A stretch of DNA of 64,000 bases. Source: a virus. Shown here piece by piece: positions 1-64,000 of the stretch. The notes below the pieces were generated by a model, which saw nothing but the letters and a program-made list of their open reading frames with translations, had not been told where the DNA came from and ran no database searches. Positions within the stretch are counted from its first letter, which is position 1; every line of letters begins with the position of its first letter. The stretch spans positions 20,499 to 84,498 of the IMG/VR virus record IMGVR_UViG_3300013132_005564; one strand, 5' to 3'. The position numbers and the translations under genes were made by a program.

Positions 1-3000
1 AACGGCTGGCCGTCCAGTGACGACTTCCAGCCCGACGAAGAAGGTCCAGCCTTCGTCGCCGGCCGGGATGCGCTGACAGGCAGGGAGATTCGCGTCCCAC
101 TGAGACAGGTTCTGATGAGCCACTCACCACCGTCCCGCGAGAGGGGGGAGTTCGATGCGATCGCCTTCGGTCGTTTCGGTTTCTCGACAGAATCGGGACC
201 GATGGTGACAGACCGGGCAACCGAGGCCGACTCCGTCAGCGCCGGGATGTCGGGGGACGACCGGTGGAAACCGACGCCAAGCTACGGTGAAGGCAGGCGG
301 CCAAAGTTCATATACACCGTCGTCGACGCCGTGCTCGGGGACGACAACAGACTTGATCAGTACGGGGTCGTCCGGATCGACGCGGCCTATGTTGCCGCCG
401 GTCGTATTCCTACGAGGTACATGCTGGACACTATCTACGCGTTGCAGAGCCTGGACGCATCGATCGGTGCGCCGTACGACCACGGGTACCACTTCCTCAG
501 GTTCGTGTACCCGAGCTCCGGGCCGACAGAAGGACTCAAGAGCGACGCGGTCAGGATGATACTCGATCCCACCATCGTCTTCGGACGGTGGAACCCTGAC
601 GAGAAGCGACTCTACATCCTTGCGCGAGAACCAGACATGTCGGGGGATTGGAACGTCGCGCTGTATCCCCTCGACGATTTTCCCACGGGACCCAACAAAT
701 ACGACTGGACTCGCCGAGAACTGATAGAGCACCCAGACGTGACAAGCGGAACTCTGTCAACGTACGTTCTCGGCAGGGAAATGGGCCCTGACGGCAAGTG
801 GCGCCAGAGGGTTTTCAACACGAGCCGGATGAAAGCGGACACTGGCCCGATGGACGAGGTTTTCCCGATCGGACCGTTGAGCGTCCCGGACCGCGTCGCT
901 ACCTGGAGCGACGGGCCGACGCCCGAGACGGAGCCGTCCGACGCTCCGAGAATCAAACCAACGGACCCCGCACCGTCAACCGAACCGCGGACGCCGAGGA
1001 AGCGACCCGCCGCGCCCTCTTTCTCCGGGGCAAAGGACGTCCCGACCGAAACCGACGACACGGTCATCGAGGACATGGAGGCTCCGCGACCGGAGGCTTT
1101 CGTTGGCGACGAGCCGACCACAATGCCCGTTGATCCCAAGAAGGTCAAGGAGGCGGAGATCGTCGACAAAACAAAAACCCCGCTGCCCACGGCCCGCGAC
1201 GTGGCGATAGGCCTTGCGGCCAACGATCCCGTCGTGATCGAGGCGCGAAGGAACGACGAGGCCAAGTGGTGGCAGAAGCTCAAGCAGAAATTGCTGAGGA
1301 CAAAAATACTCAAGACCTGGAACCCCGAGACCAACGAAATCAAGGACGAGAACGACAACGCTGTGCTCAACCCAGTCACGGGCAGGAAGCAGTACCGATT
1401 GCCGTTCAGGGCGGCGTGGAAGCCGTGGGGCAACCCGATCGCCGCAGACGGAACCGAGAGCGACGAGCTCGGGTTCAAGGGCTCGATGGACCTCGCCGGA
1501 GGGTGGCGGGACATTTTCAAAATCATGTCGCGCAAGCGTCTTGCGTTCGTCGACATAGAGACGACCGGAATAGTGGACGACAGGACCGGTGGTCCAGTGC
1601 AGATCGCCGTCCACGTCGTGGAGCCGGGCGGGGACTGGAACAACCCGAAAATAATCAACGTCTACATTCGACCAGAAGAGGAACTCTCGGACTGGGCCAG
1701 GGACAACCTGAAAGTCAAGATCGGCGACAAGACAATCCCGATACAGGAGGCGCTGGCTTCGCACCCCGAGATCTTCGTGTCAAAGGAGGAGGCGCGCAAA
1801 ATTTTGGCGGAAGCGGTCGGCAACGACTCCGTGATCATATCGCACAACTGGCGCTCGTTCGACTCGCGGGTATGGAACGACGTGATGGGCGACCATCCCA
1901 CCGAGGGATGGGTGGACACCCTTGCGCTGGCCAATTGGTTGTTCGCCGTGGACAAGGAGAGGTTCGGCGTCATGGCCAAACAGCTGAAGGAAGCCCTCGG
2001 TGCTGCCGGCGACTCCAAGGTTGCCCGCAACGCGGCCTACGACCGCCTGTCGACACCTTTCGTCGCATGGCTCAAGAAGGCCGTGAAGATTGACAAGCCG
2101 GGTGGCAAGTCGTGGGGCAAGAGGTTCCAGGAGAGGATACACGCGATCGACAGGCTTTACCGTTTCGCCACCGGACCGCTGTGGTACAAGGAGAGGTTGT
2201 CCGTAAACGGCAACTGGTGGCCGGATCCGTATGCCTCGACCAAGAACGAGGCGCTCGCCCTGTACTTCGGTCACCCCATCCTCAAGGCTCACGACGCAAA
2301 CGCCGACATAGAGGCGACGCGCAGGAACCTGCTCGCCATGATAGAGCTCGGCGACAAGTGGGGCGCGGCGAGGTTCATGTTCGACAGGGACTCAAATGAC
2401 CTGCTCGTCAGCAAGGAGGACGAAACGTGGGCGCTGAACTACAGTGCCTGGAAGCAAGCCCATCAGGGGATCGGTGCCCCCACCGAGAACTTGTTCGCTC
2501 CGAGGGACACCAGTGCGCCGGGCGACGCGCCGTCACCATCGGACGGAACCCGTCGTCCGGACGCCCCGGGTGGATCACCGGACGAACCGACAACCCCGAG
2601 CGAACCCTCAGCCCCCGGCGGGGGAGACAGGCCACCGGGCGGTCCTAGACCGCCCAGACCACCGGGGGCGACTCCGCGCGGCCCGACACCGGACCCGGAC
2701 AGGGTGCCGAGCGGCTCCTATGGGAACGGCGTCCGGATCTACAAGGGGATCGGCGGAAAGTACGTGGAGATGAACTCGATTGCCCCGGCCACCGACGCGG
2801 AAACGGCAGCTTTTTTTGTGGCGAACTTGTTCGTTGCCCGCCAGGACGGCATAGGTTTCCAGTTCACATACGGAGTCGCTCCAGACGGAACCCCGAGGAC
2901 GTACAGGCTCCTGTCGATCGAGGTTGTCCCCAAGCCCGGTTTGACACCGGAGGAGGCGAGGAGGGCAGGCATCGGTGGGTTCGTGATCCTCGGGTTGGAC

Positions 3001-6000
3001 GCCGCCGACGGAAGACAAAAGACGTTCGACTTTGATTTGGTCAACCTCAGGGACAGGGCCTTCACGTCGGAACCCGGATTCACGAAAGTGCCTTTGCCGA
3101 CCGACGTGTACGGGGGGAAGGATGAGATGAGCCTCACCAAGGACCAGTACGTCGATCTCTCCAGAAGACGCAGGTTCAACAACGACAACCGGACGACGGA
3201 CGGACCCATGGCCGGTATGTCTGGTCTGACGAACAGGGACGGGTACTCCGATTCTCCGTCCTACTGGAGAGTGACCGAGCAGGACGTGGAGGCGGACCGC
3301 CTGAGCGACGCAGGTCTCGCGGAAAGACTCAGGTCCGACAAGGTGAGACTGGAGAATCTCATAAACCTCGGCCCGTCGGGCAACTCAGACGCGTCCAGCG
3401 TCCTCGACTCGATAGCGGCGACGCAGAGGGTGATGAGGATCAGATCCAACCAGGGCCCCGACCACAACGGAATATCCGTGACCAAGGCCGACTCCGACTA
3501 CTCGCTCTCGGGCGACTTCGTCGGGGCCCCGGGCACCCTCGGTTCCACATATTCACTGCCGGCGAACCCGACCGAGCTGAGGCGCGAGCTCAGAAGGAAC
3601 GCCGATCTATCCGTGAACCTAAACATGGCGCTGCTGTCGGACGGGCCGGGCAGGGCGCTGGACAGGCTCGCACGCATCTCGAGAATTCCGAGGGGGGAGA
3701 TCGTCGCCCGACTGACCTCGCACGACTACGGAACGTACGCAGATGCGGCTTCCGAAAGGATATTCATGTCCGTGGCGGACGGTGTTCGTCGGGGCGAGAA
3801 CACCCCGTCATCTCTCGGGTTGCTGGTCGATCCAGCACTCGATCTCCAGCCCGCCTCCGCAGCCGTCGTCGCCTCGTCGCGGGCGATGGGCCTCAACGTT
3901 CACGGAACTCCAGAGATGATGGTCGGAGATAGGGACAGATACGGAGCGGTGGAGCTGATTGATCTGCTGGCCGATTTCAACGAGACCGTCGGGGACCTCT
4001 TCTCGCTGGCGTCCACAAGCAACGAGACGGACCCACGGTTCAGGGTCAGGTCCAGGGTGATGAGAGGGAAACTTGCAGAGATCGCAAGGGAGGTCGGCAA
4101 CCGTCACCATCGCTCGCTGGGCGCAGGCACCGATTCGTTGCAGGCGGGCGCGCAGGCCGGCATGGGCAACCCGGACCCCGACCTGCGCCGCTTGATGAGC
4201 GAGTTCGTGCGAATGGCCCCCTCCATGAATTTCGAGTCCGTCACGGACGCAGGGTTCGACGAGGATTGGAAGCGTCTCTCCGACCAGGTAATCGACGACT
4301 TCGTACGGCGGCCGGGCCGGGGAACGGAGCAGGCGTTCTCCTCGTTCGGCGATGCGCTGAAAGGCAGGGCGAGCGTTGTCGGTCGGACGATCGACCGAAT
4401 AATCGACCCGAGCAAAGCCCCCATCCCGGCGAATTCCCCATTGGGACGCGAGGTGGTCAAGTCCACCGCGAAGATCCTCGCACTCATCTACGACCTGAGG
4501 TTCGGATCGACGGACATGCTCGGACTTCTGGCTTCCACGCCAGGGGCGGGCCCGGGCTCCGGAACCAGCGGGCTGGACGTTACCTACAAGATGATTGATT
4601 CCGGCGCCGCCGCGCTGTTCGCCAGGGGCGGCCGAAAGGCGCTGGTCGCGTATCTGGTGGAGGCCGTGAGCCTTGGTCTGGTGCCTGCCGGCAGGGCCAT
4701 GGGGATTCTTGACAGGCTGTCCCCCTCCCCCGGGACCGCGGCGATATCCTCGGGAGCCGAGGCAGCCATGGGTCGGTCGGGCGGTTCCTCGCCGTTCGGC
4801 GACGCCGACGGAATACCGATACTGAGCGGATCAAAGTGGCTCGACGCGAGGCTGCACGCCATATACGGCTCGGTGGAATACGAGAAAGTTGCCAGAGGCA
4901 TAGGCGAGCGTTTCGCCGACCTTGCCTCGCGAGACTGGGACAACCCGACCGACGACGATCTCGTTGACATCCATCATTACTCGCAGATGGTTCAACACGA
5001 CGATTTGATAGAGCGCTTCACCATGACGGGTGGCGGCGCCGCCCCGAGAGGGGGAACGACCGACACTTTTTACGCTGGGCGGAGCGGCTTGGACGTCACC
5101 ATCGACAAGGTGTCCGCTCTTGCCGAGGTTTCCCCGGAGAGGGTCGACGAGTTGATGTGGCGCGGCGCGCAGGTTTCACAAATAAGGAGGCTCGCCGCAA
5201 TGGATCCCTTCTCGAGGGCGGAGGAGCTGAACTCCGTGCGCAGGAAGCGCGCTCTCGCCAGGCAGCTTGCCGGCACAAGCGGCGGACCGATCGGCACAGA
5301 CGGGTTCTCGTCCCTCAATTTCTCCGGGAGGACGCAGCAAGAGGACTCCTTCCTTGATGAGGCACTGGCGCAGGCGCTCGACCAGGAAACGCTCTTCCTC
5401 GGCTTGATAAACGACATGAAGAGAGACGGCGGATCCGACGCTGGGATGGCCAAGCGGAATTTCGTTCCGCAGAGGTACGACATCAAACCGGTCAAGGACG
5501 GATTCGTTATCATCGACATGAGCAACAGGAACGCGGTATCGAGCCGCGTGTTCAAGAGCAGGAGGCGCGCCCTCGACGGGGCCCGCAGAATGGACGTCGG
5601 CGACAGCCGCTTTGACCCGTTCGGTCCCGAGACGCCCGACGGCGCGCCTGCGACAATCGCCGAATCGTTCGCAAATGATCCGAGGACGGCCAGGATCTTC
5701 CAGTCTCAATCGGGGGCCTCGCGGGCCCGCCTCGAAACGGACAGCAAGATCTCGTCCGACGAGAGCGGGTTACCGAGCAGACTGACCCTGTCTGGGCCGC
5801 GCGGACCGGCGGAGATCACCAAGGAGTTCGCAGCCGGGACTTTGAGGATGTTCGACAACGGGGCTTCCTCAATCCCCAATCCTTCACCGGAGGAGGCCTC
5901 GACGACGAGATTGATCTCCGGCTACGTCTCCACAAACGCAATGATCGAGACCGTGCTCGGGAGGCTCGACACGATCGCGCGAATGAGTCGCTCGAGGATT

Positions 6001-6258
6001 GACGAGTCGGCCGAGGAAATTGAAATGATGGTCGTTTTCCTCGGGAGGATGCAGAAGCGCAGGAATTACTTCTACAACCAGTTGATTGACAGACTCGGCG
6101 ACGACAATCCGACCACCGCAACAATAAACAAGTGGCACGACGAAAGGGCCGGCATCGGGCGCGAGTCGTCGCAAATTGGGGACGGCGGGCTTCCGCGCTA
6201 CGTCCTGCCAGAGGGATTGACCGACGGAATGAGTTTCAAATCACTGTCAATTGTTTAG
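1..6258 (+). CDS. Giant multidomain (polyprotein-like) protein, 5'-truncated; DEDDh 3'-5' exonuclease and WYL-like domains
   Basis: Frame is open from base 1 (NGWPSSDDFQ...), so the true start lies upstream of the window. DEDDh motifs FVDIETTG / HNWRSFD / VDTLALA / HDANAD at ~1540-2340. WYL-like segment FQFTY...RTY...ILGLDAADGRQKTFDFDLV at ~2845-3050. AGM/AAM linkers at 241, 3211, 4156, 4762, 5440. Confidence 0.85.
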   Translation, partial: NGWPSSDDFQPDEEGPAFVAGRDALTGREIRVPLRQVLMSHSPPSRERGEFDAIAFGRFGFSTESGPMVTDRATEADSVSAGMSGDDRWKPTPSYGEGRRPKFIYTVVDAVLGDDNRLDQYGVVRIDAAYVAAGRIPTRYMLDTIYALQSLDASIGAPYDHGYHFLRFVYPSSGPTEGLKSDAVRMILDPTIVFGRWNPDEKRLYILAREPDMSGDWNVALYPLDDFPTGPNKYDWTRRELIEHPDVTSGTLSTYVLGREMGPDGKWRQRVFNTSRMKADTGPMDEVFPIGPLSVPDRVATWSDGPTPETEPSDAPRIKPTDPAPSTEPRTPRKRPAAPSFSGAKDVPTETDDTVIEDMEAPRPEAFVGDEPTTMPVDPKKVKEAEIVDKTKTPLPTARDVAIGLAANDPVVIEARRNDEAKWWQKLKQKLLRTKILKTWNPETNEIKDENDNAVLNPVTGRKQYRLPFRAAWKPWGNPIAADGTESDELGFKGSMDLAGGWRDIFKIMSRKRLAFVDIETTGIVDDRTGGPVQIAVHVVEPGGDWNNPKIINVYIRPEEELSDWARDNLKVKIGDKTIPIQEALASHPEIFVSKEEARKILAEAVGNDSVIISHNWRSFDSRVWNDVMGDHPTEGWVDTLALANWLFAVDKERFGVMAKQLKEALGAAGDSKVARNAAYDRLSTPFVAWLKKAVKIDKPGGKSWGKRFQERIHAIDRLYRFATGPLWYKERLSVNGNWWPDPYASTKNEALALYFGHPILKAHDANADIEATRRNLLAMIELGDKWGAARFMFDRDSNDLLVSKEDETWALNYSAWKQAHQGIGAPTENLFAPRDTSAPGDAPSPSDGTRRPDAPGGSPDEPTTPSEPSAPGGGDRPPGGPRPPRPPGATPRGPTPDPDRVPSGSYGNGVRIYKGIGGKYVEMNSIAPATDAETAAFFVANLFVARQDGIGFQFTYGVAPDGTPRTYRLLSIEVVPKPGLTPEEARRAGIGGFVILGLDAADGRQKTFDFDLVNLRDRAFTSEPGFTKVPLPTDVYGGKDEMSLTKDQYVDLSRRRRFNNDNRTTDGPMAGMSGLTNRDGYSDSPSYWRVTEQDVEADRLSDAGLAERLRSDKVRLENLINLGPSGNSDASSVLDSIAATQRVMRIRSNQGPDHNGISVTKADSDYSLSGDFVGAPGTLGSTYSLPANPTELRRELRRNADLSVNLNMALLSDGPGRALDRLARISRIPRGEIVARLTSHDYGTYADAASERIFMSVADGVRRGENTPSSLGLLVDPALDLQPASAAVVASSRAMGLNVHGTPEMMVGDRDRYGAVELIDLLADFNETVGDLFSLASTSNETDPRFRVRSRVMRGKLAEIAREVGNRHHRSLGAGTDSLQAGAQAGMGNPDPDLRRLMSEFVRMAPSMNFESVTDAGFDEDWKRLSDQVIDDFVRRPGRGTEQAFSSFGDALKGRASVVGRTIDRIIDPSKAPIPANSPLGREVVKSTAKILALIYDLRFGSTDMLGLLASTPGAGPGSGTSGLDVTYKMIDSGAAALFARGGRKALVAYLVEAVSLGLVPAGRAMGILDRLSPSPGTAAISSGAEAAMGRSGGSSPFGDADGIPILSGSKWLDARLHAIYGSVEYEKVARGIGERFADLASRDWDNPTDDDLVDIHHYSQMVQHDDLIERFTMTGGGAAPRGGTTDTFYAGRSGLDVTIDKVSALAEVSPERVDELMWRGAQVSQIRRLAAMDPFSRAEELNSVRRKRALARQLAGTSGGPIGTDGFSSLNFSGRTQQEDSFLDEALAQALDQETLFLGLINDMKRDGGSDAGMAKRNFVPQRYDIKPVKDGFVIIDMSNRNAVSSRVFKSRRRALDGARRMDVGDSRFDPFGPETPDGAPATIAESFANDPRTARIFQSQSGASRARLETDSKISSDESGLPSRLTLSGPRGPAEITKEFAAGTLRMFDNGASSIPNPSPEEASTTRLISGYVSTNAMIETVLGRLDTIARMSRSRIDESAEEIEMMVVFLGRMQKRRNYFYNQLIDRLGDDNPTTATINKWHDERAGIGRESSQIGDGGLPRYVLPEGLTDGMSFKSLSIV

Positions 6259-6311
6259 CTAATGTCAACTTGCACTTCCTTCATTGGTAGTGCTCTACAA
6301 TGGGAGGCGCC

Positions 6312-8105
6312 ATGAAAATTTTGCGGAATCAGGACACCAAGTCGGCGACGTCAGAATACGTCCTATCGCTCGCAGAGCTCCAGGAACTGGAGGAAAACGA
6401 GCCGGATGACGACCTCCTGCTCCCGGTCCCGAAGGGGGACCGGTTCTACGCCAAGCAAGCCATTGACGACGTCCTCTCCGGTTACATGATGAGTTCCAGC
6501 GCCGTCTACGACGGCATAATCATCCACGACGCAAAGACGATCGGCCCAGAACTGGCAAAGGACTTGCGGGATGCGCTGGTCTTCGTCTGGGAGCAAAAGG
6601 CCCTCGGGGCCACCATCGGCGGCGGCAAGCCGTCGGGTGGCGGCTCCGCCGAAGACATGATCGACAGGGACGGGGACGGATACATTTACGACGGAACCCC
6701 GCAGGAGCAAAGAGTTCCGTACAAGCGCCGCGACGGCAAACCGGTCGGCGGGGGTGCTCCTGAGGGGATGGAGGCGCGACGCAGGCAGTTCGTGCGTGGC
6801 GAGGCCGCCAGGCAGGGCGTGCAACTAAACCGGGGCCCGAAACGATCGGAGCAGGAGAGAAGATTCAGGACCGAGGCGAGAGCGCGATTCGACAGGATAG
6901 CGCTCGAGGGTGAGGGATTCATTCCCGCCGACAGAATAGAAGCGGGAGATAAGCGCAATTTCGAGAACCGCATGGGTGACGTCAACGCGGGAAGAGTCGA
7001 CGATCAGGGCAGAAGCGGTTTCGGTTACGGTGGGGAGCCAGCTCCGTTCAATCCGGGACAGCGAGGCAAAAGACCCGACACCTCCTTCCAGGACAACGAG
7101 GACGCCCGCAACCAAGGCAAGCGCCCCGCCGGCAGGCCCGTGGACAGGCTGCCCGGTGCAGGCGGACCAAGCGGGAGTCTCAACCCCGGACAACGAGGGG
7201 CCAGACCCGACACGTCCAATCAACGAGCGGAAGACGCTCGCAATCAAGGCAAGCGCCCCGCCGGGAGACCGGTCGACAGACTGCCAGGAGCGGGCGGTCC
7301 CGGCTACGACGAATCTTTCGGTAGAAACGAAAGTCGTCGTCAGCAGGGAATGCGTCCCGCGGACACCTCGAATCAGAGAGCGGAAACGGCTCGTCAAGCT
7401 GGGTCTCGTCCGCAAAGACCGGTCGACAGGCTTGGTGCGGCAGGTGGCCCCGGTTACGACGAATCTTCCAATAGAGCTGAGTCCGCCAGGATGCAGGGAA
7501 TGCGTCCTGCCGATACCTCTTCGCAGAGGGCGGAAAGCGCAAGACAAGGCGCCGCTCGTCCGCAAAGACCGGTGGATCGTCTGACTGGTCCCGGTTACGA
7601 CGAATCTTCCAATAGAGCCGAGTCGGCGAGAATGGGTAGGTCTCGTCCGGCCGACACTTCTTCTCAGCGGGCGGAAAGCACTAGGCAAAATCGCTCACGC
7701 CCACAGGGTCCTGCCGACAGAATTTCTGGCCCCGGTTACGACGAATCTTCCAATAGAGCCGAAGACTCGAGAATGCAGGGTCGTCGCCCGACGGACACCT
7801 CCAACCAAAGGGCCGAGTCATCCAGACAAGGAGCGTCGCGCCCGAATCGCCCAGTAGACAGACTTGGCGGATCCGGAAATCGCAGGGCCGACGGATCTAG
7901 CAACGCGGCCGAACGAAACAGAATGAATAGATCTCGTCCGGCGGACCGTTCTTCGCAACGAAACGAAGACGCTAGACAGGGACGCGCCGCTTCGGGAACG
8001 AGGAACGCCCAGCAGAGACCGCCCGACAGGATCGACACCTCGGGCAACAGATCTCGTAGATTCGGCAGAGGGCAAAGCGACTACCTATACGGTGGCGACG
8101 CGTAA
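6312..8105 (+). CDS. Putative internal head protein with KALGATIGG/DRDGDG motif and R/G/Q/S-rich repeats
   Basis: ORF 6300-8105; GGAGG before ATG 6312 favours that start. Shared motif at 6597-6710; C-terminal half made of imperfect repeats. Confidence 0.75.
   Translation: MKILRNQDTKSATSEYVLSLAELQELEENEPDDDLLLPVPKGDRFYAKQAIDDVLSGYMMSSSAVYDGIIIHDAKTIGPELAKDLRDALVFVWEQKALGATIGGGKPSGGGSAEDMIDRDGDGYIYDGTPQEQRVPYKRRDGKPVGGGAPEGMEARRRQFVRGEAARQGVQLNRGPKRSEQERRFRTEARARFDRIALEGEGFIPADRIEAGDKRNFENRMGDVNAGRVDDQGRSGFGYGGEPAPFNPGQRGKRPDTSFQDNEDARNQGKRPAGRPVDRLPGAGGPSGSLNPGQRGARPDTSNQRAEDARNQGKRPAGRPVDRLPGAGGPGYDESFGRNESRRQQGMRPADTSNQRAETARQAGSRPQRPVDRLGAAGGPGYDESSNRAESARMQGMRPADTSSQRAESARQGAARPQRPVDRLTGPGYDESSNRAESARMGRSRPADTSSQRAESTRQNRSRPQGPADRISGPGYDESSNRAEDSRMQGRRPTDTSNQRAESSRQGASRPNRPVDRLGGSGNRRADGSSNAAERNRMNRSRPADRSSQRNEDARQGRAASGTRNAQQRPPDRIDTSGNRSRRFGRGQSDYLYGGDA
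7040..7960 (+). repeat. Imperfect in-frame tandem repeats (GPGYDESSNRAESAR..G.RPADTS.QRAE..RQ...RP.RPVDRL)
   Basis: Repeated DNA such as ggttacgacgaatcttccaatagagc occurs three times, and the peptide unit recurs several times. Confidence 0.85.
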
Positions 8106-8117
8106 ACGAGCGAGTCA

Positions 8118-8321
8118 ATGAACGGCAGACCAAGCGGCGGGTACACCCGCGGGAACCGTGTTATGGGTTATGATAAACCTACACAAAATAACGCAGTCAA
8201 ATTGAAATATCACTGCATTGCGACGGGCGAGAAACGCCAGTTTCCGTGCGGCAGTTGCGTCAACCACAAGGGTTGCCTGGCGACGACGATGCAATACAAG
8301 GAGCGAAAACATGGAACCTGA
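8118..8321 (+). CDS. Small Cys-rich (putative Zn-binding) protein
   Basis: 67 aa ORF filling the gap; HCIATGEKRQFPCGSCVNHKGC resembles MCKATGETVMEPCAECKGDC in the next gene. Confidence 0.6.
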   Translation: MNGRPSGGYTRGNRVMGYDKPTQNNAVKLKYHCIATGEKRQFPCGSCVNHKGCLATTMQYKERKHGT

Positions 8322-10323
8322 GACCGGAGCACCAACCGTAAAGATCGGCGACGACGGTCAGGTCTTGCAGTGCGCCAAGGGTGCCGAGACGGCTGCCTGC
8401 GGCTACAAGGCCGGTGACGCCGTTTGCGCGGCGTGCGGCGCCACGGCGGTCGAGGTGAAGATGTACGGCGAAGACGGTGCCGACGGAATGATGTGCAAGG
8501 CGACCGGCGAGACGGTGATGGAACCCTGCGCCGAGTGCAAGGGCGACTGCTCCGCGATGGCCTTCAAGGGCGAAATGCCCGCCCAGTTGCTCGAAAGATT
8601 CAAGAAGAAGAAGAAGACGGGTGGCAAGAATCCGTTCGCCGAGGAAGACGAGGAAGACGAGGAAGACGAGGAGATGTCGGAGAAGGGCGAAATGCCCGCC
8701 CAGTTGCTCGAAAGATTCAAGAAGAAGAAGAAGACGGGTGGCAAGAATCCGTTCGCCGAGGAAGACGAGGAAGACGAGGAGATGTCGGAAAAGGTCGCCA
8801 TGTACGGCGCCCCGCCGGCGAGAGCCTATGGCGACTTCTCTGACGACGAGGAGCTGGGAATCGTGCAGGAAGCCGACACGGAGGACGACGAGGAGCTCGA
8901 CATTGAGGAGCCGGAAATGGAAGATCCCGACGAGGAGGTCTCCGGGTCGTACAGCAAAGGTGTTGGCGGACGACGGAGGGTGCCGGTAAGACCACGACGG
9001 ACGAAGGGTGCCTACACCGGCGACCCCATGGACGACGAGGATTACGACGACGAGGAAGAGGAGGGGATGGAGGAGCTGTCCCTTGACGAAGAAATGGACG
9101 AACCAGGCGAAGTCGAAATGCAGGAAGACATGGAGAGATCGGGTTACATGTACCGAAAGTCGGACTATGCGAACCTGAGGCTCGCAACGATGGGCTTCAA
9201 GCAGGGCGAGATGGGGACCAACCCGTTCGTGTGCGCAATCGAGAGGAAGCTGTACCCCGCCAACTCTCCCGTGTGCGAGAACTGCCCCGGTGGTTGCGTG
9301 AAGGAGGGCGACATGCCCGCGCTCCTGGAGATGGAGGGCGTCGCCGAGGACATGTTCAGCGGCAAGGTCCTTGACTCGGGTTACTCGGACAAAGCCGACA
9401 TCTTCGTCGTCGACGTGGAACGCAAGGACGGAAAGCCGGTGGAGGTGTTCTTCGACGGCACGACCGGAGAGTGCTACGGATGGCACATGCTCAACGACGA
9501 AGTCCTGAACGTGAAGTCTGGATTCCGCCCGAGCGAGATGATCGGGTTCTCGGAGGCTGCGCAGATAGCCACCAAGAGCATCAACGGCGACGTCGTGTCC
9601 GTCGAGGCAGATCTCTTCGAGGGTTTCGACAGCTACGCAGTCGAGATAGAGGGCGTGGACGGCAAGTCGTACGACGTGTTCGTGTCCCTTGACGGCGACA
9701 TTCTCGGATACGACACCTACACGCAGCAGGAGGCCTTCGCCATTGAGTCCGAGGCCGCCGAGATAGCCCTCAAGCGCGCCTACGGCGACGACGTCAGGAA
9801 GCAGATGGCCGAGCGCGGCGACGCCATGGAGGACGGGGAGATGCCCATCGCAAACGACTCGGACCTGAGGAACGCCGTGATGTCGTGGCCGAGGTCCAAG
9901 AAGCGCACCGAGGCGAAGGAGCACATCATGGCGAGGGCCAGGGTCCTCGGTCTCGAAAAGTCGCTCCCAGACGAGTGGTTGCAGGAGAAGAAGCAGAACG
10001 AGGAGGCGAAGGGGGACGCCAACTTCCTCTCGAGTCTTGCCGAGTTCGAGCTGATCACCGAGGAGATCAAGTCGTCCAACTCCGAAGAGGATGAGGCCGA
10101 GCTGTACTTCAAGCGGATGTTCAGCGACGAGCAGCGCGAGGACGAGGCCAAGAAGGGCAACGCCCTACCCGACGGCTCGTACCCGATAGTCAACGAGACT
10201 GACCTCAAGAACGCGATCCAGGCGTACGGCAGGGCCAAGGACAAGGACAAGGCCAGGGCCCACATCGTCAAGCGCGCCAAGTCCCTCGGCAAAGAGGATT
10301 TGATTCCGGAAAACTGGAACTAA
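8311..10323 (+). CDS. Acidic head-associated protein: Cys clusters, two PepSY-like segments, two C-terminal LPDGSYPI..DL.NAI repeats
   Basis: AAGGAG before ATG 8311 (MEPETG). Very D/E-rich middle. PepSY-like EAAQIATKSINGDVVSVE...YAVEIEGVDGKSYDVFVS. Duplicated C-terminal domain (DGEMPIANDSDLRNAV / DGSYPIVNETDLKNAI) of a type I recognise from phage head/protease-associated proteins. Confidence 0.7.
   Translation: MEPETGAPTVKIGDDGQVLQCAKGAETAACGYKAGDAVCAACGATAVEVKMYGEDGADGMMCKATGETVMEPCAECKGDCSAMAFKGEMPAQLLERFKKKKKTGGKNPFAEEDEEDEEDEEMSEKGEMPAQLLERFKKKKKTGGKNPFAEEDEEDEEMSEKVAMYGAPPARAYGDFSDDEELGIVQEADTEDDEELDIEEPEMEDPDEEVSGSYSKGVGGRRRVPVRPRRTKGAYTGDPMDDEDYDDEEEEGMEELSLDEEMDEPGEVEMQEDMERSGYMYRKSDYANLRLATMGFKQGEMGTNPFVCAIERKLYPANSPVCENCPGGCVKEGDMPALLEMEGVAEDMFSGKVLDSGYSDKADIFVVDVERKDGKPVEVFFDGTTGECYGWHMLNDEVLNVKSGFRPSEMIGFSEAAQIATKSINGDVVSVEADLFEGFDSYAVEIEGVDGKSYDVFVSLDGDILGYDTYTQQEAFAIESEAAEIALKRAYGDDVRKQMAERGDAMEDGEMPIANDSDLRNAVMSWPRSKKRTEAKEHIMARARVLGLEKSLPDEWLQEKKQNEEAKGDANFLSSLAEFELITEEIKSSNSEEDEAELYFKRMFSDEQREDEAKKGNALPDGSYPIVNETDLKNAIQAYGRAKDKDKARAHIVKRAKSLGKEDLIPENWN
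8566..8790 (+). repeat. Near-perfect in-frame tandem duplication (117 nt + 108 nt) encoding KGEMPAQLLERFKKKKKTGGKNPFAEEDEEDEE(DEE)MSE
   Basis: Two near-identical DNA units start at 8566 and 8683; the second lacks one DEE unit. Confidence 0.95.
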
Positions 10324-10334
10324 GGGGGATCGAG

Positions 10335-13300
10335 GTGACTCGCCTCGAACGACACCTGACCAAAAGCCCGGGTGAGAAGTCGCTCGGACCGACCATCGGT
10401 GGTGCACCGAGGAACCTGAATCCGTTCACTGCAAGGGACGCCGACCTGGACCTGGTGGTCCTTGAGGACATCGAGACGATCAACTTCGGTCGAGGCGTCC
10501 CGGACCCGACACCCGGCGGAGCCGCGGAGACGCCGTCTGCGCCAAGATTGAGATCGTCCCTCTACGCGAACGACGAAAATTTCGCCGTCGCGGCGATGTC
10601 CGGCCCGGATCGTCGCCGGAGTTTCAGTGAGGAGAAAGACCCAAGCGACATGAGCAATCCGGACGGTCACTTCCCGCGAGAATCCGGACCGATGTGGAAA
10701 GACACGAATTTCACGGCCCTGAACCTCGCGCCGAGGACGCGGAGAGGCGCCAGCCCGGCTTCGGTGAACACGTATCTCCACGCCGAATGGACCGAGCCGT
10801 ACTGGGACGCCGTCAGGGACGACACGGGGATATGGAACTCCCCGCCACCGCCCGAGATGGAGGTCGAGCGCGCCATCTACGACGCCATGAAGAGAGAGAC
10901 GATAGATGTCGGCGGGTACAACGTTCCGTTCCCCAGGCATCCGAAGGAATCCGACTACCACCAGGAGACCGACTCGACGGGTGCCACCTTCACGCACCTC
11001 CGTGCCACGCGAAGTTTCCCCTTCCGCGACAGGGAGAACTCAAGGTGGACGGACGGACACCCGTTGTACCACGCGACACCGACCGGCTCGTTGCCGAAGA
11101 TACTCGCGGAGGGGCTGGTCGCAAGCGCCGAGCGTCAGTTGTGGTTCGGGGCGTCACCGACGGTGTGGAACGAGCAGTTCCCGCACAACGCCCCCCTTCG
11201 GCTGAAGTCACCGGTCAAGGGAATGTCGTTCCTGCGGATCAGCCCGACCGACGCAATGAACGAAAGGCTCTCCCTCCTCGCAAGGGTGAGCGATGTCGAT
11301 CGAGCCACGCTTCCCGGCCATCTGGCGATCGATTCGGCTGGAAATCCAATCGGGCCCAGGGATTCCAGGACGCAACGGGCGGTTGGCCTCTACGGCGACG
11401 CCCTATTTTTTGACGACGTCAAGATACCGGGAGAGAACATCGAGGTCCTGAACCAGAACGGAGAATGGATCCCGTTGTACAAAACGGACCTTTCGGACGT
11501 GGTTTTTGACCCCTCGGACGGCGCCGACGCGGGCATGGGCAACGAAGGCGGCCCGAAAGGGAAAAGGATTTTCAGCAGGTTGTTTCGCGCGAGGGACCGC
11601 GGTGATTCGCAACCACCGCAGGAAGTCGTCCCGACGCCAAAAAGTTGGAAGAGCAACTACTCGAATTCTTACGGGGGAGACGAGTTTGTCAAGGGGGAAC
11701 AGAGGCTGGAGAGAATAAAGCAGCAGGGTTTGGCCGCATCGGGCGAGTGGAGAAAGATCCACAACGACCACTACGACTGGTGGGCCTTCCCGATAGACCG
11801 AGGAAGCGCGTCGTTCGGCGAGACCTTCAACGTGGCGGGCGATCCGCTCGAGAGACTGAAGAAGGACCCGGAATTCCTCAGCAGCCTGGCCAAAATCATG
11901 GAGGTGCAGGCGGCCGCCCTCGGCTGGTCCCTCTACGAGGGCAAGTATTTCGACCGGCTGGATTGGGACAAGGGTCAGGATTGGAACATGGCCTACCCGA
12001 CCAGACTTTGGAAAATGACCAGATCCGCCCAGATCTTCGGCCTTGAGCGGGAGTTCGAGTCTCTGCTGGACCTCCAGGAGTCCCTCGAGGCGGGGGGGAT
12101 CGTGTTCGGCAACCATCGCTCCTACTGGGACAACCCGGGGACGGTGGACGACGTACCCTCGCTCGGAAAATCGTGGACGGAGAGGGAGGATGAACGAAAG
12201 AAAACACAAACGGCGAGTGGCGCCGCCAGCTGGACCAGCCCGTACCGTTCGCAGCCCGAGTATCCCAAGCAGGGTTCCGACGATTCGCAAATGACGCTCC
12301 TGGAGGAGGATCGGGCGTGGGACGCCTATGACAACTACGAACCTCCGGTCTTCCCGGTCGTGTCCGACGCCGAGGAGCTGGCCGACATCCTGTCGGAACC
12401 TGACGAGGTGATCGAGTTCGGTTACCCGTACGAGCGAATAGACAAAGAAACGAGACAGCTGATCGCCGACGACATCTTCTTCGCCGTCTCCCTGTTGATG
12501 GACGGAGAGTTCCCCGACGAGGAGTTCACGGACAGGCTGGAGTCCGCCGAACAGATGAGGCGATACGCGGACGAGCAGGAGGGTCTGTACCCGGACGACG
12601 GGGACATCCTGTACGCCCTGGCCGACGCGCTGGAGAACCCCGTCTCGTTGTACGAGGACGCCGTCTACGAATCAACCGACGGCGAGGCCGGGATGGGGCG
12701 CAAGCCGTCGCCCGAGGTGCGGGCACTCGTCGAACGGGTGGCGGAGATGCACAACGGGGGGAAAAGCGCCACGCAAATCGCCGAGGAGTTGGGGATCACG
12801 CGCTACAGGGTGCACAATTACCGAACGATTGCGAGACGACGGGGATTGCTGACTTCACCCCGTCAACGCACCGCGGCAGAAATGAATGAGTTGATTGGCG
12901 AGGCTACGAGGTTGTACAACGAGGGGAAAACCCGGCCGGAAATGGCGAGGGAAATGAATCTTCCCGTGAGCACGATCAACAACCTTCTGCAACGAGCAAA
13001 CGAGCGCAAGCTACTTCGCAACTACAACCCTCGAGGGTCCGGAAACTTCAAGAGAACCCTCAGAACCCCCGGAAACATCGCCGCCGCCGCCGACAAGTAC
13101 AGGCAGGGAAAGACGACAGCTCAGATCGCCGAAGAACTTGCGTTGACGGAAAGCTCCGTTATCAAACTAATTGGGGAGGCGAGACGCCTGGGGCTGGACG
13201 CGGGACCCCGTCGCTATCGAACTTCGCCCGAGCTTGAGGAACTGATGCTGGAGGTGGCGATCAAGTACGAGGAAGGAAAGCTAATGCGCGAAATTGCGCA

Positions 13301-15626
13301 GGAACTGGACGCCGATGAAACTACTGTCCAAAATCTGGCAAACAGGGCCGCGCAACTGGGTTTGATTCGGAGGGACAGAGTAGAGAGAGCGGGCGACGCC
13401 TCCGATGAATTGACGAAACAGATCATGGCCAAGCTCAGGGAGGGCAAGAGCCAGCGACAAATCGCGCGGGAACTGAACGTTCCCTACCATCGGGTCAACA
13501 ACTTGATCAAGAGGGCCAGACGGGTTCTTGCTCCAGACCCAAGAAAGGCCAGGTTGAGGAACTCATCCGAGTCCCTCGGGGACTCGGGAGCCCCCGACGG
13601 CGAGGCGGGGATGTCCTCCCGAAAAATCCCCAAATTCAACGGAGGCCACAGCAGCAGGGGGAGGGGGACCCCGTCGGGTGACGGCAAGGACCAGGCGATG
13701 AGGGATGTGGCAGACAGCGCCATAGTTGAGTTGGCGAACGACGAGAGGAGCAGTTCGCGTACGACGCTGGAGACGCTCGGGTCGTACCGGGCCGGGAGCA
13801 TGGTCGTGATGCTGGCGAGAAACGGGGAGCTCCGAGGCCTTCCACTGAGGGACGAAACCATCCAGGCAATAACGAACGCCCACGAAGACGGTGCAACGTT
13901 CGTCGTTGGGGACATGCCGGGCGTGGATTCGCAGTTCGTGGACTATTTGGAGAAAATCGGGGCCGACTACACGATCTACCATGCGGGGAGTTCGCCGAGG
14001 TTCAGTCCGCAACCGCCCGACGCGCTCGGGGACGCGCCACCCGAACTCCTGGCGCGCGCGACCGACGACGAGGCGCAGCTAAACGTCCTGTACTCGGTAC
14101 CCGGGGTCGCGGCAAGCGTCAGGATGAGGAGCACCGACGGTGCGCCCGTCGCCCCGGGCAAGAACGCAATCATGAAGCCGTACCTTCTGGCTCCGCACAT
14201 AGACGTGAACGATTTGGACGCGTCGGACCCGGCAATCCAGTCCCTTTCGCCGGCACTGAAGGCCGCCGGGTTGGGATCCTACGAAGTCACCGGGCACTCG
14301 TCCCCGAAGGTCCAGGGACCGGTGGTGAAGGAGTTCGCGGACAGGCTGATAGGTCCCAGTGCCGTCGCCAACGCCGTGCTCGGAACGTTCCCGACCGCGG
14401 ACGAGATGCTGACGATATACGCAGTAAACGCACTCATCAGGGCGAGGGCGGAGTACCTTTCCGACTCCGTCCTCGACGCGGACCAGGTAAACGAGGCAAT
14501 CCTGTTCGGAAGAGTCCTTCAATTACCCCGGAACCTGTGGGAGAAATCGCGGCTCGACCGCTCCGTATACCTCGACCCGTTCTCCTACTTCGGCGGCAAG
14601 TCCAACTTCCTCAAGGCCGTGATCGACGCGTTGCCGGAACGGGTCAGATCCGGGCTGGCCTTCTCCCCCGCCGCGGAGAGGATACCCGGCGTCACCTATC
14701 AGGACCGGTCCTGGGGGGACACCTCGCACTTCGAGAGCATCATAATCAGGGAAGACGACGACCTCTCCAGGAGGTTCGCCCCCATGGTCAGGAATCAGGC
14801 GAAAATAGTGGTGGACCACGCCAGGCGACACGACGAGCTGACGAAGAAGTGGGCGCAAACCGCCTACGACCTGATGAAGGAGGCTGGCCTGACGGACGCA
14901 GAGGTGGCTTTCGTTATCAACGAACACTGGACGAAGGCATCGAGGTTCAAACTCGCCACGGTGCAACCGGGGAGCGTGCTGGGTCACGCGGCGAGGTTGG
15001 GCGTGAAGGCGTTCTCCTCGAGGTACTCGCCGATAAACAGGGCCGTCACCAAGCGCATAGAAAGCGTCCAATCCGGGGGCCTCCGCGAGGAAGAGGATTT
15101 CGGCCTGCACGAGTTCTTCCACCACTACCTGGGCCAGGGTTTCACCAGGCACGGGGAGTACGTAGCGTTCAGGGGTCCGGCCGATCTGATCGATTCCTAC
15201 CACGGGCACATGCAGTGGGCCTGGAACGACACCGGTCAGCTTGGGATGTTCGTCTCCAGGGTCATGACGCAGGAGTTCGGCCGCGACGAACAGCCCGGCG
15301 AGTCGGTCGCCGTTTCGTCGCGCGTACTCTTTGACACCATCGGCAGGGCCATCTACGACAGACTTAAGGAGATGCTCTCTTCGGCCGAGGACAGGCGAAA
15401 AATAATGGATCAGGTCTTCCCAGAATTCCACGGGTTGCCCAGCGAGGACGAGGCGAAGATCAAGGAGCTGATCCGAAGGCAGTTCGCGGTCAGGGACTTG
15501 AGCACCCGCCAGTTTGCGGATAACATGCCCATACTCAGACTGCTCACGGCGCAGGACTTGCTGGTGCCGAAGGCGTACTGGCCCTACGGGGGCGAAACCA
15601 GGATAATCGGAGGGAGCAAACAATGA
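10335..15626 (+). CDS. Giant polyprotein-like protein: leader, ART-like, OGFr-like, HTH array, SLOG-like and HExxH domains
   Basis: GTG start. LYHATPTGSLPKILAEGL (ART/Tpt1-like), IHNDHYDWWAFP (OGFr N-like), about five GKxxxQIAEEL-type HTHs, FVVGDMPGVDSQFVDYL (SLOG-like), LHEFFHHYLGQGF. Linkers at 10590, 11529, 12687, 13605. Confidence 0.85.
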   Translation: MTRLERHLTKSPGEKSLGPTIGGAPRNLNPFTARDADLDLVVLEDIETINFGRGVPDPTPGGAAETPSAPRLRSSLYANDENFAVAAMSGPDRRRSFSEEKDPSDMSNPDGHFPRESGPMWKDTNFTALNLAPRTRRGASPASVNTYLHAEWTEPYWDAVRDDTGIWNSPPPPEMEVERAIYDAMKRETIDVGGYNVPFPRHPKESDYHQETDSTGATFTHLRATRSFPFRDRENSRWTDGHPLYHATPTGSLPKILAEGLVASAERQLWFGASPTVWNEQFPHNAPLRLKSPVKGMSFLRISPTDAMNERLSLLARVSDVDRATLPGHLAIDSAGNPIGPRDSRTQRAVGLYGDALFFDDVKIPGENIEVLNQNGEWIPLYKTDLSDVVFDPSDGADAGMGNEGGPKGKRIFSRLFRARDRGDSQPPQEVVPTPKSWKSNYSNSYGGDEFVKGEQRLERIKQQGLAASGEWRKIHNDHYDWWAFPIDRGSASFGETFNVAGDPLERLKKDPEFLSSLAKIMEVQAAALGWSLYEGKYFDRLDWDKGQDWNMAYPTRLWKMTRSAQIFGLEREFESLLDLQESLEAGGIVFGNHRSYWDNPGTVDDVPSLGKSWTEREDERKKTQTASGAASWTSPYRSQPEYPKQGSDDSQMTLLEEDRAWDAYDNYEPPVFPVVSDAEELADILSEPDEVIEFGYPYERIDKETRQLIADDIFFAVSLLMDGEFPDEEFTDRLESAEQMRRYADEQEGLYPDDGDILYALADALENPVSLYEDAVYESTDGEAGMGRKPSPEVRALVERVAEMHNGGKSATQIAEELGITRYRVHNYRTIARRRGLLTSPRQRTAAEMNELIGEATRLYNEGKTRPEMAREMNLPVSTINNLLQRANERKLLRNYNPRGSGNFKRTLRTPGNIAAAADKYRQGKTTAQIAEELALTESSVIKLIGEARRLGLDAGPRRYRTSPELEELMLEVAIKYEEGKLMREIAQELDADETTVQNLANRAAQLGLIRRDRVERAGDASDELTKQIMAKLREGKSQRQIARELNVPYHRVNNLIKRARRVLAPDPRKARLRNSSESLGDSGAPDGEAGMSSRKIPKFNGGHSSRGRGTPSGDGKDQAMRDVADSAIVELANDERSSSRTTLETLGSYRAGSMVVMLARNGELRGLPLRDETIQAITNAHEDGATFVVGDMPGVDSQFVDYLEKIGADYTIYHAGSSPRFSPQPPDALGDAPPELLARATDDEAQLNVLYSVPGVAASVRMRSTDGAPVAPGKNAIMKPYLLAPHIDVNDLDASDPAIQSLSPALKAAGLGSYEVTGHSSPKVQGPVVKEFADRLIGPSAVANAVLGTFPTADEMLTIYAVNALIRARAEYLSDSVLDADQVNEAILFGRVLQLPRNLWEKSRLDRSVYLDPFSYFGGKSNFLKAVIDALPERVRSGLAFSPAAERIPGVTYQDRSWGDTSHFESIIIREDDDLSRRFAPMVRNQAKIVVDHARRHDELTKKWAQTAYDLMKEAGLTDAEVAFVINEHWTKASRFKLATVQPGSVLGHAARLGVKAFSSRYSPINRAVTKRIESVQSGGLREEEDFGLHEFFHHYLGQGFTRHGEYVAFRGPADLIDSYHGHMQWAWNDTGQLGMFVSRVMTQEFGRDEQPGESVAVSSRVLFDTIGRAIYDRLKEMLSSAEDRRKIMDQVFPEFHGLPSEDEAKIKELIRRQFAVRDLSTRQFADNMPILRLLTAQDLLVPKAYWPYGGETRIIGGSKQ

Positions 15627-15814
15627 ACCAGAACAACAAACGAGACGACATGCCGATCCTGAGGGTCGTCGACTCCGACTCCAAGCTGGAATCCATCGGG
15701 GTGGCCCTGGCGGCGGCGGCGACCGAGGAAGCGGAGTCGCTGGCCGAAGCGCAGGAGGAATGGGACGAGATGGTCAGGACAAGGAGCGGAACCGCCGTGC
15801 GTGCCAGTAGCTAA
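15623..15814 (+). CDS. Small protein coupled to the upstream giant gene (immunity-like position)
   Basis: ATGA overlap with the stop of 10335-15626; GGGAG upstream. Confidence 0.6.
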   Translation: MNQNNKRDDMPILRVVDSDSKLESIGVALAAAATEEAESLAEAQEEWDEMVRTRSGTAVRASS

Positions 15815-15882
15815 GAAATATACGTCTATAATTGTTTGATGATTGTCACGTTCCGCCCCCCGGAACAGAGGGTTTAGGACAG

Positions 15883-18800
15883 ATGTCGCCGATTTCGTCA
15901 AGTTTTCCGCTCAACGCAAGGCTCGTCGCCAAGCACGACAGACGCTCACTGTACGCGCTCAAGGACGGACGCCTGGCCTTCGTGGACCACGCCACGAACA
16001 GGGTGTTCTTCGACGGCGGCAGGGACGCGGGCGGCAGGACGTACGGCAGCGGGCACAACGCGGCGTGGGCCGACTCGAGGATCGACTCGATCACCCGAGC
16101 GGGCGGATCCAGCGCGTTCTTCTCGTTCAAGGCCGCAAAGTTCGGGCAGACGGCGATGCCGGTGGGCGAACCGGTGGACGAGGAACCGATGGAGGACACT
16201 CCGTTCAACAGGGCGCGCAGGTTCATACCGAAGGAATTTCTAGAGTGGTCCGCCAACTACAAACCGGGGGACGCGCTCCCGGTGATGCCCCCCGGCTACG
16301 ACAAGGCGGATCACCTGGACAAGCACCCGGCGAACACCGACAACTACGCGCAGGCGGGGTTCTCCGTCGACGACGTCGTCGTTGCCTCCCTCAGGGCGAT
16401 GGGCATGCCGGAAGTCAACCCAGAACTGGCCTTCATGCCCGAGCCAGGCGAGACAGAGACGAAGGGCTTGCCTCCGCTCGAGGTCAAGGGGATCCTGGGC
16501 AGGGAGATCAGGGACATGGCGCGCAACATCGCCGACTCAATACTCACCGCGAGGGGGTTGTGGAAGGACTCGCTCAACAAGATACGCTGCGGCTCGGGAC
16601 CGAACGCCAACAGGTTCACCGACATATTCGGCACGGGCTGCGACGTCCCCGGGTCGGGGGTGGCGGGCAACGTCGTCGGGGCGGTCCGGGGAGCGGTTGA
16701 TTTGCCGGGTCCGGCCGACGAGATCTTCGGTAGGGTCGAGGGGACGAGGGAGAAACTCGCCGATGTCGTGGAAGGTTCCGATCTTGCGGCGACCCGCGGC
16801 AGCCTGAGATCGCTCCTTGACAGGGCGTCTACTCGGGCACGCGGCGGCGACACGCCACACATAATCGGCGACAACCCGATGGACGATCACGACCCGATGG
16901 CGGGGATGGATCGGACCGGGGCAAGGTACTCGGACAGGACGAAGGGCGGCGGGATCCGGGCGTTGGTGAGTCGCAACATCCGAAAGATGCGAACGAAACG
17001 CGAGGAGAAGAGGTACGACGACGCCGCGCAGAACTACGCGAAGTGGCAGAGCTCAGACGACTACAGGTCGTGGGTCGCGGGCCTCGGGAGGGAACCGACG
17101 GCGCCGGAGAAGCTGGACAGGTTCGCCCAGTGGTCCGGCCTGAACCCGTCGCGCGTCGCGCGGAACCCGGACGGAAGCCCGGTGATGATCGACACCGGGA
17201 GGGTCGACGCCGCAGGCAACCCGATCATGGCCCTCAAGATGGAGGGCGACTCGTCCCCGCACAGCTTCATGGGCATCAACGACATCGCCGCGGGCACCGG
17301 CGGGAAGACGATGTTCGAGGCCCTCGTCGAACAGGCGCTTGACCCGGTCCACGGGGGTGGTCGCCTCGGCATGAGCGACAGGGAAAAGGCGAAAATGAAG
17401 AAGCAGGTTGAGGAGCGTCTCGAGGAGGTCGTGGCCCAGATGATCCACGCCGCCACCAGCAAGGGCGGTCCGCTGATGATCGAGCAGGTGCAACCGGACG
17501 GAACCGTCAGGCGCGTGCCCAACCCCGACCCCGAGGTGAGGGCGAGGGCCGTGACGGCGATGCCTGGTTACCTGAGGCTCAAGGGCGTGGAATTTGCCGG
17601 CGGCGATCTGGCCAACGCGGTGATGGTAACGAGCGTCAACGGTTTCGTGCAGGATCCAAGAGATTTCGCCGGGGGGGAGCGGGTGCCGTTGCTGGACGAA
17701 TTTGGCATACCGAGGGTCGACTCGGCTGGCATGCCCATGTACAGACCGCTGAACCTGTCGGGTGATCTCTCGGCACAGCAACGAGGGTTTGCGATGCAAA
17801 CAGGTGTCTATCCCGAGTGGCTCATATCCGGGGATTCAACACCGTTCCACTTCCAGATATCGATAGACCCGCATTTTCTGACCAGCGAGAGGTACAGGGG
17901 GGAGGTTGCAAGGGAGTTCGGCGCCCACCACCTCGGGATGGAGCCCTCCTCGAAGGCCTTCCTCGCGCACACCCTCGACCACGAGTTTAACCACGTGGAC
18001 GATTTCGCGCACCGCTTGTCGCAGAGGCTCGGCTACACCAGCGAGTCGGAGTTCCGCATGAGGTTGCTGGACCAGTGGGACCCCATAAGCCAGGCCTACA
18101 TGAGCGTCAGGGCGGGCAACGAGTTCGTTGAAGTACCCGGCGGCATCAGGCCGACCAGCGTCAGGGCCGGAACCATCGACCTGCGCGCCGACGCCAAACC
18201 GGGAACCTTCCTGCGATCCCAGATAGACGAACTGGACCGCATACTCAACCACCCCGACACGACGACCGTGACGACCGCAGTCAAGCAGCAAGCGCTGTGG
18301 ATGTTCTACATGAACAATCTGAGGTTCGACGAGGGCATCGCGTCGGCGTACGCCAGGTTCTCGATGGACCAGGGGATGAACAAGAAGACCGTGGCGGAGA
18401 GACTCGAGACGATACGTGAGAACCTGGCAGCGCGCGGATACTCGGAGGAGACGGGAGTCCCACGTATGAAGTTTTGGGACGACATGCTGGACACGCCGAC
18501 CGGGGTGTGGAACCCGTCCACGGGCAGATTTGATTTCTCGGCAGGACCGTTCCCCGCGAACCTTTCCGGCATGAGCCCGCGCGGCCAGGCCCGCCTCGAC
18601 AACGCCGCCTCGAACCTGATCTACGGGTACATCGGCGGCACGTACGCCGGTACCCACGACTTCGAGTTCGTGGCGGAGCTGAGGACGCAACTCAACAGGC
18701 CCGGGGCGCTCAAGGACATCAGGGAAATGCTCGCCGACACCGAGAGGAACCCGTACGGGGTCACCGAGGAGGAGTTCTTCACCACCCTCGCGAAGTTCGT

Positions 18801-21800
18801 CGGTCAGGAGGAGGTCTACAGGTTGCACGGCAGGTCGGACCTCGCAAGGAGGTTCGAGGACGTCTACCCGACACCGCCACCCGGCGGCGGGGCGGGCGGG
18901 GGCGGAAGCCCGCCCACGCCACCCAGACCGCCCGGGGGAGGACTCGGCCCAGGTGTGCCGTCGTCGCCGAGACCACCGAGGGCGGACGATCCCGACGTGC
19001 CCTCGGACGCTCCACCCGCCCCGGACGGGGGATGGCTGAGGGGCTCCGCAACGAGGACTACGGCTCCCGACGGCGGAAGGTTGAGGGGTTCGGCGACCAG
19101 GCCGCCGGCTTCGAGTCCGGACGAACCCGGAGACCCCGGTGAACCTCCGGCGTCCCCGCGGTTGCGCGGGACCGCAACCAGGCCGACGATTCCGATGCGT
19201 CCGTCGGACGAAGATTCCGAAGCTCCCGGCGACGCCCCGGAGCCCGGGGCTCCGTCGAGGGTCCGTGGCACGGGAGTCAGGAGACCGACCAGGCCGAAGA
19301 CCGACGACGATCGCGTGGAGACGACCGACGACGATCTCATAGAGCCGACGATCAGACCCGAAACCGACGCGGACCGAGTGTCGCCCGAAAGACGGAGGGC
19401 CGACACGGCACGGGAACGAAGGCGCCGCGAGGTCATGGGCGACGATGACGGCGACGACACGCCGACATCGGTGAGCGACCTGCTCGACGAAGGCAGGATG
19501 TGGGTCGGCGACACGCGGGATGAAAAACTCGGGAGAAGAAACACCTTCGTGGTGGAACCAGCGCGCAAATGGTATGGCGACGACGAAGAAACGTTCAGGG
19601 CGATCGTTGGTCCGGACGATCTGGGCGAGAGACAAACCAAGCTGGATCTCGAGAGGAGAAGGGACGTCTTGCGTGAGTTGCTCGCCGACGTCCCCGCGGG
19701 AACGCGAGACGAGGAATGGAATCAAAAAGAAAGAATGTTGGACCTTGCGCTCGGTGAAATCTACGCGCAGGAAAATACTCTTGGGTTGCCAGGACCAGAA
19801 CGAATCAGCTACGAGGATGCGGTCAGGAAGAGGAACGCCCCGGCCAACGAGATGGCCGAGCGACGCGAATTGTTCACCGCCGAAGAATTCGACCAACTGG
19901 CGGAGACTGCGGTGCAACGAATCGAAAAAGGAAGACGAGGAAGCGATCTCGACCTTACTTCGCGTGAAACCATTAGGGAAATTCGCTCGGGCGCCAAGAA
20001 ACGTCAGTGGGCCATGAGAAGGCACGCCCAGTCGAAAGACCCACAGGAGCGAAGGGGCATGGACATCTTGAGGGCCGCCCAGGAACTAACACTGATGAAC
20101 GATTTGGGCGACGTGGATGATCGCCTCATGGACGAAGGACTGAAAGACTTGTCGGAACTCGCCGAACTCAACGGAACTCCCCTGTATAACGTTGGTGGCA
20201 GAAGCTTCACCCTGGAATCCTTGCTCCCCGACTGGAAACGGGACGGGACCGGATCCGCCGATCTCACCGACGCCGCGAGTCGCCTGGCGGCCCTGAACGA
20301 AAAGGGCCTGGTGTTCGGGGTTTTCACGGAGGAGGACGCGGACGATCTACTCACTCTCAGGGGGGCCAAACCCGACGCACCATCGTTCTCGGTGAGGGAC
20401 GAGGCCGAATTGCCCAGGCAGAGGATCGGCGGCGACGGTGCCGATGCCGGCATGGCTGGCGGCGACAGATCCAGCAGGTGGAGCGTCGGCGTAGGAAAGA
20501 GCAGGGACGACGCCCAACGAAGAACCGACGATTTGGTCGACTACCTAGCCGAGGGGGACGGGGCGTATCAGACGCCCGAATGGTCGCGGAGTCAGGCTCA
20601 GGCGGCGAGGAACCAGGCCTACAAACAAAGACAGCGACGAGACAATCTGATCAGGAACCTGGAAGGCATTCGTAACGGAACAATCAATCTACCGGCGAAC
20701 CGGCGCGAGCGATCGATCGAGGATCTACAGATCCAACTAGCCGACGCCGAGGCGAAGATACTCCAGCACGAAACGGCGGCGAGGCTGCTCGACCAGCACG
20801 CGGCGAACATAGACGACAGAGTTCGAGTGGACTCCCTCAGAACGCAAGTCGATTCGGATTTGGGACTTGACAACTTGAACCCGGTGAGCTCGCGCACATT
20901 CGGGGACGTCGACGGAATTCTCGGAATAGACGACGGAATGTTGATGGATGGCACGTTTGACGCCAGTGCCGGCATGGCGAGCGGCAACAGATCCAGCTCC
21001 CTCGGGAGGATCGCGAGGGGGAGCTTGAGGGACCGGGCGATGGCCAAGCTGCTCGACAAGGTCCTGGACAGGACCGGCGCGGACGAGGACACCAGGGATA
21101 AGGTGAAGATCGGCGTCGGGCTGGCGACGGCGTTCAGCGCGGGTGGGCCGGCCGGCGCGGCCACCTACGTGGCCGTCGAGGCCGCGAGGAGGGGTGGCAG
21201 GGACCTCGCCGAGTTCACCATAGGCGAGTTGCTGAAGCGCGGCAAGATCGACGACGAGCAGGCCCGCAAGGCCATGGCCGCCGTGGACCGGATAGCCCCC
21301 GATGGTCTGCCGGACGACGCGAAGAGGCGGCTCGGCAGGGCCTTCTCGGAGGCGGCCGACCTCTTCAACGAGAGAATAAACACCCCCGAAAACAGGAGAA
21401 GGCTCGCCGAGATGGGCGAGAACGTCGTTGATTCGGCGAGGCAGCGAGCCCGGGACCTGGGTGGGAGAGTCAGAAGACGGCGCGATTCCGACTCGCCGTT
21501 TGACGCCGATCCTGACGGATTGATTTACGAAGGGCCGAGGTTTGACGACGGACCGAACGCCGGGATGGCGCTTTACAGGCAGCAGAACGTCGTCACAACG
21601 ACGAACGACCCGCCGACCTCAATGAACCCGGGAACGATAACGAGGGACGGAGGATTCCAGGCTAACACGTTTGATTTCGCAACTTACGAATTCGACGGGC
21701 CCGACGGCACGGAACGAATAATCTTCGAGGACCCGAATCTCGTCAACATGGACGATCCTTCAATTCGGGTCATCCCGAGAAATCCGTACGTGATCACCGG

Positions 21801-24800
21801 GGCCGACGAGTTGAGCGAAGAGGGTCGGAGCTTGGCGCGCAGGTACCATCTCGCAAAGGCCGGTTTGAGGGAGAGGAACCGTCTCGATGGCGTGAAGGAC
21901 CATTACGATGTTGACGGCTACGTCGATTCCCTGCTCTACAGGGCCTCAATGGGTGACCCGGAAGCCGAAGCGCTGATTGCTGAGTTGTCGGATCTTGGCG
22001 AGCAAATTCGGGAAGAGGCCAGGGCGCGGAGAATAGCGAAAGACCTAGGGGAGGCATTCGGAGAACAAGCCCAGTCGGAGATAGACAGGTCCAGGGGTGC
22101 CGCGACGCTGAAGGCTCTGACACCCGATAAATTGGCCCTGGTCCACGAGACGAAATACGAACCAAGAGTTCTCCCCGACGGCACCCTGGAGATCCGGCCG
22201 TTGGCCGATTTTCCGACGAACCCGCCTTCCGAAGATCTCGACAACATGGACGGGAAACCGACCTACCCGAACGTAAACTACCCGCGTCACACCGTGCACT
22301 TTGGGGTTGGCGGGTTGGCCAGTGGCCACGTTCAAAGACAGAGCCCCAAGGACATTGACCCGAACCAACGGGTGTGGGTGGTGGTGACCAATTTCAGTGA
22401 GGCCATGGATGCGAATCCCGGTTCCGTCGAAACGATGCTTCTGGAAGACACGAGTCTCACCCCGAGAGCCGGGGAGGGACTGAGATTTCCCCCGGGGACC
22501 TTCAGGATCGTGGAACTCACGGGGGACAAGAAGGCGGATGCCGCCACGATAGACGGGGCGATTCTGGAGGTCGGCGGAACCCCACTCCCGGAAACCATGG
22601 ACTATTCAACGTACGGCGGCCCGGCCAGGTCCCGGAGGATATCTCAAATGGCCGCCGAGTTGGGTTTCCCCGCCGAGCTGGATTCCACGCATCCGAGCTC
22701 CCTAGGCCATCGGGGCTCAATGGTTATGGGCAATTTCACCTCTCGGGCCAATGCTTACGCAACGGAATTGCCGATCGACGAAGAATCGCTCTCGATGCTC
22801 AGCGACAACAGTCTCGAGCGAATGAGCACCTCCACGCACACGTACGGCGGCGGGGTCGTTCGCTACGTGAATGATGGGGACAGGTCCATCGAACTTTTCC
22901 CGCCGGACCTACAGGAGCGAATCGACCAGGGGCTCATCAGCCCGCGCGACGCACAAAGAGAACTAATTGGCAGAGTCGAAGCCCGCAAGGCGGCACGCGC
23001 TCAATCCGCCGACGGGGCGAGCGCCGGCATGGCGAGGGGGGCGAGCGAGGAGATCTTCCTGCGACCCGACGGAACCTTCGACGTCGGCCCGGACACGGGT
23101 GGTCGCTCCGCCCTGCGACCGAGTCTCATCGACGACGAAGTCGCGGAACAGGCCATGGTCCAGGCGAGGCGGGAGGTGGTCAGCGAGGTTCTCGACAACC
23201 CGTTCGCTACCGACGGAGACTTCGGGCGCGCCTCACAGGCGATCGATCTGATGGAGGATGCGATCGGCGCGGACGCGGCCGAGCGGCTCAGGAACAGACT
23301 CGCGAGGGCTCAGGCGAGGCGAGACAGAAACATTCCCCAAATGTTGCCGGAAAAGAAACCGTACATGATCAGGCCCCCGCAACTTGGCGACGACTCGTTC
23401 GGGAATCGCGGCCGCAACGACGAAGTGGCGCGCGCCATGTCGCGCCCCGACGACCCGAGGAATCCGCCTCGCGCAGCCACGGCGAGATTGGCGCGCATGG
23501 ACACCACCAACTCGTCAGTCGCGAGGGACATAACTTACGATCCGCAAAACGGAGACCTCACGGTCACCTACAACGACGACAGGGTCGTCACGTTCGCGGA
23601 CGTGCCGTACGAGCGCGTGCGCAGGGCGGGTTTCGACGACCTGCCGGACGACCTGATCAGCGAACTGGAGAACGAACAGAACCAGATGCGCACCAGGCCA
23701 ATCGGCAGGATGTCCGACGGCAACCGGGCCCGCAGGAACGTCTCGGGCCCGAGACGATTGCTCTCCGAGGGGAACTTCCGATCCAACGAACGACGGCAAC
23801 CGCCCGGCGCTGAGCAGTTTGACGACGGACCGTCGGCCGGCATGGGCCGAACGTACGAAACCCTGGTCGGCACGCACGCGAACGTCGTCTCCAGAAAACG
23901 AGACGAGATAGCGAGGGCTCAACAAACGCTCGTCGGGATACGCACCCGCAGGAACGGGGGTTTGGTGACCAGGGAGGAGGCCGTGGCGGTCGCCGCCGCG
24001 TTCGAGGACCTGTTCTCCGGGGACATGAGGGTGCAGAACAATTTTGAGGGGAGGCTGAGAACGGAGTTGCTCAGCAACGGTCGCACCATGGTCAGGTTGG
24101 ATGCGCAAGTGAACTGGGACGAGATGGTCCAGGTCCAGGACCTGACGAGCATCCCCATAACCATGCAGATAAAGTCCGCCGACGGCAAAACGATTTACGG
24201 GTACGCCTCGAGGAGGCTGGAGATAGGCGAGGACGGAATCGAGGTCCATCACGGTTCCCTCACCATCACGCCGGAGTTCCGCGGCATGGGGATAGCCAGC
24301 GAGTTCAACGCAAGGAACGAGAACATCTACAAAGCCCTCGGGGTCAGGAGCATAACGACCAGCGGATCCTCCTCCTCGGTTACGAGCACAAACAACCCGT
24401 TCGAGCACCAGGTGATCGGAACCGGCGCAACCCACTGGGCCCGCAACGGGTTCACCTGGAGGTATGATTACGCGAAACAAAAATTCATCGGAATCATAGA
24501 CTCGGCATTGTCGGAGAAGCCGGGAATCTTCTCGGACGAGGAGAGGCAGAGGATATCCTCCCTGTACAAGAGGGGCCGATCCGGGGAGTTTCAGACGTCG
24601 GCGACCGCGGAAGAGCTGGTTGATTTTGAGGCCGCCGACAGATTGTTCGCCGAGGAAGGCGTGATCATCGAGTACAGGAGGGACCTGGCGCCCGCCGAGA
24701 TTGCTGCTCCGAAACCTTCGAGACTCACCAGGATCGCCGACAGGCTCGGCCGGCGCTCCCGAAACCGGCGCGACGAAACGGACGGTTCGTCGTTCGGGCC

Positions 24801-27177
24801 GGCTCCCTGGGACCCGGATGCCGAGCTGGAGGAGGCGCTTGATGACAGGCGGGCCCGCCAAATCGCGGAGTCGCTGGCGGCGCTCGAGCGCCCGGATTGG
24901 ATCAGGGATTGGGACCCGGAAGCCGAAGCGGCGGAGACGAGGAGGGCTAGGTCGGCGGCGGAGGGACCGAACGCCGCCATGAGGGGGAGACGAGGCGGCG
25001 ACGCTGAAGCAGGGATGAGTGGTCTTGGCTTGCCCGAGGGCGAGGCGTTGGGGGCTGCGATGGACGAATTGAAGGATCTTAAGGTCACCCCGGAAATGAT
25101 CGAGGAATCACGCAAACGGAGGAGAAAACGCAGCAGAGAAGCGCTCCTCGCCGATCCAGAACGCAGAGAAACACTGAAGCGCGTTCTTGGTGGTCGCGAT
25201 CCTCTCAATCTCGACACCGATCAGATCGATGCTCCTAGACCGATTCTCAGAAGAACGAGGCGTGGAACGGAGGGAAGACTGAGGGGGGATCTAGGATACG
25301 AAGAATTGCCAGACTACGACCCCTTCAAGGAGCCGAATGGACGGTGGACCTTTGAATCGGACGGTAAGACGTGGCAGTGGAACGGCTCCGAATGGATAGA
25401 TATGACAAACCCACAAACGGAGACTTCTTCAAGGCTTCGCGGCACGGGAACCAGAAGATCGGGCGGCGACGCTGAAGCAGGGATGGGTGGTGGGGGCACC
25501 GACAAACCGGTGGTCCGCACCGACGGGGAGGGAAGACCGCTCACTAGCGCTGCTTCCCCGCAACGGAGCGGAACGGCGACGGAAAACTACGAGGCGAACG
25601 TTCGGGGGATAGAGGACGACTCCCGATTAGTCCAATCGGAAATTGACGCCTTGGAGGCTGCGATAGCCCAGGCCGAGGCCACGGGGGAATGGAGGGGAGC
25701 CGACTTCGGCGTCACTTTCCGGGACGTGGAACCGGAGGCGATGCCCACCCAGGCATACCTGACCAGGACTGCGGGCGGAACGAAGAATCCAAGAAACCTG
25801 AGCGCCGAAGAAACGAAACAAAACGACGCAATATCCAGGGCAAAAACGCGACTGGCGACGGCCAAAAAAGAGCAAGAGAGACTCGCTCGCGTGGCGACGG
25901 ACAAACGAACGCGCAGGGAACAGAACGTTCTCGACCTAGAGGACATCCCGGCGGAAGAGCTAGAACAACTCGTGGCCGAGGCGGAGGACATCAAGCGAGC
26001 CGTCGCGCAAAGAAACGAAGCTAGGGACAAACTCAGAAGCGACCCGAGATTCGCCGATTTGGACTGGGACCAACGAAACGTCGCCATAGACGCCGAATTG
26101 GACCGAATGGGAATGCCCGACCCGCTATCCCCCGGGGCAGGAGAACGAGCGGCCATGCACGTGGGCACCGACACGCTCGAGAACGGCGTCTTGGACCCGG
26201 GTTTTACGGCCGGCGACGAAACGATGGCCGACGGGGGCGGCAACACCGGCTTGCTGAATCAAAACCAGATTCGCAACGTCCAACGACAAAGAGAAGAAAC
26301 GGCGGGAAAACTCAAAGCGGCGGAACGCATAGTTGAGGAACTCAAATCCGGCACCACGACGATAACCCCACGAGACAAGACCGAAGCCGATTTGCTCAAC
26401 GGACTGACCAGTTCAACTAAATTTTCCGCCGGTCAATCTATGGATCTCGCCACGGCCAACCCGCGCGTCGATGCGGCGACCTTGTCGGGCAGAATCGCCG
26501 AGTTGCTGCGGGCCTCAATCGAAAGAGATGGCGCGTCATTGGCTAGACAGGATGCGATTCTGAAAAGGATCAGCGAAAGTCCCAAGTTCGGATACGTCAG
26601 CGCCTATCCGCTAAGACCGGAAGGAACGGTGACGGAAGGATACTTCGGTAGAAACTCGGGCAAGAAGGTTCCGGGGAACATCGGAACCTTCCTCACGGAA
26701 GTCGAGCGAAACGATCGCTTCCAGAGGACGCCCGACGGTTTCGTCAACGTGAAGGATAGACCCATGCTGTATCGCTGGCAGAACACGATAAGGGGAACCC
26801 AGTGGCTGGTGGTCGGAGGCGACGACACCGTCGTACGCGGATTCGGCAATAGCCCGGGTGACGAAGCCCAGATCCTCGGAATCAACAAACCCGTTTTCGG
26901 TTTCTCCTTTGGCAAGGCGTCGGCCGCCAACTACAGAACCGTGCTCAGCGACATAGGCATGGCCCTAGCCGCAAGAGCGGTATCGCTAAGGAGAAGCGGC
27001 GAAGAGGTCACCCCTGAATCCGTGATGCAGGCGCGCAGGAAAGTGGAGTCGTCAAGGATAATCATGCTGGCGAGAGGCGGAGCAACGATCGATGAGATAG
27101 CCCAAAAAACCGGACGAAGCTATCAATTCGTGAGCGAGTTGCTCAGGCTCGCCGGAGTCGAGGGCGGGCCCGCATGA
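15883..27177 (+). CDS. Giant polyprotein-like protein: HExxH zincin, Pro-rich linker, KTSC, GNAT, possible ART-like domains, C-terminal HTH
   Basis: ORF 15832-27177; ATG 15883 follows TAGGA. HEFNH (17980) with YAG...EFVAE; KTSC-like SSVARDITYDPQNGDLTVTYND..VTFADVP; GNAT-like LTITPEFRGMGIAS...GATHWARNGF. Linkers at 16900, 20446, 20968, 21559, 23023, 23836, 24973, 25009, 25477. Confidence 0.85.
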   Translation: MSPISSSFPLNARLVAKHDRRSLYALKDGRLAFVDHATNRVFFDGGRDAGGRTYGSGHNAAWADSRIDSITRAGGSSAFFSFKAAKFGQTAMPVGEPVDEEPMEDTPFNRARRFIPKEFLEWSANYKPGDALPVMPPGYDKADHLDKHPANTDNYAQAGFSVDDVVVASLRAMGMPEVNPELAFMPEPGETETKGLPPLEVKGILGREIRDMARNIADSILTARGLWKDSLNKIRCGSGPNANRFTDIFGTGCDVPGSGVAGNVVGAVRGAVDLPGPADEIFGRVEGTREKLADVVEGSDLAATRGSLRSLLDRASTRARGGDTPHIIGDNPMDDHDPMAGMDRTGARYSDRTKGGGIRALVSRNIRKMRTKREEKRYDDAAQNYAKWQSSDDYRSWVAGLGREPTAPEKLDRFAQWSGLNPSRVARNPDGSPVMIDTGRVDAAGNPIMALKMEGDSSPHSFMGINDIAAGTGGKTMFEALVEQALDPVHGGGRLGMSDREKAKMKKQVEERLEEVVAQMIHAATSKGGPLMIEQVQPDGTVRRVPNPDPEVRARAVTAMPGYLRLKGVEFAGGDLANAVMVTSVNGFVQDPRDFAGGERVPLLDEFGIPRVDSAGMPMYRPLNLSGDLSAQQRGFAMQTGVYPEWLISGDSTPFHFQISIDPHFLTSERYRGEVAREFGAHHLGMEPSSKAFLAHTLDHEFNHVDDFAHRLSQRLGYTSESEFRMRLLDQWDPISQAYMSVRAGNEFVEVPGGIRPTSVRAGTIDLRADAKPGTFLRSQIDELDRILNHPDTTTVTTAVKQQALWMFYMNNLRFDEGIASAYARFSMDQGMNKKTVAERLETIRENLAARGYSEETGVPRMKFWDDMLDTPTGVWNPSTGRFDFSAGPFPANLSGMSPRGQARLDNAASNLIYGYIGGTYAGTHDFEFVAELRTQLNRPGALKDIREMLADTERNPYGVTEEEFFTTLAKFVGQEEVYRLHGRSDLARRFEDVYPTPPPGGGAGGGGSPPTPPRPPGGGLGPGVPSSPRPPRADDPDVPSDAPPAPDGGWLRGSATRTTAPDGGRLRGSATRPPASSPDEPGDPGEPPASPRLRGTATRPTIPMRPSDEDSEAPGDAPEPGAPSRVRGTGVRRPTRPKTDDDRVETTDDDLIEPTIRPETDADRVSPERRRADTARERRRREVMGDDDGDDTPTSVSDLLDEGRMWVGDTRDEKLGRRNTFVVEPARKWYGDDEETFRAIVGPDDLGERQTKLDLERRRDVLRELLADVPAGTRDEEWNQKERMLDLALGEIYAQENTLGLPGPERISYEDAVRKRNAPANEMAERRELFTAEEFDQLAETAVQRIEKGRRGSDLDLTSRETIREIRSGAKKRQWAMRRHAQSKDPQERRGMDILRAAQELTLMNDLGDVDDRLMDEGLKDLSELAELNGTPLYNVGGRSFTLESLLPDWKRDGTGSADLTDAASRLAALNEKGLVFGVFTEEDADDLLTLRGAKPDAPSFSVRDEAELPRQRIGGDGADAGMAGGDRSSRWSVGVGKSRDDAQRRTDDLVDYLAEGDGAYQTPEWSRSQAQAARNQAYKQRQRRDNLIRNLEGIRNGTINLPANRRERSIEDLQIQLADAEAKILQHETAARLLDQHAANIDDRVRVDSLRTQVDSDLGLDNLNPVSSRTFGDVDGILGIDDGMLMDGTFDASAGMASGNRSSSLGRIARGSLRDRAMAKLLDKVLDRTGADEDTRDKVKIGVGLATAFSAGGPAGAATYVAVEAARRGGRDLAEFTIGELLKRGKIDDEQARKAMAAVDRIAPDGLPDDAKRRLGRAFSEAADLFNERINTPENRRRLAEMGENVVDSARQRARDLGGRVRRRRDSDSPFDADPDGLIYEGPRFDDGPNAGMALYRQQNVVTTTNDPPTSMNPGTITRDGGFQANTFDFATYEFDGPDGTERIIFEDPNLVNMDDPSIRVIPRNPYVITGADELSEEGRSLARRYHLAKAGLRERNRLDGVKDHYDVDGYVDSLLYRASMGDPEAEALIAELSDLGEQIREEARARRIAKDLGEAFGEQAQSEIDRSRGAATLKALTPDKLALVHETKYEPRVLPDGTLEIRPLADFPTNPPSEDLDNMDGKPTYPNVNYPRHTVHFGVGGLASGHVQRQSPKDIDPNQRVWVVVTNFSEAMDANPGSVETMLLEDTSLTPRAGEGLRFPPGTFRIVELTGDKKADAATIDGAILEVGGTPLPETMDYSTYGGPARSRRISQMAAELGFPAELDSTHPSSLGHRGSMVMGNFTSRANAYATELPIDEESLSMLSDNSLERMSTSTHTYGGGVVRYVNDGDRSIELFPPDLQERIDQGLISPRDAQRELIGRVEARKAARAQSADGASAGMARGASEEIFLRPDGTFDVGPDTGGRSALRPSLIDDEVAEQAMVQARREVVSEVLDNPFATDGDFGRASQAIDLMEDAIGADAAERLRNRLARAQARRDRNIPQMLPEKKPYMIRPPQLGDDSFGNRGRNDEVARAMSRPDDPRNPPRAATARLARMDTTNSSVARDITYDPQNGDLTVTYNDDRVVTFADVPYERVRRAGFDDLPDDLISELENEQNQMRTRPIGRMSDGNRARRNVSGPRRLLSEGNFRSNERRQPPGAEQFDDGPSAGMGRTYETLVGTHANVVSRKRDEIARAQQTLVGIRTRRNGGLVTREEAVAVAAAFEDLFSGDMRVQNNFEGRLRTELLSNGRTMVRLDAQVNWDEMVQVQDLTSIPITMQIKSADGKTIYGYASRRLEIGEDGIEVHHGSLTITPEFRGMGIASEFNARNENIYKALGVRSITTSGSSSSVTSTNNPFEHQVIGTGATHWARNGFTWRYDYAKQKFIGIIDSALSEKPGIFSDEERQRISSLYKRGRSGEFQTSATAEELVDFEAADRLFAEEGVIIEYRRDLAPAEIAAPKPSRLTRIADRLGRRSRNRRDETDGSSFGPAPWDPDAELEEALDDRRARQIAESLAALERPDWIRDWDPEAEAAETRRARSAAEGPNAAMRGRRGGDAEAGMSGLGLPEGEALGAAMDELKDLKVTPEMIEESRKRRRKRSREALLADPERRETLKRVLGGRDPLNLDTDQIDAPRPILRRTRRGTEGRLRGDLGYEELPDYDPFKEPNGRWTFESDGKTWQWNGSEWIDMTNPQTETSSRLRGTGTRRSGGDAEAGMGGGGTDKPVVRTDGEGRPLTSAASPQRSGTATENYEANVRGIEDDSRLVQSEIDALEAAIAQAEATGEWRGADFGVTFRDVEPEAMPTQAYLTRTAGGTKNPRNLSAEETKQNDAISRAKTRLATAKKEQERLARVATDKRTRREQNVLDLEDIPAEELEQLVAEAEDIKRAVAQRNEARDKLRSDPRFADLDWDQRNVAIDAELDRMGMPDPLSPGAGERAAMHVGTDTLENGVLDPGFTAGDETMADGGGNTGLLNQNQIRNVQRQREETAGKLKAAERIVEELKSGTTTITPRDKTEADLLNGLTSSTKFSAGQSMDLATANPRVDAATLSGRIAELLRASIERDGASLARQDAILKRISESPKFGYVSAYPLRPEGTVTEGYFGRNSGKKVPGNIGTFLTEVERNDRFQRTPDGFVNVKDRPMLYRWQNTIRGTQWLVVGGDDTVVRGFGNSPGDEAQILGINKPVFGFSFGKASAANYRTVLSDIGMALAARAVSLRRSGEEVTPESVMQARRKVESSRIIMLARGGATIDEIAQKTGRSYQFVSELLRLAGVEGGPA
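24994..25485 (+). repeat. Perfect 24-nt direct repeat (ggcggcgacgctgaagcagggatg) flanking a coding module; repeat period 468 nt
   Basis: Identical copies at 24994-25017 and 25462-25485, both encoding GGDAEAGM. Confidence 0.9.
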
Positions 27178-29927
27178 CTCGCAGAAGGATAGGTTCCAAG
27201 CGCACGAGCCGAGACTCATTCGTCGACGACAAGACCGACGCTGCCCTTTTTTCGGTATCGGAGCTCGCCGAAACCGTGAGGACGAAGGTCATGCGACCGA
27301 TCGGCGCCGGTCCGCTTCCGCCACCCCATCTGGTGAGAAACGCGGACTCCGACCCGTTCATATACGAGGGAATACCGTGGATCAATAGAGGACGAGGCAT
27401 CATCGATCCGACCCCGGGCAACTTGCAACCACTCAACAGAAGGCTGAGGAGGGAGGCGCGCGCAAGCATGGGCTCGCCGAGCAGGAGCAGCACCTTCCGC
27501 ACCAACGCCAGAATCACCTACGGCGATTCGGACTCTCCGCTCGCCGCGATGTCGTGGGGCGAGATATCCACCCGTCAGGGGAACATAATAAACGCCGAGG
27601 ACTCGCGTCAAGCCGTCAAGAAGGCCGAGACCAGGGTGGACGCGGTTCTGGGCAACAGGCCGGCGACCATGGCCGAAGCCGTGAGGAATCTCAAGCGTCT
27701 CGAGACGATAACGAACGGTGGGGCGCCGAACGGTCGAAACTTCCTGCTGGATCTCCCCTACTTCGAGGCTCAGATGCAACCGGAACTGACGACGCTCAGC
27801 CCGCGTTTCGCGGGTGACGCCACGCAGATGTCGCCGTACGACTACGGCATCTACTACGCCCTCGCGGGGAACATGATCGATTTTCCGGAGGCCTTCGAGA
27901 ACGTCCATCTGGTGATGGCGACGGACAACAACCCCGACATCAAGGGCGATGACGACGGGGTCGGAGGAAGCGCCATGGTTTTCCCGATCTACACGGCGCT
28001 AAAGCCCCAGGCGCTTGAAGACAGGAGAGTCGGGGACATGGATGCCAGGTCCTCCCTAGGCGTAAAGGACATGTCCAAAATCGGCGTCGCTTTCTTCGGC
28101 AACGACGCAACCGCCTCGGGCGGGAGAATACCCGCGGTCATCCTGATGCCGATAAACAGGTCGCCAGAGCAGCAGAAGGCGACGTTCACTCCGACTGGTT
28201 TGATCGCGGCGTTCGGCACCTTCTTGTCGCAGGCGCTCGGTGTGCAGGCGCAAGCCCCCGAGATTCCTCTACCCACTCCGGAGGACACGGTGGACAGGTA
28301 CCTGGACATGCTCAGGGACTGGACGAGGATATTCAAGAAAACCGGGTCGGTGCCGAGGTTCCTGATGGACGGAGTCGCCTCGAACGTGATCATGGGATAC
28401 CTGCTGGAGGCCGAACAGCTGGAGGAGAGGATCTCCCAACTGAAGCAGGTGACGGGAGAAGGGGACTCGCAGGTGCGCCTGCAAATGGTCAGGGACCTGG
28501 AGGACCGGCTCGACAAGATAAACGACGAGGCGAGGCAGGCCTACGCCTACGCCGTTGCGCTCCACGAGGTTGGCCACGTCCTCGACTACGTCGGTTCCTA
28601 CAAATCCTCGTCCGCGTACGCAAACGCGACGAGGGCGGCGTCGTTCGGATTGAACTCAAGCATAGAATCCACGAGGGACATCGTCGCCCTGCGAGCCTTC
28701 AGCGCGGGGGTGGTCCACCCGGCGACGCGGGACATGACGCAGGCGATGTCCAGAAAGTTCATGAAGGACACGCTCACCGGGGTCCTGAGGAACGAGGACG
28801 TGCGCAACCGCATTCCGGAGATGATTGACGACATCCAGAAAATCGTGGACTCCCTGAACGCCAACCACCAATCGATCACCCAGCTCGTACCAGGCGGCGC
28901 GACGCAAGACGTGAATGCGTGGGCGGAGGACCTGCTCAACCGTGACACGGCGACGATAGGCACCTCCACCGCCCAGGAGATAGTCCGGCCCATCATCAGC
29001 GGCGGATGGGTTCCCAATGCCCTCATTGCCAACCCGAGCCGCCTCGAGTCGCTGGCGGACTCGTCCATGGACGAAATCAAGGCGCTGGGTGCCGAGAGCG
29101 AGCTCCTGAAAGTGAAACCCCTCGGAATCACCGCGTACGACCTATACAAGTCAAACGTGGAACGAATAATCAAGCCGCTGGAGGAAAAAATAGCCAGACT
29201 ACCGAGCCCTGTCGGCAGGAGCTTGGCCAAGGCCGTGGTCTCGGCGGTCGTCCACGAGGCGTACGTCAAGATGCTGCAGGGTGCGATGGAGAGCCTCGCC
29301 GAGACGCATCGGGATGCGGAGGCGAACGCCCAGTCGTACTCGTACCTGCGCTCCTGGATCAACCAGCAGACGATTGACATGGCGAATTTCCCCTTCGGCG
29401 GGCAGCGCAAGCTGATAACCGACATGTCAGCGTCCAACCCCGCCGCGGTCAGCGAGTTCATGACGCTGTACGGCACGACCCAGGGCAAGCCGTGGTTCGA
29501 CGACCAGGGCAATTTCAGCGACACCAAGTACCTTCAGTACATATTCTCCAACCTGACCCAACCGAAGGGCGTTGACATAATGACCGCCATGAAAATGGTG
29601 AATTCGTGGTTCACCGAGAGCGAGACGAACGGTTGGAAAGGCCTGCCCGACGATCTGATTCAGCTGGTGCGAGAGGCGGTTCCGCACATCACCGAATACG
29701 CGGGACCAGCCGACTACAACCATGTTGTCCCCCTGCCCGTCGGGGAGTTCGCCAGCAACAAGGAGACCTACGCCGAGCTACACCCGATAATGCTCATGAA
29801 ACTCGAGAATCTGATGCGCCTGCTCTCGGAGCAGGAGCGCGAGGCGGTCGAGAAGCTCCACCAAGCGATGATAGACGCCGCCAGAGGACTGATAAAATCT
29901 CAGTACAGACCTGGAGGCAGGCCGTGA
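27174..29927 (+). CDS. Large protein with shared leader and HExxH zincin-like metallopeptidase motifs
   Basis: ATGA overlap. Leader PPPHLVRNADSDPFIYEGIPWINRGRGIIDPTPG; AAM linker at 27543; LHEVGHVLD (~28563) and distal EYAG...ETYAE. Confidence 0.8.
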   Translation: MTRRRIGSKRTSRDSFVDDKTDAALFSVSELAETVRTKVMRPIGAGPLPPPHLVRNADSDPFIYEGIPWINRGRGIIDPTPGNLQPLNRRLRREARASMGSPSRSSTFRTNARITYGDSDSPLAAMSWGEISTRQGNIINAEDSRQAVKKAETRVDAVLGNRPATMAEAVRNLKRLETITNGGAPNGRNFLLDLPYFEAQMQPELTTLSPRFAGDATQMSPYDYGIYYALAGNMIDFPEAFENVHLVMATDNNPDIKGDDDGVGGSAMVFPIYTALKPQALEDRRVGDMDARSSLGVKDMSKIGVAFFGNDATASGGRIPAVILMPINRSPEQQKATFTPTGLIAAFGTFLSQALGVQAQAPEIPLPTPEDTVDRYLDMLRDWTRIFKKTGSVPRFLMDGVASNVIMGYLLEAEQLEERISQLKQVTGEGDSQVRLQMVRDLEDRLDKINDEARQAYAYAVALHEVGHVLDYVGSYKSSSAYANATRAASFGLNSSIESTRDIVALRAFSAGVVHPATRDMTQAMSRKFMKDTLTGVLRNEDVRNRIPEMIDDIQKIVDSLNANHQSITQLVPGGATQDVNAWAEDLLNRDTATIGTSTAQEIVRPIISGGWVPNALIANPSRLESLADSSMDEIKALGAESELLKVKPLGITAYDLYKSNVERIIKPLEEKIARLPSPVGRSLAKAVVSAVVHEAYVKMLQGAMESLAETHRDAEANAQSYSYLRSWINQQTIDMANFPFGGQRKLITDMSASNPAAVSEFMTLYGTTQGKPWFDDQGNFSDTKYLQYIFSNLTQPKGVDIMTAMKMVNSWFTESETNGWKGLPDDLIQLVREAVPHITEYAGPADYNHVVPLPVGEFASNKETYAELHPIMLMKLENLMRLLSEQEREAVEKLHQAMIDAARGLIKSQYRPGGRP

Positions 29928-30310
29928 ATGACGAAAATTTGTTAGCAATAACCACCGAGGTCGGCCACATGACGGCAGACCAGAAACGACAGATGCTGGG
30001 CCTGGACGGCGCTACGGCGGAGCAGATCGTCAAGCCGGCGGGCGAGGAGGACGTTTTCTACGTGACCGAGTCCAACCCCGGGGCGAAAAACATGGTCAGG
30101 TCAATGCGGGAGGGCATGGTCAGGGCTGGTCGCACCCCGGAGCAGAGAATGGCCATCATGTCCGCCGTCATTCCGTCAATAGCGAAGGCCCACGCCTCGC
30201 CGAGCAAGCCGATCGACACATACTCAACCGACGAGTTGGCAGAGGAGTCGGGAATGAAGATAAGGCAAATCCAGCAAAAACTCGCGGAGATGATCAAACG
30301 TGCAAAGTAA
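29924..30310 (+). CDS. Hypothetical protein coupled to the upstream gene (immunity-like position)
   Basis: GTGA overlap at 29924 with GGAGG upstream; in frame with track ORF 29606-30310. Confidence 0.65.
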   Translation: MNDENLLAITTEVGHMTADQKRQMLGLDGATAEQIVKPAGEEDVFYVTESNPGAKNMVRSMREGMVRAGRTPEQRMAIMSAVIPSIAKAHASPSKPIDTYSTDELAEESGMKIRQIQQKLAEMIKRAK

Positions 30311-30875
30311 CCAAACTCACAACAAGGCCGACCCGCTCGGCGGGATAGTTCCACAGGAGCTCGTCACCGGGGACATCATGCGCGGGTACGGTCCGCGGCG
30401 AGGAAACCTGGAGCGCTTGCTTCGCTACTGGCGTCCGATAATGAAAAAGCCGGGCGGGTTCCGCAGGTGCAGGGTCATCCTCGCGGATCATCCGGAGCTT
30501 TACCCCCTGAACAACATATGCGCATGGCTGCACCACGAGACGACCGGACTGTGGCCCAACGAGGGCTGCCACCACCCCGGCATGAAAAACTGCAGGAGGA
30601 AGATGCGCGGCGTCGTGAACGGCTCGCTTTGGAGCGATGCCGATTTTGACGACCGCATCAGGAAGCTGACCAGCAGGGCGGCGAAGAAGAAGGACCTCAG
30701 GTCAAGCGGAGGCATAGACGCAGCGCCCCCGTACGAACCGTTCGTGCCCGTCATCACCGACGACGACTGGGACCACGCCTGGAAGGTAATGGACGACTTC
30801 GTGAAGATGGAGACCAAGTTCGTCGCATTCGTTTGCGACGACAACAACTGGGAGATGTTTGATTCGGATGTCTGA
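30300..30875 (+). CDS. Phage head-associated protein (L.RYW...PGGF.RC...C..LH..TG.WP motif)
   Basis: Motif GNLERLLRYWRP...PGGFRRC...ICAWLHHETTGLWP resembles a small domain I recall from actinophage head-morphogenesis regions; exact start uncertain. Confidence 0.6.
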   Translation: MQSNQTHNKADPLGGIVPQELVTGDIMRGYGPRRGNLERLLRYWRPIMKKPGGFRRCRVILADHPELYPLNNICAWLHHETTGLWPNEGCHHPGMKNCRRKMRGVVNGSLWSDADFDDRIRKLTSRAAKKKDLRSSGGIDAAPPYEPFVPVITDDDWDHAWKVMDDFVKMETKFVAFVCDDNNWEMFDSDV

Positions 30876-32958
30876 GGCGACGGAAACGATCGAGTGCTGC
30901 CCGAAATCCGGCGTGGTGGTGAGGACGGTGCTCCCGTCCACGGCCATTTCCAGGAACAACGTCTCGGCGCTCCCCCTGTCCGTGACCACGAGCAAGCAGA
31001 ACGCCGTCGAATTCAAATGCATACAGATGGCGAAATTCGGGCCAGAGGCGATAAGGGAGGGGTCCGAAGTTCGTTTCAAGGTTGGCCTGGTCGGGAGTCA
31101 AACCGTTGTGGGCCGGGCGACGCAGGCGTTGGCCTCGGCGCTCACGCCGGGAAACATGTCCGTCGTCAGGAATCCCGGTAGGTCCGCCCTATGGTCAGCC
31201 GCCACGCCTGGCGGCGGGTCGGCACTGAGCGGCGTGGCGAATCCGCTGGCCAGGGCAGCCGCGGCGTCGGTGCCCAAGCCGGAGAGGGGTTTCAGGTGCC
31301 CGGAGGGGTTTCAGTTCGGTGGGCAGTTCACCGACAAGTATTTCTCCACGTGCGGGAAGAAGCTCTTCGCCCTCGCCTTGTCCCTACTGACTCGGGGCAG
31401 GAACATCGAGGATCTCGTCGGAACCCGTTTGCCGCGACCGATAAGGGTATCCGGAACATCGGTGGTTCCGAGGGGGGAAATCGGCCAGTTGACTTTCGTC
31501 AGGGACCCGAACATAGAAATACCAAAGGTCGGGAGTCGCAACTTCGGTGCGTACAGGGAGGCGATCAGGAACGTCTCCTCGGAAATGGGCAAGTTTGACG
31601 AAACGGTTTCTCGGTTGGTCAGGAGGGACGGGGTCGTGTTGACCCCGCTCGTTTCCCCGTCCGTGTTGCGAACCGTGCCAGACAATAGGAACATGGAGGG
31701 GGCGGCTTACGTCTCCTACGTGAAGAAGCCGCAGCAGATAGGGGGCAAAGAGCTCGGCATGTTTTCCAACAGCGGAATTGATGCGTTGGTGTACGTGCTC
31801 CCGAACGGCGGAACTCTGACGCTGAGAAAGACGAGGAACCTGAGCAACGGCGAGAGACGCAAACTCGGAAAACTCGTCGCACACGCCGAGGGAATGACCA
31901 ACTCCAACGACCCGGCGGCCCGCATAGAGCACATAGCGTCGGAGATGGACGGACCCGTCTCCTACGAGCAGGCTTTCGGGGACCTCAAATCCCCGAACGA
32001 CATGGTCACCGTGTCCGACCCGAAAACCAAGAAGCAGCGACAGGTCAGACGCTGGTACAGGGACTCATTCATGCTTGACGCACGCTCGAGTCAGGTCGGC
32101 TCCCGCGAGACGCAGATCGAGGACGAGGCCGGGATGATCGACGACCTGCGGTCGGCGATATCTCTCGTCAACGGCGGCGGGCAGATCGGCAACGTCTCCC
32201 CCGAACTCAGAATTCCAGCTCTAGAGATGAGCAGGTTCGCCGAGACCCGGAGGGTCAACAACAGGACGACGACCTACAAGCTCGGCAGGGATTCCATCAG
32301 CGCCATTTCGCCGTCACTGACGCACGAACACCTCGGCGTGATGACCGCAGCGGAGGTCCAGTCCCAGCTCGGCGCCCTAGCTCCGAGCGTTTGGTTTGCG
32401 GGGTCCGGCATCAGGCGACCGTACTTGATCTCGTACCCGACGGACTCGGACTCCATGGGTCGTCTCGCGAGGAACACGGGGCTGGACCTGGCGGATCCCG
32501 AGGACATGACGCGGCTGATGATCGCCGACCTACTGACCGACGTGATTGACCGGAATCCGTCAAACCTCTACACGGTCGGCGAGTACAGCAACAGGCGGAC
32601 CTTCGGCGGTCCTGTCGCTTCGTCCGGCGGGGCGGGCCTGCTGCGCTCTGAGCTGCAGGGGAGGGTGGACCTGTCAAGGATCGCGCTCATGGCCGAGCTA
32701 GAGACTTCAATGTACAGGGAGTTCTTCATGAAGCTGAGGAAGGAGCAGAAGCGTCGCGCGTTGGCGTTGCTCGAGGAGATGCTCCAACGGGCCAGGATGT
32801 TCAGTTTCACGGAGTTCAAGAGAAGAATGTCCATCGACGGGAAGATGAGCGTTGCCGAACGCATCCACATGGACATAGTCGGCGCGATCTTTGATAACAG
32901 GTTGAGCACGCTTGAGGGTTCTTTGAAATTCCTAAGGAACGTGATCAATGGAATCTGA
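30868..32958 (+). CDS. Phage protein with RCP..GGQFTD..C motif and degenerate HipA/PI3K-like kinase C-terminus
   Basis: GFRCPEGFQFGGQFTDKYFSTCG; C-terminal IADLLTDVIDRNPSNLY resembles the D-x-L-x-x-x-x-DRH-x-x-N loop. Confidence 0.65.
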   Translation: MSEATETIECCPKSGVVVRTVLPSTAISRNNVSALPLSVTTSKQNAVEFKCIQMAKFGPEAIREGSEVRFKVGLVGSQTVVGRATQALASALTPGNMSVVRNPGRSALWSAATPGGGSALSGVANPLARAAAASVPKPERGFRCPEGFQFGGQFTDKYFSTCGKKLFALALSLLTRGRNIEDLVGTRLPRPIRVSGTSVVPRGEIGQLTFVRDPNIEIPKVGSRNFGAYREAIRNVSSEMGKFDETVSRLVRRDGVVLTPLVSPSVLRTVPDNRNMEGAAYVSYVKKPQQIGGKELGMFSNSGIDALVYVLPNGGTLTLRKTRNLSNGERRKLGKLVAHAEGMTNSNDPAARIEHIASEMDGPVSYEQAFGDLKSPNDMVTVSDPKTKKQRQVRRWYRDSFMLDARSSQVGSRETQIEDEAGMIDDLRSAISLVNGGGQIGNVSPELRIPALEMSRFAETRRVNNRTTTYKLGRDSISAISPSLTHEHLGVMTAAEVQSQLGALAPSVWFAGSGIRRPYLISYPTDSDSMGRLARNTGLDLADPEDMTRLMIADLLTDVIDRNPSNLYTVGEYSNRRTFGGPVASSGGAGLLRSELQGRVDLSRIALMAELETSMYREFFMKLRKEQKRRALALLEEMLQRARMFSFTEFKRRMSIDGKMSVAERIHMDIVGAIFDNRLSTLEGSLKFLRNVINGI

Positions 32959-35900
32959 CTCAACCTTCTCCAAGGTCGTTGACTCGGAAACCGGGACGAC
33001 CTTCGCCGTGCTCGTGGCGTCGTCTGACGGGATTACGGCTCACGGTTCCATGAAACAGGGGGTGGAGTGGGCGACGTGGGTGAACAGGGGCGAGAAGTCA
33101 ATGGCCCGGATCGTTCGCTCGCTGGACCCCTCGCTGGAGATCACCAAGTTCGTCCCACTCAACGAGGAGAACATTCTCCTGAAGTCGTCGTCCTTCGGCA
33201 CCACGACCGCAAAGGAGCTGAGGGTGCATCTCGAGAGAAAATCGCTGGGCGAGGACCTGACGAAGGCCGCGGATCCCACCAACCCGCCCCAAAAAACGAA
33301 CCCCGAGGGGGTGGATGAGCACCAGCCGGAACCGGAGTACGAGTCGCTCAGTTCCTGGATGATGTCGGACGTGGCGGTCAGCGAGTTTGACGTGCAGATA
33401 AAGCAGACGGCCGTGCACTTCAAGGCAATGCAGTTCATGCGAAACAGGAGGTTCTCGTCTTTCCTGTTGTCGGTTAAACAGACGAACGCGTCGCTCGTGA
33501 ACGGTAGTTGGGCGACGCGCCCGTCCCTCGCCCCCGCCATGGGCGACGTGCTCAATTCGTACGACCGAAAGACGAAGTTGCACGCCTCGGAGTCGCTCGG
33601 GTTGTCTGGGTACTTCAACAAGGCCTTGCCGATCGGCATGCGACAGCTGCCGCCGCCGCACCTCGTCAGAAACGCAGACAACGACGCCTACATCTACGAG
33701 GGAATCCCGTGGATCAACAGGGGCCGCGGGATACTCGATCCCACACCTGGCAACGCCGCCAGCGCCATCAGGAGTGGGGTCAGGGCCTTCGGCGGGAGAA
33801 TGACCGACATAGTCGACAGGACGAACAGGATTTCAAGACTGACCCGGAACGACGCCGAGAGGATGCGTCGTCTCGATCTGGTGCCGGCATCCAACGACAT
33901 CGCCTCGTTGCTGCCGCAGGGCGAGGAAACTAGAGCCGCCATGGGCAGGATGCGCAGGAGACTGGCCAGTCTCGCTGACTCCGTCGCGCCGTCCGAAAGG
34001 ACGAGGGGGGACGGCGAAGAGGTCCTGACGAGAAGGCAGGCGAGGCGCAACGAAGAGGCCCTCGCGAGGGCCGGAATCAACCCCAGCGCAACAAGCTCAC
34101 CCGACGAAGAGACCGCATCCGCCGGCATGAGGAAGGTGACCGGCGACGATCCGCAGGTGCCCGAAGTCGTCAATCTTTCCGAGAGAAGAAACGCGCAACC
34201 CGACACGGAACTGACCGGGCTCGAAGAGACGGAATCCGGCAGGGTCGAGAGAGGCGCAAAACCCAGGTCCGACGGCAACGGGATGCTGAAGAACCTCCTG
34301 TCGAGACTCTCGAGGGGGTCAAAGCGAATCAATTCAGCAGATTCGCCCAACCCGCCAGAACTGGATGAGAGCGACGATTTGCCCGACTACGACGGTCCGC
34401 AGGTCGTGAAAGTATCCGATGATCCATGGCAAATGGATCCGGCGACGAGGGACATGCTTTTGGCGGCACTGAAGGACGCCGTTCCGGCGGGGACGTACGC
34501 CACCTTCAGCTCGAGATTCGGGGAGGACGACCTGGACTGGCCCAATTTTTCGCCATCCGAGCAGTCGTCGCTGTTGCGCGAGCTGGGGTACCGCCGCGAC
34601 GAATTGCTCGACATCGTAACGGAGCTGATGACTCCCGAGTTTTCGGCAGACAAGGACTACAGAAGCGACGGGGTCGTCACCCCGGAATCGGTCATTGAGG
34701 CGATCCGGAATGACTTCGTGTCGTTGAGGTCGGGCGGAGTGAACCTGTACGCCGACGTGATGGCGCTCGTGGCGATCAACGACATCCTCTCCTCGAAGGA
34801 CCACGAAACAGAGGCAAGGGCGTCCGCATGGAGGATGATTGACAACAGGAACAGGAGCGTCGTGTCCAGGAGGGCGGACATTCAGCGCAGGGACGTGAGG
34901 GAGGCGAGCTCCAGCAGAATTTCTGGGCCGGTCGGAGAAAGGACCGTGATCTCACAAACGGGGGGTCGGGGGTCCGACTCTTCGGTCCGCCGGGTCGCCC
35001 TCAGCAAGCTGAACCCGAGGGTTCTGGTCCTTGCCACGGTTCCCGTCGCCCCCGGCAGGTTGCTGAGCGACTACTCGGACGAAGAAAGGGCCGCGCTGCT
35101 CTCCAGCGCGACGCAGATGAGGGCTTCGATAGCCGAGCACCTCGCGAGGAAGATGGGTCTGCCGAGCGACACAGAACTATCCGAGGACGTCATAGCGAAC
35201 TGGATGGCCAACAACTCGGACACGGACGGGTCAAAAATAGGCGTGTTCGCCCACAACCTCATCGTCCTCGACGATCTCGCAATCGCAGTCAATTCTGGCA
35301 AGCCGGGGAACGACGAATGGAACGCCCTGACCATGCCCGCGAGAGACAAGATAATCAGCAACGCAAACGTCGGATCGCGACCCGAGGTCGCAAAGACCAA
35401 CCAAAGCCAGCGACGCCGCGGGCGGCCGACGAAATCGCCGGCTCCGCCACTTCCGCCGACCCCGCCAAACCAGACACCGCCGCAAACACCGGCAGGTCGC
35501 ACGCGCCCGCAGATCGGAATGACTCCGCCGAAGAACCGGATCGCCGACTGGCAAGACCCAACGCAGCCGGTCCCGGAAACGGTGGACGCCTCAACGCAGA
35601 TGGTCACGATCGCCGGCGAGGACGGAGCGGAGAAGCAGGTCTTGCTCAGCTCCCTCGGCAGGCCGAACCAGTATGACTTCTCCAACACCGTTTCGGTCAA
35701 GGGGATTTCGTACGTAATGGAGAACCAGACCGGCCTGTACAGGGACCCGGTGACCGGGTTGTTCCTCGACGACTACAGCGGCATCCCGATAACCCTCGGC
35801 AAAACGGTCCCCCGGCCCAGGGAACTGGAACAGGTGAACCAGAAGAGGGGCGCACCGACGGTCAGCTACCCATCCATCCAATTGTCCGAAAAAAACAGCC

Positions 35901-38431
35901 AAAGCAGGGCGGGCCTAAATGGCGAAATGACCATGTTGGAGGCGTTCGCGCAGGTTTTTGGTTTGGACAAGGGGGACGCCGAGTCGCTGAAGCGCACCAA
36001 GCTATTCCTCGCCCCAGGCGTGTCGCCAGGGACGTCCATGGAAACGTTCCGTCAGGCGGCGCTCCTGTTCCTGATGACGAAACTCACCGGCGACGACATA
36101 CCGAAAGGCGAGAGGCCCAACATCATGTTCCTCGACGTCGTAGACATCCCGGAAGGCTCGGACCTCATCGAGTCCTACCTGAGGCACGTAGGACGGGAGG
36201 AAGTCGCCGCGGCGTACGTCGCCGGGGGCAGGGATCCAAATTTCCTTGAAATAGACAGCACAAATGGGGACAATGCAAGGCAGGCGGCGAACCTAACGGC
36301 TCAACAGATCGCCCCGCCGCACTTGGCGGCTGCGACGAAAAAGCGCGACCGGTGGTCCAGGCACAGAACCCTCAACCACATCTTCGGCAGGGGCGAGAAC
36401 GATGATGACGCGCTGGTACCGGGCCTCTCCGAGACCGACAAGCCTCGGGTCGGAAAATTCATCTACGTGTTCCAGAACCCCAGTCGTTTCTCCACCGACG
36501 GCTACTCATACGCCAGGAACAACGATCAAAGCTCGACCGTCAACAGGATCGCAACAAAGGTGAACAAGGCAATACTGACCGACGATCCAAACGACTGGTT
36601 CGAGGCATTCGATGAGGTGGTCAGCGCCTACACGGCGACCCTCAGAAAGAGAGACGCCGCGCTGAGTGCGTGGAGGGGGGCCGCCGGGAGCGACACGAGG
36701 AGCAACAGGCCACGCAGAGAATTCGTGCTCATGGGCGAGATGGCGGAATCGCTCGAGACCATCCTCGCCGAGGTCTTCAGTCCGAACATGCACAAGGTGG
36801 AGAATGCTCTCCGCCTGAAGAAGTCGACAAGCGCCAAATACCAAAACTACATGGGCAACCTCAGGCGCACGAGCAGGACGGACAATCTGCGAAACGTGAC
36901 AATGCTCGATGACAGCGAGCTCGCGCCGCCAACCAACGCCGACGGGTCGCCCGCGGCCAGCAGGGGCCCGGGTGACATCATCGGAATGGTTGAAGCGCAC
37001 CAGGCACTCGGTTTCGTCCCGCACGTGCCGATGGACGTCACGCCGACCAGCGACTACGCGCTGGTGGAGCTGAGCGACCGATCAATAGAGACATTGGCGG
37101 TCGCCCACGTCGCAATGGATACGTTGCTCGACCCCGAAACGGGCCAGCCGGTTTTCGAAGTCTACACCGACGTAGGTGGTCGCGTAAGCCGCGAGGATAG
37201 CGGTAGGAGGCGTTTCGCCCTGCACAACGCCCTGTACCATCTCGCCGGCTGGAAGGGTCGTCCGTTGTTGGTCACGGAGGACGAGTTTCAGAAGATTGTC
37301 GGATCCAGTCAGGTGCCGAACCAGACGGAAAACGTGGATCGCCAGAGGCACGTCCCGGTCGGCTACCTCATAAGGAGGGGCATCTCGCAAGCGAAGTCCG
37401 GGAAGAGCACCCACCAGATGGCGCGCGAGCTCATATCTGGCACGCTCTACATTCCCCTTGAGGGTGGTGACGCGGGCGGGAAGGGCCTCAATTTTGCCAG
37501 ACCCAACCAGGGGATGACCAGTTTCGGGGGCACCGACCCGATGGGGGACATAATCCTTGCGGCCATACCCTCCACCGCCAGGGTCGCGTCAAGAACGCAA
37601 ATGGGGAGACTCCAAGATCAGTTGATGGACATGTACATGCATTTCTTCGACAACATCTCGCACTACTCGGGCATCGAAAAGACCATGCCGATAGACCTCG
37701 ACGCGGACAACGACCCCGACTGGAGCCACGACAACCGGGTCAACCCGTACTGGAGAAGCAACAGGGAAAACGCCGCCGCCGCCTACTACGTTCCGTGGGG
37801 AGGTATCGCGTCGCCGGGCAGATCGGGTGTAGCCCCCGTGAACAATGTAGGAGCAGTCGACGCATCGGATCCCGAGGCGCTCAGGGATCTCGCAAGAATG
37901 GTCATGGCCGCCGCCGCGCAGGGAACCTACGGAGAAGCCGAACGGGTGGAGGGGGATCCGCTGGGTGGGGGCGAGTGGTGGAACATGACAAGGGCCCAGG
38001 TGTTCGGATGGATGGTCCAAATGGAGATCCTCAAGTCAATGGAGATCGCGGCACTCAAGGCGGCCGGAAAGGTCCCGTGGAACGAGAAGATAGCCAACCT
38101 CGTGAGAGCCCAGGAAATCCTGTCGTTCCGGGGGGACGAGCTCATCCAAGGCATAATTTTCGGAATCGACGCCTACGGAGCAGACATAGACACGCCGACG
38201 ACCAACAACGCAGTTCTCCTGCGGGGCGGCAACCTCGGCAACCACTTGATGATCCTGAACCGAACCGCGATCGTCTTCATGGAACAACCCGTCACGCAAA
38301 CGGGCGAACAGGAAGTGGTAGACGGCATCCGAAATCCTCTCGCGCGCGATCCAAAAGACCCGAGCAGGGTCTGGAACCCCTGGACAAATCAGTTCATAAA
38401 AGACCCCGATTACAATGGGGGTGATAAATGA
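32948..38431 (+). CDS. Giant protein with shared leader and C-terminal ADP-ribosyltransferase-like toxin domain
   Basis: Leader at 33620-33751; linkers at 33935 and 34121. C-terminal LIRRG...GGKGLNFA...GIDAY...ILNRTAIV pattern resembles ART-like C-terminal domains of phage minor head (MuF-type) proteins. Confidence 0.75.
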   Translation: MESDSTFSKVVDSETGTTFAVLVASSDGITAHGSMKQGVEWATWVNRGEKSMARIVRSLDPSLEITKFVPLNEENILLKSSSFGTTTAKELRVHLERKSLGEDLTKAADPTNPPQKTNPEGVDEHQPEPEYESLSSWMMSDVAVSEFDVQIKQTAVHFKAMQFMRNRRFSSFLLSVKQTNASLVNGSWATRPSLAPAMGDVLNSYDRKTKLHASESLGLSGYFNKALPIGMRQLPPPHLVRNADNDAYIYEGIPWINRGRGILDPTPGNAASAIRSGVRAFGGRMTDIVDRTNRISRLTRNDAERMRRLDLVPASNDIASLLPQGEETRAAMGRMRRRLASLADSVAPSERTRGDGEEVLTRRQARRNEEALARAGINPSATSSPDEETASAGMRKVTGDDPQVPEVVNLSERRNAQPDTELTGLEETESGRVERGAKPRSDGNGMLKNLLSRLSRGSKRINSADSPNPPELDESDDLPDYDGPQVVKVSDDPWQMDPATRDMLLAALKDAVPAGTYATFSSRFGEDDLDWPNFSPSEQSSLLRELGYRRDELLDIVTELMTPEFSADKDYRSDGVVTPESVIEAIRNDFVSLRSGGVNLYADVMALVAINDILSSKDHETEARASAWRMIDNRNRSVVSRRADIQRRDVREASSSRISGPVGERTVISQTGGRGSDSSVRRVALSKLNPRVLVLATVPVAPGRLLSDYSDEERAALLSSATQMRASIAEHLARKMGLPSDTELSEDVIANWMANNSDTDGSKIGVFAHNLIVLDDLAIAVNSGKPGNDEWNALTMPARDKIISNANVGSRPEVAKTNQSQRRRGRPTKSPAPPLPPTPPNQTPPQTPAGRTRPQIGMTPPKNRIADWQDPTQPVPETVDASTQMVTIAGEDGAEKQVLLSSLGRPNQYDFSNTVSVKGISYVMENQTGLYRDPVTGLFLDDYSGIPITLGKTVPRPRELEQVNQKRGAPTVSYPSIQLSEKNSQSRAGLNGEMTMLEAFAQVFGLDKGDAESLKRTKLFLAPGVSPGTSMETFRQAALLFLMTKLTGDDIPKGERPNIMFLDVVDIPEGSDLIESYLRHVGREEVAAAYVAGGRDPNFLEIDSTNGDNARQAANLTAQQIAPPHLAAATKKRDRWSRHRTLNHIFGRGENDDDALVPGLSETDKPRVGKFIYVFQNPSRFSTDGYSYARNNDQSSTVNRIATKVNKAILTDDPNDWFEAFDEVVSAYTATLRKRDAALSAWRGAAGSDTRSNRPRREFVLMGEMAESLETILAEVFSPNMHKVENALRLKKSTSAKYQNYMGNLRRTSRTDNLRNVTMLDDSELAPPTNADGSPAASRGPGDIIGMVEAHQALGFVPHVPMDVTPTSDYALVELSDRSIETLAVAHVAMDTLLDPETGQPVFEVYTDVGGRVSREDSGRRRFALHNALYHLAGWKGRPLLVTEDEFQKIVGSSQVPNQTENVDRQRHVPVGYLIRRGISQAKSGKSTHQMARELISGTLYIPLEGGDAGGKGLNFARPNQGMTSFGGTDPMGDIILAAIPSTARVASRTQMGRLQDQLMDMYMHFFDNISHYSGIEKTMPIDLDADNDPDWSHDNRVNPYWRSNRENAAAAYYVPWGGIASPGRSGVAPVNNVGAVDASDPEALRDLARMVMAAAAQGTYGEAERVEGDPLGGGEWWNMTRAQVFGWMVQMEILKSMEIAALKAAGKVPWNEKIANLVRAQEILSFRGDELIQGIIFGIDAYGADIDTPTTNNAVLLRGGNLGNHLMILNRTAIVFMEQPVTQTGEQEVVDGIRNPLARDPKDPSRVWNPWTNQFIKDPDYNGGDK

Positions 38432-38847
38432 TGTCGGACTCGGTCAATCAACTCACCCCGCTTGAGGTATCCGAGTACGTGGACGAGTACTCGGCGGTTG
38501 CCGAGATAGCAAAGTACCCGCCGTTCAGTCTGCCTCGGTCACCGAGGGAGTCCGAATTCCTGCTCGACTTATCCCGCGAGTTCGACGCGTTCGTCAACGG
38601 CGACAAACCGTACGACTCCTACCAGTCCGTCCTTGACGAGTACGAGCCGGAGTTGGTGAGGGCGAGGGCGTGGAAGTCTTTGGGTTACGATCCGGTGCGC
38701 GCAACACGGGAGGCGATCAAGAAGGAGCTGGAGGAAACCGGGCTGGACCCGAAACACATGCCATACCGGACAGACAACGTGTTCGACTCCCAAGCAAAGG
38801 TTTTCGTAATTTTCGCAGAAAAAATCGTTCCCTGGGAGTTCCTGTGA
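38428..38847 (+). CDS. Small acidic protein coupled to the ART-like giant gene (immunity-like position)
   Basis: ATGA overlap; 139 aa ORF. Confidence 0.7.
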   Translation: MMSDSVNQLTPLEVSEYVDEYSAVAEIAKYPPFSLPRSPRESEFLLDLSREFDAFVNGDKPYDSYQSVLDEYEPELVRARAWKSLGYDPVRATREAIKKELEETGLDPKHMPYRTDNVFDSQAKVFVIFAEKIVPWEFL

Positions 38848-39767
38848 AGGAGGAGGCCGGCAAGCAGGACGCGCTCAAGATAGCCAGGTACATGGGTTGC
38901 CGTGGCGCGCATCAGAACGACAAGGGCGAGTGGTTGCCGTGCGCTGACCCGGAGACGCTTGCGCGCCTTTCTTCGGCGGCGGAGGAGGACGAATGGCTGA
39001 ATCGTTACGAGAAGGACGTGTACACGGGCAACTCGTCCGCTGGCGGGCCGGCGACGAACGTCGACATGAACGGCAGGAAGAAGAGGGGGGTCAGACCGTT
39101 TGACGTAGAGCCACCGGCGTTCGGCGAGAACAAGTCGGCGAACAACTACACCAAGCCAAAACTGAGAGAGGGCATAAAGAAGCGGATCATGGCCGGCTCG
39201 CAAGGCGGCAAGCCCGGGCAGTGGTCGGCGAGGAAAGCGCAGCTCGTGGCGCAGGAGTACAAGAAACGCGGCGGCGGCTACAGGGGGAAGAAGAGCAAGA
39301 AGCAACGCTCGCTCTCCAAGTGGACCAAGGAAAAGTGGACGACATCGGACGGTAAGCCGGCGATCCGCCAGGGTGGCACGAGGCGCTACCTTCCCGCCAA
39401 GGCCTGGTCCAAGCTGACCCCGTCCCAACGAGCAGCCACGAACAAAAAGAAGCGCGAGGGAAGCAAGAGGGGCAGGCAGTTCGTCGACAACACGCAGGCG
39501 GCGGCGAGGGCGAGAAAGACCTCCACAAAAGGACACACGCCGGTCATCGTTTACAAGTCGCTCGTCATGCAACGATTCGTCGAATCGGAGGGCAGGGGCC
39601 CAGGTCCGAGGAGGAAGAAGAGGGGCAAGCGTTGGGAAAAGCTCGCCGAACGAGGCCCGAGACAGATCGTTTCCACTCCCAATCTCGGTTTGACCTCAAA
39701 GAACCTAAACGATGTTTCTCTTGAAATAAAACAACTGTTGACGGTTTCCAGGTTTTTGAAGCAGTAA
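38844..39767 (+). CDS. Basic phage protein with GC.G.H...W.PC motif and DUF5872-like domain
   Basis: GTGA overlap at 38844; NYTKPKLREGIKKRIMAGSQGGKPGQWSARKAQLVAQEYKKRGGGY...LSKWTKEKW. Confidence 0.7.
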   Translation: MKEEAGKQDALKIARYMGCRGAHQNDKGEWLPCADPETLARLSSAAEEDEWLNRYEKDVYTGNSSAGGPATNVDMNGRKKRGVRPFDVEPPAFGENKSANNYTKPKLREGIKKRIMAGSQGGKPGQWSARKAQLVAQEYKKRGGGYRGKKSKKQRSLSKWTKEKWTTSDGKPAIRQGGTRRYLPAKAWSKLTPSQRAATNKKKREGSKRGRQFVDNTQAAARARKTSTKGHTPVIVYKSLVMQRFVESEGRGPGPRRKKRGKRWEKLAERGPRQIVSTPNLGLTSKNLNDVSLEIKQLLTVSRFLKQ

Positions 39768-39842
39768 CATCAGCCCATCCGGGTTTGAAGTATTCTTGTC
39801 GGTACTATAAGCGCGTTTCGGCGACGACCAGAACGGAAGACG

Positions 39843-42800
39843 ATGGACGAATCAATTCAGCCTGGGGATTGCTGTCCGTTGTCTGACGATGACATAGAAA
39901 CAAAGGACGTCTCGTTCGGTCCGCGAATGGTGAGGCCGGACAGTTTTGATGCATACGTTGACAAGGAATCAGCCAGGGCCAGGGCGAGGATGCTCGGTTG
40001 CATCGGCATCAGGCAATACGGTTCAACCAATGGCGGGACGGTGTGGATGCCGTGCAGCAACGAGTCCGACTACAGACGGGTGACGGGCACCAACTTCTCG
40101 GGTCGCAGGCAGAGGCGAAGAATGCTGAAGGCCGAGCTGGGAGAAGGCATCTCGAAGAAGGCGCTCGGTGCGACCATAGGCATGGTTGGCGGAAGAGTCA
40201 ACACGAACCCGGCAACGGCCATAGACGCCGACCTTGACGGATTGGTTCTGGAGGGTCTGCCATTCATCAATCTCGGTAGGGGCGTGCCGGACCCGACGCC
40301 TGGCGGCACAAACGAGCTGTTGCCGAACGCAGACAACAGGAATTTCGCCATGGCGGCAATGTCGAATCGCAGGGGGCCGAGGATCTCGCCCCCCGGCGAA
40401 ATTGAGCTTTCCAGGGATGGCGACGACTCCGCTTCGCCCGCGACGAGGATGCCCAGCCAGAGGGCAACGCGCTCCAGAAAGAGGGAGACGACTTTCGCCG
40501 ATGTGGACACAGACAGGTTTGACGAACTGATAGCGAGGATTGCGGACGACGTTGCGAGTTCAGAGGTGGCCGCGGATGTCTCCTCGGACGAAGCTGTCGG
40601 CAAGTTGCTTGACGACGTCAGGGGCATCGCATCTTCGGTGGCGGAGGTTGTTGACGGGCACATTGACTCCCGTCCCCGAAGGAGCACGTCGACAAGGGAC
40701 GCGGCCGAGGAGACCTCAACGCGAATCACGGCGAAGGCCATTGGGACCGTGATGGAGATCTCCAACAACCCGACGCAGTCGCTATCGGAAAACGAGAATC
40801 TCACGAGGCTCGTGACCTCATCCATAATCGAGCGTGGCGCCGCGGAAGTGGCGTCGTTGACCGGGAAACCTGGGATATGGGCATTCCTGGTGCAGGCGAT
40901 GATCGGCGGCGCCTACGCCACCCAGAGGGCCTGGGAGTTGCTTGCCAGAATTTTCGGCGTGGAGAACAACACCGGTTGGGTTCCAGAACCGACAGGCAGG
41001 TTCGCCGAGGCGCTCGCCCCCAGCCTCGCAAACGAGCGGAAGAAAGCCGCCAGAAGTCGAGCCCTTGACTCCTCCGGGAGGGCCATTGACGCACTGCGCC
41101 AGGCTGGATTCGCGATATCGGACGCATCCGAGGTTCCGGCGATAGCGGACGACATGGCCTCGGCGCTGGATTCCCCGGAGCTGATTGAGTTGCCGGGCGA
41201 CAAGAAACCCGGGCCGGCGCCGACGCTTGACGCTCTCGACGAAATAATCCAGAGGATCAACGCGACGACCGGCAAGACCAGGCCGCGGGGCGCGCGCAAG
41301 CCCTCGTACTCCAAGTACAGGGGGACGAGCGAGGAAATACTTCGAAACAGGATGGACATAGCGGGCGTGCCGAGCGGCATAGACGATGTGTACCGCACCA
41401 ACTCGGTTGACGTCCCGACGGACAACGAGCGACTGGCAGCCAAGCTGATCTCTACGCCGGGACGAAATGGCCAAGGCGCGCTCAACGCGGAACTTCTCTA
41501 CAGGGCGCTCTCGGACAGATCGGCCCTCAGGTCGTACGTGTCGCCCGTTGATTCACCCTTCGTGGCGCAACTCGCGACGCTGATAGAGGAGGGGAGGCTG
41601 CCACGTCTCGCCGACGCCCTGCTGGAAATGTCGCCGCAGACGGTGGAAAATTTCCTGGCCGTTCCGCCGCGACCAATCATCTCTGCGGCGAGGGCCGCGC
41701 GCAAGACTCTTCGCCCGTCCGGGTCGTGGATGGCGAGAATATCCAACGACCCCTTTGAGACCGCCTTCCACATGTTGAGGGCCAAGGACTACCACCTTTC
41801 TTCCATATTCTCCGGCGCCGACAGCGGAAAGCTCACGGATGCCGTAGACGAGCTGGTCGGCAACAACGTATCCGAGACGGCAGCGATATTCGGGTCCTTG
41901 GTCGCCTTGAACAAGGAAAGGCTCGCGGAGGCGTACGACGGATCGCAGAGCGTCGCCCAAGGCGGCAACCGCCTGCTCAGGACCGCGAGGAACCTGATCG
42001 CGTCGGCCACCGAGAACGACAGCGTGTGGGCGGCGACCCGGGACTCAATCTCCGACGTCACTGCGGCGATGCTCGGCGGGGACTCCGCCGATGCGGCGAT
42101 GTCCCGGCAGGTGGTCAGGTTCGGGAGCAACTACCCGAGGCACAGGAGGAAGACGGGGGACTGGTCGCCGATCGCCAACAAGATAAGAGACGGGGTCAAG
42201 GCCTACAGGGCAAGGTACGGTCCGATTGCGTCAAACTCCGCGGATCTCAGTCGCTTCGTGAATTTTTCCTACCCCGAGCTCTTGAGCGAGGCCTCCGAAC
42301 TGATCGATTTGATGAAGGAGAAGGTCGAGTTCGGGTCCCTAAAGTTCGAGGACTACGCGCGCAACGGGTGGATAAACCGGGACACGGCGGAGCTCGACGT
42401 TGACGAGTTTGACCCGACGAACCTGGAGACGATCTTCGACAAGGGTTCGCAGATGGGTCTCTTCAAGTCGATCGGCGTGGTCCTCGTGGCTGCGTCAAGG
42501 GTGGCCCCGTCGCGCGACGAGAGGGAGGCCGTCCTCGACCTGATGGATGAGGTCAACGAATGGACGTTCACCGCCCTGCCCCTCTACTCGGAGCCGCGGT
42601 CGGTGACCGACAGGCGCCGCGGGATATTCCCGTCGTCCGCATCGGCCGACGCAGGAATGACCGTCAACAGGCCCGTGCCCGACGACGTCCGGCAAACACT
42701 GATGTCCCTCACTCGCCCGTACGACTCAGGACAGACGCAGGGTCTGCCGACGATCAGGATGCAGAGGAAGCTCGTCGAGAAGGCCAATGAGCTCATGAGG

Positions 42801-45800
42801 AACGACCTACCGGACGACCTTGCGCAGAGAATGGCCGCGAGCCCGAACGGGCCGACGATAGACATCTCCGAGCTGTTCCTCGGCACGGCGGAACAATTCC
42901 GCTGGGACCAGGCGACGATCGCCTCGTTCTACGAGGAAGTGGCCGAGATGATGAACAGGATGGTCCAGGAGGTGCCCGATGCGAAGAGGCGCCAGAAACT
43001 TGCGGACATGTTCACTGGGGCGCTCGAGGACATAGCCGACAACATGGACAACGAGAACACCGAGTTCTTCGACAGGGTCGGGGACATCCCTTCACGAACG
43101 GTCGGACGACTCTCGCGGAGGGCGTCCAGGTCTCAGGTCGCCGAGGATACGGCAGACGCCGGAATGACGGTGAACAGGGGCGTGCCGGAGGACGTGCGCG
43201 AGACGCTGATGAGTCGCCAGAGCCCGCTCGGGTCGGGAGAAAAACTCGGGCTGCCAGAGCGCAGAATTTCTCGGAAGCTTACCGAGGTTGCCAACGACAT
43301 TTTTGCGGCGGATCGCATTGCGAACGACTCGCCGCTGCCATCCCCCGGCATCGCCGAAGTGTTCTTCAACACGGCAGGTCAACTGAGGTGGGACCGACCG
43401 ACGACCGAGTCCTTCTTTGAGGACGTTCGGCGCATGATGAACCAAATGGTCTCGGAGATCCCGGATTCGACGCGCAGGAACAGGCTGGCGGACGTCTTCT
43501 CCGAAGCCCTGTCGGACATAGAAAACAGAATAAACGCAGGGATGAAACCCATAGGCACCCCAGACGCCGACGCAGGCATCAGGGGACGGGATTTGCCGGA
43601 CCGGGAGACGACGGTCCTGTTCGACGGCGTGATGGAGGTCGTCAGTTCGCTCGACAACAACCCGAATCTGGAGGAGAGGGACTCGCCGGAGTCGCTGAGG
43701 GAGAAGCTGCGCGTCGTCGGAATTACCGGAACTCTGGGGAACGACGAGGACTTCGACAACATGATTGCGTCCGTCTTGCCGACGATGGGGAGAACGGAGG
43801 AGTCGTACTCCCCGACGTCGGGAGTCAGCAAGGCCGCCATGGACGATCTCGACTACATGTTCTACGAGGTAATGAACGAGCTCAACATGTCCACCGAGGA
43901 CCCGGCCGAGGAGTTCGTCAGGAGACTCAGGAGACAGTTCGGAGTCAGCAACGCCGACCAGTTCCACGACCTGATTCGCTCGGTGAGCACGCAAAGCGGT
44001 ATCGGGAGCAGGGGCGAGTACGTGGGGCAGGTTTACGACGGAAGCTACCTGACCACCTCAGCGATCAAGTCGCGAATACGGGCGACCGTTCCTGGTTTCT
44101 ACGAGGCGCTCGATTCCATGGAGTCCGAAGATGTGAGCGCCGGGATGGCCGGGCCGACCATAGATCGACTGAGGAACAATGTCCTCGAGGCCCGAAGGAT
44201 CAGGGAGCTCGGAAAAATCGCCGAGATCGACGACGCCAAGGACTACGCCATGCGGACCGTGGAGGCCAGGCGAAGGAGGTTGATCGGGATGAGCGAGCCC
44301 GGTGGTTTCATCGAGTTCGTGGCAAGGGGAGTAACGGACCAACGATCGCCGCTCTCGCTGACGAGGATTGCGCAGGCGAAGGGTGGTTACGAGAAGGTCA
44401 TTCGTGACGCAGACCCCGATGTGGTCAATGCGATTTGGGGTGCCCTAGGGGAATTCGTCAGGGGCGCAAGGGGCGACTTCATGACGAGCACGCCGAGCAA
44501 CAACACGAGGCTGCTGTACCGAGCCGCCGTTGCGCGGGCAATTTTCGAGGACGCCGAATTCAAGCCCATATCCGAGGGCAATTTCACGGACGACGAACTA
44601 CTTGCGAAGCTAGGCGTCGGAGCGTACGAGGACCTCCTGCCGAACAACTCCATGCTCACCATAACGGAGTCCGACATCGACGCCGTGCCGTCCGTCAGGT
44701 CAAAGGCGGCGCAGGCACTCGAAATACTCGCCATGGACAGGACTCAACTAATACAAATGCTCACCAACGATGCCACCAGACCCGAAACGCAGCAAGCCGT
44801 CGGCGCGGAGATTGAGCGAATTATCAAACTGGCGAGGGACCGCATCGACGGTCAACGGGGCAAATTGGAATACGTTCCGACCAGCGACCACATGAAGCAG
44901 ATATCCCTAGCCGAACTGATCAGCCCCCTGGACGGGGAGACCCTCGCAGCGTTCGTCGAGGACCTGACCGACGCCCAGCTGACCAGCCTGCAGAATGTGA
45001 ACCTGCCGGAACAGGCAGCGTCACAACTCGTCAACGAGTCAAAGAGGATCTCGTGGTCGTCGGCAGCCAGGAAGATGGTCGCCCTATCCGATCTGCACGG
45101 CGCAAGCGTTGCGGAAGCAAGCTCGCTCGCCAGCCGGCTGGACGCGCTTCTCGCCACGGGGGAAATGACCGAAAACGTCAGCAACCTTGTCCGCGCAATC
45201 CAGAACAGGGATGCAGAGGAGATAGCGCGACTGATAGGTGCCACCAACGTGGCAGAACCCGATGAGGAGAGGTCCATCCTGAGGGCGTTGTACGAGTTCT
45301 CGAGGAACGCCGAAGGTGAATCAATCTCCGCCATGCTCCCGCCCGCGATTGACGAGGCGACGGATCTGGCCATACGTAGGTCCAAGGCGATAGTCGCCCT
45401 GAAGTCGCAGCCGGACGGCGGGAGGGGCCTCGCAAGGAGGACCATCGACACCCATCCGAGGCAGACAAAGGGTTACGATCTCGTCAGGACCGTGCCCGAC
45501 GCGACGCCCGAGGACGAGAAGTTGTTCGACCTAGGTAGGGCGATCCAGGATTACAACGGCTCGACGGAGTCCGCCGTGCGCCTCGTCTACTCGCTGACCG
45601 ATCTGCAACTACAGAACCTGAGGAACAACTACATCATTCCGTCAATTCTGCAGCGGATGGATCACGCGGCCTTCGAGAAGAGGAAGCAAAGCGGATTGAT
45701 CGCGGAGACGAGGGCGAGGATAGACAACCTCGGAAGGCGCCTCGGAATGATGAGCATGGCCCCGGGGTCTGGCAACTTGGTCGAAGAGACGGTTGGAATG

Positions 45801-48800
45801 ATCGACGACGCCCTTGCGACTGCGTTCGGGGAGAGGGCCACGGAAATATCCGCCCTCACTCCCGAAGAACGCGAGACGTACACGGACATCATCGACTACT
45901 TCGTTTCCGGTGGCAGGGAGTCCTTTGAGGACCCGTCGGAGTACGGCAGGAGGTTGAGGGGTTTCCGCGACTCGGTAACTCCGAGCACCGACCCCGGGTC
46001 GGGGGAAGAGGACCGGTCCGGAGGGGGGACGGCGACCGACGACTACTGGGACATCTTCGACGACGGGAACGCCGGTATGTCGGACGGCAAAAAACTAAAC
46101 GAGGAGGCCGCTAGGCGCATTTTCCCCGGAGTCGAGGAGTACGTCAAGACGGGAACGAGGACGGAGACCACCAGTCTCCCGATAACCGACGACCGGGACA
46201 CGATGGTTGAGGCGAGGCGCATCATCGCCGCGCTATACGACGTCGCGGTCGGCAGGATCCCCGATGACATCGCCGAGAAAATGCGGGCGGACGGAAGCCT
46301 CGCAACGAGCCAGGCCATTTACCCAGCGGTGGTCCAATCCACGCTCCGCGCCCTGGCCAGCGCAGACGGGATGCCCTTCGACTTCCGTTCGTTGCCGAAC
46401 GACTACGACCCGAGGAACGACAAGGACATTGACAGGAGAAATTTTTTCCTCGGCGCCATGACGGAGCTGGTCGCCCTCCACGTCGCTCTTGGTCTGCCCG
46501 AAATCGTGAGCAGCGACCCGACCCGCACGCCCAACAACATATCAATCGACCTTCACCGAGACGATTTCCTGATGGTGCTCCCGCCGGATCTCGACCTCGC
46601 CGACGACTCAAAGTTGAGGTTCTCGTACGACCCACAGGGGCGCGCAGGGACATTCGAAACGTGGGACGACGCCGCGACCGGGGAGTTCGACGGAGACCCG
46701 GAATCGCATCCGACGGTGATTCAAATTGCGGATAGCATCGCCCAGCTCAGGAGGCTCTTCCCGGGGTACAACGACTGGCTTGACCAGGCGAATCGCTATT
46801 CGCGGACCCTCGCCCCGGGCCACTACGAGAAGAACAAAGATTTCGGCGAGAGCCTGATAGACCAGCTGAAGAGGGACCCCTCGGCGCTGGACCTCGACAA
46901 GGTGATGCGTGCCATCACGGCAACCTTCCCCGACAGGGAAGGCGAGGAATCCAGGATGTTCGCCGACGCCGCATCCCTCCCTCCAGACCCTGACGACGTA
47001 AGCGACTTCCCGGATCTGAGCTCGTACCCGGACCCGGACGTCATGACGGGTTCCGACATGCCGAGGGACAGAATCTCCAAGCAGAGGAAGATCGCCATAT
47101 CGCCCGCCAAAGCAAGCGTCGCCGCCAGGCAGGCTTGGTGGTCGTCATTCACCTCGGGAACGCTCATGGACGAGTACGAGATAGCCGCGATAACCAAGAC
47201 GACCGACGGGGACAACTTCCACCCGGAGGCCATACTTTCCGGTCTCAAGAAGTACGCCCGGGACAACGGGATCGACGATTCCACGTTCAGCTCCCTCCGT
47301 GCGGCTGCCACCAAGGCCGCGGCCCAGCGCTACAACGCAGTCGCGCTCCAGAAGACGATAGCGACGCTGAACGACATCGCAATGAGGCCGGGCGGCATAC
47401 CGGCCGAATTGAGGAACATCGCCTCCGAAATGAAGCGAATGGACAACATAACCAAGGAGATCAGCCGCCACTATCAGGACAGGATCAGGGCGAGGATACA
47501 GACCCTCTACTCCACGTACGCGACGCTCTACAAGGGCCTCATGGAAGCACAAAACGTGCTCAAGCAACGACTGGCCGACGGGGAGATCACCCCGCAGGGA
47601 TACGTTGACGATTGGCACAAGGCGTACAGAGCGGTTCTCCCGGCGATCCTCTCGGCTTCCAGGCAGATCGGGGAACTCTCGTCCAAGGCAAACGCAACAA
47701 GGAGGGTGCTGGCGGCGCTCGAGGTCCAGAAGTCCGAGCTGAACCAGAGAGTCCAGGAAATCCAGGAAGCTACGCGCCTGACGTCGGACGACATGCAGAC
47801 CCGCATGCAGATGCTGCGAGACATCACGAACGGGTTGTCCCACGCCGCAAAAGACCCGTCGGCACTCAACGACGACACAAACGCAGGGATGTCAATCGGC
47901 AGGTCAAGGTTCGGCATCGTCGGCTCGTCCGAGGGGGACGCACCCCGCACGCGGGAGTTGATGACGAGGACGGAGAAGCGCTTCGTCTCCGAGGCGAACA
48001 TGATCGGGAACGTGCTTTCGACGATGAACATGGAATCAATGCGAGCCATCCCGAACATGAGGGCCGCGTTGTCGGCCCTGCGCAACGGTTCTCCGTCGGC
48101 GTCGGTGCCGCCAGCCCGTCTCGGCACCGAGTCCGAAATGGGTCAGCTCAAGAACATGGCCTCCGTCATGTTTAGGGCCGACCTCGACGCCGAGAGCATG
48201 TCTCGCTCGGTGATGGGAAACAGGTTCCTCAGGTTCTCCGACATAGCGAGGATGACCCTTCCCGACTTCACCCGCCGTATCACGGAGGACATAATCACCT
48301 CGGGAATAGCGGCGACGATAATGAACAACGGAGTTGGCGAGTCCGACGTCGACTCGGCACTGATAATGCTCGCCCAGTCGACGGAGAACATGAGAAACAT
48401 GGCCGTCTACAATCACCCGAGCGTCACCGCCAAGGCGTTCGGGGTGACCGAGGACGACGTTTCGGACGCCATAGCGACCGAGTCCCTGATCACGAGGAGC
48501 TCAAGGTTGCTCAGGTCGGCGCAGTCCTACGCCTTGAGCCTGTCCGGGGCGTACTCGGAGGACACCGTCCGGAGAATGACGATGAACAGGTTCCCCGAGC
48601 TCGAATCTTTCGACGACGAATACCTCCGATCGCTCGCTCCGTCCGACCAGAAGAGGGCGGAAGCTTCGCGCCAGCTCAACTCAGCGATCTCGAGGAACAA
48701 GCTGGTGAAACTGAGTCCGAGATCCGTCCCCCTCGCCTACGGGGTTTCGGAGGACGTGGCCAGCCTGATATCCGCGGCGTCCGCGACGCGGACTCCGCCG

Positions 48801-51800
48801 CGCGACCTCCGCAACACCCTGCCATCGGATTGGGAGTTCATGACTTTCCGGGACAGGCAACTGTGGCTCGGATCGGAGGAGGCCTTCAACACGCTGGGCA
48901 AGCTCGGCGTCAACGACGAGCTCACCGAACTGCAACGACAAATCGAGGATTTCGGGTCCATGGACGGACCTTACCCGGCGATCGCAAGGGCGATCTCCGG
49001 CAACCGCGGGACGAGGGGATTGTTCGGTCGCGAGCTGATACTGCCGAACGGAAGAAGCCCGATCTACGACTCCACCGGCCTTGCCGGCTCCGAGCTGAAG
49101 GAGAACGGCAGGAACCAGATCAGCCTCCTGCTCGAGGCGGTGCCGGGGATGGACCAACTATCGGACAGGGGCCTAGCGAAGTTCCTGAACACCGACTTCG
49201 ACACCGTCTCCAAACTGAAGAGGCCGGGCATGGCCGTTGCTCCCGAGGGGGCGGACAGGATGGCCGCGGCTTTCGGCATCGTCGCCTCGGACATTTGGCC
49301 GGCGGTAAAGCCGTCCGCGGACACCGACCCGGGCAACTTCTACTGGCTCGCCTCGACGTGGGACAGATCGGGCGAGGCGATCAGGTCCATCTCGGAAGGC
49401 ATAGACCCGGCGGAGTTGATGTCGGAAATGGACAACTCCGACTTCATCTACTCAAGGGTGCAGAACCTCGTGAACGACGGAACCGTCGAGCGTTTCTACG
49501 ACGCTCTCGGTCTGGAGGAGATAACGGCAGAGGACGCATCCGCCTACGCAACGGGGATCGCCCCGAGGAGCAGGAAGGCGGTCGTCGAGCTGCTCGCGTC
49601 ATCCGGCTACAGGGAGCAGGACATCGTCGACGCAACGGGATTCAACCCGAACACGGTCAGGAACTCCCTGCACGAGCTCAGGAAACAGGGTCTCATTCCG
49701 GACGTCGTCGGCGGACCCGGCTGGGTGGCTAAAAACTCGCGCTACGTGATGGACGACTTCAACGCCGGTCAATCCAAGCGGTCCCTCATGAAAAAATACG
49801 GGATAGGGGCGAGGACTCTCGACTCGATCATTCAGGACGGCATGAGTCGCGGCAGAATTCCCGACGCCTACACCGACGGGGCCGACGCAGGCATGGCGAA
49901 CAGACGGTTGCCGGACAAGGCCGAGCTGTCGGACGGTCCGAGCGAAAACTGGAGAACCGACAGATCACAGAGGGCCGACGGAACGCCGATCGCAGCGGAC
50001 ACGCAGAAACCCCCGGCGGTCGTCGCCAATCCGTTCTTTGATCCCGCCTCCCCGGCGGCGCTGTCAATCTCGGGGGAACCGAAAGACCCCGACAAGACAG
50101 AGATTTGGAAAAAGGCGATTTCCGACTACATATCGTTCGCGATCGAGGGCGGTTTTTTCACAAGCTCCCCCGACCCGGATCCCGCCAAGCAAGTCCTCAT
50201 GGCCATGTTCAACGAGCGACCGGACGTCCAGGAGCCCGTCGACAGGGTGGACATGCCGTTCGTGACCGAGTATCCGCCGCGCGATGCAAATAAGTCGCAG
50301 GGAACCGGCAGGGATTACGGATTGTTCGCGATCGCCACCAGGCAGGAAAATCCGGACATGTACCCCGGGCCCATGCACGCCATGCCCTTTCTGGCGACCG
50401 TTGATTTTGACGCCCAGGGAATCTACAGGGGGATCATGCCGATGTTGAGGGACATGATCCTCGCAACCTGGGACAAGTCCAACAGGCAGGAAAATCCGGA
50501 ACTGTACGCCGGGCACGTCCGCACGGAAGAGCTGATCGAGGCGGGATTGCTGGACGAGCCCGAGATGCCGCAGGGATTCGACGACGAGATGCGAGCGAAG
50601 CTGTGGCAACTCAGGCAGGTCATGCGCAATCCGATGATGGTCGACGCTCCCCCGCTGTTTGAGCCGGGCGATCTCGAGATGATGAACAAGGTTCTTCCAT
50701 TGATGGCGGCGGCCGACGAGCAGAACGAGTTGCTGCGCAGGTTCGGATCAACCACGACAGAAGCCCTGAGAAACCCCTCGCCGGCGATCGGCCCGACCGT
50801 TGCGGGCAACACCCTCGGCCAACCTGAAGACTTCCAACCGGGGATTTATGGAAACATGATGAGCGGAGTTCCGATGTTCTCCAACCTCCTGCTCAGCGCC
50901 GCGCTGGAGGGCAACGCGGAAGTGAAGAGCCTGCTGGATTCAATGACTCCCAGGCAGATAATGCTCACCAACTGGGCCTACTCGCTGTATTCCGCCGTCG
51001 GTCCGATCATCGAATCGTTTGGGAGAATGATGCCCGTCAGTACCATCAGAACCCCAAACATCAACATTCCGGACGAGGCGGGAACGAGGACAAATCTCGG
51101 CGACGTCATCTACCGACCGGTCCCCGAAGTTGACGACCAGGTTTTTGCATTCGTATTCGACTCGATCTTCAAGGCCCTACAGGGAGTCGCCGAGAGACCA
51201 GACGACCTGATCGTTGAGTCTCTGCCCTACGGGAAGCACACAAACAAATCAAAGAACAATGACTTCGGGGTGCTCGCCCAGCTCGAGGTCGTCGAGATGC
51301 CCGACGAGAACATGCTCAAGCTCAAGGAGTCGGTGAAGATCCTCGCAAGACTCACCGCCAACGCGCTGGCGACCAATCTGTACCGCCGTGCCGGCAGGGC
51401 GAGCGGTCTGGAAACCGGCTACGGACGCACCCCGTTCACAGAAGGCTCCGGGGACGGAACGCAATGGTTCCGTTACGCCCGCCCGAGGCTTGACTCCTAC
51501 GGGCACTGGTCCATGTACGGTCCGAACATCGTCTACGCAGGCGAGGGCAGGAATCCGTATACCCCGGGATGGAGCGACGAGGAAACGCTGATGCGGGAGA
51601 GCATGGGCCAGCCGATCTCCGAGAGCGCCGAGGACGCCGAGACGCTCAAGGCCATGCAGACGCTGCTTGACGAGATGCCAGGGGAGTACTGGTGGCAAGC
51701 CTCCGACGCCGCCGGAACCCTGACCGACGAACAAATAATCGCCATGCACCCCGAGGAGTTCGCGCATTACGTGGCCAACGTCTCCGCGCTGGAGGACGGA

Positions 51801-54800
51801 CCGGACATGGACAAGGTTTCACAGTTGCTGAGAAGGGCCTTCGGCAATTTGGCGACGTTCGACTTCCCTAGGGCCGAACTTGACCAGTTTGACGAGTGGG
51901 TCGGCGGAATCATCAGGAACATGCCCTCCGGAAGCGTTACGCAGGAGGGCGTGCTCAAGCAGCTAAAGAACATCTTCCCGTGGTTGGACATCAACAGGAT
52001 GGACGACGTCTACCCCGTGACCGGTCGCACCCTCGAGGAGGCGATGAACACCCTGGGAGAGTCGCTCAACGATATGACCGAGGATGAGAAACAGTTCATC
52101 GCCGCGTCTCGTCCGTTCCTGCTGGAGGCCGGAAAGATCGTCAGTTCGCCGGTTGGCGTCGCCCTGATGCGGGAGAGGAGAAATCAGTTCATCTTGCCGA
52201 TCATCATGGGTCTGATGGATGCCCATCGCACCAACATGACCATCGGGTACAGGTCGCTCGCTTCGTTCAAAGAAGGGTTGAGGAGGGCGAGGGGGGCGTA
52301 CGAGCCAAGCGACTTCGAGCGTCAATTGAGGTCCATGTTCTTGCTGGTCAAGGAGATGGAGGAGAAGGGACAGATCGGGCCTTCCATGAGCTTCAAGCTG
52401 GGCAATGAGATTCTGCGGGCTCAGCAGGCGGTCATCTTCGACAACGTGGACGGATTCAGGGTGCTGCGGGAAGTCTTCGACCGAGCAGAAATCGGCGAGG
52501 ACTGGGGCGACATACCGATGACGGACTTGAGCTACATGCTCAGGATCATCGAGGACAACTTTTTGGCCGGGCAGGGCGATCCGGGCGAAGGAGCCGATCT
52601 CGGAGGCGCGAGTCAACAAGAAATCATCGACAGGTTCGTGGGCGCAGAGCAAACGGCAATGGAGGCGCTGGGAGACAATTACGGGAAGATGCTGGCGAGC
52701 GGAATCTACGGTTCGGTGAAGACCCTCGGGGAGGCGGCGCGGGAGATTGCGCCGTTCATCAGGTCCAGCGAAAGGACGAGGAGGCGCAGGTCCCTCCTGC
52801 CGCGGTACAAGAGGGAGGTCATCGACCCACTGGCGGACCGTCTGCTGACGGACGCAGAAAAAATGGACGAGGTTCTCACCTTCAACGACTGGCTGGACGC
52901 AAACGGCTATCCCGACCTAAACACCGACAAGGGCACGGACGACGGGGGGGCGAACGCCGGAATGTCGGCTACGACAAGAATGGTCATCTCGCGTTTCACG
53001 GACGACGCCGCTCAGTCGGTGAGGGAGGCCTACCAGGAGGCGTCCAACGGCTCCGACAAGGTGACCGTCGGTCACCTCCTGCTCGGGATCGCGGCCGTTA
53101 ACGACATGGACGAGATCACCAGCTCGTCCGTCCAGAAGTATGCGCTCAGGGGAATGGGGTTGAATCTGAAAAGATTGAGGGAGGCTCTCGCCTCCGTCAC
53201 GACCCCTTCCGAGACTGGGTCGGCCAGACCGTCGCAGTTCACCTCCGCGGCGAGGAGGACGCTGATAGGTGCCGTCGTGGCGGCATCGGAACGCGGCGAG
53301 GAGGTCGTGGACGCTGGCGACATAATCATCGCTGCGTTTGACGCAAGGTTGCGCGGGAACTCGCCCGACGACGACGGCGTGACCGACGCCCTGATGGAGG
53401 CCGGCATAATCCCGTCCCTCATATCCGCGAACATCGCCGCGGCAAGGACCGGATCCTTCCCCGTCGGCTCCAGCGACCCGAGTGCGGCGATGGGTGCCGG
53501 AAGGAGGGCGAACAACAGCGCGGACAGGAAGGACGACCTGATGCGCAACAAGCTTCAGGCCCAGGCTTCTTGGTTCAATGCGGGAAGGCCGACGCCGATC
53601 GCCACGGGGACCGCAACCGACGGCCAGCTCGTCGACGAAGTCGCCAGACTGATGGACATCTTCAACGCCTCCGTGACGGACGGGCAGATAGACGACTGGG
53701 ACCTGCGAGCGGGCGAGTCGCCGTTCTCGAGGGGTGCGGTGATGCCCACCAACTCGACCCTCGTCCACGGATGGAACGGTCAGGAGCCGAGCGACCTGGT
53801 CGGGGCGATTCGGTTCGCGATCGACAGGGCTTCGGCGCTCGTCACCGACGACAGGGAGACCGCCCGCCTATCCCGACTGCTCTCCGACATGAGGCTCTAC
53901 TTCGACAACGACGAGCACCTCTCGCAGGACGGCAAAGACGCGAGCGCCGGCATGGCGAAGGATTTCAGGATGATGATCGAGCCGATCAGGGAGCTTTTCG
54001 GCAGGAACGAATCGGCAAACCAGCGCAGGTATTACGAGGGCATCTACGGGGACGTCGACTTGTCGGAAGGAGAAATTCGCAAGGCGGCGCGATCCGAGTC
54101 GCTGGCGCATCCATTCACGGTCGACAAGAACCTGAGCGGCACCGAGGACGACATCAACTGGAGCACGAGCCAGTGGTCGTACAACAAGGACGAGACCTTC
54201 GTGGAGGCGGCCGACTCCGTGATGGTCAGGATGCGCGACGGCGACATCTCCACGGCCGAGGTCGCCGCGATATCGCGCAAGAGCGGTCCATTCAGGGATT
54301 CCCTGGCCCTCGTCGGGGGCCTGCGCGACGGCAACGAGGACCTCATGACGACGGCCACGAGAGAGACATCCGAGGAGGTCGGCGTCTTCCTTGACAACGC
54401 ATCGCAGGTGCAGAACCTCGGCGTCATAGAGTCACCGGACTGGGACCCGCGCTTCGTCAACGGGGCGAGGGTCGGCGCAGGGTTGTTCGTGATCCCATGG
54501 GACACGCAACTGGTGGCGGCGTCCGACGCCGCCGGCGCCAGATGGGTTCCGCTGGCGGAGATCGCCGCCGGTCAGCACAGGCTCGCCTTCGGGCACGCCG
54601 AGTGGATAAGGCGTGCCGTGGCGGCCATGGAGATAAATCCGTCGTCCGATCCGTACGGGGACATTCGGTTGTCCATCGCTAGGCGCCTGGGAATCCTCGC
54701 GAAGGCGTCTCGCTTGCGCAACCAAAAACTAATAGCCCAGATCAACTCGATGAGGCGCGCCACCGGAAGGAAGCAGTTCATCGGCACGGACCGCATGCCG

Positions 54801-55835
54801 CACCCGATGATGCCGTGGGGCAACCGCGTTTCCAAGTCCACGTGGGAGTTCGGCCCAGGGGTCAACGCAGGCATGTCTTCCGGGAACTTGCCGGACGTGG
54901 ACGACTCGTTGCCACGCAGGCTCGGACTTCTCTCCGTAACGAGCGACATGTCGGCCTCGCAACTCGAGCAGGGGTACGACACGGCCGGCTTCTACGGCGT
55001 GGGGCACTCCCGCGGGGGCGACGACATGTTCGCCGCGTGGAGGAACAAGGACAGGGTGGAGAAACTGTGGCGCCCGTACGTCGAGGCGAGCCTTGAGACG
55101 GCGCGGGCGGGGGACATCCCCAACGACCAGAAGCGACCGGTGGTCTTCGTCCTGGGCGGGGGTTCGGGCGTCGGTAAGTCGACGGCGAGGAACTCGGGCC
55201 TGTTCGGAATACCGAACTACGACAGTGCCGTGGTCGCCGACCCCGACGACGCCAAGATAATGATGCCCGAGGCGAGGCTGTGGTACGCGCGAAGGTTGCC
55301 CGAGGCCTCGAGCTTGGCCCACACGGAGTCAAGGCAGGTCACCGCCGTGCTGGCGAGGGCTGCGACCAAGGAGGGTCTGGACATGGTCTACGACACCAGC
55401 GGCCAGTTCAACGACGGTTTCCAGGACATAAAGGACTGGAGGAAAGCCGGGTACGAGGTCGTCGCCCATTACTTCTTCGCCCCGGAGTCGATCCTGCAGG
55501 ACAGGGTCGCGGAAAGAGAGCGCAGGACGGGCAGGGGCGTTCCCCCCTGGATAGTCAAGCAGATCCAGTGGAACCTGACACAGATGCTCCCGGATTTCAT
55601 CGCGCGCGGGGCGTTCGACGAGCTGTACATATGGGACACGGAAAAGGACGTCACCAAACCGCTGCTGGTCGGGCAGATGTCCGCTTCCGAGCAGGGGCAA
55701 CCAGCGATCCTCCAGTTGAAGCACCCGTATCTTTTGAGGTATCTGTTCAGGGACAGGGTCGCACCGGACGGGGGTAAGATTGAGCCGAGAAAGACGACGG
55801 CAATAACCATCCCGAGGGCACAAGGGCAACTATGA
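39843..55835 (+). CDS. 5330-aa polyprotein-like protein: leader, about 14 linker-delimited modules including HTHs, Clp N-domain, Nudix hydrolase and C-terminal Zeta-toxin kinase
   Basis: Leader at 40158-40307. ClpN RFTDDAAQSVREAYQEA...GHLLLGI; Nudix LALVGG...ED...TATRETSEEVG...DPR...LAFGH; Zeta VFVLGGGSGVGKST...DPDDAK...HTES...DTSG. Linkers at 40353, 42093, 42651, 43158, 43536, 43572, 44139, 46071, 47883, 49887, 52956, 53484, 53946, 54867. Confidence 0.9.
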   Translation: MDESIQPGDCCPLSDDDIETKDVSFGPRMVRPDSFDAYVDKESARARARMLGCIGIRQYGSTNGGTVWMPCSNESDYRRVTGTNFSGRRQRRRMLKAELGEGISKKALGATIGMVGGRVNTNPATAIDADLDGLVLEGLPFINLGRGVPDPTPGGTNELLPNADNRNFAMAAMSNRRGPRISPPGEIELSRDGDDSASPATRMPSQRATRSRKRETTFADVDTDRFDELIARIADDVASSEVAADVSSDEAVGKLLDDVRGIASSVAEVVDGHIDSRPRRSTSTRDAAEETSTRITAKAIGTVMEISNNPTQSLSENENLTRLVTSSIIERGAAEVASLTGKPGIWAFLVQAMIGGAYATQRAWELLARIFGVENNTGWVPEPTGRFAEALAPSLANERKKAARSRALDSSGRAIDALRQAGFAISDASEVPAIADDMASALDSPELIELPGDKKPGPAPTLDALDEIIQRINATTGKTRPRGARKPSYSKYRGTSEEILRNRMDIAGVPSGIDDVYRTNSVDVPTDNERLAAKLISTPGRNGQGALNAELLYRALSDRSALRSYVSPVDSPFVAQLATLIEEGRLPRLADALLEMSPQTVENFLAVPPRPIISAARAARKTLRPSGSWMARISNDPFETAFHMLRAKDYHLSSIFSGADSGKLTDAVDELVGNNVSETAAIFGSLVALNKERLAEAYDGSQSVAQGGNRLLRTARNLIASATENDSVWAATRDSISDVTAAMLGGDSADAAMSRQVVRFGSNYPRHRRKTGDWSPIANKIRDGVKAYRARYGPIASNSADLSRFVNFSYPELLSEASELIDLMKEKVEFGSLKFEDYARNGWINRDTAELDVDEFDPTNLETIFDKGSQMGLFKSIGVVLVAASRVAPSRDEREAVLDLMDEVNEWTFTALPLYSEPRSVTDRRRGIFPSSASADAGMTVNRPVPDDVRQTLMSLTRPYDSGQTQGLPTIRMQRKLVEKANELMRNDLPDDLAQRMAASPNGPTIDISELFLGTAEQFRWDQATIASFYEEVAEMMNRMVQEVPDAKRRQKLADMFTGALEDIADNMDNENTEFFDRVGDIPSRTVGRLSRRASRSQVAEDTADAGMTVNRGVPEDVRETLMSRQSPLGSGEKLGLPERRISRKLTEVANDIFAADRIANDSPLPSPGIAEVFFNTAGQLRWDRPTTESFFEDVRRMMNQMVSEIPDSTRRNRLADVFSEALSDIENRINAGMKPIGTPDADAGIRGRDLPDRETTVLFDGVMEVVSSLDNNPNLEERDSPESLREKLRVVGITGTLGNDEDFDNMIASVLPTMGRTEESYSPTSGVSKAAMDDLDYMFYEVMNELNMSTEDPAEEFVRRLRRQFGVSNADQFHDLIRSVSTQSGIGSRGEYVGQVYDGSYLTTSAIKSRIRATVPGFYEALDSMESEDVSAGMAGPTIDRLRNNVLEARRIRELGKIAEIDDAKDYAMRTVEARRRRLIGMSEPGGFIEFVARGVTDQRSPLSLTRIAQAKGGYEKVIRDADPDVVNAIWGALGEFVRGARGDFMTSTPSNNTRLLYRAAVARAIFEDAEFKPISEGNFTDDELLAKLGVGAYEDLLPNNSMLTITESDIDAVPSVRSKAAQALEILAMDRTQLIQMLTNDATRPETQQAVGAEIERIIKLARDRIDGQRGKLEYVPTSDHMKQISLAELISPLDGETLAAFVEDLTDAQLTSLQNVNLPEQAASQLVNESKRISWSSAARKMVALSDLHGASVAEASSLASRLDALLATGEMTENVSNLVRAIQNRDAEEIARLIGATNVAEPDEERSILRALYEFSRNAEGESISAMLPPAIDEATDLAIRRSKAIVALKSQPDGGRGLARRTIDTHPRQTKGYDLVRTVPDATPEDEKLFDLGRAIQDYNGSTESAVRLVYSLTDLQLQNLRNNYIIPSILQRMDHAAFEKRKQSGLIAETRARIDNLGRRLGMMSMAPGSGNLVEETVGMIDDALATAFGERATEISALTPEERETYTDIIDYFVSGGRESFEDPSEYGRRLRGFRDSVTPSTDPGSGEEDRSGGGTATDDYWDIFDDGNAGMSDGKKLNEEAARRIFPGVEEYVKTGTRTETTSLPITDDRDTMVEARRIIAALYDVAVGRIPDDIAEKMRADGSLATSQAIYPAVVQSTLRALASADGMPFDFRSLPNDYDPRNDKDIDRRNFFLGAMTELVALHVALGLPEIVSSDPTRTPNNISIDLHRDDFLMVLPPDLDLADDSKLRFSYDPQGRAGTFETWDDAATGEFDGDPESHPTVIQIADSIAQLRRLFPGYNDWLDQANRYSRTLAPGHYEKNKDFGESLIDQLKRDPSALDLDKVMRAITATFPDREGEESRMFADAASLPPDPDDVSDFPDLSSYPDPDVMTGSDMPRDRISKQRKIAISPAKASVAARQAWWSSFTSGTLMDEYEIAAITKTTDGDNFHPEAILSGLKKYARDNGIDDSTFSSLRAAATKAAAQRYNAVALQKTIATLNDIAMRPGGIPAELRNIASEMKRMDNITKEISRHYQDRIRARIQTLYSTYATLYKGLMEAQNVLKQRLADGEITPQGYVDDWHKAYRAVLPAILSASRQIGELSSKANATRRVLAALEVQKSELNQRVQEIQEATRLTSDDMQTRMQMLRDITNGLSHAAKDPSALNDDTNAGMSIGRSRFGIVGSSEGDAPRTRELMTRTEKRFVSEANMIGNVLSTMNMESMRAIPNMRAALSALRNGSPSASVPPARLGTESEMGQLKNMASVMFRADLDAESMSRSVMGNRFLRFSDIARMTLPDFTRRITEDIITSGIAATIMNNGVGESDVDSALIMLAQSTENMRNMAVYNHPSVTAKAFGVTEDDVSDAIATESLITRSSRLLRSAQSYALSLSGAYSEDTVRRMTMNRFPELESFDDEYLRSLAPSDQKRAEASRQLNSAISRNKLVKLSPRSVPLAYGVSEDVASLISAASATRTPPRDLRNTLPSDWEFMTFRDRQLWLGSEEAFNTLGKLGVNDELTELQRQIEDFGSMDGPYPAIARAISGNRGTRGLFGRELILPNGRSPIYDSTGLAGSELKENGRNQISLLLEAVPGMDQLSDRGLAKFLNTDFDTVSKLKRPGMAVAPEGADRMAAAFGIVASDIWPAVKPSADTDPGNFYWLASTWDRSGEAIRSISEGIDPAELMSEMDNSDFIYSRVQNLVNDGTVERFYDALGLEEITAEDASAYATGIAPRSRKAVVELLASSGYREQDIVDATGFNPNTVRNSLHELRKQGLIPDVVGGPGWVAKNSRYVMDDFNAGQSKRSLMKKYGIGARTLDSIIQDGMSRGRIPDAYTDGADAGMANRRLPDKAELSDGPSENWRTDRSQRADGTPIAADTQKPPAVVANPFFDPASPAALSISGEPKDPDKTEIWKKAISDYISFAIEGGFFTSSPDPDPAKQVLMAMFNERPDVQEPVDRVDMPFVTEYPPRDANKSQGTGRDYGLFAIATRQENPDMYPGPMHAMPFLATVDFDAQGIYRGIMPMLRDMILATWDKSNRQENPELYAGHVRTEELIEAGLLDEPEMPQGFDDEMRAKLWQLRQVMRNPMMVDAPPLFEPGDLEMMNKVLPLMAAADEQNELLRRFGSTTTEALRNPSPAIGPTVAGNTLGQPEDFQPGIYGNMMSGVPMFSNLLLSAALEGNAEVKSLLDSMTPRQIMLTNWAYSLYSAVGPIIESFGRMMPVSTIRTPNINIPDEAGTRTNLGDVIYRPVPEVDDQVFAFVFDSIFKALQGVAERPDDLIVESLPYGKHTNKSKNNDFGVLAQLEVVEMPDENMLKLKESVKILARLTANALATNLYRRAGRASGLETGYGRTPFTEGSGDGTQWFRYARPRLDSYGHWSMYGPNIVYAGEGRNPYTPGWSDEETLMRESMGQPISESAEDAETLKAMQTLLDEMPGEYWWQASDAAGTLTDEQIIAMHPEEFAHYVANVSALEDGPDMDKVSQLLRRAFGNLATFDFPRAELDQFDEWVGGIIRNMPSGSVTQEGVLKQLKNIFPWLDINRMDDVYPVTGRTLEEAMNTLGESLNDMTEDEKQFIAASRPFLLEAGKIVSSPVGVALMRERRNQFILPIIMGLMDAHRTNMTIGYRSLASFKEGLRRARGAYEPSDFERQLRSMFLLVKEMEEKGQIGPSMSFKLGNEILRAQQAVIFDNVDGFRVLREVFDRAEIGEDWGDIPMTDLSYMLRIIEDNFLAGQGDPGEGADLGGASQQEIIDRFVGAEQTAMEALGDNYGKMLASGIYGSVKTLGEAAREIAPFIRSSERTRRRRSLLPRYKREVIDPLADRLLTDAEKMDEVLTFNDWLDANGYPDLNTDKGTDDGGANAGMSATTRMVISRFTDDAAQSVREAYQEASNGSDKVTVGHLLLGIAAVNDMDEITSSSVQKYALRGMGLNLKRLREALASVTTPSETGSARPSQFTSAARRTLIGAVVAASERGEEVVDAGDIIIAAFDARLRGNSPDDDGVTDALMEAGIIPSLISANIAAARTGSFPVGSSDPSAAMGAGRRANNSADRKDDLMRNKLQAQASWFNAGRPTPIATGTATDGQLVDEVARLMDIFNASVTDGQIDDWDLRAGESPFSRGAVMPTNSTLVHGWNGQEPSDLVGAIRFAIDRASALVTDDRETARLSRLLSDMRLYFDNDEHLSQDGKDASAGMAKDFRMMIEPIRELFGRNESANQRRYYEGIYGDVDLSEGEIRKAARSESLAHPFTVDKNLSGTEDDINWSTSQWSYNKDETFVEAADSVMVRMRDGDISTAEVAAISRKSGPFRDSLALVGGLRDGNEDLMTTATRETSEEVGVFLDNASQVQNLGVIESPDWDPRFVNGARVGAGLFVIPWDTQLVAASDAAGARWVPLAEIAAGQHRLAFGHAEWIRRAVAAMEINPSSDPYGDIRLSIARRLGILAKASRLRNQKLIAQINSMRRATGRKQFIGTDRMPHPMMPWGNRVSKSTWEFGPGVNAGMSSGNLPDVDDSLPRRLGLLSVTSDMSASQLEQGYDTAGFYGVGHSRGGDDMFAAWRNKDRVEKLWRPYVEASLETARAGDIPNDQKRPVVFVLGGGSGVGKSTARNSGLFGIPNYDSAVVADPDDAKIMMPEARLWYARRLPEASSLAHTESRQVTAVLARAATKEGLDMVYDTSGQFNDGFQDIKDWRKAGYEVVAHYFFAPESILQDRVAERERRTGRGVPPWIVKQIQWNLTQMLPDFIARGAFDELYIWDTEKDVTKPLLVGQMSASEQGQPAILQLKHPYLLRYLFRDRVAPDGGKIEPRKTTAITIPRAQGQL
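42651..43544 (+). repeat. Tandem duplication of one linker-delimited module
   Basis: AGMTVNRPVPDDVRQTLMS...TAEQFRWDQATIASFYEEV...RRQKLADMF versus AGMTVNRGVPEDVRETLMS...TAGQLRWDRPTTESFFEDV...RRNRLADVF. Confidence 0.9.
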
Positions 55836-56038
55836 GCGACGACAAAATTTCCGACAGGCCGAAGGCGGGGGCTGGGCTCACCGCGTGGGAGGCCATCCAG
55901 TTGTGTGCCCTCAACGACCTCCCGTTGTCGCACTACGGGCTGTCCGACACGCCAGAAAATAGGAAAACGGTTGACAAACTGCGCGACGAGTACGAGGCGA
56001 TGAAACAACGCGGAGCGATAATTGAAATAGCGCAGTAA
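55832..56038 (+). CDS. Small protein coupled to the Zeta-toxin-ending gene (candidate antitoxin)
   Basis: ATGA overlap; 68 aa. Confidence 0.65.
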   Translation: MSDDKISDRPKAGAGLTAWEAIQLCALNDLPLSHYGLSDTPENRKTVDKLRDEYEAMKQRGAIIEIAQ

Positions 56039-56166
56039 AAAAACGCTACTTACACTACGAACTCAAGTATTCTGCTAACTTTGAATGCAAGACGCAAGCA
56101 GCGGGTGCTTACCTGGCGCTGTCTGGAAACAACAGCAAACAACACAAACGCCCAGGAGGCAAAATC

Positions 56167-57513
56167 ATGTCGCAAGACACGAGCAGACTCCGCGAGTTGC
56201 AGTCAGCACTCCGCGAGAAGATGCAGCACAACAAGGAAATTGCGGACTCGTTCCGCGTTGACAACGGAACGGTCGTCGTCACGACCGAGCAGAAGTCGGC
56301 GTTCGACAAGAACATGTCCGACATCCGCGAGATCAAGGGCCTCATCGAGGGTCTCGAGTCGCTGAGCAAGGTTCAGGACTGGGGTTCGGCTCCTGCCGAC
56401 GAATCGGTGGCGGCGCAGGCAGCGGCCTACGCACCCGTTCAGCAAGCTCCAAGGTCCGTCGGACAGCAGTTCGTGGACTCGCCGGAGTTCAAGTCGCTCA
56501 ACGGTGGACGCAACGGCGCCAACATGCATCAGCCGTGGCAGTTCAACGGCTCGTTGACGTCTTACGGCGTCAAGGACGTCTACACGTCAATGGCCACTGG
56601 CGCCCTCGGCAACGGTGCGGATCCGAACTTCGGAACCGTCCAGCGCGACCCGATGGTCGCCCAGCCGACCAGGACGAAGCGAGTCAGGGACCTGTTCCCG
56701 TCGCGCACGACCACGGCAGCGGTCATCGAGTACTTCCGTCACCTGGGCTACACGACGCCGGGCGTGACAGGAGTTAGCTCTTCCTCGTACGCAACGGCAA
56801 ATGCCGCAGCACCGGTCGCTGAACGCGACGGCTCGGTTTTCGCCGCCAAGCCGCAGTCGAGCCTGCAGTTCGTCGCCGAAGCAGCTTCGGTGCGCACGCT
56901 GGCCCACTGGGAAGCAGCGCACCGCAACGTGCTGGCCGACGAGCCGCAGCTCCGCAGCATCATCGACAACGAGCTCATGTACGGCCTGCGTCTCCTCGAG
57001 GACACGCAGATCCTCAACGGCAACGGCACGGGCGAGAACCTGAGGGGCGTCCTCCAGACGTCCGGCATCCAGACCTACAACTGGTCGTCGGGTCAGTCCG
57101 GGGACAACAGGGGAGACGCGATTCGTCGCGCCCTGACCCTGTCCTTCCTCGCCTACTACGAGCCGACCGGCGTGGTCATGCACCCGAGCGACTGGGAGAA
57201 GATCGAACTCTCAAAGGACGACAACGGCCAGTACCTGGTCGCGGTGTCCGTCGCTCTCGGCGGTCAGCCGAAACTGTGGAGGACCCCGGTAGTCGAGTCA
57301 CCGGCAATCGCCGAGGGCACCGCCCTCGTCGGTGCGTTCGGTACCGGCGCCCAGCTGTACGACCGCGAGCAGGCGAGCATCAGGGTCAGCGAGCAACACG
57401 CCGACTTCTTCGTCCGCAACGCAATCGTCATCCTGGCCGAGCAGCGCCTGGCGCTGGCGGTCAAGCGTCCGGAGGCCTTCGTCAAGGTCACGTTCAACAG
57501 CGCGCCAGCCTGA
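56167..57513 (+). CDS. Major capsid protein, HK97 fold, with N-terminal coiled-coil scaffold (delta) domain
   Basis: AGGAGG RBS. Motifs VRDLFP..TT....IEY, VRTLAHW....R.VL.D.PQL.SII...L.YGL...ED.QILNG.GTG.NL.G, VVMHP.DW, LWRTPVV, FVRNAIVILAEQR...AV.RPEAFV. Confidence 0.95.
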   Translation: MSQDTSRLRELQSALREKMQHNKEIADSFRVDNGTVVVTTEQKSAFDKNMSDIREIKGLIEGLESLSKVQDWGSAPADESVAAQAAAYAPVQQAPRSVGQQFVDSPEFKSLNGGRNGANMHQPWQFNGSLTSYGVKDVYTSMATGALGNGADPNFGTVQRDPMVAQPTRTKRVRDLFPSRTTTAAVIEYFRHLGYTTPGVTGVSSSSYATANAAAPVAERDGSVFAAKPQSSLQFVAEAASVRTLAHWEAAHRNVLADEPQLRSIIDNELMYGLRLLEDTQILNGNGTGENLRGVLQTSGIQTYNWSSGQSGDNRGDAIRRALTLSFLAYYEPTGVVMHPSDWEKIELSKDDNGQYLVAVSVALGGQPKLWRTPVVESPAIAEGTALVGAFGTGAQLYDREQASIRVSEQHADFFVRNAIVILAEQRLALAVKRPEAFVKVTFNSAPA

Positions 57514-57539
57514 TCTGATCTGAGCTGACGCAAAGACGT

Positions 57540-57582
57540 CGCCCCCGTCCTAGCCGAGGAACATTCGGCCGGGGCGGGGGCG
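57540..57582 (+). terminator. GC-rich stem-loop after the capsid gene (intrinsic terminator without U-tract, or mRNA stabiliser)
   Basis: cgcccccgtcctagccga-ggaacat-tcggccggggcgggggcg forms an 18-position stem with two G-U pairs and one mismatch. Confidence 0.65.
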
Positions 57583-57658
57583 TCGCTCTGTTGACGACCT
57601 ACCACGACGAACGAACTTTCGTGGGACAATTGTCCCAGAAATAAACGGGAGAAAATCC

Positions 57659-59896
57659 TTGGACCCAAACGAAATACTCGCGAAGCTGGTCTCAGGCGAG
57701 CTCTTGGTCGTCGTCCAGCAGGAACCGACGAAGCCCGTCCCGACCAAACCCAAGCTCGTCCCCGAGGAGCAGGAGCTCGCCGACTCGCTCGTCGCCATCG
57801 CCAAGAAGTACGGCAAGTTCAACGAGGACGAGACCGGGATCTGGGCCGGCTACGAGACGGCCAAGAACAACGTCGTCGCGCACATCGGGGTCAAGTGCGC
57901 CAACTGCGCCCTGTACGAGGGCAACGGAGTGTGCAAGATCATCGCCCAGAAAGTCGAGGACGGCGGCAAGTGCAGGTTCGCCGTGATACCCGACGGGGTG
58001 GTCAACGGCGTCTACGACCCGGCCAAGACGCCCGTCGGTCCTGTCAGCTCTGGCATGCGGAAGATAAAGGTCAAGGAGGAATCGGCGGCCTCGTGTCCCA
58101 AGGCGACCAAGGACATAGCAACGAACCTGAAGAACAGGGCGAAGGCGATCAAGACTGCGACGTACGGGCCGCTGAACCCGAAGGAACCGAACGAGGCCTT
58201 TTACAAGAAGCTCGGCGCCGAGTGGGACGTCTCGGCGGACCAGGCGCGCAAGCAGAAGTGCGGCAACTGCTCAATGTTCATCGTCACGCCCGAGATGAAG
58301 TCGTGCATCGAGAAGGGCGTTACGGGCCCCAAGGGCAAGGACGAGTGGGAGGCGATCGACGGAGCAGGCCACCTCGGGTACTGCGAGGCCTTCGACTTCA
58401 AGTGCGCCTCGGAGAGGACCTGCAGGGCGTGGGTCACGGGCGGACCGATCACCAAGACGAAGTCGGTGAACGTCCGCCAGTCCGTGAAGGCGCTCGGGGC
58501 AACCATAGGCGGCAACACCGCGGTCACCGACGCCGCCGACATGATCGACCGGGACGGGGACGGAACGATATTCGACGGAACGCCAGACGAGCAACCAGTC
58601 AAGAGGAAGCCCGGCCGCGGCCAGCCATATCAAAGAATGGACAACTCCTTCCTCGAGAAGCGCAGGAGGAGGCACGTTGACCGGTCGCTCAGGGAGCAGG
58701 GCATCACCCCGACTCAGGGCAACCAAATACAGGAAATGGAAGATGGGTCGCTTCAGCTTTACGGACGCCCGGACGAGGAGAGGGAGGCGAGGGGACAGGC
58801 GAGGGCCGACTTCACCGTCGACGAGGACAGGAAGAGATTCGTGAACAACCAGCTCCGCAAGCGCGGGATCCAGGGCACGATGGGACCGTTCCGGGACGAC
58901 GAGGAGCGTCAGGCCAGGCGAGAGGCGAGGGACGAGTACAACCGTCGCATGAACGCGGGCAAGCCGAGACAGAAGCCGTCCATCGGGGAACCCGCCAAAC
59001 CGCCGGTGACGTATCCACCTGGATACGTTCCCGGAAAGCCTGCCGACAGGTACCCGGACCCCGGTGCGTACGTCCCGGGTAAACCAGTTGATCGTTACCC
59101 CCAGGCGCAGAAGCCGGGAGTTCGCTTCCCCACGGCCGACGACGCCAGGAAGGTGAACGAGCGAAAGTTCCCGCCCCCGAGGGGCTCGGCGAAACCAAGC
59201 ACCGGCGGCGTAGTGGACGACGGAAGGTACATCAACGACAACCCGCAGTTCTACGACTTCCAGACACCGGAGGACAGGCAAATCCTCGACCAGCGCAATG
59301 ACAAGAAGCGCCAGGCCGCGCACGACGCCGCCAAGGAGCGTTACGCCGCATCGGACAGGGAGAGGACTTCAAGTCGTCCCGCCCCGGCTAGGAAGCCAGA
59401 CCCGAGTTTCCAACCAGGCGCAATACCAACCGGCTCTCGGCAGGCAAATGATGCGGGCTTCAAACCTGGCGCAATACCGGGCGGATCTCGTCAAGTAAGA
59501 GATGCGGGGAGGGAACCGCGCAATCTAAAGGAACGCTTGGTCACCAACGTCTTCAAGGACGACGACGAGGATCGGGGACGAACGAGTGATCCATACCTGA
59601 GGAATCCATCGAATCGGCCTACGGCGGAAATGCCCGTTTATCGTAACACGAGGCCTACGGCGAAAATGCCCGTTTACGAGCCCCCGAAACAAACCGGTGG
59701 AGGGAGATTCAAGGATCGGGACGACCGACGACCGAGACCGGCGACCGTAAATCCTCGCGAAATTCCGGGCCGCGACGTGCAAAAGAATCCTCCGTCTCGT
59801 ACAAAACCGATAACCAGGACGCCGAATCCGAACCGCCCGAATCCCGACTCCGACCGAGATCAACGACCGCGTACCGGAAGAAATTTCGGCTCGTAG
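57659..59896 (+). CDS. Head-associated protein: two Cys-rich domains, KALGATIGG/DRDGDG motif, P/R-rich low-complexity tail
   Basis: CANCALY...CKII...KCRF (HiPIP-like spacing) and CPKATKDIATNLKNR...YGPLNP...CGNC...YCEAFDFKC...TCRAW; shared motif at 58487-58594; TTG start uncertain. Confidence 0.75.
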   Translation: MDPNEILAKLVSGELLVVVQQEPTKPVPTKPKLVPEEQELADSLVAIAKKYGKFNEDETGIWAGYETAKNNVVAHIGVKCANCALYEGNGVCKIIAQKVEDGGKCRFAVIPDGVVNGVYDPAKTPVGPVSSGMRKIKVKEESAASCPKATKDIATNLKNRAKAIKTATYGPLNPKEPNEAFYKKLGAEWDVSADQARKQKCGNCSMFIVTPEMKSCIEKGVTGPKGKDEWEAIDGAGHLGYCEAFDFKCASERTCRAWVTGGPITKTKSVNVRQSVKALGATIGGNTAVTDAADMIDRDGDGTIFDGTPDEQPVKRKPGRGQPYQRMDNSFLEKRRRRHVDRSLREQGITPTQGNQIQEMEDGSLQLYGRPDEEREARGQARADFTVDEDRKRFVNNQLRKRGIQGTMGPFRDDEERQARREARDEYNRRMNAGKPRQKPSIGEPAKPPVTYPPGYVPGKPADRYPDPGAYVPGKPVDRYPQAQKPGVRFPTADDARKVNERKFPPPRGSAKPSTGGVVDDGRYINDNPQFYDFQTPEDRQILDQRNDKKRQAAHDAAKERYAASDRERTSSRPAPARKPDPSFQPGAIPTGSRQANDAGFKPGAIPGGSRQVRDAGREPRNLKERLVTNVFKDDDEDRGRTSDPYLRNPSNRPTAEMPVYRNTRPTAKMPVYEPPKQTGGGRFKDRDDRRPRPATVNPREIPGRDVQKNPPSRTKPITRTPNPNRPNPDSDRDQRPRTGRNFGS

Positions 59897-59906
59897 GAGG
59901 TAACTG

Positions 59907-60308
59907 ATGCAAAGGTTCTGGTACGGAGCGAAGGTCCTCAACGTGGTCGACGGAGACACCGTGGACCTCATGATCGACCTCGGGTTCAACGTTCACCACA
60001 AGATCAGGGTCCGTCTCTTCGGGGTCAACGCCCCCGAGTCAAGAACCAAGGACGCCTCCGAGAAGGAGATGGGCCTGAAGGCCAAGTCGTTCACCAAGGA
60101 CTGGCTCGACAGGCACCAGTGGGTGTTCGTGAACACCATCCCGGACAAGAACGACAAGTACGGGAGGATCCTCGCGAGGGTCTATTCCTCGGACAAGGTT
60201 GACGACCCGACGACGGCGTGCCTCAACGTCGACATCGTGCAGGCGGGGTTCGCCAGGGAGTACTATGGCGTCGGCGACAAGACCTGGGCGGAGTACAAGC
60301 ACAAGTGA
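59907..60308 (+). CDS. Thermonuclease (staphylococcal nuclease) family protein
   Basis: AGGAGG RBS; VVDGDTVD..IDLGF....IRVRLFGVNAPE, DKYGRILA. Confidence 0.92.
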   Translation: MQRFWYGAKVLNVVDGDTVDLMIDLGFNVHHKIRVRLFGVNAPESRTKDASEKEMGLKAKSFTKDWLDRHQWVFVNTIPDKNDKYGRILARVYSSDKVDDPTTACLNVDIVQAGFAREYYGVGDKTWAEYKHK

Positions 60309-60511
60309 GAGACGCGGACAAGATCGACCTTGACGAGAGGTTCGAGGCCATGGAGAAGCGCATATCGGAGCTGGAGGCGCTCGTGGCGTCGCTCTCCCTA
60401 CCCAAGCAGAGGAGCGACAAACCCCTGCCGGAGATTCCGAAGTTCGACTGGAAGAACCACCTAGGCATCGCAACCGTCTACGACATCTACAGCGGCAAGG
60501 CCGACCTCTAG
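60305..60511 (+). CDS. Small hypothetical protein (coiled-coil)
   Basis: GTGA overlap at 60305, in frame with track ORF 60218-60511; converges with the - strand block. Confidence 0.55.
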   Translation: MRDADKIDLDERFEAMEKRISELEALVASLSLPKQRSDKPLPEIPKFDWKNHLGIATVYDIYSGKADL

Positions 60512-61125
60512 GCGGTCTCCCTCAGGGGGAGGAGGAAGCTCCCCGCCTCCCACATCAACCCGATCGAGGCGTATCCCATCACGTCCACGACGTTGTCCGT
60601 GATCGACTCGTTCTCCGGGTCGTCGGTCGCACCCCTCGCCACGAGGTTCTCGAGGCGCGCAACCTTGTCCTGGATCCTGACGATCAGACCGACCCTGCCG
60701 AACCTCCTGATGTTCTCGTGGCCGTAGTCCATCTGCTTCCTGACCAGCACCCCGTGCACGTGGTCGGCGACGCTGGTGCCAGACATCGTGGACTCCGGGC
60801 ACACCTGCGAACCGAACAGCCTCGCGTAGAAACCCACCTGTCTCCACGCCTCGGTCACAGCGGCGCCCGGCGCGGAGTCGCGCAACACGATGCCGTTCTC
60901 GTCAAACTGCAGGTCTATCAGGGAGTTCACGGACCTCCTGAGCATCCTGAGCATCCTGAGAGTTTCGTCCACCCCGTAATCGTCGATGTTCACCATCGGT
61001 CGGTAGTGATCTAGATAGAACGGCCTGCACACGTACTGCCCGCTCGCGTTGGGAAGGAACAGCAGGAGCGCGTCCATCGCGGCATCGTCCCACGTTGAGG
61101 CCTTCACCGGATCGAACCTATTCAA
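60508..61125 (-). CDS. DUF1599-like (nucleotide-modification-associated) protein
   Basis: RKQMDYGHENI..FG..GLIVRIQDKVARLENL...ESITDNVVDVMGYA; probable TTG start at 61125 overlapping the MTase end. Confidence 0.75.
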   Translation of the reverse strand: MNRFDPVKASTWDDAAMDALLLFLPNASGQYVCRPFYLDHYRPMVNIDDYGVDETLRMLRMLRRSVNSLIDLQFDENGIVLRDSAPGAAVTEAWRQVGFYARLFGSQVCPESTMSGTSVADHVHGVLVRKQMDYGHENIRRFGRVGLIVRIQDKVARLENLVARGATDDPENESITDNVVDVMGYASIGLMWEAGSFLLPLRETA

Positions 61126-62653
61126 GGACGGCCGCGTACTTCCTGGCGATCCACTCCGCAACGGGGGCGGCGACGCCGTTGCCGCACTGCTTGTACCTGT
61201 GCGTGTCGCTGACTTCCTTGCCCTCGTCGGTCCACCTCGTGTGGTCCCTGGGCCATCCCATCAGCGCCTCGCACTCCGATGGCATGAGCCTCCTCACGAC
61301 CATGTCCTGCACGACGCCGCTGGACTGCTTCGTCCCGGCGCGCAACGAGTGGTGAACCCCGCCGTCCACGAGCCTGTTGTTGTACTCGTCGTACGCGACG
61401 GCGCCGTCGGGCTCGATGACGAGGTTCTCGCCGCGTGACGACGGCACGCCGCCGTCACCGCCGGACCTGAGGGTCATGGCGAGACCGTCGTTGACGTCCG
61501 TGTGGGCCACGGCGTGGCCGGCGCCCCCGGTCCTGAGCGTCGGGAAGGCGATCTCGGACGGCTGGGCGTCGAGGCACTGGGTGTGGGAGAAACCGATCGC
61601 CTGCGCCACCATCGGGGTGTTCAGGCCGCCCGTGCCCATGAACGCCGTGAGCGTGTTCACCGTGTCCCCCTGCATCCTCACGCCGTCCTGCCGGTGCGGG
61701 TGGAAGACCATCGTATCCGGGAGCTCGTAGGCGATCAGGGTCTCGCTGCCGCCGCCGATGTCCCCGCCGGCCGCGCGGAGCGTTCCGATCCCGTCAACGT
61801 ACTTGGAGAAGCTCGACTGGGTGAACGCCTGAGTGCCAGACACGACGAGGTCGGTGGCGTCCTTGTGGTCGCGCGCCTTGATGGCGGATGCCGTCTGGTC
61901 GGAGGCGTAGTCGCCGAAACCGCGCATCCTGAACCCCTCCGGGTCCTGCTCGGTTTCTAGTCCGAAGTCGAGTTGCCCTTGTCCCAGTGCGGGTTCTTGT
62001 CCACGACCGCCTGCAGAGCCGCCTTCAGCCGGGGAGGAAGGGTCTTGTTTCTCCTGATGGCCCTTCTTAGAATGCCTGCGCAAGCCCTCGCCGACAGGTA
62101 GTATCGGGAAGGTACTTCGCTCTGCGGCGCCAGAATCGAAGAGAGAACACACGAAGACGCGCCTTCGTCGCTGGGGGATTCCGAAGTATTGCGCATCCAG
62201 CACTGCCCACTCGACAGCCACAGCCCCTGCGTCAGCCATTTCGTCGAGGACGACCCCGAAGTCAGCGCCCCCGTTGGAGTTGAGGGCTCCTGGGACGTTC
62301 TCCCATATTGCCAGTCTTGGAAAAGTTCCGTTTGTTGCATCGCGCATCTCCCTGATAATCCGCATCGCTTCGTGAAACAAACCGGACCGAGAACCGGTGA
62401 GACCGGCCCTCTTCCCGGCGACGGAGAGATCCTGGCATGGAGAGCCGAAGTTTATTGCGTCGACTGGCTCCAGCAACCTCCCGTTGACGTCCCTTACGTC
62501 GTAGTGCTTCGGAATGTCCGGCCAGTGCTTGCGGAGGATCCGCTGGCACTGCTCGTCCCATTCCGCCTGCCATCGGCAACGCCAGCCGGCGGCCTCAAAT
62601 CCGAGATCGAAGCCACCGACGCCGGCGAAAAGACTGCCGAAGGTCAGGGTCAG
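61118..62653 (-). CDS. DNA (cytosine-5) methyltransferase with repeated TRD-like segments; probable CTG start
   Basis: Translating upstream of 62476 in frame gives motif I SLFAGVGGFDLG. Also GSPCQDLS, ENVPG, QRRRRVF, RRLMPSECEALMGWP and YKQCGNGV. Confidence 0.92.
   Translation of the reverse strand: MTLTFGSLFAGVGGFDLGFEAAGWRCRWQAEWDEQCQRILRKHWPDIPKHYDVRDVNGRLLEPVDAINFGSPCQDLSVAGKRAGLTGSRSGLFHEAMRIIREMRDATNGTFPRLAIWENVPGALNSNGGADFGVVLDEMADAGAVAVEWAVLDAQYFGIPQRRRRVFVCSLFDSGAAERSTFPILPVGEGLRRHSKKGHQEKQDPSSPAEGGSAGGRGQEPALGQGQLDFGLETEQDPEGFRMRGFGDYASDQTASAIKARDHKDATDLVVSGTQAFTQSSFSKYVDGIGTLRAAGGDIGGGSETLIAYELPDTMVFHPHRQDGVRMQGDTVNTLTAFMGTGGLNTPMVAQAIGFSHTQCLDAQPSEIAFPTLRTGGAGHAVAHTDVNDGLAMTLRSGGDGGVPSSRGENLVIEPDGAVAYDEYNNRLVDGGVHHSLRAGTKQSSGVVQDMVVRRLMPSECEALMGWPRDHTRWTDEGKEVSDTHRYKQCGNGVAAPVAEWIARKYAAVLE
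61957..62340 (-). CDS. Nested alternative-frame ORF resembling the small (beta) subunit of EcoHK31I-type C5 methyltransferases
   Basis: LSSIL...VPSRYYLSARACAGILRRA.RR.K.LP..LK.AL, same strand but different frame within the MTase gene. Confidence 0.7.
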   Translation of the reverse strand: MQQTELFQDWQYGRTSQEPSTPTGALTSGSSSTKWLTQGLWLSSGQCWMRNTSESPSDEGASSCVLSSILAPQSEVPSRYYLSARACAGILRRAIRRNKTLPPRLKAALQAVVDKNPHWDKGNSTSD

Positions 62654-63138
62654 AAGGGCTCTTCCCCGTCAAACGCAGGCTGGTTCGAGCCACCGACCCG
62701 TGCGGGTTGCTTGGACTGCGACACGGCGGTGCCGCGAAGGTTGCCGCGACCCTGCTCCTTGCCGTTGCCTTCGCCCTGCGGGCGTTGCTTGCGGTCAAAC
62801 TTCTCGATGGAGCGGACCGAGATCCCGATCTCGTCGGCGAGCACGTGGATGGCCGAGCGCTTCTTGCCCGTCTCCTTGTCGTCCCAGCTCTCCTGCTCGA
62901 GGCGGCCGGTCACGGTGACGCGGACTCCCTTGGCCAGGACTCCGGCGCCGTCCTCGGCGAGGTTCCTCCAGGCGACGACGTTGAAGAAAGAGGTCTTCTC
63001 CTGCTTCTCGCCCTTGGCGTCGGTCCAGTAGTTGTTTACCGCGACGGAGAACTGCAGCTTGGCAGTCCCCGAATCGAAGTACCTCACCTCGGGGTCGGCC
63101 GTGAGGTTTCCGGTGATTGTTACAGGCGCTAGTGACAT
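62650..63138 (-). CDS. ssb: Single-stranded DNA-binding protein (actinobacterial type)
   Basis: GAGGAGG RBS; ITGNLTADPEVRY, SFFNVVAWRNLAE, KGVRVTVTGRLEQ, ADEIG, acidic tail EEPF. Confidence 0.95.
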   Translation of the reverse strand: MSLAPVTITGNLTADPEVRYFDSGTAKLQFSVAVNNYWTDAKGEKQEKTSFFNVVAWRNLAEDGAGVLAKGVRVTVTGRLEQESWDDKETGKKRSAIHVLADEIGISVRSIEKFDRKQRPQGEGNGKEQGRGNLRGTAVSQSKQPARVGGSNQPAFDGEEPF

Positions 63139-63177
63139 GTCAGTATCCTCCTCGTGTCGGTTGAATTCGCCACTCGC

Positions 63178-63206
63178 AGCATACCATGCCAGACAGTATC
63201 GGTCAA
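63178..63206 (-). promoter_or_regulatory. Sigma-A/70-type promoter for the ssb-MTase operon
   Basis: TTGACC - 17 nt - TATGCT with an extended -10 (TGg) on the - strand. Confidence 0.8.
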
Positions 63207-63218
63207 GGGCCAACCCCG

Positions 63219-63227
63219 TGGTAGCCT
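63219..63227 (+). promoter_or_regulatory. Extended -10 element (TGgTAGCCT), probable leaderless promoter
   Basis: TAGCCT at 63222-63227 followed by 7 nt and then ATG 63235; no RBS between them. Confidence 0.5.
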
Positions 63228-63234
63228 GAACGAC

Positions 63235-63513
63235 ATGACCGCAGGACCCATGACGCCCGAGAAGGCGCGACTGTACGTGATAGACCAGCTGCAGGACGCC
63301 ATGTTCGAGATGTCGTTTGATCCCGACGGGACCGACTCCGACCAGAAGGAGTTGTTCGATCGTTGCGGGGACATAGCCCGCGGGATAATGGAACTCACCC
63401 ACGCGGAGGTGACGGCGGTTGACGAGGACGGCAACGCCCACCTGAAGTTCGTGCTCGCGCACCTCAGCGACGGGAAGATACCGCCCAGGGACGGCAAAAA
63501 GATAGCCTCCTGA
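63235..63513 (+). CDS. Hypothetical protein
   Basis: In frame with track ORF 63154-63513; divergent from ssb. Confidence 0.65.
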   Translation: MTAGPMTPEKARLYVIDQLQDAMFEMSFDPDGTDSDQKELFDRCGDIARGIMELTHAEVTAVDEDGNAHLKFVLAHLSDGKIPPRDGKKIAS

Positions 63514-63524
63514 TTTCCCCCGCA

Positions 63525-63761
63525 GTGAAGGACGAGAACAGCCTTGATCCGGCTTTCGTCAAATCGGAATTGGACCAAGCGGAAAAGAAGATCAACAACA
63601 TCGTCTGCGAACATCACTGGTTCGCGTCGGAGTTCGGTCCGTATTCGCCACTACACCCCAACGGCGAAAAAGAAGACGAGTTTCTTCACGCCCTCGGAAT
63701 GGCTCACGATTGGCTGAGGCAGGCGATGGTGTACTACGACGAAATGCACGAAAACGAATAG
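63525..63761 (+). CDS. Hypothetical protein
   Basis: 78 aa, GTG start; stop abuts the 3' end of the tmRNA. Confidence 0.55.
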   Translation: MKDENSLDPAFVKSELDQAEKKINNIVCEHHWFASEFGPYSPLHPNGEKEDEFLHALGMAHDWLRQAMVYYDEMHENE

Positions 63762-64000
63762 TGGAGCTGGGGGGAATCGAACCCCCGTCCGAGCGGATGC
63801 CGAAGAGATTGCTACGACCGTTCCCGTTTCGAAGCTGACGCTGCGTCGCCGACGGGTCGGCTATCTAGTTACCTAGACCGCGTCTCGTCTTTCCAAGAGG
63901 TCATCGGTCTTTCCCAACGTCAGCGTGCTTTCCCGCTGTCATCCTCCGCTTCTGTTGCCGGGCTGCGGTGGATCGGCCCCGTGCGACCTTGCGGCTCACG
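63762..64000 (-). ncRNA. ssrA: tmRNA, 3' portion (5' end and tag ORF lie beyond the window)
   Basis: Reverse complement ends ...GGACGGGGGTTCGATTCCCCCCAGCTCCA(CTA), the tmRNA T-arm and Ala acceptor strand. It is preceded by ~200 nt with no adjacent anticodon or D arm. CCA is not fully encoded. Confidence 0.85.

Follow-up and report, generated by a model that had tools for sequence, protein, structure and literature searches.

Polyvalent proteins of phages and conjugative elements combine unrelated enzymatic and DNA-binding domains in one chain, are encoded near portal-terminase genes and are predicted to be packaged and injected; their processing by embedded peptidases has also been predicted (Iyer, Burroughs, Anand, de Souza, Aravind 2017, PMC5512222). 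Assemblin-like peptidases are reported only at the C-terminus of these proteins, and no recurring cleavage motif is given (PMC5512222).

Processed head cargo is known from T4 (IPI-III and Alt, cut by gp21 at I/LxE) and from phiKZ/SPN3US-type jumbo phages. N-terminal parts target these cargo proteins to the procapsid, the head maturation protease recognises a short consensus in them and cuts there, and the proteins are ejected with the DNA (PMC9026906, PMC7411985, PMC10052503, PMC12991175). These proteases belong to the gp21 family (S77-type) and cut after Glu, following the same rule in the capsid protein, and their cargo consists mostly of single proteins cut once or a few times.

Repeated short codes in one chain, read by a virus-encoded protease, are exemplified by picornavirus 3C sites and poxvirus core sites (AG↓X; arrows mark cleaved bonds), although these proteases and viruses are unrelated to the present ones and serve as an analogy only. 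HK97 gp4, a free protein of ~25 kDa, cuts the capsid protein (gp5 delta domain, K103↓S104) and itself, and herpesvirus assemblin cuts at V/L-x-A↓S. We know of no polyprotein substrates, and of no Met-type or LSSG-type sites, for HK97 gp4. Polymorphic toxins carry a short demarcation peptide at the border of an exchangeable module (VENN in CdiA, DPxGL in Rhs; also MuF-toxin fusions), and some of these peptides are processing sites (PMC3482391). They have one border per protein, ahead of the C-terminal toxin, and the motif holds across wide taxa.

The system described here, from an uncultured phage, would combine two of these known things, polyvalent proteins and protease-processed head cargo; judged by sequence comparison, what it adds is Met-type codes and the switching of codes at orthologous sites. 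Unlike the published polyvalent proteins, it has a short lineage code repeated 10-35 times between modules and an N-terminal S78 protease, and its clade lacks the MPTase of MPTase-processed polyvalent proteins. It differs from the T4 and phiKZ types in having an S78 protease, codes that end in Met or Ser, a predicted capsid junction of another pattern, putative polyprotein substrates with up to ~10 joints per chain and a code that differs between sister lineages. With HK97 gp4 and assemblin it shares the protease fold family (Pfam Peptidase_S78) and a small residue or Ser after the presumed scissile bond, and with HK97 a capsid delta-like domain (~96 residues here). Its predicted products are accessory cargo, not the replication or structural core released from eukaryotic-virus polyproteins, and it has many borders and a lineage code where polymorphic toxins have a single border. 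An earlier note on this DNA, which took its lead from the poxvirus AG↓X sites, knew of no description of such a system. Polyvalent phage proteins and their predicted processing are in fact published (PMC5512222); recurrent linker codes in protease-headed phage polyproteins, however, were described nowhere in the literature searched.

Results

Giant genes between prohead protease and capsid

The window is a 64,000-nucleotide stretch (positions 20,499 to 84,498) of IMG/VR record IMGVR_UViG_3300013132_005564. About 50 kb of the head-gene cluster consists of genes for giant multi-module proteins (Table 1). On one strand, the order is TerL, portal-MuF, S78 protease, giant cargo ORFs and HK97 capsid. 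All giant genes are flanked by the capsid gene on one side and, on the other, by the S78 prohead protease, to which the first of the giant proteins is fused. The ORF that had been read as starting at position 1 is the C-terminal part of this protease-headed protein, A, whose ORF begins at genome position 13644, 6.9 kb upstream of the window. Protein A comprises the S78 domain (residues 35-186), DUF6321, an anchor motif and cargo, and also carries a sigma-like HTH and a DnaQ-like exonuclease.

Disparate activities are joined in single chains in A, D (HTH array) and J (NUDIX and Zeta kinase), and the giant ORFs are encoded beside packaging and virion genes, the traits of polyvalent-type proteins. 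The Zeta part of J matches a PHROG 'minor head protein'. A conserved 699-aa protein (ORF 30859-32958) lies among the giant genes. The anchor motif (in D, NP.TARDADLD..VLE....IN.GRG.PDPTPG) is common to A, D, F, H and J. It spans 60-80 aa and is nearly N-terminal in D, F, H and J, and in A it lies behind the protease; in A, D and J it is directly followed by an NFAxAAM variant of the linker site.

Table 1. Positions in the window of giant proteins, anchors, linker sites and associated features
Feature	Position	Strand	Sequence or remark
Giant protein A	1..6258	+	C-terminal 2085 aa of 4370-aa ORF; 8 AGM in total, 4 within window
AGM site (A)	241..249	+	SVSAGMSG
AGM site (A)	3211..3219	+	DGPMAGMSG
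AGM site (A)	4156..4164	+	GAQAGMGN
AGM site (A)	5440..5448	+	GGSDAGMAK
Giant protein D	10335..15626	+	1763 aa; anchor, two unassigned modules, HTH array, C-terminal HEFFH module
Anchor in D	10341..10589	+	then NFAVxAAM
AAM variant (D)	10590..10598	+	NFAVAAM type, directly behind anchor; same arrangement in A, J
AGM site (D)	11529..11537	+	DGADAGMGN
AGM site (D)	12687..12695	+	TDGEAGMGR; HTH array begins behind
AGM site (D)	13605..13613	+	PDGEAGMSS; HTH array ends ahead of site
Giant protein E	15832..27177	+	3781 aa; 9 AGM; HEFNHVDDF (zincin-like), weak KTSC match, C-terminal HTH
AGM (E)	16900..16908	+	D next; weaker context
AGM (E)	17725..17733	+	P next; weak context, may not be a site
AGM site (E)	20446..20454	+	GDGADAGMAG; best consensus match
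AGM site (E)	20968..20976	+	FDASAGMAS
AGM site (E)	21559..21567	+	DDGPNAGMAL
AGM site (E)	23023..23031	+	ADGASAGMAR
AGM site (E)	23836..23844	+	DDGPSAGMGR
AAM variant (E)	24973..24981	+	EGPNAAMRG
AGM site (E)	25009..25017	+	GGDAEAGMSG
AGM site (E)	25477..25485	+	GGDAEAGMGG
Protein F	27174..29927	+	917 aa; anchor at residues 27-109; conserved HExGHxxD; zero AGM
Anchor in F	27252..27500	+
HExGHxxD motif, candidate second protease	28563..28586	+	HEVGHVLD; invariant in six related genomes
AGM in 699-aa protein	32128..32136	+	IEDEAGMIDD
Giant protein H	32948..38431	+	1827 aa; anchor at residues 214-297; one AGM (R next)
Anchor in H	33587..33838	+
AGM (H)	34121..34129	+	TASAGMRK; AGM in G001, ASM in G002
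Giant protein J	39843..55835	+	5330 aa; anchor at residues 94-167; 10 AGM plus AAM/AGI variants; C-terminal NUDIX and Zeta-toxin modules
Anchor in J	40122..40343	+
AAM variant (J)	40353..40361	+	NFAMAAMSN; directly behind anchor
AAM variant (J)	42093..42101	+	GGDSADAAMSR
AGM site (J)	42651..42659	+	first copy of tandem module duplication begins
AGM site (J)	43158..43166	+	second duplication copy begins
AGM (J)	43536..43544	+	K next; second duplication copy ends
AGI variant (J)	43572..43580	+	TPDADAGIRG
AGM site (J)	44139..44147	+	EDVSAGMAG
AGM site (J)	46071..46079	+	DDGNAGMSD
AGM site (J)	47883..47891	+	ASM at orthologous site in L008
AGM site (J)	49887..49895	+	TDGADAGMAN; orthologous ASM in L008
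AGM site (J)	52956..52964	+	orthologous ASM in L008
AAM variant (J)	53484..53492	+	SDPSAAMGA; AGM in L005 and L007, ASM in L008
AGM site (J)	53946..53954	+	ahead of NUDIX module; orthologous ASM in L008
AGM site (J)	54867..54875	+	between NUDIX and Zeta modules; ASM in L008
HK97-fold major capsid protein	56167..57513	+	N-terminal delta-like domain; no AGM

AGM is over-represented and constrained as a peptide

AGM occurs 32 times in the 22,301 aa of ORFs that make up the entire head cluster of the 84.5-kb contig, against 5.3 expected. In 1000 shuffles the mean was 5.4 and the maximum 14, by which chance or composition was rejected as the cause. No tripeptide is more over-represented, except for a few that contain Cys and were seen one to four times. 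The long plus-strand ORFs of the window hold 28 copies (4, 3, 9, 1, 1 and 10 in those at 1-6258, 10335-15626, 15832-27177, 30859-32958, 32948-38431 and 39843-55835), with S, G, A or T next in 23. The extended motif is D-[GD]-[AP]-[DSNE]-A-G-M-[ASG], the informative flanks being D at -4, G/D at -3, A/P at -2, D/S/N/E at -1 and A/S/G at +1; AAM and AGI variants also stand in good context.

AGM is absent from the capsid gene and from the ORFs at 6300-8105, 8218-10323, 27174-29927, 38670-39767 and 57659-59896, and the portal, capsid and small ORFs contain no match to the lineage code. Thus, the motif and its absence from the capsid protein, both reported in the earlier note, were confirmed, as was the excess over composition that the note proposed to check, and its list of six motif-bearing ORFs needs amendment: the ORF at 27174 has no AGM, only one doubtful AAM, and the copies in 30859-32958 (I next) and 32948-38431 (R next) may not be functional. 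The former is probably not a linker site, because I follows and a relative conserves it as a stretch of a domain.

All four GCN and all four GGN codons are used at AGM, with GCG under-used, and vary about as much as in the rest of the genome; Ser at -1 has AGY as well as TCN codons. Genomes G000 and G001 have AGM in common at 22 orthologous sites, and 26 of the 44 Ala/Gly codons there differ synonymously. The constraint is therefore mainly on the peptide, as the variable third codon positions had suggested. Over 21 nt, copies of the linker DNA agree to only ~80%. With codons so varied and copies so diverged, a nucleotide-level repeat or recent copying of linkers was rejected as a general cause. 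One pair of sites in E, at 25009 and 25477, is identical over 24 nt and brackets a 156-aa module, indicating that recombination at linkers also happens.

Sites lie in variable linkers at module borders

Identity between orthologues is 0.88-1.0 at the site core, compared with 0.28-0.41 at -10 to -3, and gaps peak at -11 to -8. The upstream flank is poor in hydrophobic residues (fraction 0.18 vs 0.27 at random positions, z = -4.6) and rich in G/P/S/D/N/T (0.56 vs 0.39). The sites are thus sharp conservation peaks within linkers that are variable, rich in gaps and poor in hydrophobic residues.

Homology blocks, Pfam domains and one tandem duplication start or end at sites. The duplication, in J, starts exactly at ADAGM, and its copies are 49% identical. 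The Zeta homology block begins 2-4 residues past the Met both in G000, where the site is AGM, and in G003, where it is ISGRM and the module order differs. In G003-G005, the protease ORF is a separate gene of ~800 aa, whereas in G000 and G001 it continues into cargo; the first AGM of A falls where the separate ORF would end.

Recognisable domains had been said to fit between consecutive motifs. Pfam matches in inter-motif segments bear this out for NUDIX, Zeta and the HTH array; KTSC (E 7e-4) and Clp_N (E 0.03) fall below the curated cut-offs, and the segments termed ART-like, OGFr-like and GNAT had no Pfam match even at relaxed thresholds. An AF2 model of J residues 4342-5330, built on a 4-sequence alignment, was too poor for domain limits (mean pLDDT 37), with moderate confidence confined to the Clp_N-like unit that lies between two sites.

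Relatives use other codes at the same joints

Orthologous joints in relatives bear PTASM, I-S-G-x-M or P-V-G-x-M, and further out GMxS, [RG]LSSG or DGFASR. AGM is one lineage-specific dialect and not the motif of the whole system. A search for the same motif in related phages accordingly had a divided outcome: AGM or AAM is kept in L005 and L007 and AGM in G001, and other codes occupy the same joints elsewhere. At six aligned sites in J, G000, L005 and L007 have AGM or AAM where L008 has ASM; counted across proteins, seven sites show this switch.

In 6/6 genomes, the top-scoring 3-of-5 pattern was the genome's own code. Homologues that are headed by the protease and 2,400-5,500 aa long number at least 214. 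Among 120 protease-headed giant homologues, ~99 contain 10-23 copies of a code of their own. In G003, a complete relative of 137.8 kb, the code has 18 matches in 10.0k aa of cargo ORFs and 2 in 26.8k aa elsewhere, a density ~24 times higher in cargo. Homologues of A carry ArdC-N, MPTase-PolyVal, UvrD-type helicase and KTSC domains, which are typical of the polyvalent class. No relative in culture was found. In the isolates that come nearest, Gordonia phage GMA6 and Brevibacterium phage Cantare (45% capsid identity), the protease is small and free, and no enriched motif was detected in GMA6.

Prohead protease and predicted capsid junction

Residues 35-186 of A match PF04586 (S78 prohead protease) with 45.7 bits against a cut-off of 21, and the protease matches the head maturation protease phrog_80 (E 1.3e-26). 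Two residues that may, from comparison with HK97 gp4, be the catalytic pair, His in WGH and Ser in EWSIGYK, are invariant in sets of 5 and ~120 homologues. Residues beside them differ by code class (GH[D/N/S]WN[S/E/D]P and FFG[M/L/Q/H/E]EQEWS), a pattern confounded with phylogeny. Lineages that differ in code share 82-97% identity in the protease domain, leaving few residues to explain a change of specificity.

The predicted capsid maturation junction, R96↓S97, falls inside a family pattern, [KRM]↓[ST][ILV]G, present in all 76 capsid sequences matched (80 related loci plus the window; 46 distinct). It would delimit a delta-like domain of ~96 residues, compared with 103 in HK97 (PDB chain lengths 385 and 282); the closest solved capsid is PDB 9LBM. 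The invariant capsid motif NGANM was set aside as a cleavage site, since Pro often follows its Met. The capsid protein lacks the lineage code, so cargo and capsid do not share one consensus, and the S78 enzyme, if it reads the linkers, must accept two kinds of site.

Discussion

From these data we infer packaging, cleavage, an enzyme, a scissile bond and delivery. The giant genes would encode capsid cargo, polyvalent polyproteins of ~35-40 modules (an HTH array, a DnaQ-like exonuclease, NUDIX, a Zeta-type kinase and a majority without assignment), brought into the procapsid by the anchor motif or, in A, by direct fusion to the protease. The linker would be the recognition site of a phage-encoded endopeptidase, most likely the HK97-type (MEROPS S78) prohead protease at the N-terminus of A; the chains would be cut into separate proteins that leave the capsid with the DNA, and the code would be read in trans and be specific to the lineage. 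That relatives have another short peptide at these joints points most readily to protease cutting sites. Head-loaded polyproteins, as the earlier note proposed, are favoured by the position in the head cluster, the constraint on the peptide, the linkers, the module borders and, above all, the change of code at orthologous joints. Overall, we consider it fairly probable that AGM linkers are proteolytic processing sites of capsid cargo, and regard the S78 protease as a plausible, still tentative, choice of cutting enzyme.

Alternatively, the linkers may be cut by another enzyme, either the HExGHxxD (zincin-like) domain or a host protease after injection. The S78 domain is highly conserved though codes differ, and the capsid junction does not follow the lineage code. 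HExGHxxD is found in F and in E-like proteins, and one cargo ORF of the I-S-G-x-M lineage carries it N-terminally. Six genomes keep it invariant, although their identity in that region is otherwise under 20-40%. G+C ranges from 0.44 to 0.62 among lineages, so hosts probably differ too. Yet searches of the HExGHxxD region for a peptidase gave no Pfam or PDB-profile match (the latter returning chance helical matches only) and, in the ESM Atlas, leads below 0.9 only (LPD23 and a zinc metalloprotease cluster); an AF2 model from 6 sequences was unusable (pLDDT 43.5). A further candidate, MPTase-PolyVal (PF18818), is present in many distant homologues, but had no match at E <= 0.1 in G000, G001, G002, G003 or G005, where the codes occur, and was rejected as the code reader. 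A host enzyme would leave the confinement of sites to head-cluster cargo unexplained. We consider another enzyme unlikely.

Rather less probable still is an uncut motif, a demarcation or spacer peptide that would be kept at module borders and provide short homology for cassette exchange, in the manner of the conserved motifs ahead of polymorphic toxins, or serve as a docking or flexibility element. Modules are indeed shuffled, duplicated and exchanged at the motif, one of them within the identical 24-nt bracket described above. However, synonymous sites are saturated and the linker copies too short and diverged for exchange by homology, a plain flexible spacer needs no invariant Met, and a simultaneous code change at many orthologous sites calls for a trans-acting reader.

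Internal translation starts, which the earlier note offered as an alternative, would fit the ATG and small residue that end every Met-type code, as at many true N-termini, and the conserved sequence right behind the Met, but are highly improbable: predicted anti-SD pairing of the 18 nt upstream is -4.18 kcal/mol, against -4.19 at other internal Met codons and -8 to -11 at several clear gene starts, the upstream code is conserved as amino acids and not as bases, and it switches to ISGRM, to Met-less LSSG or GFAS in the wider family, or to PTASM, whose CCN-ACN-GCN-TCN cannot be a ribosome-binding site.

Returning to processing of the cargo, we lean, by analogy with HK97 and assemblin, towards Met↓small rather than AG↓M as the scissile bond, because a small residue follows Met in Met-type codes and Ser/Thr follows the predicted capsid junction. 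This small residue, present in every Met-type code, is compatible with AG↓M and AGM↓x alike, and products that each begin with Met, as the earlier note supposed, are one of two possible outcomes.

If the linkers are cut, one phage delivers ~35-40 proteins with its DNA from a handful of genes, by a strategy so far associated with eukaryotic viruses. It is possible, though we hold it with some reserve, that a large, uncultured clade of ~140-160-kb HK97-headed phages follows a true polyprotein strategy. A few giant chains would then carry tens of effector modules per genome into the capsid, and the prohead protease would free them at a short code (AGM, PTASM, ISGxM, PVGxM, GMxS, LSSG, GFAS) that drifts or switches between sister lineages, in co-evolution with residues next to the putative catalytic His and Ser. 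The code offers a simple parsing rule for hundreds of giant unannotated metagenomic phage proteins; most parsed modules belong to no known family and are candidates for new anti-defence or host-takeover activities. Code switching at orthologous joints would be a natural experiment in which a protease and dozens of substrates change specificity together, yielding sets of enzymes matched with their sites and perhaps, as tools, orthogonal protease/site pairs. The switching may be driven by host immune sensors with protease-cleavable decoy loops, which have been shown for CBASS and phage prohead proteases (PMC12991175).

A head-gene cluster swollen by giant genes

The window covers the final 64 kb of a viral contig in IMG/VR that is 84.5 kb long and, by the CheckV estimate, about 57% complete. 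Giant genes expand the head-gene cluster to about 67 kb, so that it takes up most of this contig. The protease domain that heads ORF A matched Pfam PF04586 with 45.7 bits (cut-off, 21) and also phrog_80. The ORF that an earlier note had placed at position 1 is the C-terminal half of A.

Features of the head-gene cluster, in gene order (window coordinates unless marked as genome)
Feature	Coordinates	Strand	Description
Portal	genome 11367-13586	+	Fused to a C-terminal MuF/SPP1-gp7-like domain; precedes A, upstream of window
A		+	4370-aa ORF; first ~190 residues, HK97-type prohead protease (S78)
DUF6321 and Cys-rich cluster of A	within genome 13644-15980	+	Cys-rich cluster HCCPGCGHGGSCD; between protease and anchor, upstream of window; CGGxCGG repeats in relatives
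DnaQ-like exonuclease module of A	~1226-1690	+	Residues 2793-2948; phrog_192, E 1e-14; within one inter-motif segment
Two proteins, 601 and 701 aa		+	After A, before D
Tandem repeats in ORF 6300-8105	7295-7858
Duplication in ORF 8218-10323	8566-8780
D		+	Giant ORF, 1763 aa
HExxH-containing module of D	~15108		Residue ~1592; like the HExxH modules of E and F, assigned to no family
E		+	Giant ORF, 3781 aa; after D
HExxHxxDF of E	~17980		Residue 717
Identical 24-nt linkers	24994-25017, 25462-25485		Flank a 156-aa module
F		+	917 aa; next to conserved 699-aa protein
HExGHxxD of F	28563-28586
H		+	1827 aa; followed by 365-aa protein
365-aa protein	38670-39767		Basic; DUF3721 and DUF5872 matches; separate ORF in window phage
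J		+	5330 aa; precedes capsid gene
Capsid protein	56167-57513	+	HK97 fold, N-terminal coiled-coil delta-like domain; after J
Anchor motif	10341-10589, 27252-27500, 33587-33838, 40122-40343	+	Also in A upstream of window

ORF 6300-8105 contains four to five tandem repeats of ~47 aa (period 141-150 nt, ~70% identical) rich in R, Q, S and P (…RPADTSxQRAExARQ…RPVDRL…GPGYDES…). ORF 8218-10323, whose 701-aa product is conserved in all relatives but was assigned to no family, carries an exact 98-nt direct duplication at a spacing of 117 nt, together with acidic GAGGAAGAC repeats. In a relative, G003, the homologue of the 365-aa protein (70% identity over 143 aa) forms part of the N-terminal region of the largest cargo protein.

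A recurrent peptide at module borders

The tripeptide A-G-M occurred 28 times in the long ORFs of the window. Across the 22,301 residues of the head cluster we counted 32 copies against 5.3 expected, with a maximum of 14 in 1000 shuffles; the recurrence described in the earlier note is therefore far above what composition predicts. The motif is preceded by D at -4, G/D at -3, A/P at -2 and D/S/N/E at -1, and its Met is followed by A, S or G; the same context surrounds a small number of AAM and AGI variants. As had been claimed, no AGM was present in the capsid protein or the smaller ORFs when the window ORFs were scanned. Every GCN and GGN codon was used at AGM sites, and Ser at -1 came from both of its codon families. 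At 22 AGM sites conserved between the window phage and its relative G001, 26 of the 44 Ala/Gly codons differed synonymously, and linker copies compared as DNA were only ~80% alike over 21 nt. With synonymous codons varying this freely, the constraint on AGM acts on the peptide, which was also the view of the note.

In alignments of the giant-protein orthologues of these two phages, identity was 0.88-1.0 at A-G-M, 0.28-0.41 in the ten residues preceding it and ~0.35-0.46 directly after it, and gap frequency peaked at positions -11 to -8. The flanks of the motif were rich in G, P, S, D, N and T, with a hydrophobic fraction of 0.18 versus 0.27 at random positions (z = -4.6). The proposal that recognizable domains fit between consecutive motifs agreed with three Pfam matches (NUDIX, Zeta toxin and the HTH array), none of which extended beyond a single inter-motif segment. 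In both the window phage and the distant relative G003, homology between their Zeta modules begins 2-4 residues past the Met. NUDIX and Zeta adjoin in the window phage, whereas in G003 other modules lie between them. ADAGM is the starting point of both members of a tandem pair of paralogous modules (49% identity), and the identical linkers around the 156-aa module suggest a recent insertion or duplication via recombination between linkers. In G003-G005 the protease has its own gene of ~800 aa; in the window phage and G001 its frame continues into cargo, and the first AGM of A sits in the stretch that matches the end of the separate ORF. Because the motif borders homology blocks, Pfam matches, a duplication and an ORF end, it marks the evolutionary unit and in one case stands in for a gene border.

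Switching of the code among relatives

A capsid search of IMG/VR yielded 285 related loci, on contigs of up to 160 kb with a G+C content of 0.41-0.61. Giant ORFs lay upstream of the capsid gene in all of them, and only the closest had AGM in common. We ranked all 3-of-5 residue patterns in the whole head clusters of six genomes, and in 6/6 the top-ranked pattern was the genome's own joint peptide, or code: AGM in the window phage and G001, P-T-A-[SA]-M in G002, and I-[ST]-G-x-M in G003, G004 and G005. Other loci had P-[IV]-G-x-M, V-x-G-x-M or G-L-T-G-A-M, and a small residue followed Met in every Met-type code of these relatives. In G003, a complete genome of 137.8 kb with direct terminal repeats, the code occurred 18 times in 10.0k cargo residues and twice in the remaining 96 ORFs, which total 26.8k residues.

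Six sites in the J alignment were AGM or AAM in the window phage and at loci L005 and L007 but ASM at L008; for all proteins together, 22 of 31 sites were AGM in G001 and seven were ASM in G002. Concerted change at many orthologous joints where synonymous sites are saturated suggests that the peptide is read in trans; neither common ancestry of the linkers nor a DNA or mRNA signal fits this pattern.

Using the first 780 residues of A as query and targets of 2,400-7,600 aa, we found at least 214 giant proteins with this protease domain at their N-terminus, where identity to A is 75-80%. Their cargo (ArdC-N, MPTase-PolyVal, UvrD-type helicases, KTSC, pentapeptide repeats and HTH arrays) is typical of polyvalent proteins. 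About 99 of the best 120 homologues had a recurrent code of their own in 10-23 copies, the codes observed being AGM, PTASM, P-v-G-x-M, SGAM/TGRM, R-G-M-x-S, G-s-R-S, [RG]-L-S-S-G, G-L-A-S, [RG]-F-S-S-G and D-G-F-A-S-R; each has M, L or F, a residue that is long or large and hydrophobic, among Gly and small residues. All family members are metagenomic, and the host of the window phage is probably a freshwater member of the Actinomycetota. In the nearest cultured phages, GMA6 and Cantare, the protease is small and free, and no such recurrent motif was found in GMA6.

A candidate reader of the linkers

In the mechanism we propose, the S78 protease of A would read the linkers and cut the cargo chains. 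It is the sole recognizable protease common to the whole family and is present in cis on the first cargo chain. Class-specific substitutions lie beside its invariant His (GH[D/N/S]WN[S/E/D]P) and its invariant Ser (FFG[M/L/Q/H/E]EQEWSIGYK). However, the domain is otherwise 82-97% identical across lineages with different codes, and the capsid protein lacks the lineage code; both observations count against S78 or are unexplained by it.

In the capsid set (76 sequences matched among 80 related loci and the window), the delta-to-N-arm junction of 46 distinct sequences had K (36), R (6), M (2), V (1) or Y (1) followed by S (37) or T (9) and then [ILV]G. The HK97 capsid protein is cleaved between K103 and S104, which the predicted junction resembles; HK97 PDB chains of 385 and 282 residues confirm the loss of 103 residues. 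Because a long unbranched side chain (Met, Lys or Arg) followed by a small residue is found in linker and capsid sites alike, we lean to a scissile bond between Met and the small residue, with the Gly-Met bond as a less likely alternative. The small new N-terminal residue would be stabilizing under the bacterial N-end rule. A hypervariable stretch directly precedes [KRM]-[ST][ILV]G at the capsid junction, while all related capsids have a near-invariant N-arm motif, GG[RK]NG[AV]NM.

It is possible that another enzyme reads the linkers, either an HExGHxxD domain or a host protease. All six genomes have HExGHxxD unchanged in F or its counterpart, and E has the similar HExxHxxDF; the HExGHxxD domain gave no Pfam or PDB match, weak Atlas scores and a poor AF2 model. 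MPTase-PolyVal, proposed by Iyer et al. as the processing enzyme of polyvalent proteins (PMC5512222), was not found in this clade (window phage, G001-G003 and G005 searched, E <= 0.1). Alternatively, the peptide might stay uncut and demarcate modules for cassette exchange, which the real shuffling of modules at the motif would favor; however, the linker DNA is too short and too diverged for this, and the concerted code switch argues for a reader. The earlier note's own alternative, that the Met codons are in-frame internal translation starts, was not supported: predicted anti-SD pairing was -4.18 kcal/mol upstream of AGM versus -4.19 at other internal Met codons, whereas clear gene starts (capsid, D and portal) scored -8 to -11, and the code changes to sequences incapable of ribosome binding, some codes of the wider family having no Met at all. 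Since Met is often followed by Gly or Ala, the linkers are unlikely to undergo autoproteolysis by an N-O acyl shift.

Predicted processing and loading of capsid cargo

Proteolytic processing of capsid cargo is the reading best supported by these sequence comparisons. By the definition of Iyer et al. 2017 (PMC5512222), the giants belong to the polyvalent proteins; that study predicted processing, named no recurring site and placed assemblin-like peptidases at the C-termini of such proteins. The closest functional precedent would be the T4 internal proteins and the phiKZ/SPN3US inner-body/ejection proteins, which T4-type prohead proteases process at motifs that contain Glu (PMC9026906, PMC7411985, PMC10052503, PMC12991175). 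Unlike in those phages, the protease here belongs to the S78 family, the scale is that of polyproteins (chains with up to ~10 joints, and ~35-40 modules in each genome), the code is lineage-specific, and the linker code does not match the capsid site. More speculatively, code diversification may be linked to host sensors triggered by prohead proteases (PMC12991175).

The giant cargo proteins would be loaded into the capsid, given that their genes occupy the usual place of genes for scaffold and internal head proteins, that A and the prohead protease form a single chain, and that a minor-head-protein PHROG was matched by the Zeta part. A stretch of 60-80 residues, NP.TARDADLD..VLEG.P.IN.GRG.PDPTPG (the anchor), is common to D, F, H and J and to A after its protease part. 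Within ~20 residues after it, A, D and J have a variant site, NFAxAAM, at which a cut would free the cargo from the anchor, similar to removal of the T4 targeting sequence. Near the N-termini of five giant proteins, the anchor has a DxDxD(G)-type loop ahead of IN.GRG.PDPTPG, and is a candidate capsid-targeting or Ca-binding element. Weak anchor-like matches were also present in ORFs 6300-8105 and 57659-59896, which share a related MIDRDGDG...DGTP stretch with 73% DNA identity over 96 nt.

Follow-up and report, generated by a model that had tools for sequence, protein, structure and literature searches.

Several long proteins encoded in the head region of the virus contig IMGVR_UViG_3300013132_005564 (84.5 kb) carry the same short peptide, and this raises the question of what such a peptide does in proteins that otherwise have almost nothing in common. 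We analyzed a window of 64,000 nucleotides (positions 20,499 to 84,498 of the record; coordinates are those of the window unless stated otherwise) together with the remainder of the contig. The initial annotation had listed six copies and read them as a capsid-targeting or anchoring peptide with a calcium-binding loop, from which cargo would be released at an AAM site.

A peptide repeated in seven head-region proteins

In-frame translation reproduced all six quoted stretches identically (6/6), and these lie in long plus-strand ORFs of 601, 1763, 917, 1827, 5330 and 745 aa. Pairwise BLASTP showed that the tag segment is common to the copies (E 2e-4 to 3e-19), with almost no other likeness. The rest of the proteins, earlier called unrelated, is nearly so; the exceptions are a segment of 111 aa common to the 601- and 745-aa proteins and one of 89 aa, covering the tag plus NFAxAAM, in the 1763- and 5330-aa proteins. 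The HMM that the initial annotation proposed was built from the copies and run on databases and on the complete 84.5-kb contig translated in all six frames, where it matched the tag sites only (E 1e-20 to 1e-24); the next match was at E about 0.1-0.4. All six copies are real, but the count was too low, as a seventh lies outside the window and a weak eighth inside it. The strong copies number seven, in seven different head-module proteins, with none elsewhere in the six-frame translation. We refer to this conserved peptide of 40-60 residues, N-proximal in seven otherwise unrelated head-region proteins, as the putative head-cargo tag.

All copies in the window are on the plus strand. The short form is seen at 6597..6710 (KALGATIGG...DMIDRDGDGYIYDGTPQEQ; residues 100-137 of the 601-aa protein, which has an Arg-rich repetitive tail after the tag) and at 58487..58594 (residues 277-312 of the 745-aa protein, whose gene directly follows the capsid gene); the latter copy is kept at the same place in relatives. 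Long-form copies are found at 10377..10520 (residues 15-62 of the 1763-aa protein; this copy contains the INxGRGxPDP insertion), at 27285..27419 and 33620..33751, both with the PPPHLVRNAD variant (residues 38-82 of the 917-aa and 225-268 of the 1827-aa protein), and at 40158..40307 (residues 106-155 of the 5330-aa protein). The seventh copy, at ~15315-15500 of the contig, upstream of the window start, covers residues 558-619 of a 4370-aa protein. The best sub-threshold match (E 0.18) is a possible degenerate eighth copy, RDLGGRV...FDADPDGLIYEGPRF, at 21451..21543 within a 3781-aa protein. The tags start at residues 15, 38, 100, 106, 225, 277 and 558 and are thus internal, with 14-557 residues ahead of them.

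The family follows the pattern [KR]x[LI]Gxx[IL]G ... FDPxAxDxDxDGxVxEG-TP, which can be divided into a basic/hydrophobic lead-in, [KR]x[LI]Gxx[IL]G, and an acidic core, (F)[DN]PxAxDxDxDxx[VI]x[ED]G...TP, to which the giant-protein copies of this phage add a 13-residue insertion, IPxINxGRGxPDP. No match to the tag was found in Pfam, PHROG or PDB, and the copies are paralogues of one undescribed peptide family. Of the 16 residues that agree between the two closest copies, only 8 are encoded by the same codon; because synonymous sites differ, the copies are old, selected paralogues and not recent duplications. This bears on the idea that the tag has no docking role and is an inherited spacer or recombination joint, travelling with shuffled head-gene modules and kept mainly by descent. 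The domains are visibly shuffled, as the Cys-rich N-domain of the 745-aa protein is also found inside the protease proteins of two relatives (L151 and L167), and the tag sits at module borders. However, its invariant residues are kept across 36-39 distant sequences in spite of the synonymous divergence, the flanks are not conserved at all, and the tag occurs as a single copy per protein, always before all joints, and we therefore consider a mere spacer very improbable.

AF2 models of the protease protein leave the tag in a disordered segment that follows the folded domains, and the core modelled alone with its own alignment reached a pLDDT of 81-88. Disorder in the protein combined with a confidently predicted core is the behavior expected of a docking peptide. 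The sequence of the proposed DxDxDG-like calcium loop fits some copies and not others: it is matched by DRDGDG in the two short copies and by DGDxDG in the ancestral form, and the wider pattern with a hydrophobic position 8 and an acidic ligand further on is present as DRDGDGYIYD (601-aa protein), DRDGDGTIFD (745-aa protein) and the clade consensus DGDxDGLVQEG. The loop glycine (G6) is, however, absent from 4 of the 5 giant-protein copies (DADLDR, DADLDL, NADSDP and NADNDA, two of which also have N in place of D1), and the tag gave no Pfam EF-hand family match and no fold match.

The comparison with MuF in polymorphic toxins, also made in the initial annotation, holds as a functional likeness only, since the MuF-like domain (matches to phrog_2468 and phrog_3517) is fused to the portal protein, at residues 495-737, and not to cargo; no MuF match was found in any tag carrier. 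The first tagged gene directly follows this portal gene. A Ca-binding acidic peptide could act as a portal- or exit-related leader that keeps one end of every cargo chain either at the portal/MuF vertex or within the DNA-free channel, so that the chains are placed to exit first through the tail at infection. This would account for a portal with a fused MuF-like domain that has no cargo of its own next to the first tagged gene, for the DxDxDG pattern in the ancestral and short forms, and for a number of tagged proteins (7) of the same order as the portal's 12 sites. Still, such a leader is decidedly unlikely, as most giant-protein copies have lost the glycine, neither an EF-hand nor a dockerin family or fold was matched, a cut behind the tag would detach the cargo before ejection, and the tagged genes cluster around the capsid gene as much as near the portal gene.

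Carrier proteins and the joints behind the tag

One carrier connects the tag with head maturation. The 4370-aa protein, of which the C-terminal 2085 residues are encoded at 1..6258 (plus strand) and the N-terminus outside the window, starts with a Peptidase_S78 domain (E 7e-11; phrog_80, E 1e-26). Its N-terminal part thus comprises the S78 prohead protease (residues 35-186), DUF6321 and the seventh tag, and a sigma-r4 HTH and an exonuclease are also present. The prohead protease must be inside proheads, and its presence on a tag carrier speaks for a loading role of the tag. Among the other carriers, the 1763-aa protein has an array of five HTH domains, and the 5330-aa protein has a DUF3721 knuckle at residues 40-74, before the tag, and NUDIX and Zeta-toxin domains at its far C-terminal end. 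These three effector-domain carriers are encoded between the portal and capsid genes, and the genes from the protease-bearing protein through the 5330-aa protein span about 63 of the 84.5 kb.

The tag has two candidate partners. The first is the HK97-fold major capsid protein (56167..57513, plus strand), in which two motifs lie where the delta domain meets the N-arm: [KR]S[ILV]G at residues 96-99 (56452-56463) and NGxNM, with M120 (56512-56526). NGxNM is invariant in 39 relatives and its Met is also kept in Cantare and GMA6, which fits a protease that would cut after Met. The second is an acidic scaffold-like protein of 701 aa (8218..10323, plus strand; D+E 23%) that lacks the tag. Gordonia phage GMA6 has a protease-scaffold protein whose C-terminal end matches the C-terminal motif of this 701-aa protein.

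The clearest regularity concerns the joints (linkers) that follow the tag. The observation that the first linker after the tag is always the AAM variant, made earlier for four giant proteins, extends to 5/5 as compared to 3/16 of the later linkers (hypergeometric P = 0.003 in this genome). These first joints, with the arrow at the putative cut, are NFAVAAM↓S in the 1763-aa protein (10581..10601), SPLAAM↓S and ETRAAM↓G, each also the only joint, in the 917-aa (27534..27554) and 1827-aa (33926..33946) proteins, NFAMAAM↓S in the 5330-aa protein (40344..40364), all on the plus strand, and NFAIAAM↓G at residue 725 of the 4370-aa protein, outside the window. Conserved Met sites also follow the tag in the 601-aa protein, where the first is APEGM↓E (6756..6773, plus strand; SGM↓E in homologues), and in the 745-aa protein (PYQRM↓DNSF, 58625..58642, plus strand), and a GPNAGM↓A joint (21550-21570, plus strand) lies 8 residues past the possible eighth copy in the 3781-aa protein. 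In this genome no linker is found upstream of any tag, each protein has one tag ahead of all its joints, and the distance from tag to first joint is 18-106 residues vs. a mean joint spacing of about 800 residues. In the wider clade, a crude test showed no enrichment of [AGS]M joints near the tag (30% within 60 aa vs. 27% background).

We favor, with about an even chance of being right, the reading that the tag is a portable linear head-cargo tag that docks its carriers in the prohead and from which they are then freed by a protease cut. The tag would have arisen in the S78 prohead protease protein and have been copied onto other head proteins. It would dock the carriers to a common prohead-internal component, which would be the capsid protein, its delta domain or the 701-aa scaffold-like protein, and by this docking the carriers would be co-assembled with the protease. 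The first Met-type joint after each tag, with the sequence xAAM↓S/G in the giant proteins and xGM↓E or xRM↓D in the two basic ones, would then be cut by the protease, and the cargo modules would leave the anchor. The architecture and the comparison with relatives (a portable element, confined to the head module and present on the protease protein) speak for the targeting or anchoring function originally proposed; the glycine of the putative calcium loop is missing from most giant-protein copies. We also count against a head-cargo tag that it is internal here, unlike classic N- or C-terminal targeting peptides.

The same layout could reflect processing instead of addressing, with the [KR]↓[AS][LI]G front as an S78 cut site and the acidic core as a substrate-recruiting exosite, so that the tag would mark the point at which the protease and Cys-knuckle domains on its N-terminal side are cut away from the remaining chain. 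The protease here is an HK97-family enzyme, and HK97 gp5 reads ...FNK↓SLGSDAD, cut at K103↓S104-L-G; the mature chain starts at S104, because 282 of 385 residues remain. K↓SLG is present in the tag of the 1763-aa protein and K↓ALG in those of the 601-, 745- and 5330-aa proteins, the clade capsids have [KR]S[ILV]G at residues 96-99, and some proteins of relatives begin exactly with M-AIG, as if a free end was wanted. Yet 8 of the 36 aligned members lack KxLG and retain the core, and in the capsids it is M120 that is invariant and not the K. In addition, a pattern of four residues should turn up several times in 20,000 residues by chance, and a cut site would not need the 35 further conserved residues. 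On these grounds a processing module appears fairly unlikely.

The tag in related genomes

A profile search of 1.84 billion proteins identified about 45 proteins of 500-6400 aa, each with one copy of the tag at the same N-proximal offsets. Among ORFs of metagenome relatives with an S78 domain, the tag lies downstream of the protease in 40/80, at residues 408-650; for three more it is in an adjoining ORF, which in L134-L136 comes directly after the protease ORF. At the capsid loci, 26/80 have 1-5 tags in capsid-flanking genes. These tags are often at residues 4-30, sometimes with TGAM↓S, GSM↓G or similar 15-20 residues further on, and a very N-terminal tag with a Met-type joint behind it is what a cleavable targeting peptide would look like. 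Complete relatives are 148-160 kb, and in three that are complete or near-complete (G001, G003 and G005) no tag that was found lies more than about 35 kb from the capsid gene, and all share its strand. The tag was not found in G002 and G004 (the latter complete), which have similar capsids. The tag is not indispensable, because it is missing from these two genomes and from roughly half the protease proteins of relatives. It was also absent from all cultured phages searched.

As the tag is common to the maturation protease and lies directly before the first joint, the loading step can be tested with few constructs. The tag would give a rule for recognizing packaged effectors in uncultured HK97-type phages, could offer a route for loading foreign proteins into HK97-fold shells, and is relevant to the relationship between phage head assembly and cargo loading of the encapsulin type.

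Comparison with known loading systems

The capsid-targeting sequence (CTS) of phage T4 is carried by the internal proteins IPI-III and Alt and is removed by the prohead protease gp21; it lies upstream of the protease joint, so that the cargo, consisting of injected effectors, is freed after loading. Similarly, one peptide is here found on unrelated head proteins upstream of a putative protease joint. The two differ in that there is no sequence likeness, the tag has 40-60 residues as compared to about 10, and it is also carried by the protease-bearing protein itself. A T4-type CTS proper was rejected: the extreme N-terminal position is absent here, although it occurs in some relatives (residues 4-30), the protease is Peptidase_S78 (HK97 type) and not gp21, and the joints are A-[AG]-M and not L/I-x-E.

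In HK97, the C-terminal encapsidation tail of the maturation protease gp4 can reportedly take foreign proteins into proheads. The protease family is the same, and in both cases the element is downstream of S78 (here residues 35-186, with the tag at 558-619). Unlike the gp4 tail, the tag has spread to at least six further proteins, with up to 3700 residues of cargo behind it. No tag turned up when the HK97 head region was scanned with the motif pattern, and the gp4 tail sequence shows no likeness to it.

The carriers fit the polyvalent proteins of phages and conjugative elements, being giant head-module chains that each join many unrelated domains of the effector type, among them Zeta toxin, NUDIX, HTH arrays and an exonuclease, and by this analogy they are presumed to be packaged and injected. 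A term search of the paper on polyvalent proteins found no shared loading tag; MuF fusion and metallopeptidase autoprocessing are named there (Iyer et al. 2017, PMC5512222). Unlike in polyvalent MuF fusions, the MuF-like domain is here on the portal and the tag on the cargo. In phiKZ/SPN3US-like jumbo phages, ejection-protein propeptides are removed by the prohead protease (PMC7411985, PMC10052503). Those precursors resemble the present set in that many head-internal proteins would be loaded in precursor form and trimmed at a protease motif, but the protease family and the motif, S/A/G-x-E in those phages, differ. We know of no single conserved 50-residue tag across the phiKZ/SPN3US-like set.

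The cargo-loading peptides of encapsulins are C-terminal and dock cargo inside an HK97-fold shell, and the herpesvirus scaffold has a C-terminal anchor with an M-site, where an assemblin-type protease cuts beside the anchor. Unlike these peptides, the tag is not C-terminal, and the sequence likeness is limited to a small-L-G-x-x-I-G flavor. By analogy with encapsulins, the tag might be a self-sufficient, transferable docking peptide that binds the HK97-fold capsid protein in a conserved pocket, either on its inner face or on its delta domain, which we regard as unlikely. If true, it would be the phage-side counterpart of encapsulin cargo loading, in which the head is filled with megadalton effector polyproteins and the same tag brings in the protease that releases them.

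The tag and its carriers in the contig

All-against-all BLASTP of the head-region proteins revealed a common segment (E 2e-4 to 3e-19) in proteins with little else alike. This segment is the tag, a conserved peptide of 40-60 residues. The initial annotation had claimed a motif shared by six proteins, and all six quoted peptides were found in frame (window 6597-6710, 10377-10520, 27285-27419, 33620-33751, 40158-40307 and 58487-58594). BLASTP also turned up a seventh, which precedes the start of the window by a short distance; it occupies residues 558-619 of the 4370-aa protein that bears the protease. When an HMM of the seven copies was run against the six-frame translation of the contig it returned only those seven (E 1e-20 to 1e-24), all remaining matches having an E of 0.09 or worse. 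The strongest of the latter lies inside the 3781-aa protein (RDLGGRV...FDADPDGLIYEGPRF, with GPNAGM↓A 8 residues further on; arrows mark candidate cut positions) and is plausibly a degenerate eighth copy. Codon comparison showed that about half of the synonymous positions differ among the tag copies, even in the closest pair, and for this reason we take them to be old paralogues with the peptide under selection; recent duplication or gene conversion was ruled out by the same divergence. A passive spacer, inherited by its carriers, is a rival explanation of the tag, and has to be set against the selection on the peptide.

The carriers belong to a single virus contig of 84,498 bp (~62% G+C), of which the window covers bases 20499-84498. 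Its gene order starts with the large terminase on the minus strand, followed by a portal to which a MuF-like 'head morphogenesis' domain is fused (739 aa, contig 11367-13586; L001:11367-13586) and by the 4370-aa ORF (contig 13644-26756), the N-terminus of which is a Peptidase_S78 (HK97-type) prohead protease and then DUF6321. Next, on the plus strand, come ORFs of 601, 701, 1763, 3781, 917, 699, 1827, 365 and 5330 aa, in that order, then the major capsid protein, which has the HK97 fold (E 1e-43 to Pfam Phage_capsid; it also matches HK97 gp5 chains strongly), the 745-aa protein and a staphylococcal-nuclease homologue. Among cultured phages, Brevibacterium phage Cantare and the Gordonia phages GMA6 and DalanDe have the nearest capsids (~45% identity), and there are many uncultured relatives in IMG/VR. 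Since the complete ones are 148-160 kb with direct terminal repeats, what we have here is probably only part of a genome, likely not much over half; in the whole contig no tail genes were seen except a Neck1-like gene on the minus strand (contig 1444-2157).

Several further features of these proteins were observed. The MuF-like domain is at the C-terminus of the portal (residues 495-737 match phrog_2468 and phrog_3517; phrog_2662 matches over the full length) and carries no attached cargo. The 4370-aa and 3781-aa proteins have a 550-residue region in common (24.5% identity, residues 1379-1873 vs. 3239-3732), away from the tags, and the 3781-aa ORF (window 15832-27177) opens with a TTG that directly follows a stop; no tag is present at its N-terminus. 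Residues 1-275 of the 745-aa protein (window 57659-58480) hold the Cys-rich domains KYGKFNEDETGIWAGY...CANCALYEG...CRFAVIPDGVV and GYCEAFDFKC...C.AW, which recur inside the protease-bearing proteins of two relatives (L167 and L151), suggesting that domains have been shuffled between head proteins. A small Cys knuckle, DUF3721, is found a short way ahead of the tag in the 5330-aa protein (window 39960-40064) and likewise in a 384-aa protein (L017:8683-9837) whose gene adjoins that of the capsid in a 148-kb relative; the 365-aa ORF (window 38670-39767; DUF3721 at 38862-38948) has this knuckle too, together with DUF5872.

Forms, distribution and predicted structure of the tag

The tag is one family with three forms, short, long and general. 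The short form (601-aa and 745-aa proteins) reads KALGATIGG...DMIDRDGDGxIxDGTPxEQ, and the long form of the giant proteins in the window has a 13-residue insertion placed between the EG and the TP. The link between the short and long copies, suggested by the alignment in the initial annotation, was proven by sequences from relatives: at the same position, a more distant relative (L094) has FDP-NAIDGDEDGLVQEG-TPFERP in its protease-bearing protein, aligned opposite NPLTARDADLDRLVLEG[NPLINMGRGIPDP]TPFG of the window. In its general form the tag consists of [KR]x[LI]Gxx[IL]G, a Gly/Arg-rich spacer of 5-30 residues and (R)F[DN]PxAxD[GA]DxDG[LIV][VI]Q[ED]GT.F[EQ]RP. Invariant in the long-form alignment of 36 sequences are D31, D33, E38, G46, G48 and DPTP. 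The KxLG part is missing from 8 of these 36 family members while the core is kept, which argues for a role of the core itself. The proposal that the tag holds a DxDxDG-like Ca-binding loop fits the ancestral and short forms, for which it is a reasonable reading of the sequences, but is questionable in four of the five long ones. The same division bears on another rival explanation, in which the tag would be a portal or exit leader with Ca binding.

When 1.84 billion representative proteins were searched with the profile, 72 matches were obtained at E <= 1e-3. About 45 of them were single-copy, in proteins of 500-6400 aa, with tag offsets (11-68, 103-163, 216-275 and 514-575) that agree with those in the proteins of the window. 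Multi-stretch matches (ITADSDSKVYDGTPLT repeats) were set aside as chance likeness to unrelated YDGTPLT adhesin repeats. Among 80 metagenome loci found via the protease N-region the tag was inside the protease ORF in 40, at residues 408-650, and in a neighboring ORF in a further three (L134-L136, directly after the protease ORF). Of 80 IMG/VR loci found via the capsid, 26 had one to five tags in capsid-strand ORFs, about evenly upstream and downstream and often at residues 4-30 of the ORF, and in three proteins the tag was present twice in one chain. In three near-complete or complete genomes of relatives (G001, G003 and G005), the tag matches were no more than ~35 kb from the capsid gene and on its strand; no match was found in two others (G002 and G004), and a related-locus search with a distant carrier, P0045, gave nothing in viral contigs. 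With the general form, tblastn against 50,697 cultured phage records gave nothing at E <= 1. HK97 is without the tag, as are the closest cultured phages Cantare and GMA6, where S78 is fused to an acidic scaffold-like tail. No model in Pfam or PHROGs spans the tag. As judged from these alignments and searches, the tag is a real, conserved and so far undescribed peptide family.

AF2 prediction of the tag alone (36 sequences) gave a small compact core at residues 21-50 (pLDDT 81-88) with a small beta bridge, and a pLDDT of ~54 for the KALG part; neither Foldseek nor VIA-align found a PDB analogue. In residues 1-640 of the protease protein (43 sequences), the predicted folded parts were S78 (39-180), the helical DUF6321 region, 376-431 and 488-546. 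Residues 548-640, which hold the tag, had a pLDDT of ~30-50 and did not pack on the protease or any other domain, so that in the model the tag acts like a flexibly tethered linear peptide.

Met joints and candidate cut sites

Behind the tag are Met-ended joints such as AAM↓S. The strict pattern A[AG]M[SG] gives 21 joints in the contig, none of which is upstream of any tag. The initial annotation had noted AAM as the first linker after the motif in four giant proteins, and this was borne out in all five (NFAIAAM↓G, NFAVAAM↓S, NFAMAAM↓S, SPLAAM↓S and ETRAAM↓G), whereas only 3 of the 16 later joints are AAM (P = 0.003). The distance from tag to first joint is 18-106 residues, as compared to a mean joint spacing of ~800, and NFA[VML]AAM[ST] is kept in orthologues. 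In the two short-form proteins a Met is conserved at 15-20 residues after the tag, within the sequence (A/S)xGM↓E (601-aa family) or (Q/E)RM↓DNSF (745-aa family), and in some relatives TISGAM↓S, TGSM↓G or TGAM↓A is found within the same distance. Since a crude wider-clade test of the distance from tag to next [AGS]M[..] gave no enrichment over background, the coupling is established only in this genome and in some of its relatives; the test may have been blunted if linker motifs vary from lineage to lineage. A third rival is that the tag would be a processing or exosite module.

The capsid protein offers a candidate site of the Met-joint type, N-G-x-N-M (M120; residues 116-120, window 56512-56526), which is invariant in 39 relatives and may be a maturation cut after Met. 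M120 is at the boundary of the helical N-terminal domain and the N-arm, the residues directly after it vary across relatives, and the Met is retained in Cantare (RNTM) and GMA6 (SSTM). A second candidate cut is the front of the tag, [KR]↓[AS][LI]G, identical to the HK97 maturation site K103↓S104-L-G, which is assigned from ...FNKSLGSDAD in gp5 and from mature chains of 282 residues vs. a precursor of 385. Capsids of the clade mostly have [KR]S[ILV]G at residues 96-99. In the alignment with HK97, K103↓S104 falls opposite KDVYT↓SMATG, which is neither candidate site, and homology is therefore no guide between the two.

A putative tag for prohead loading

Taken together, our best reading, to which we give about an even chance, is that the tag would load proteins into the prohead. 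One conserved peptide is carried by otherwise unrelated head-module proteins, among them the one by which the maturation protease enters the prohead; the tag precedes every joint; and relatives show a T4-like layout, with an N-terminal tag and then a joint. As a candidate partner, such a loading tag might dock to the capsid protein or its N-terminal domain, to the portal-MuF protein or to the tag-less 701-aa protein (window 8218-10323). The latter is strongly acidic, with the tandem duplication EMPAQLLERFKKKKKTGGKNPFAEEDEEDEE, present twice, and two copies of the motif PDGSYPI..DL.NAI...GRAKDK...HI.KRAK.LG..DLIP..W. Its C-terminal motif also ends the protease-scaffold protein of GMA6, and it is probably a scaffolding protein.

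The short-form carriers have long tails (window 6780-8105 and 58650-59896) that are basic (K+R ~20%) and Pro/Gly-rich, with repeated units such as RAESARQ..RPQRPVDRL in the 601-aa protein; these carriers may be DNA-condensing or internal core proteins.

Cleavable targeting peptides for head-internal proteins are a known principle, and the tag would be a new version of it at the level of sequence. The setting is unusual: the protease is of HK97 type, and its protein has the tag in common with giant polyvalent proteins.
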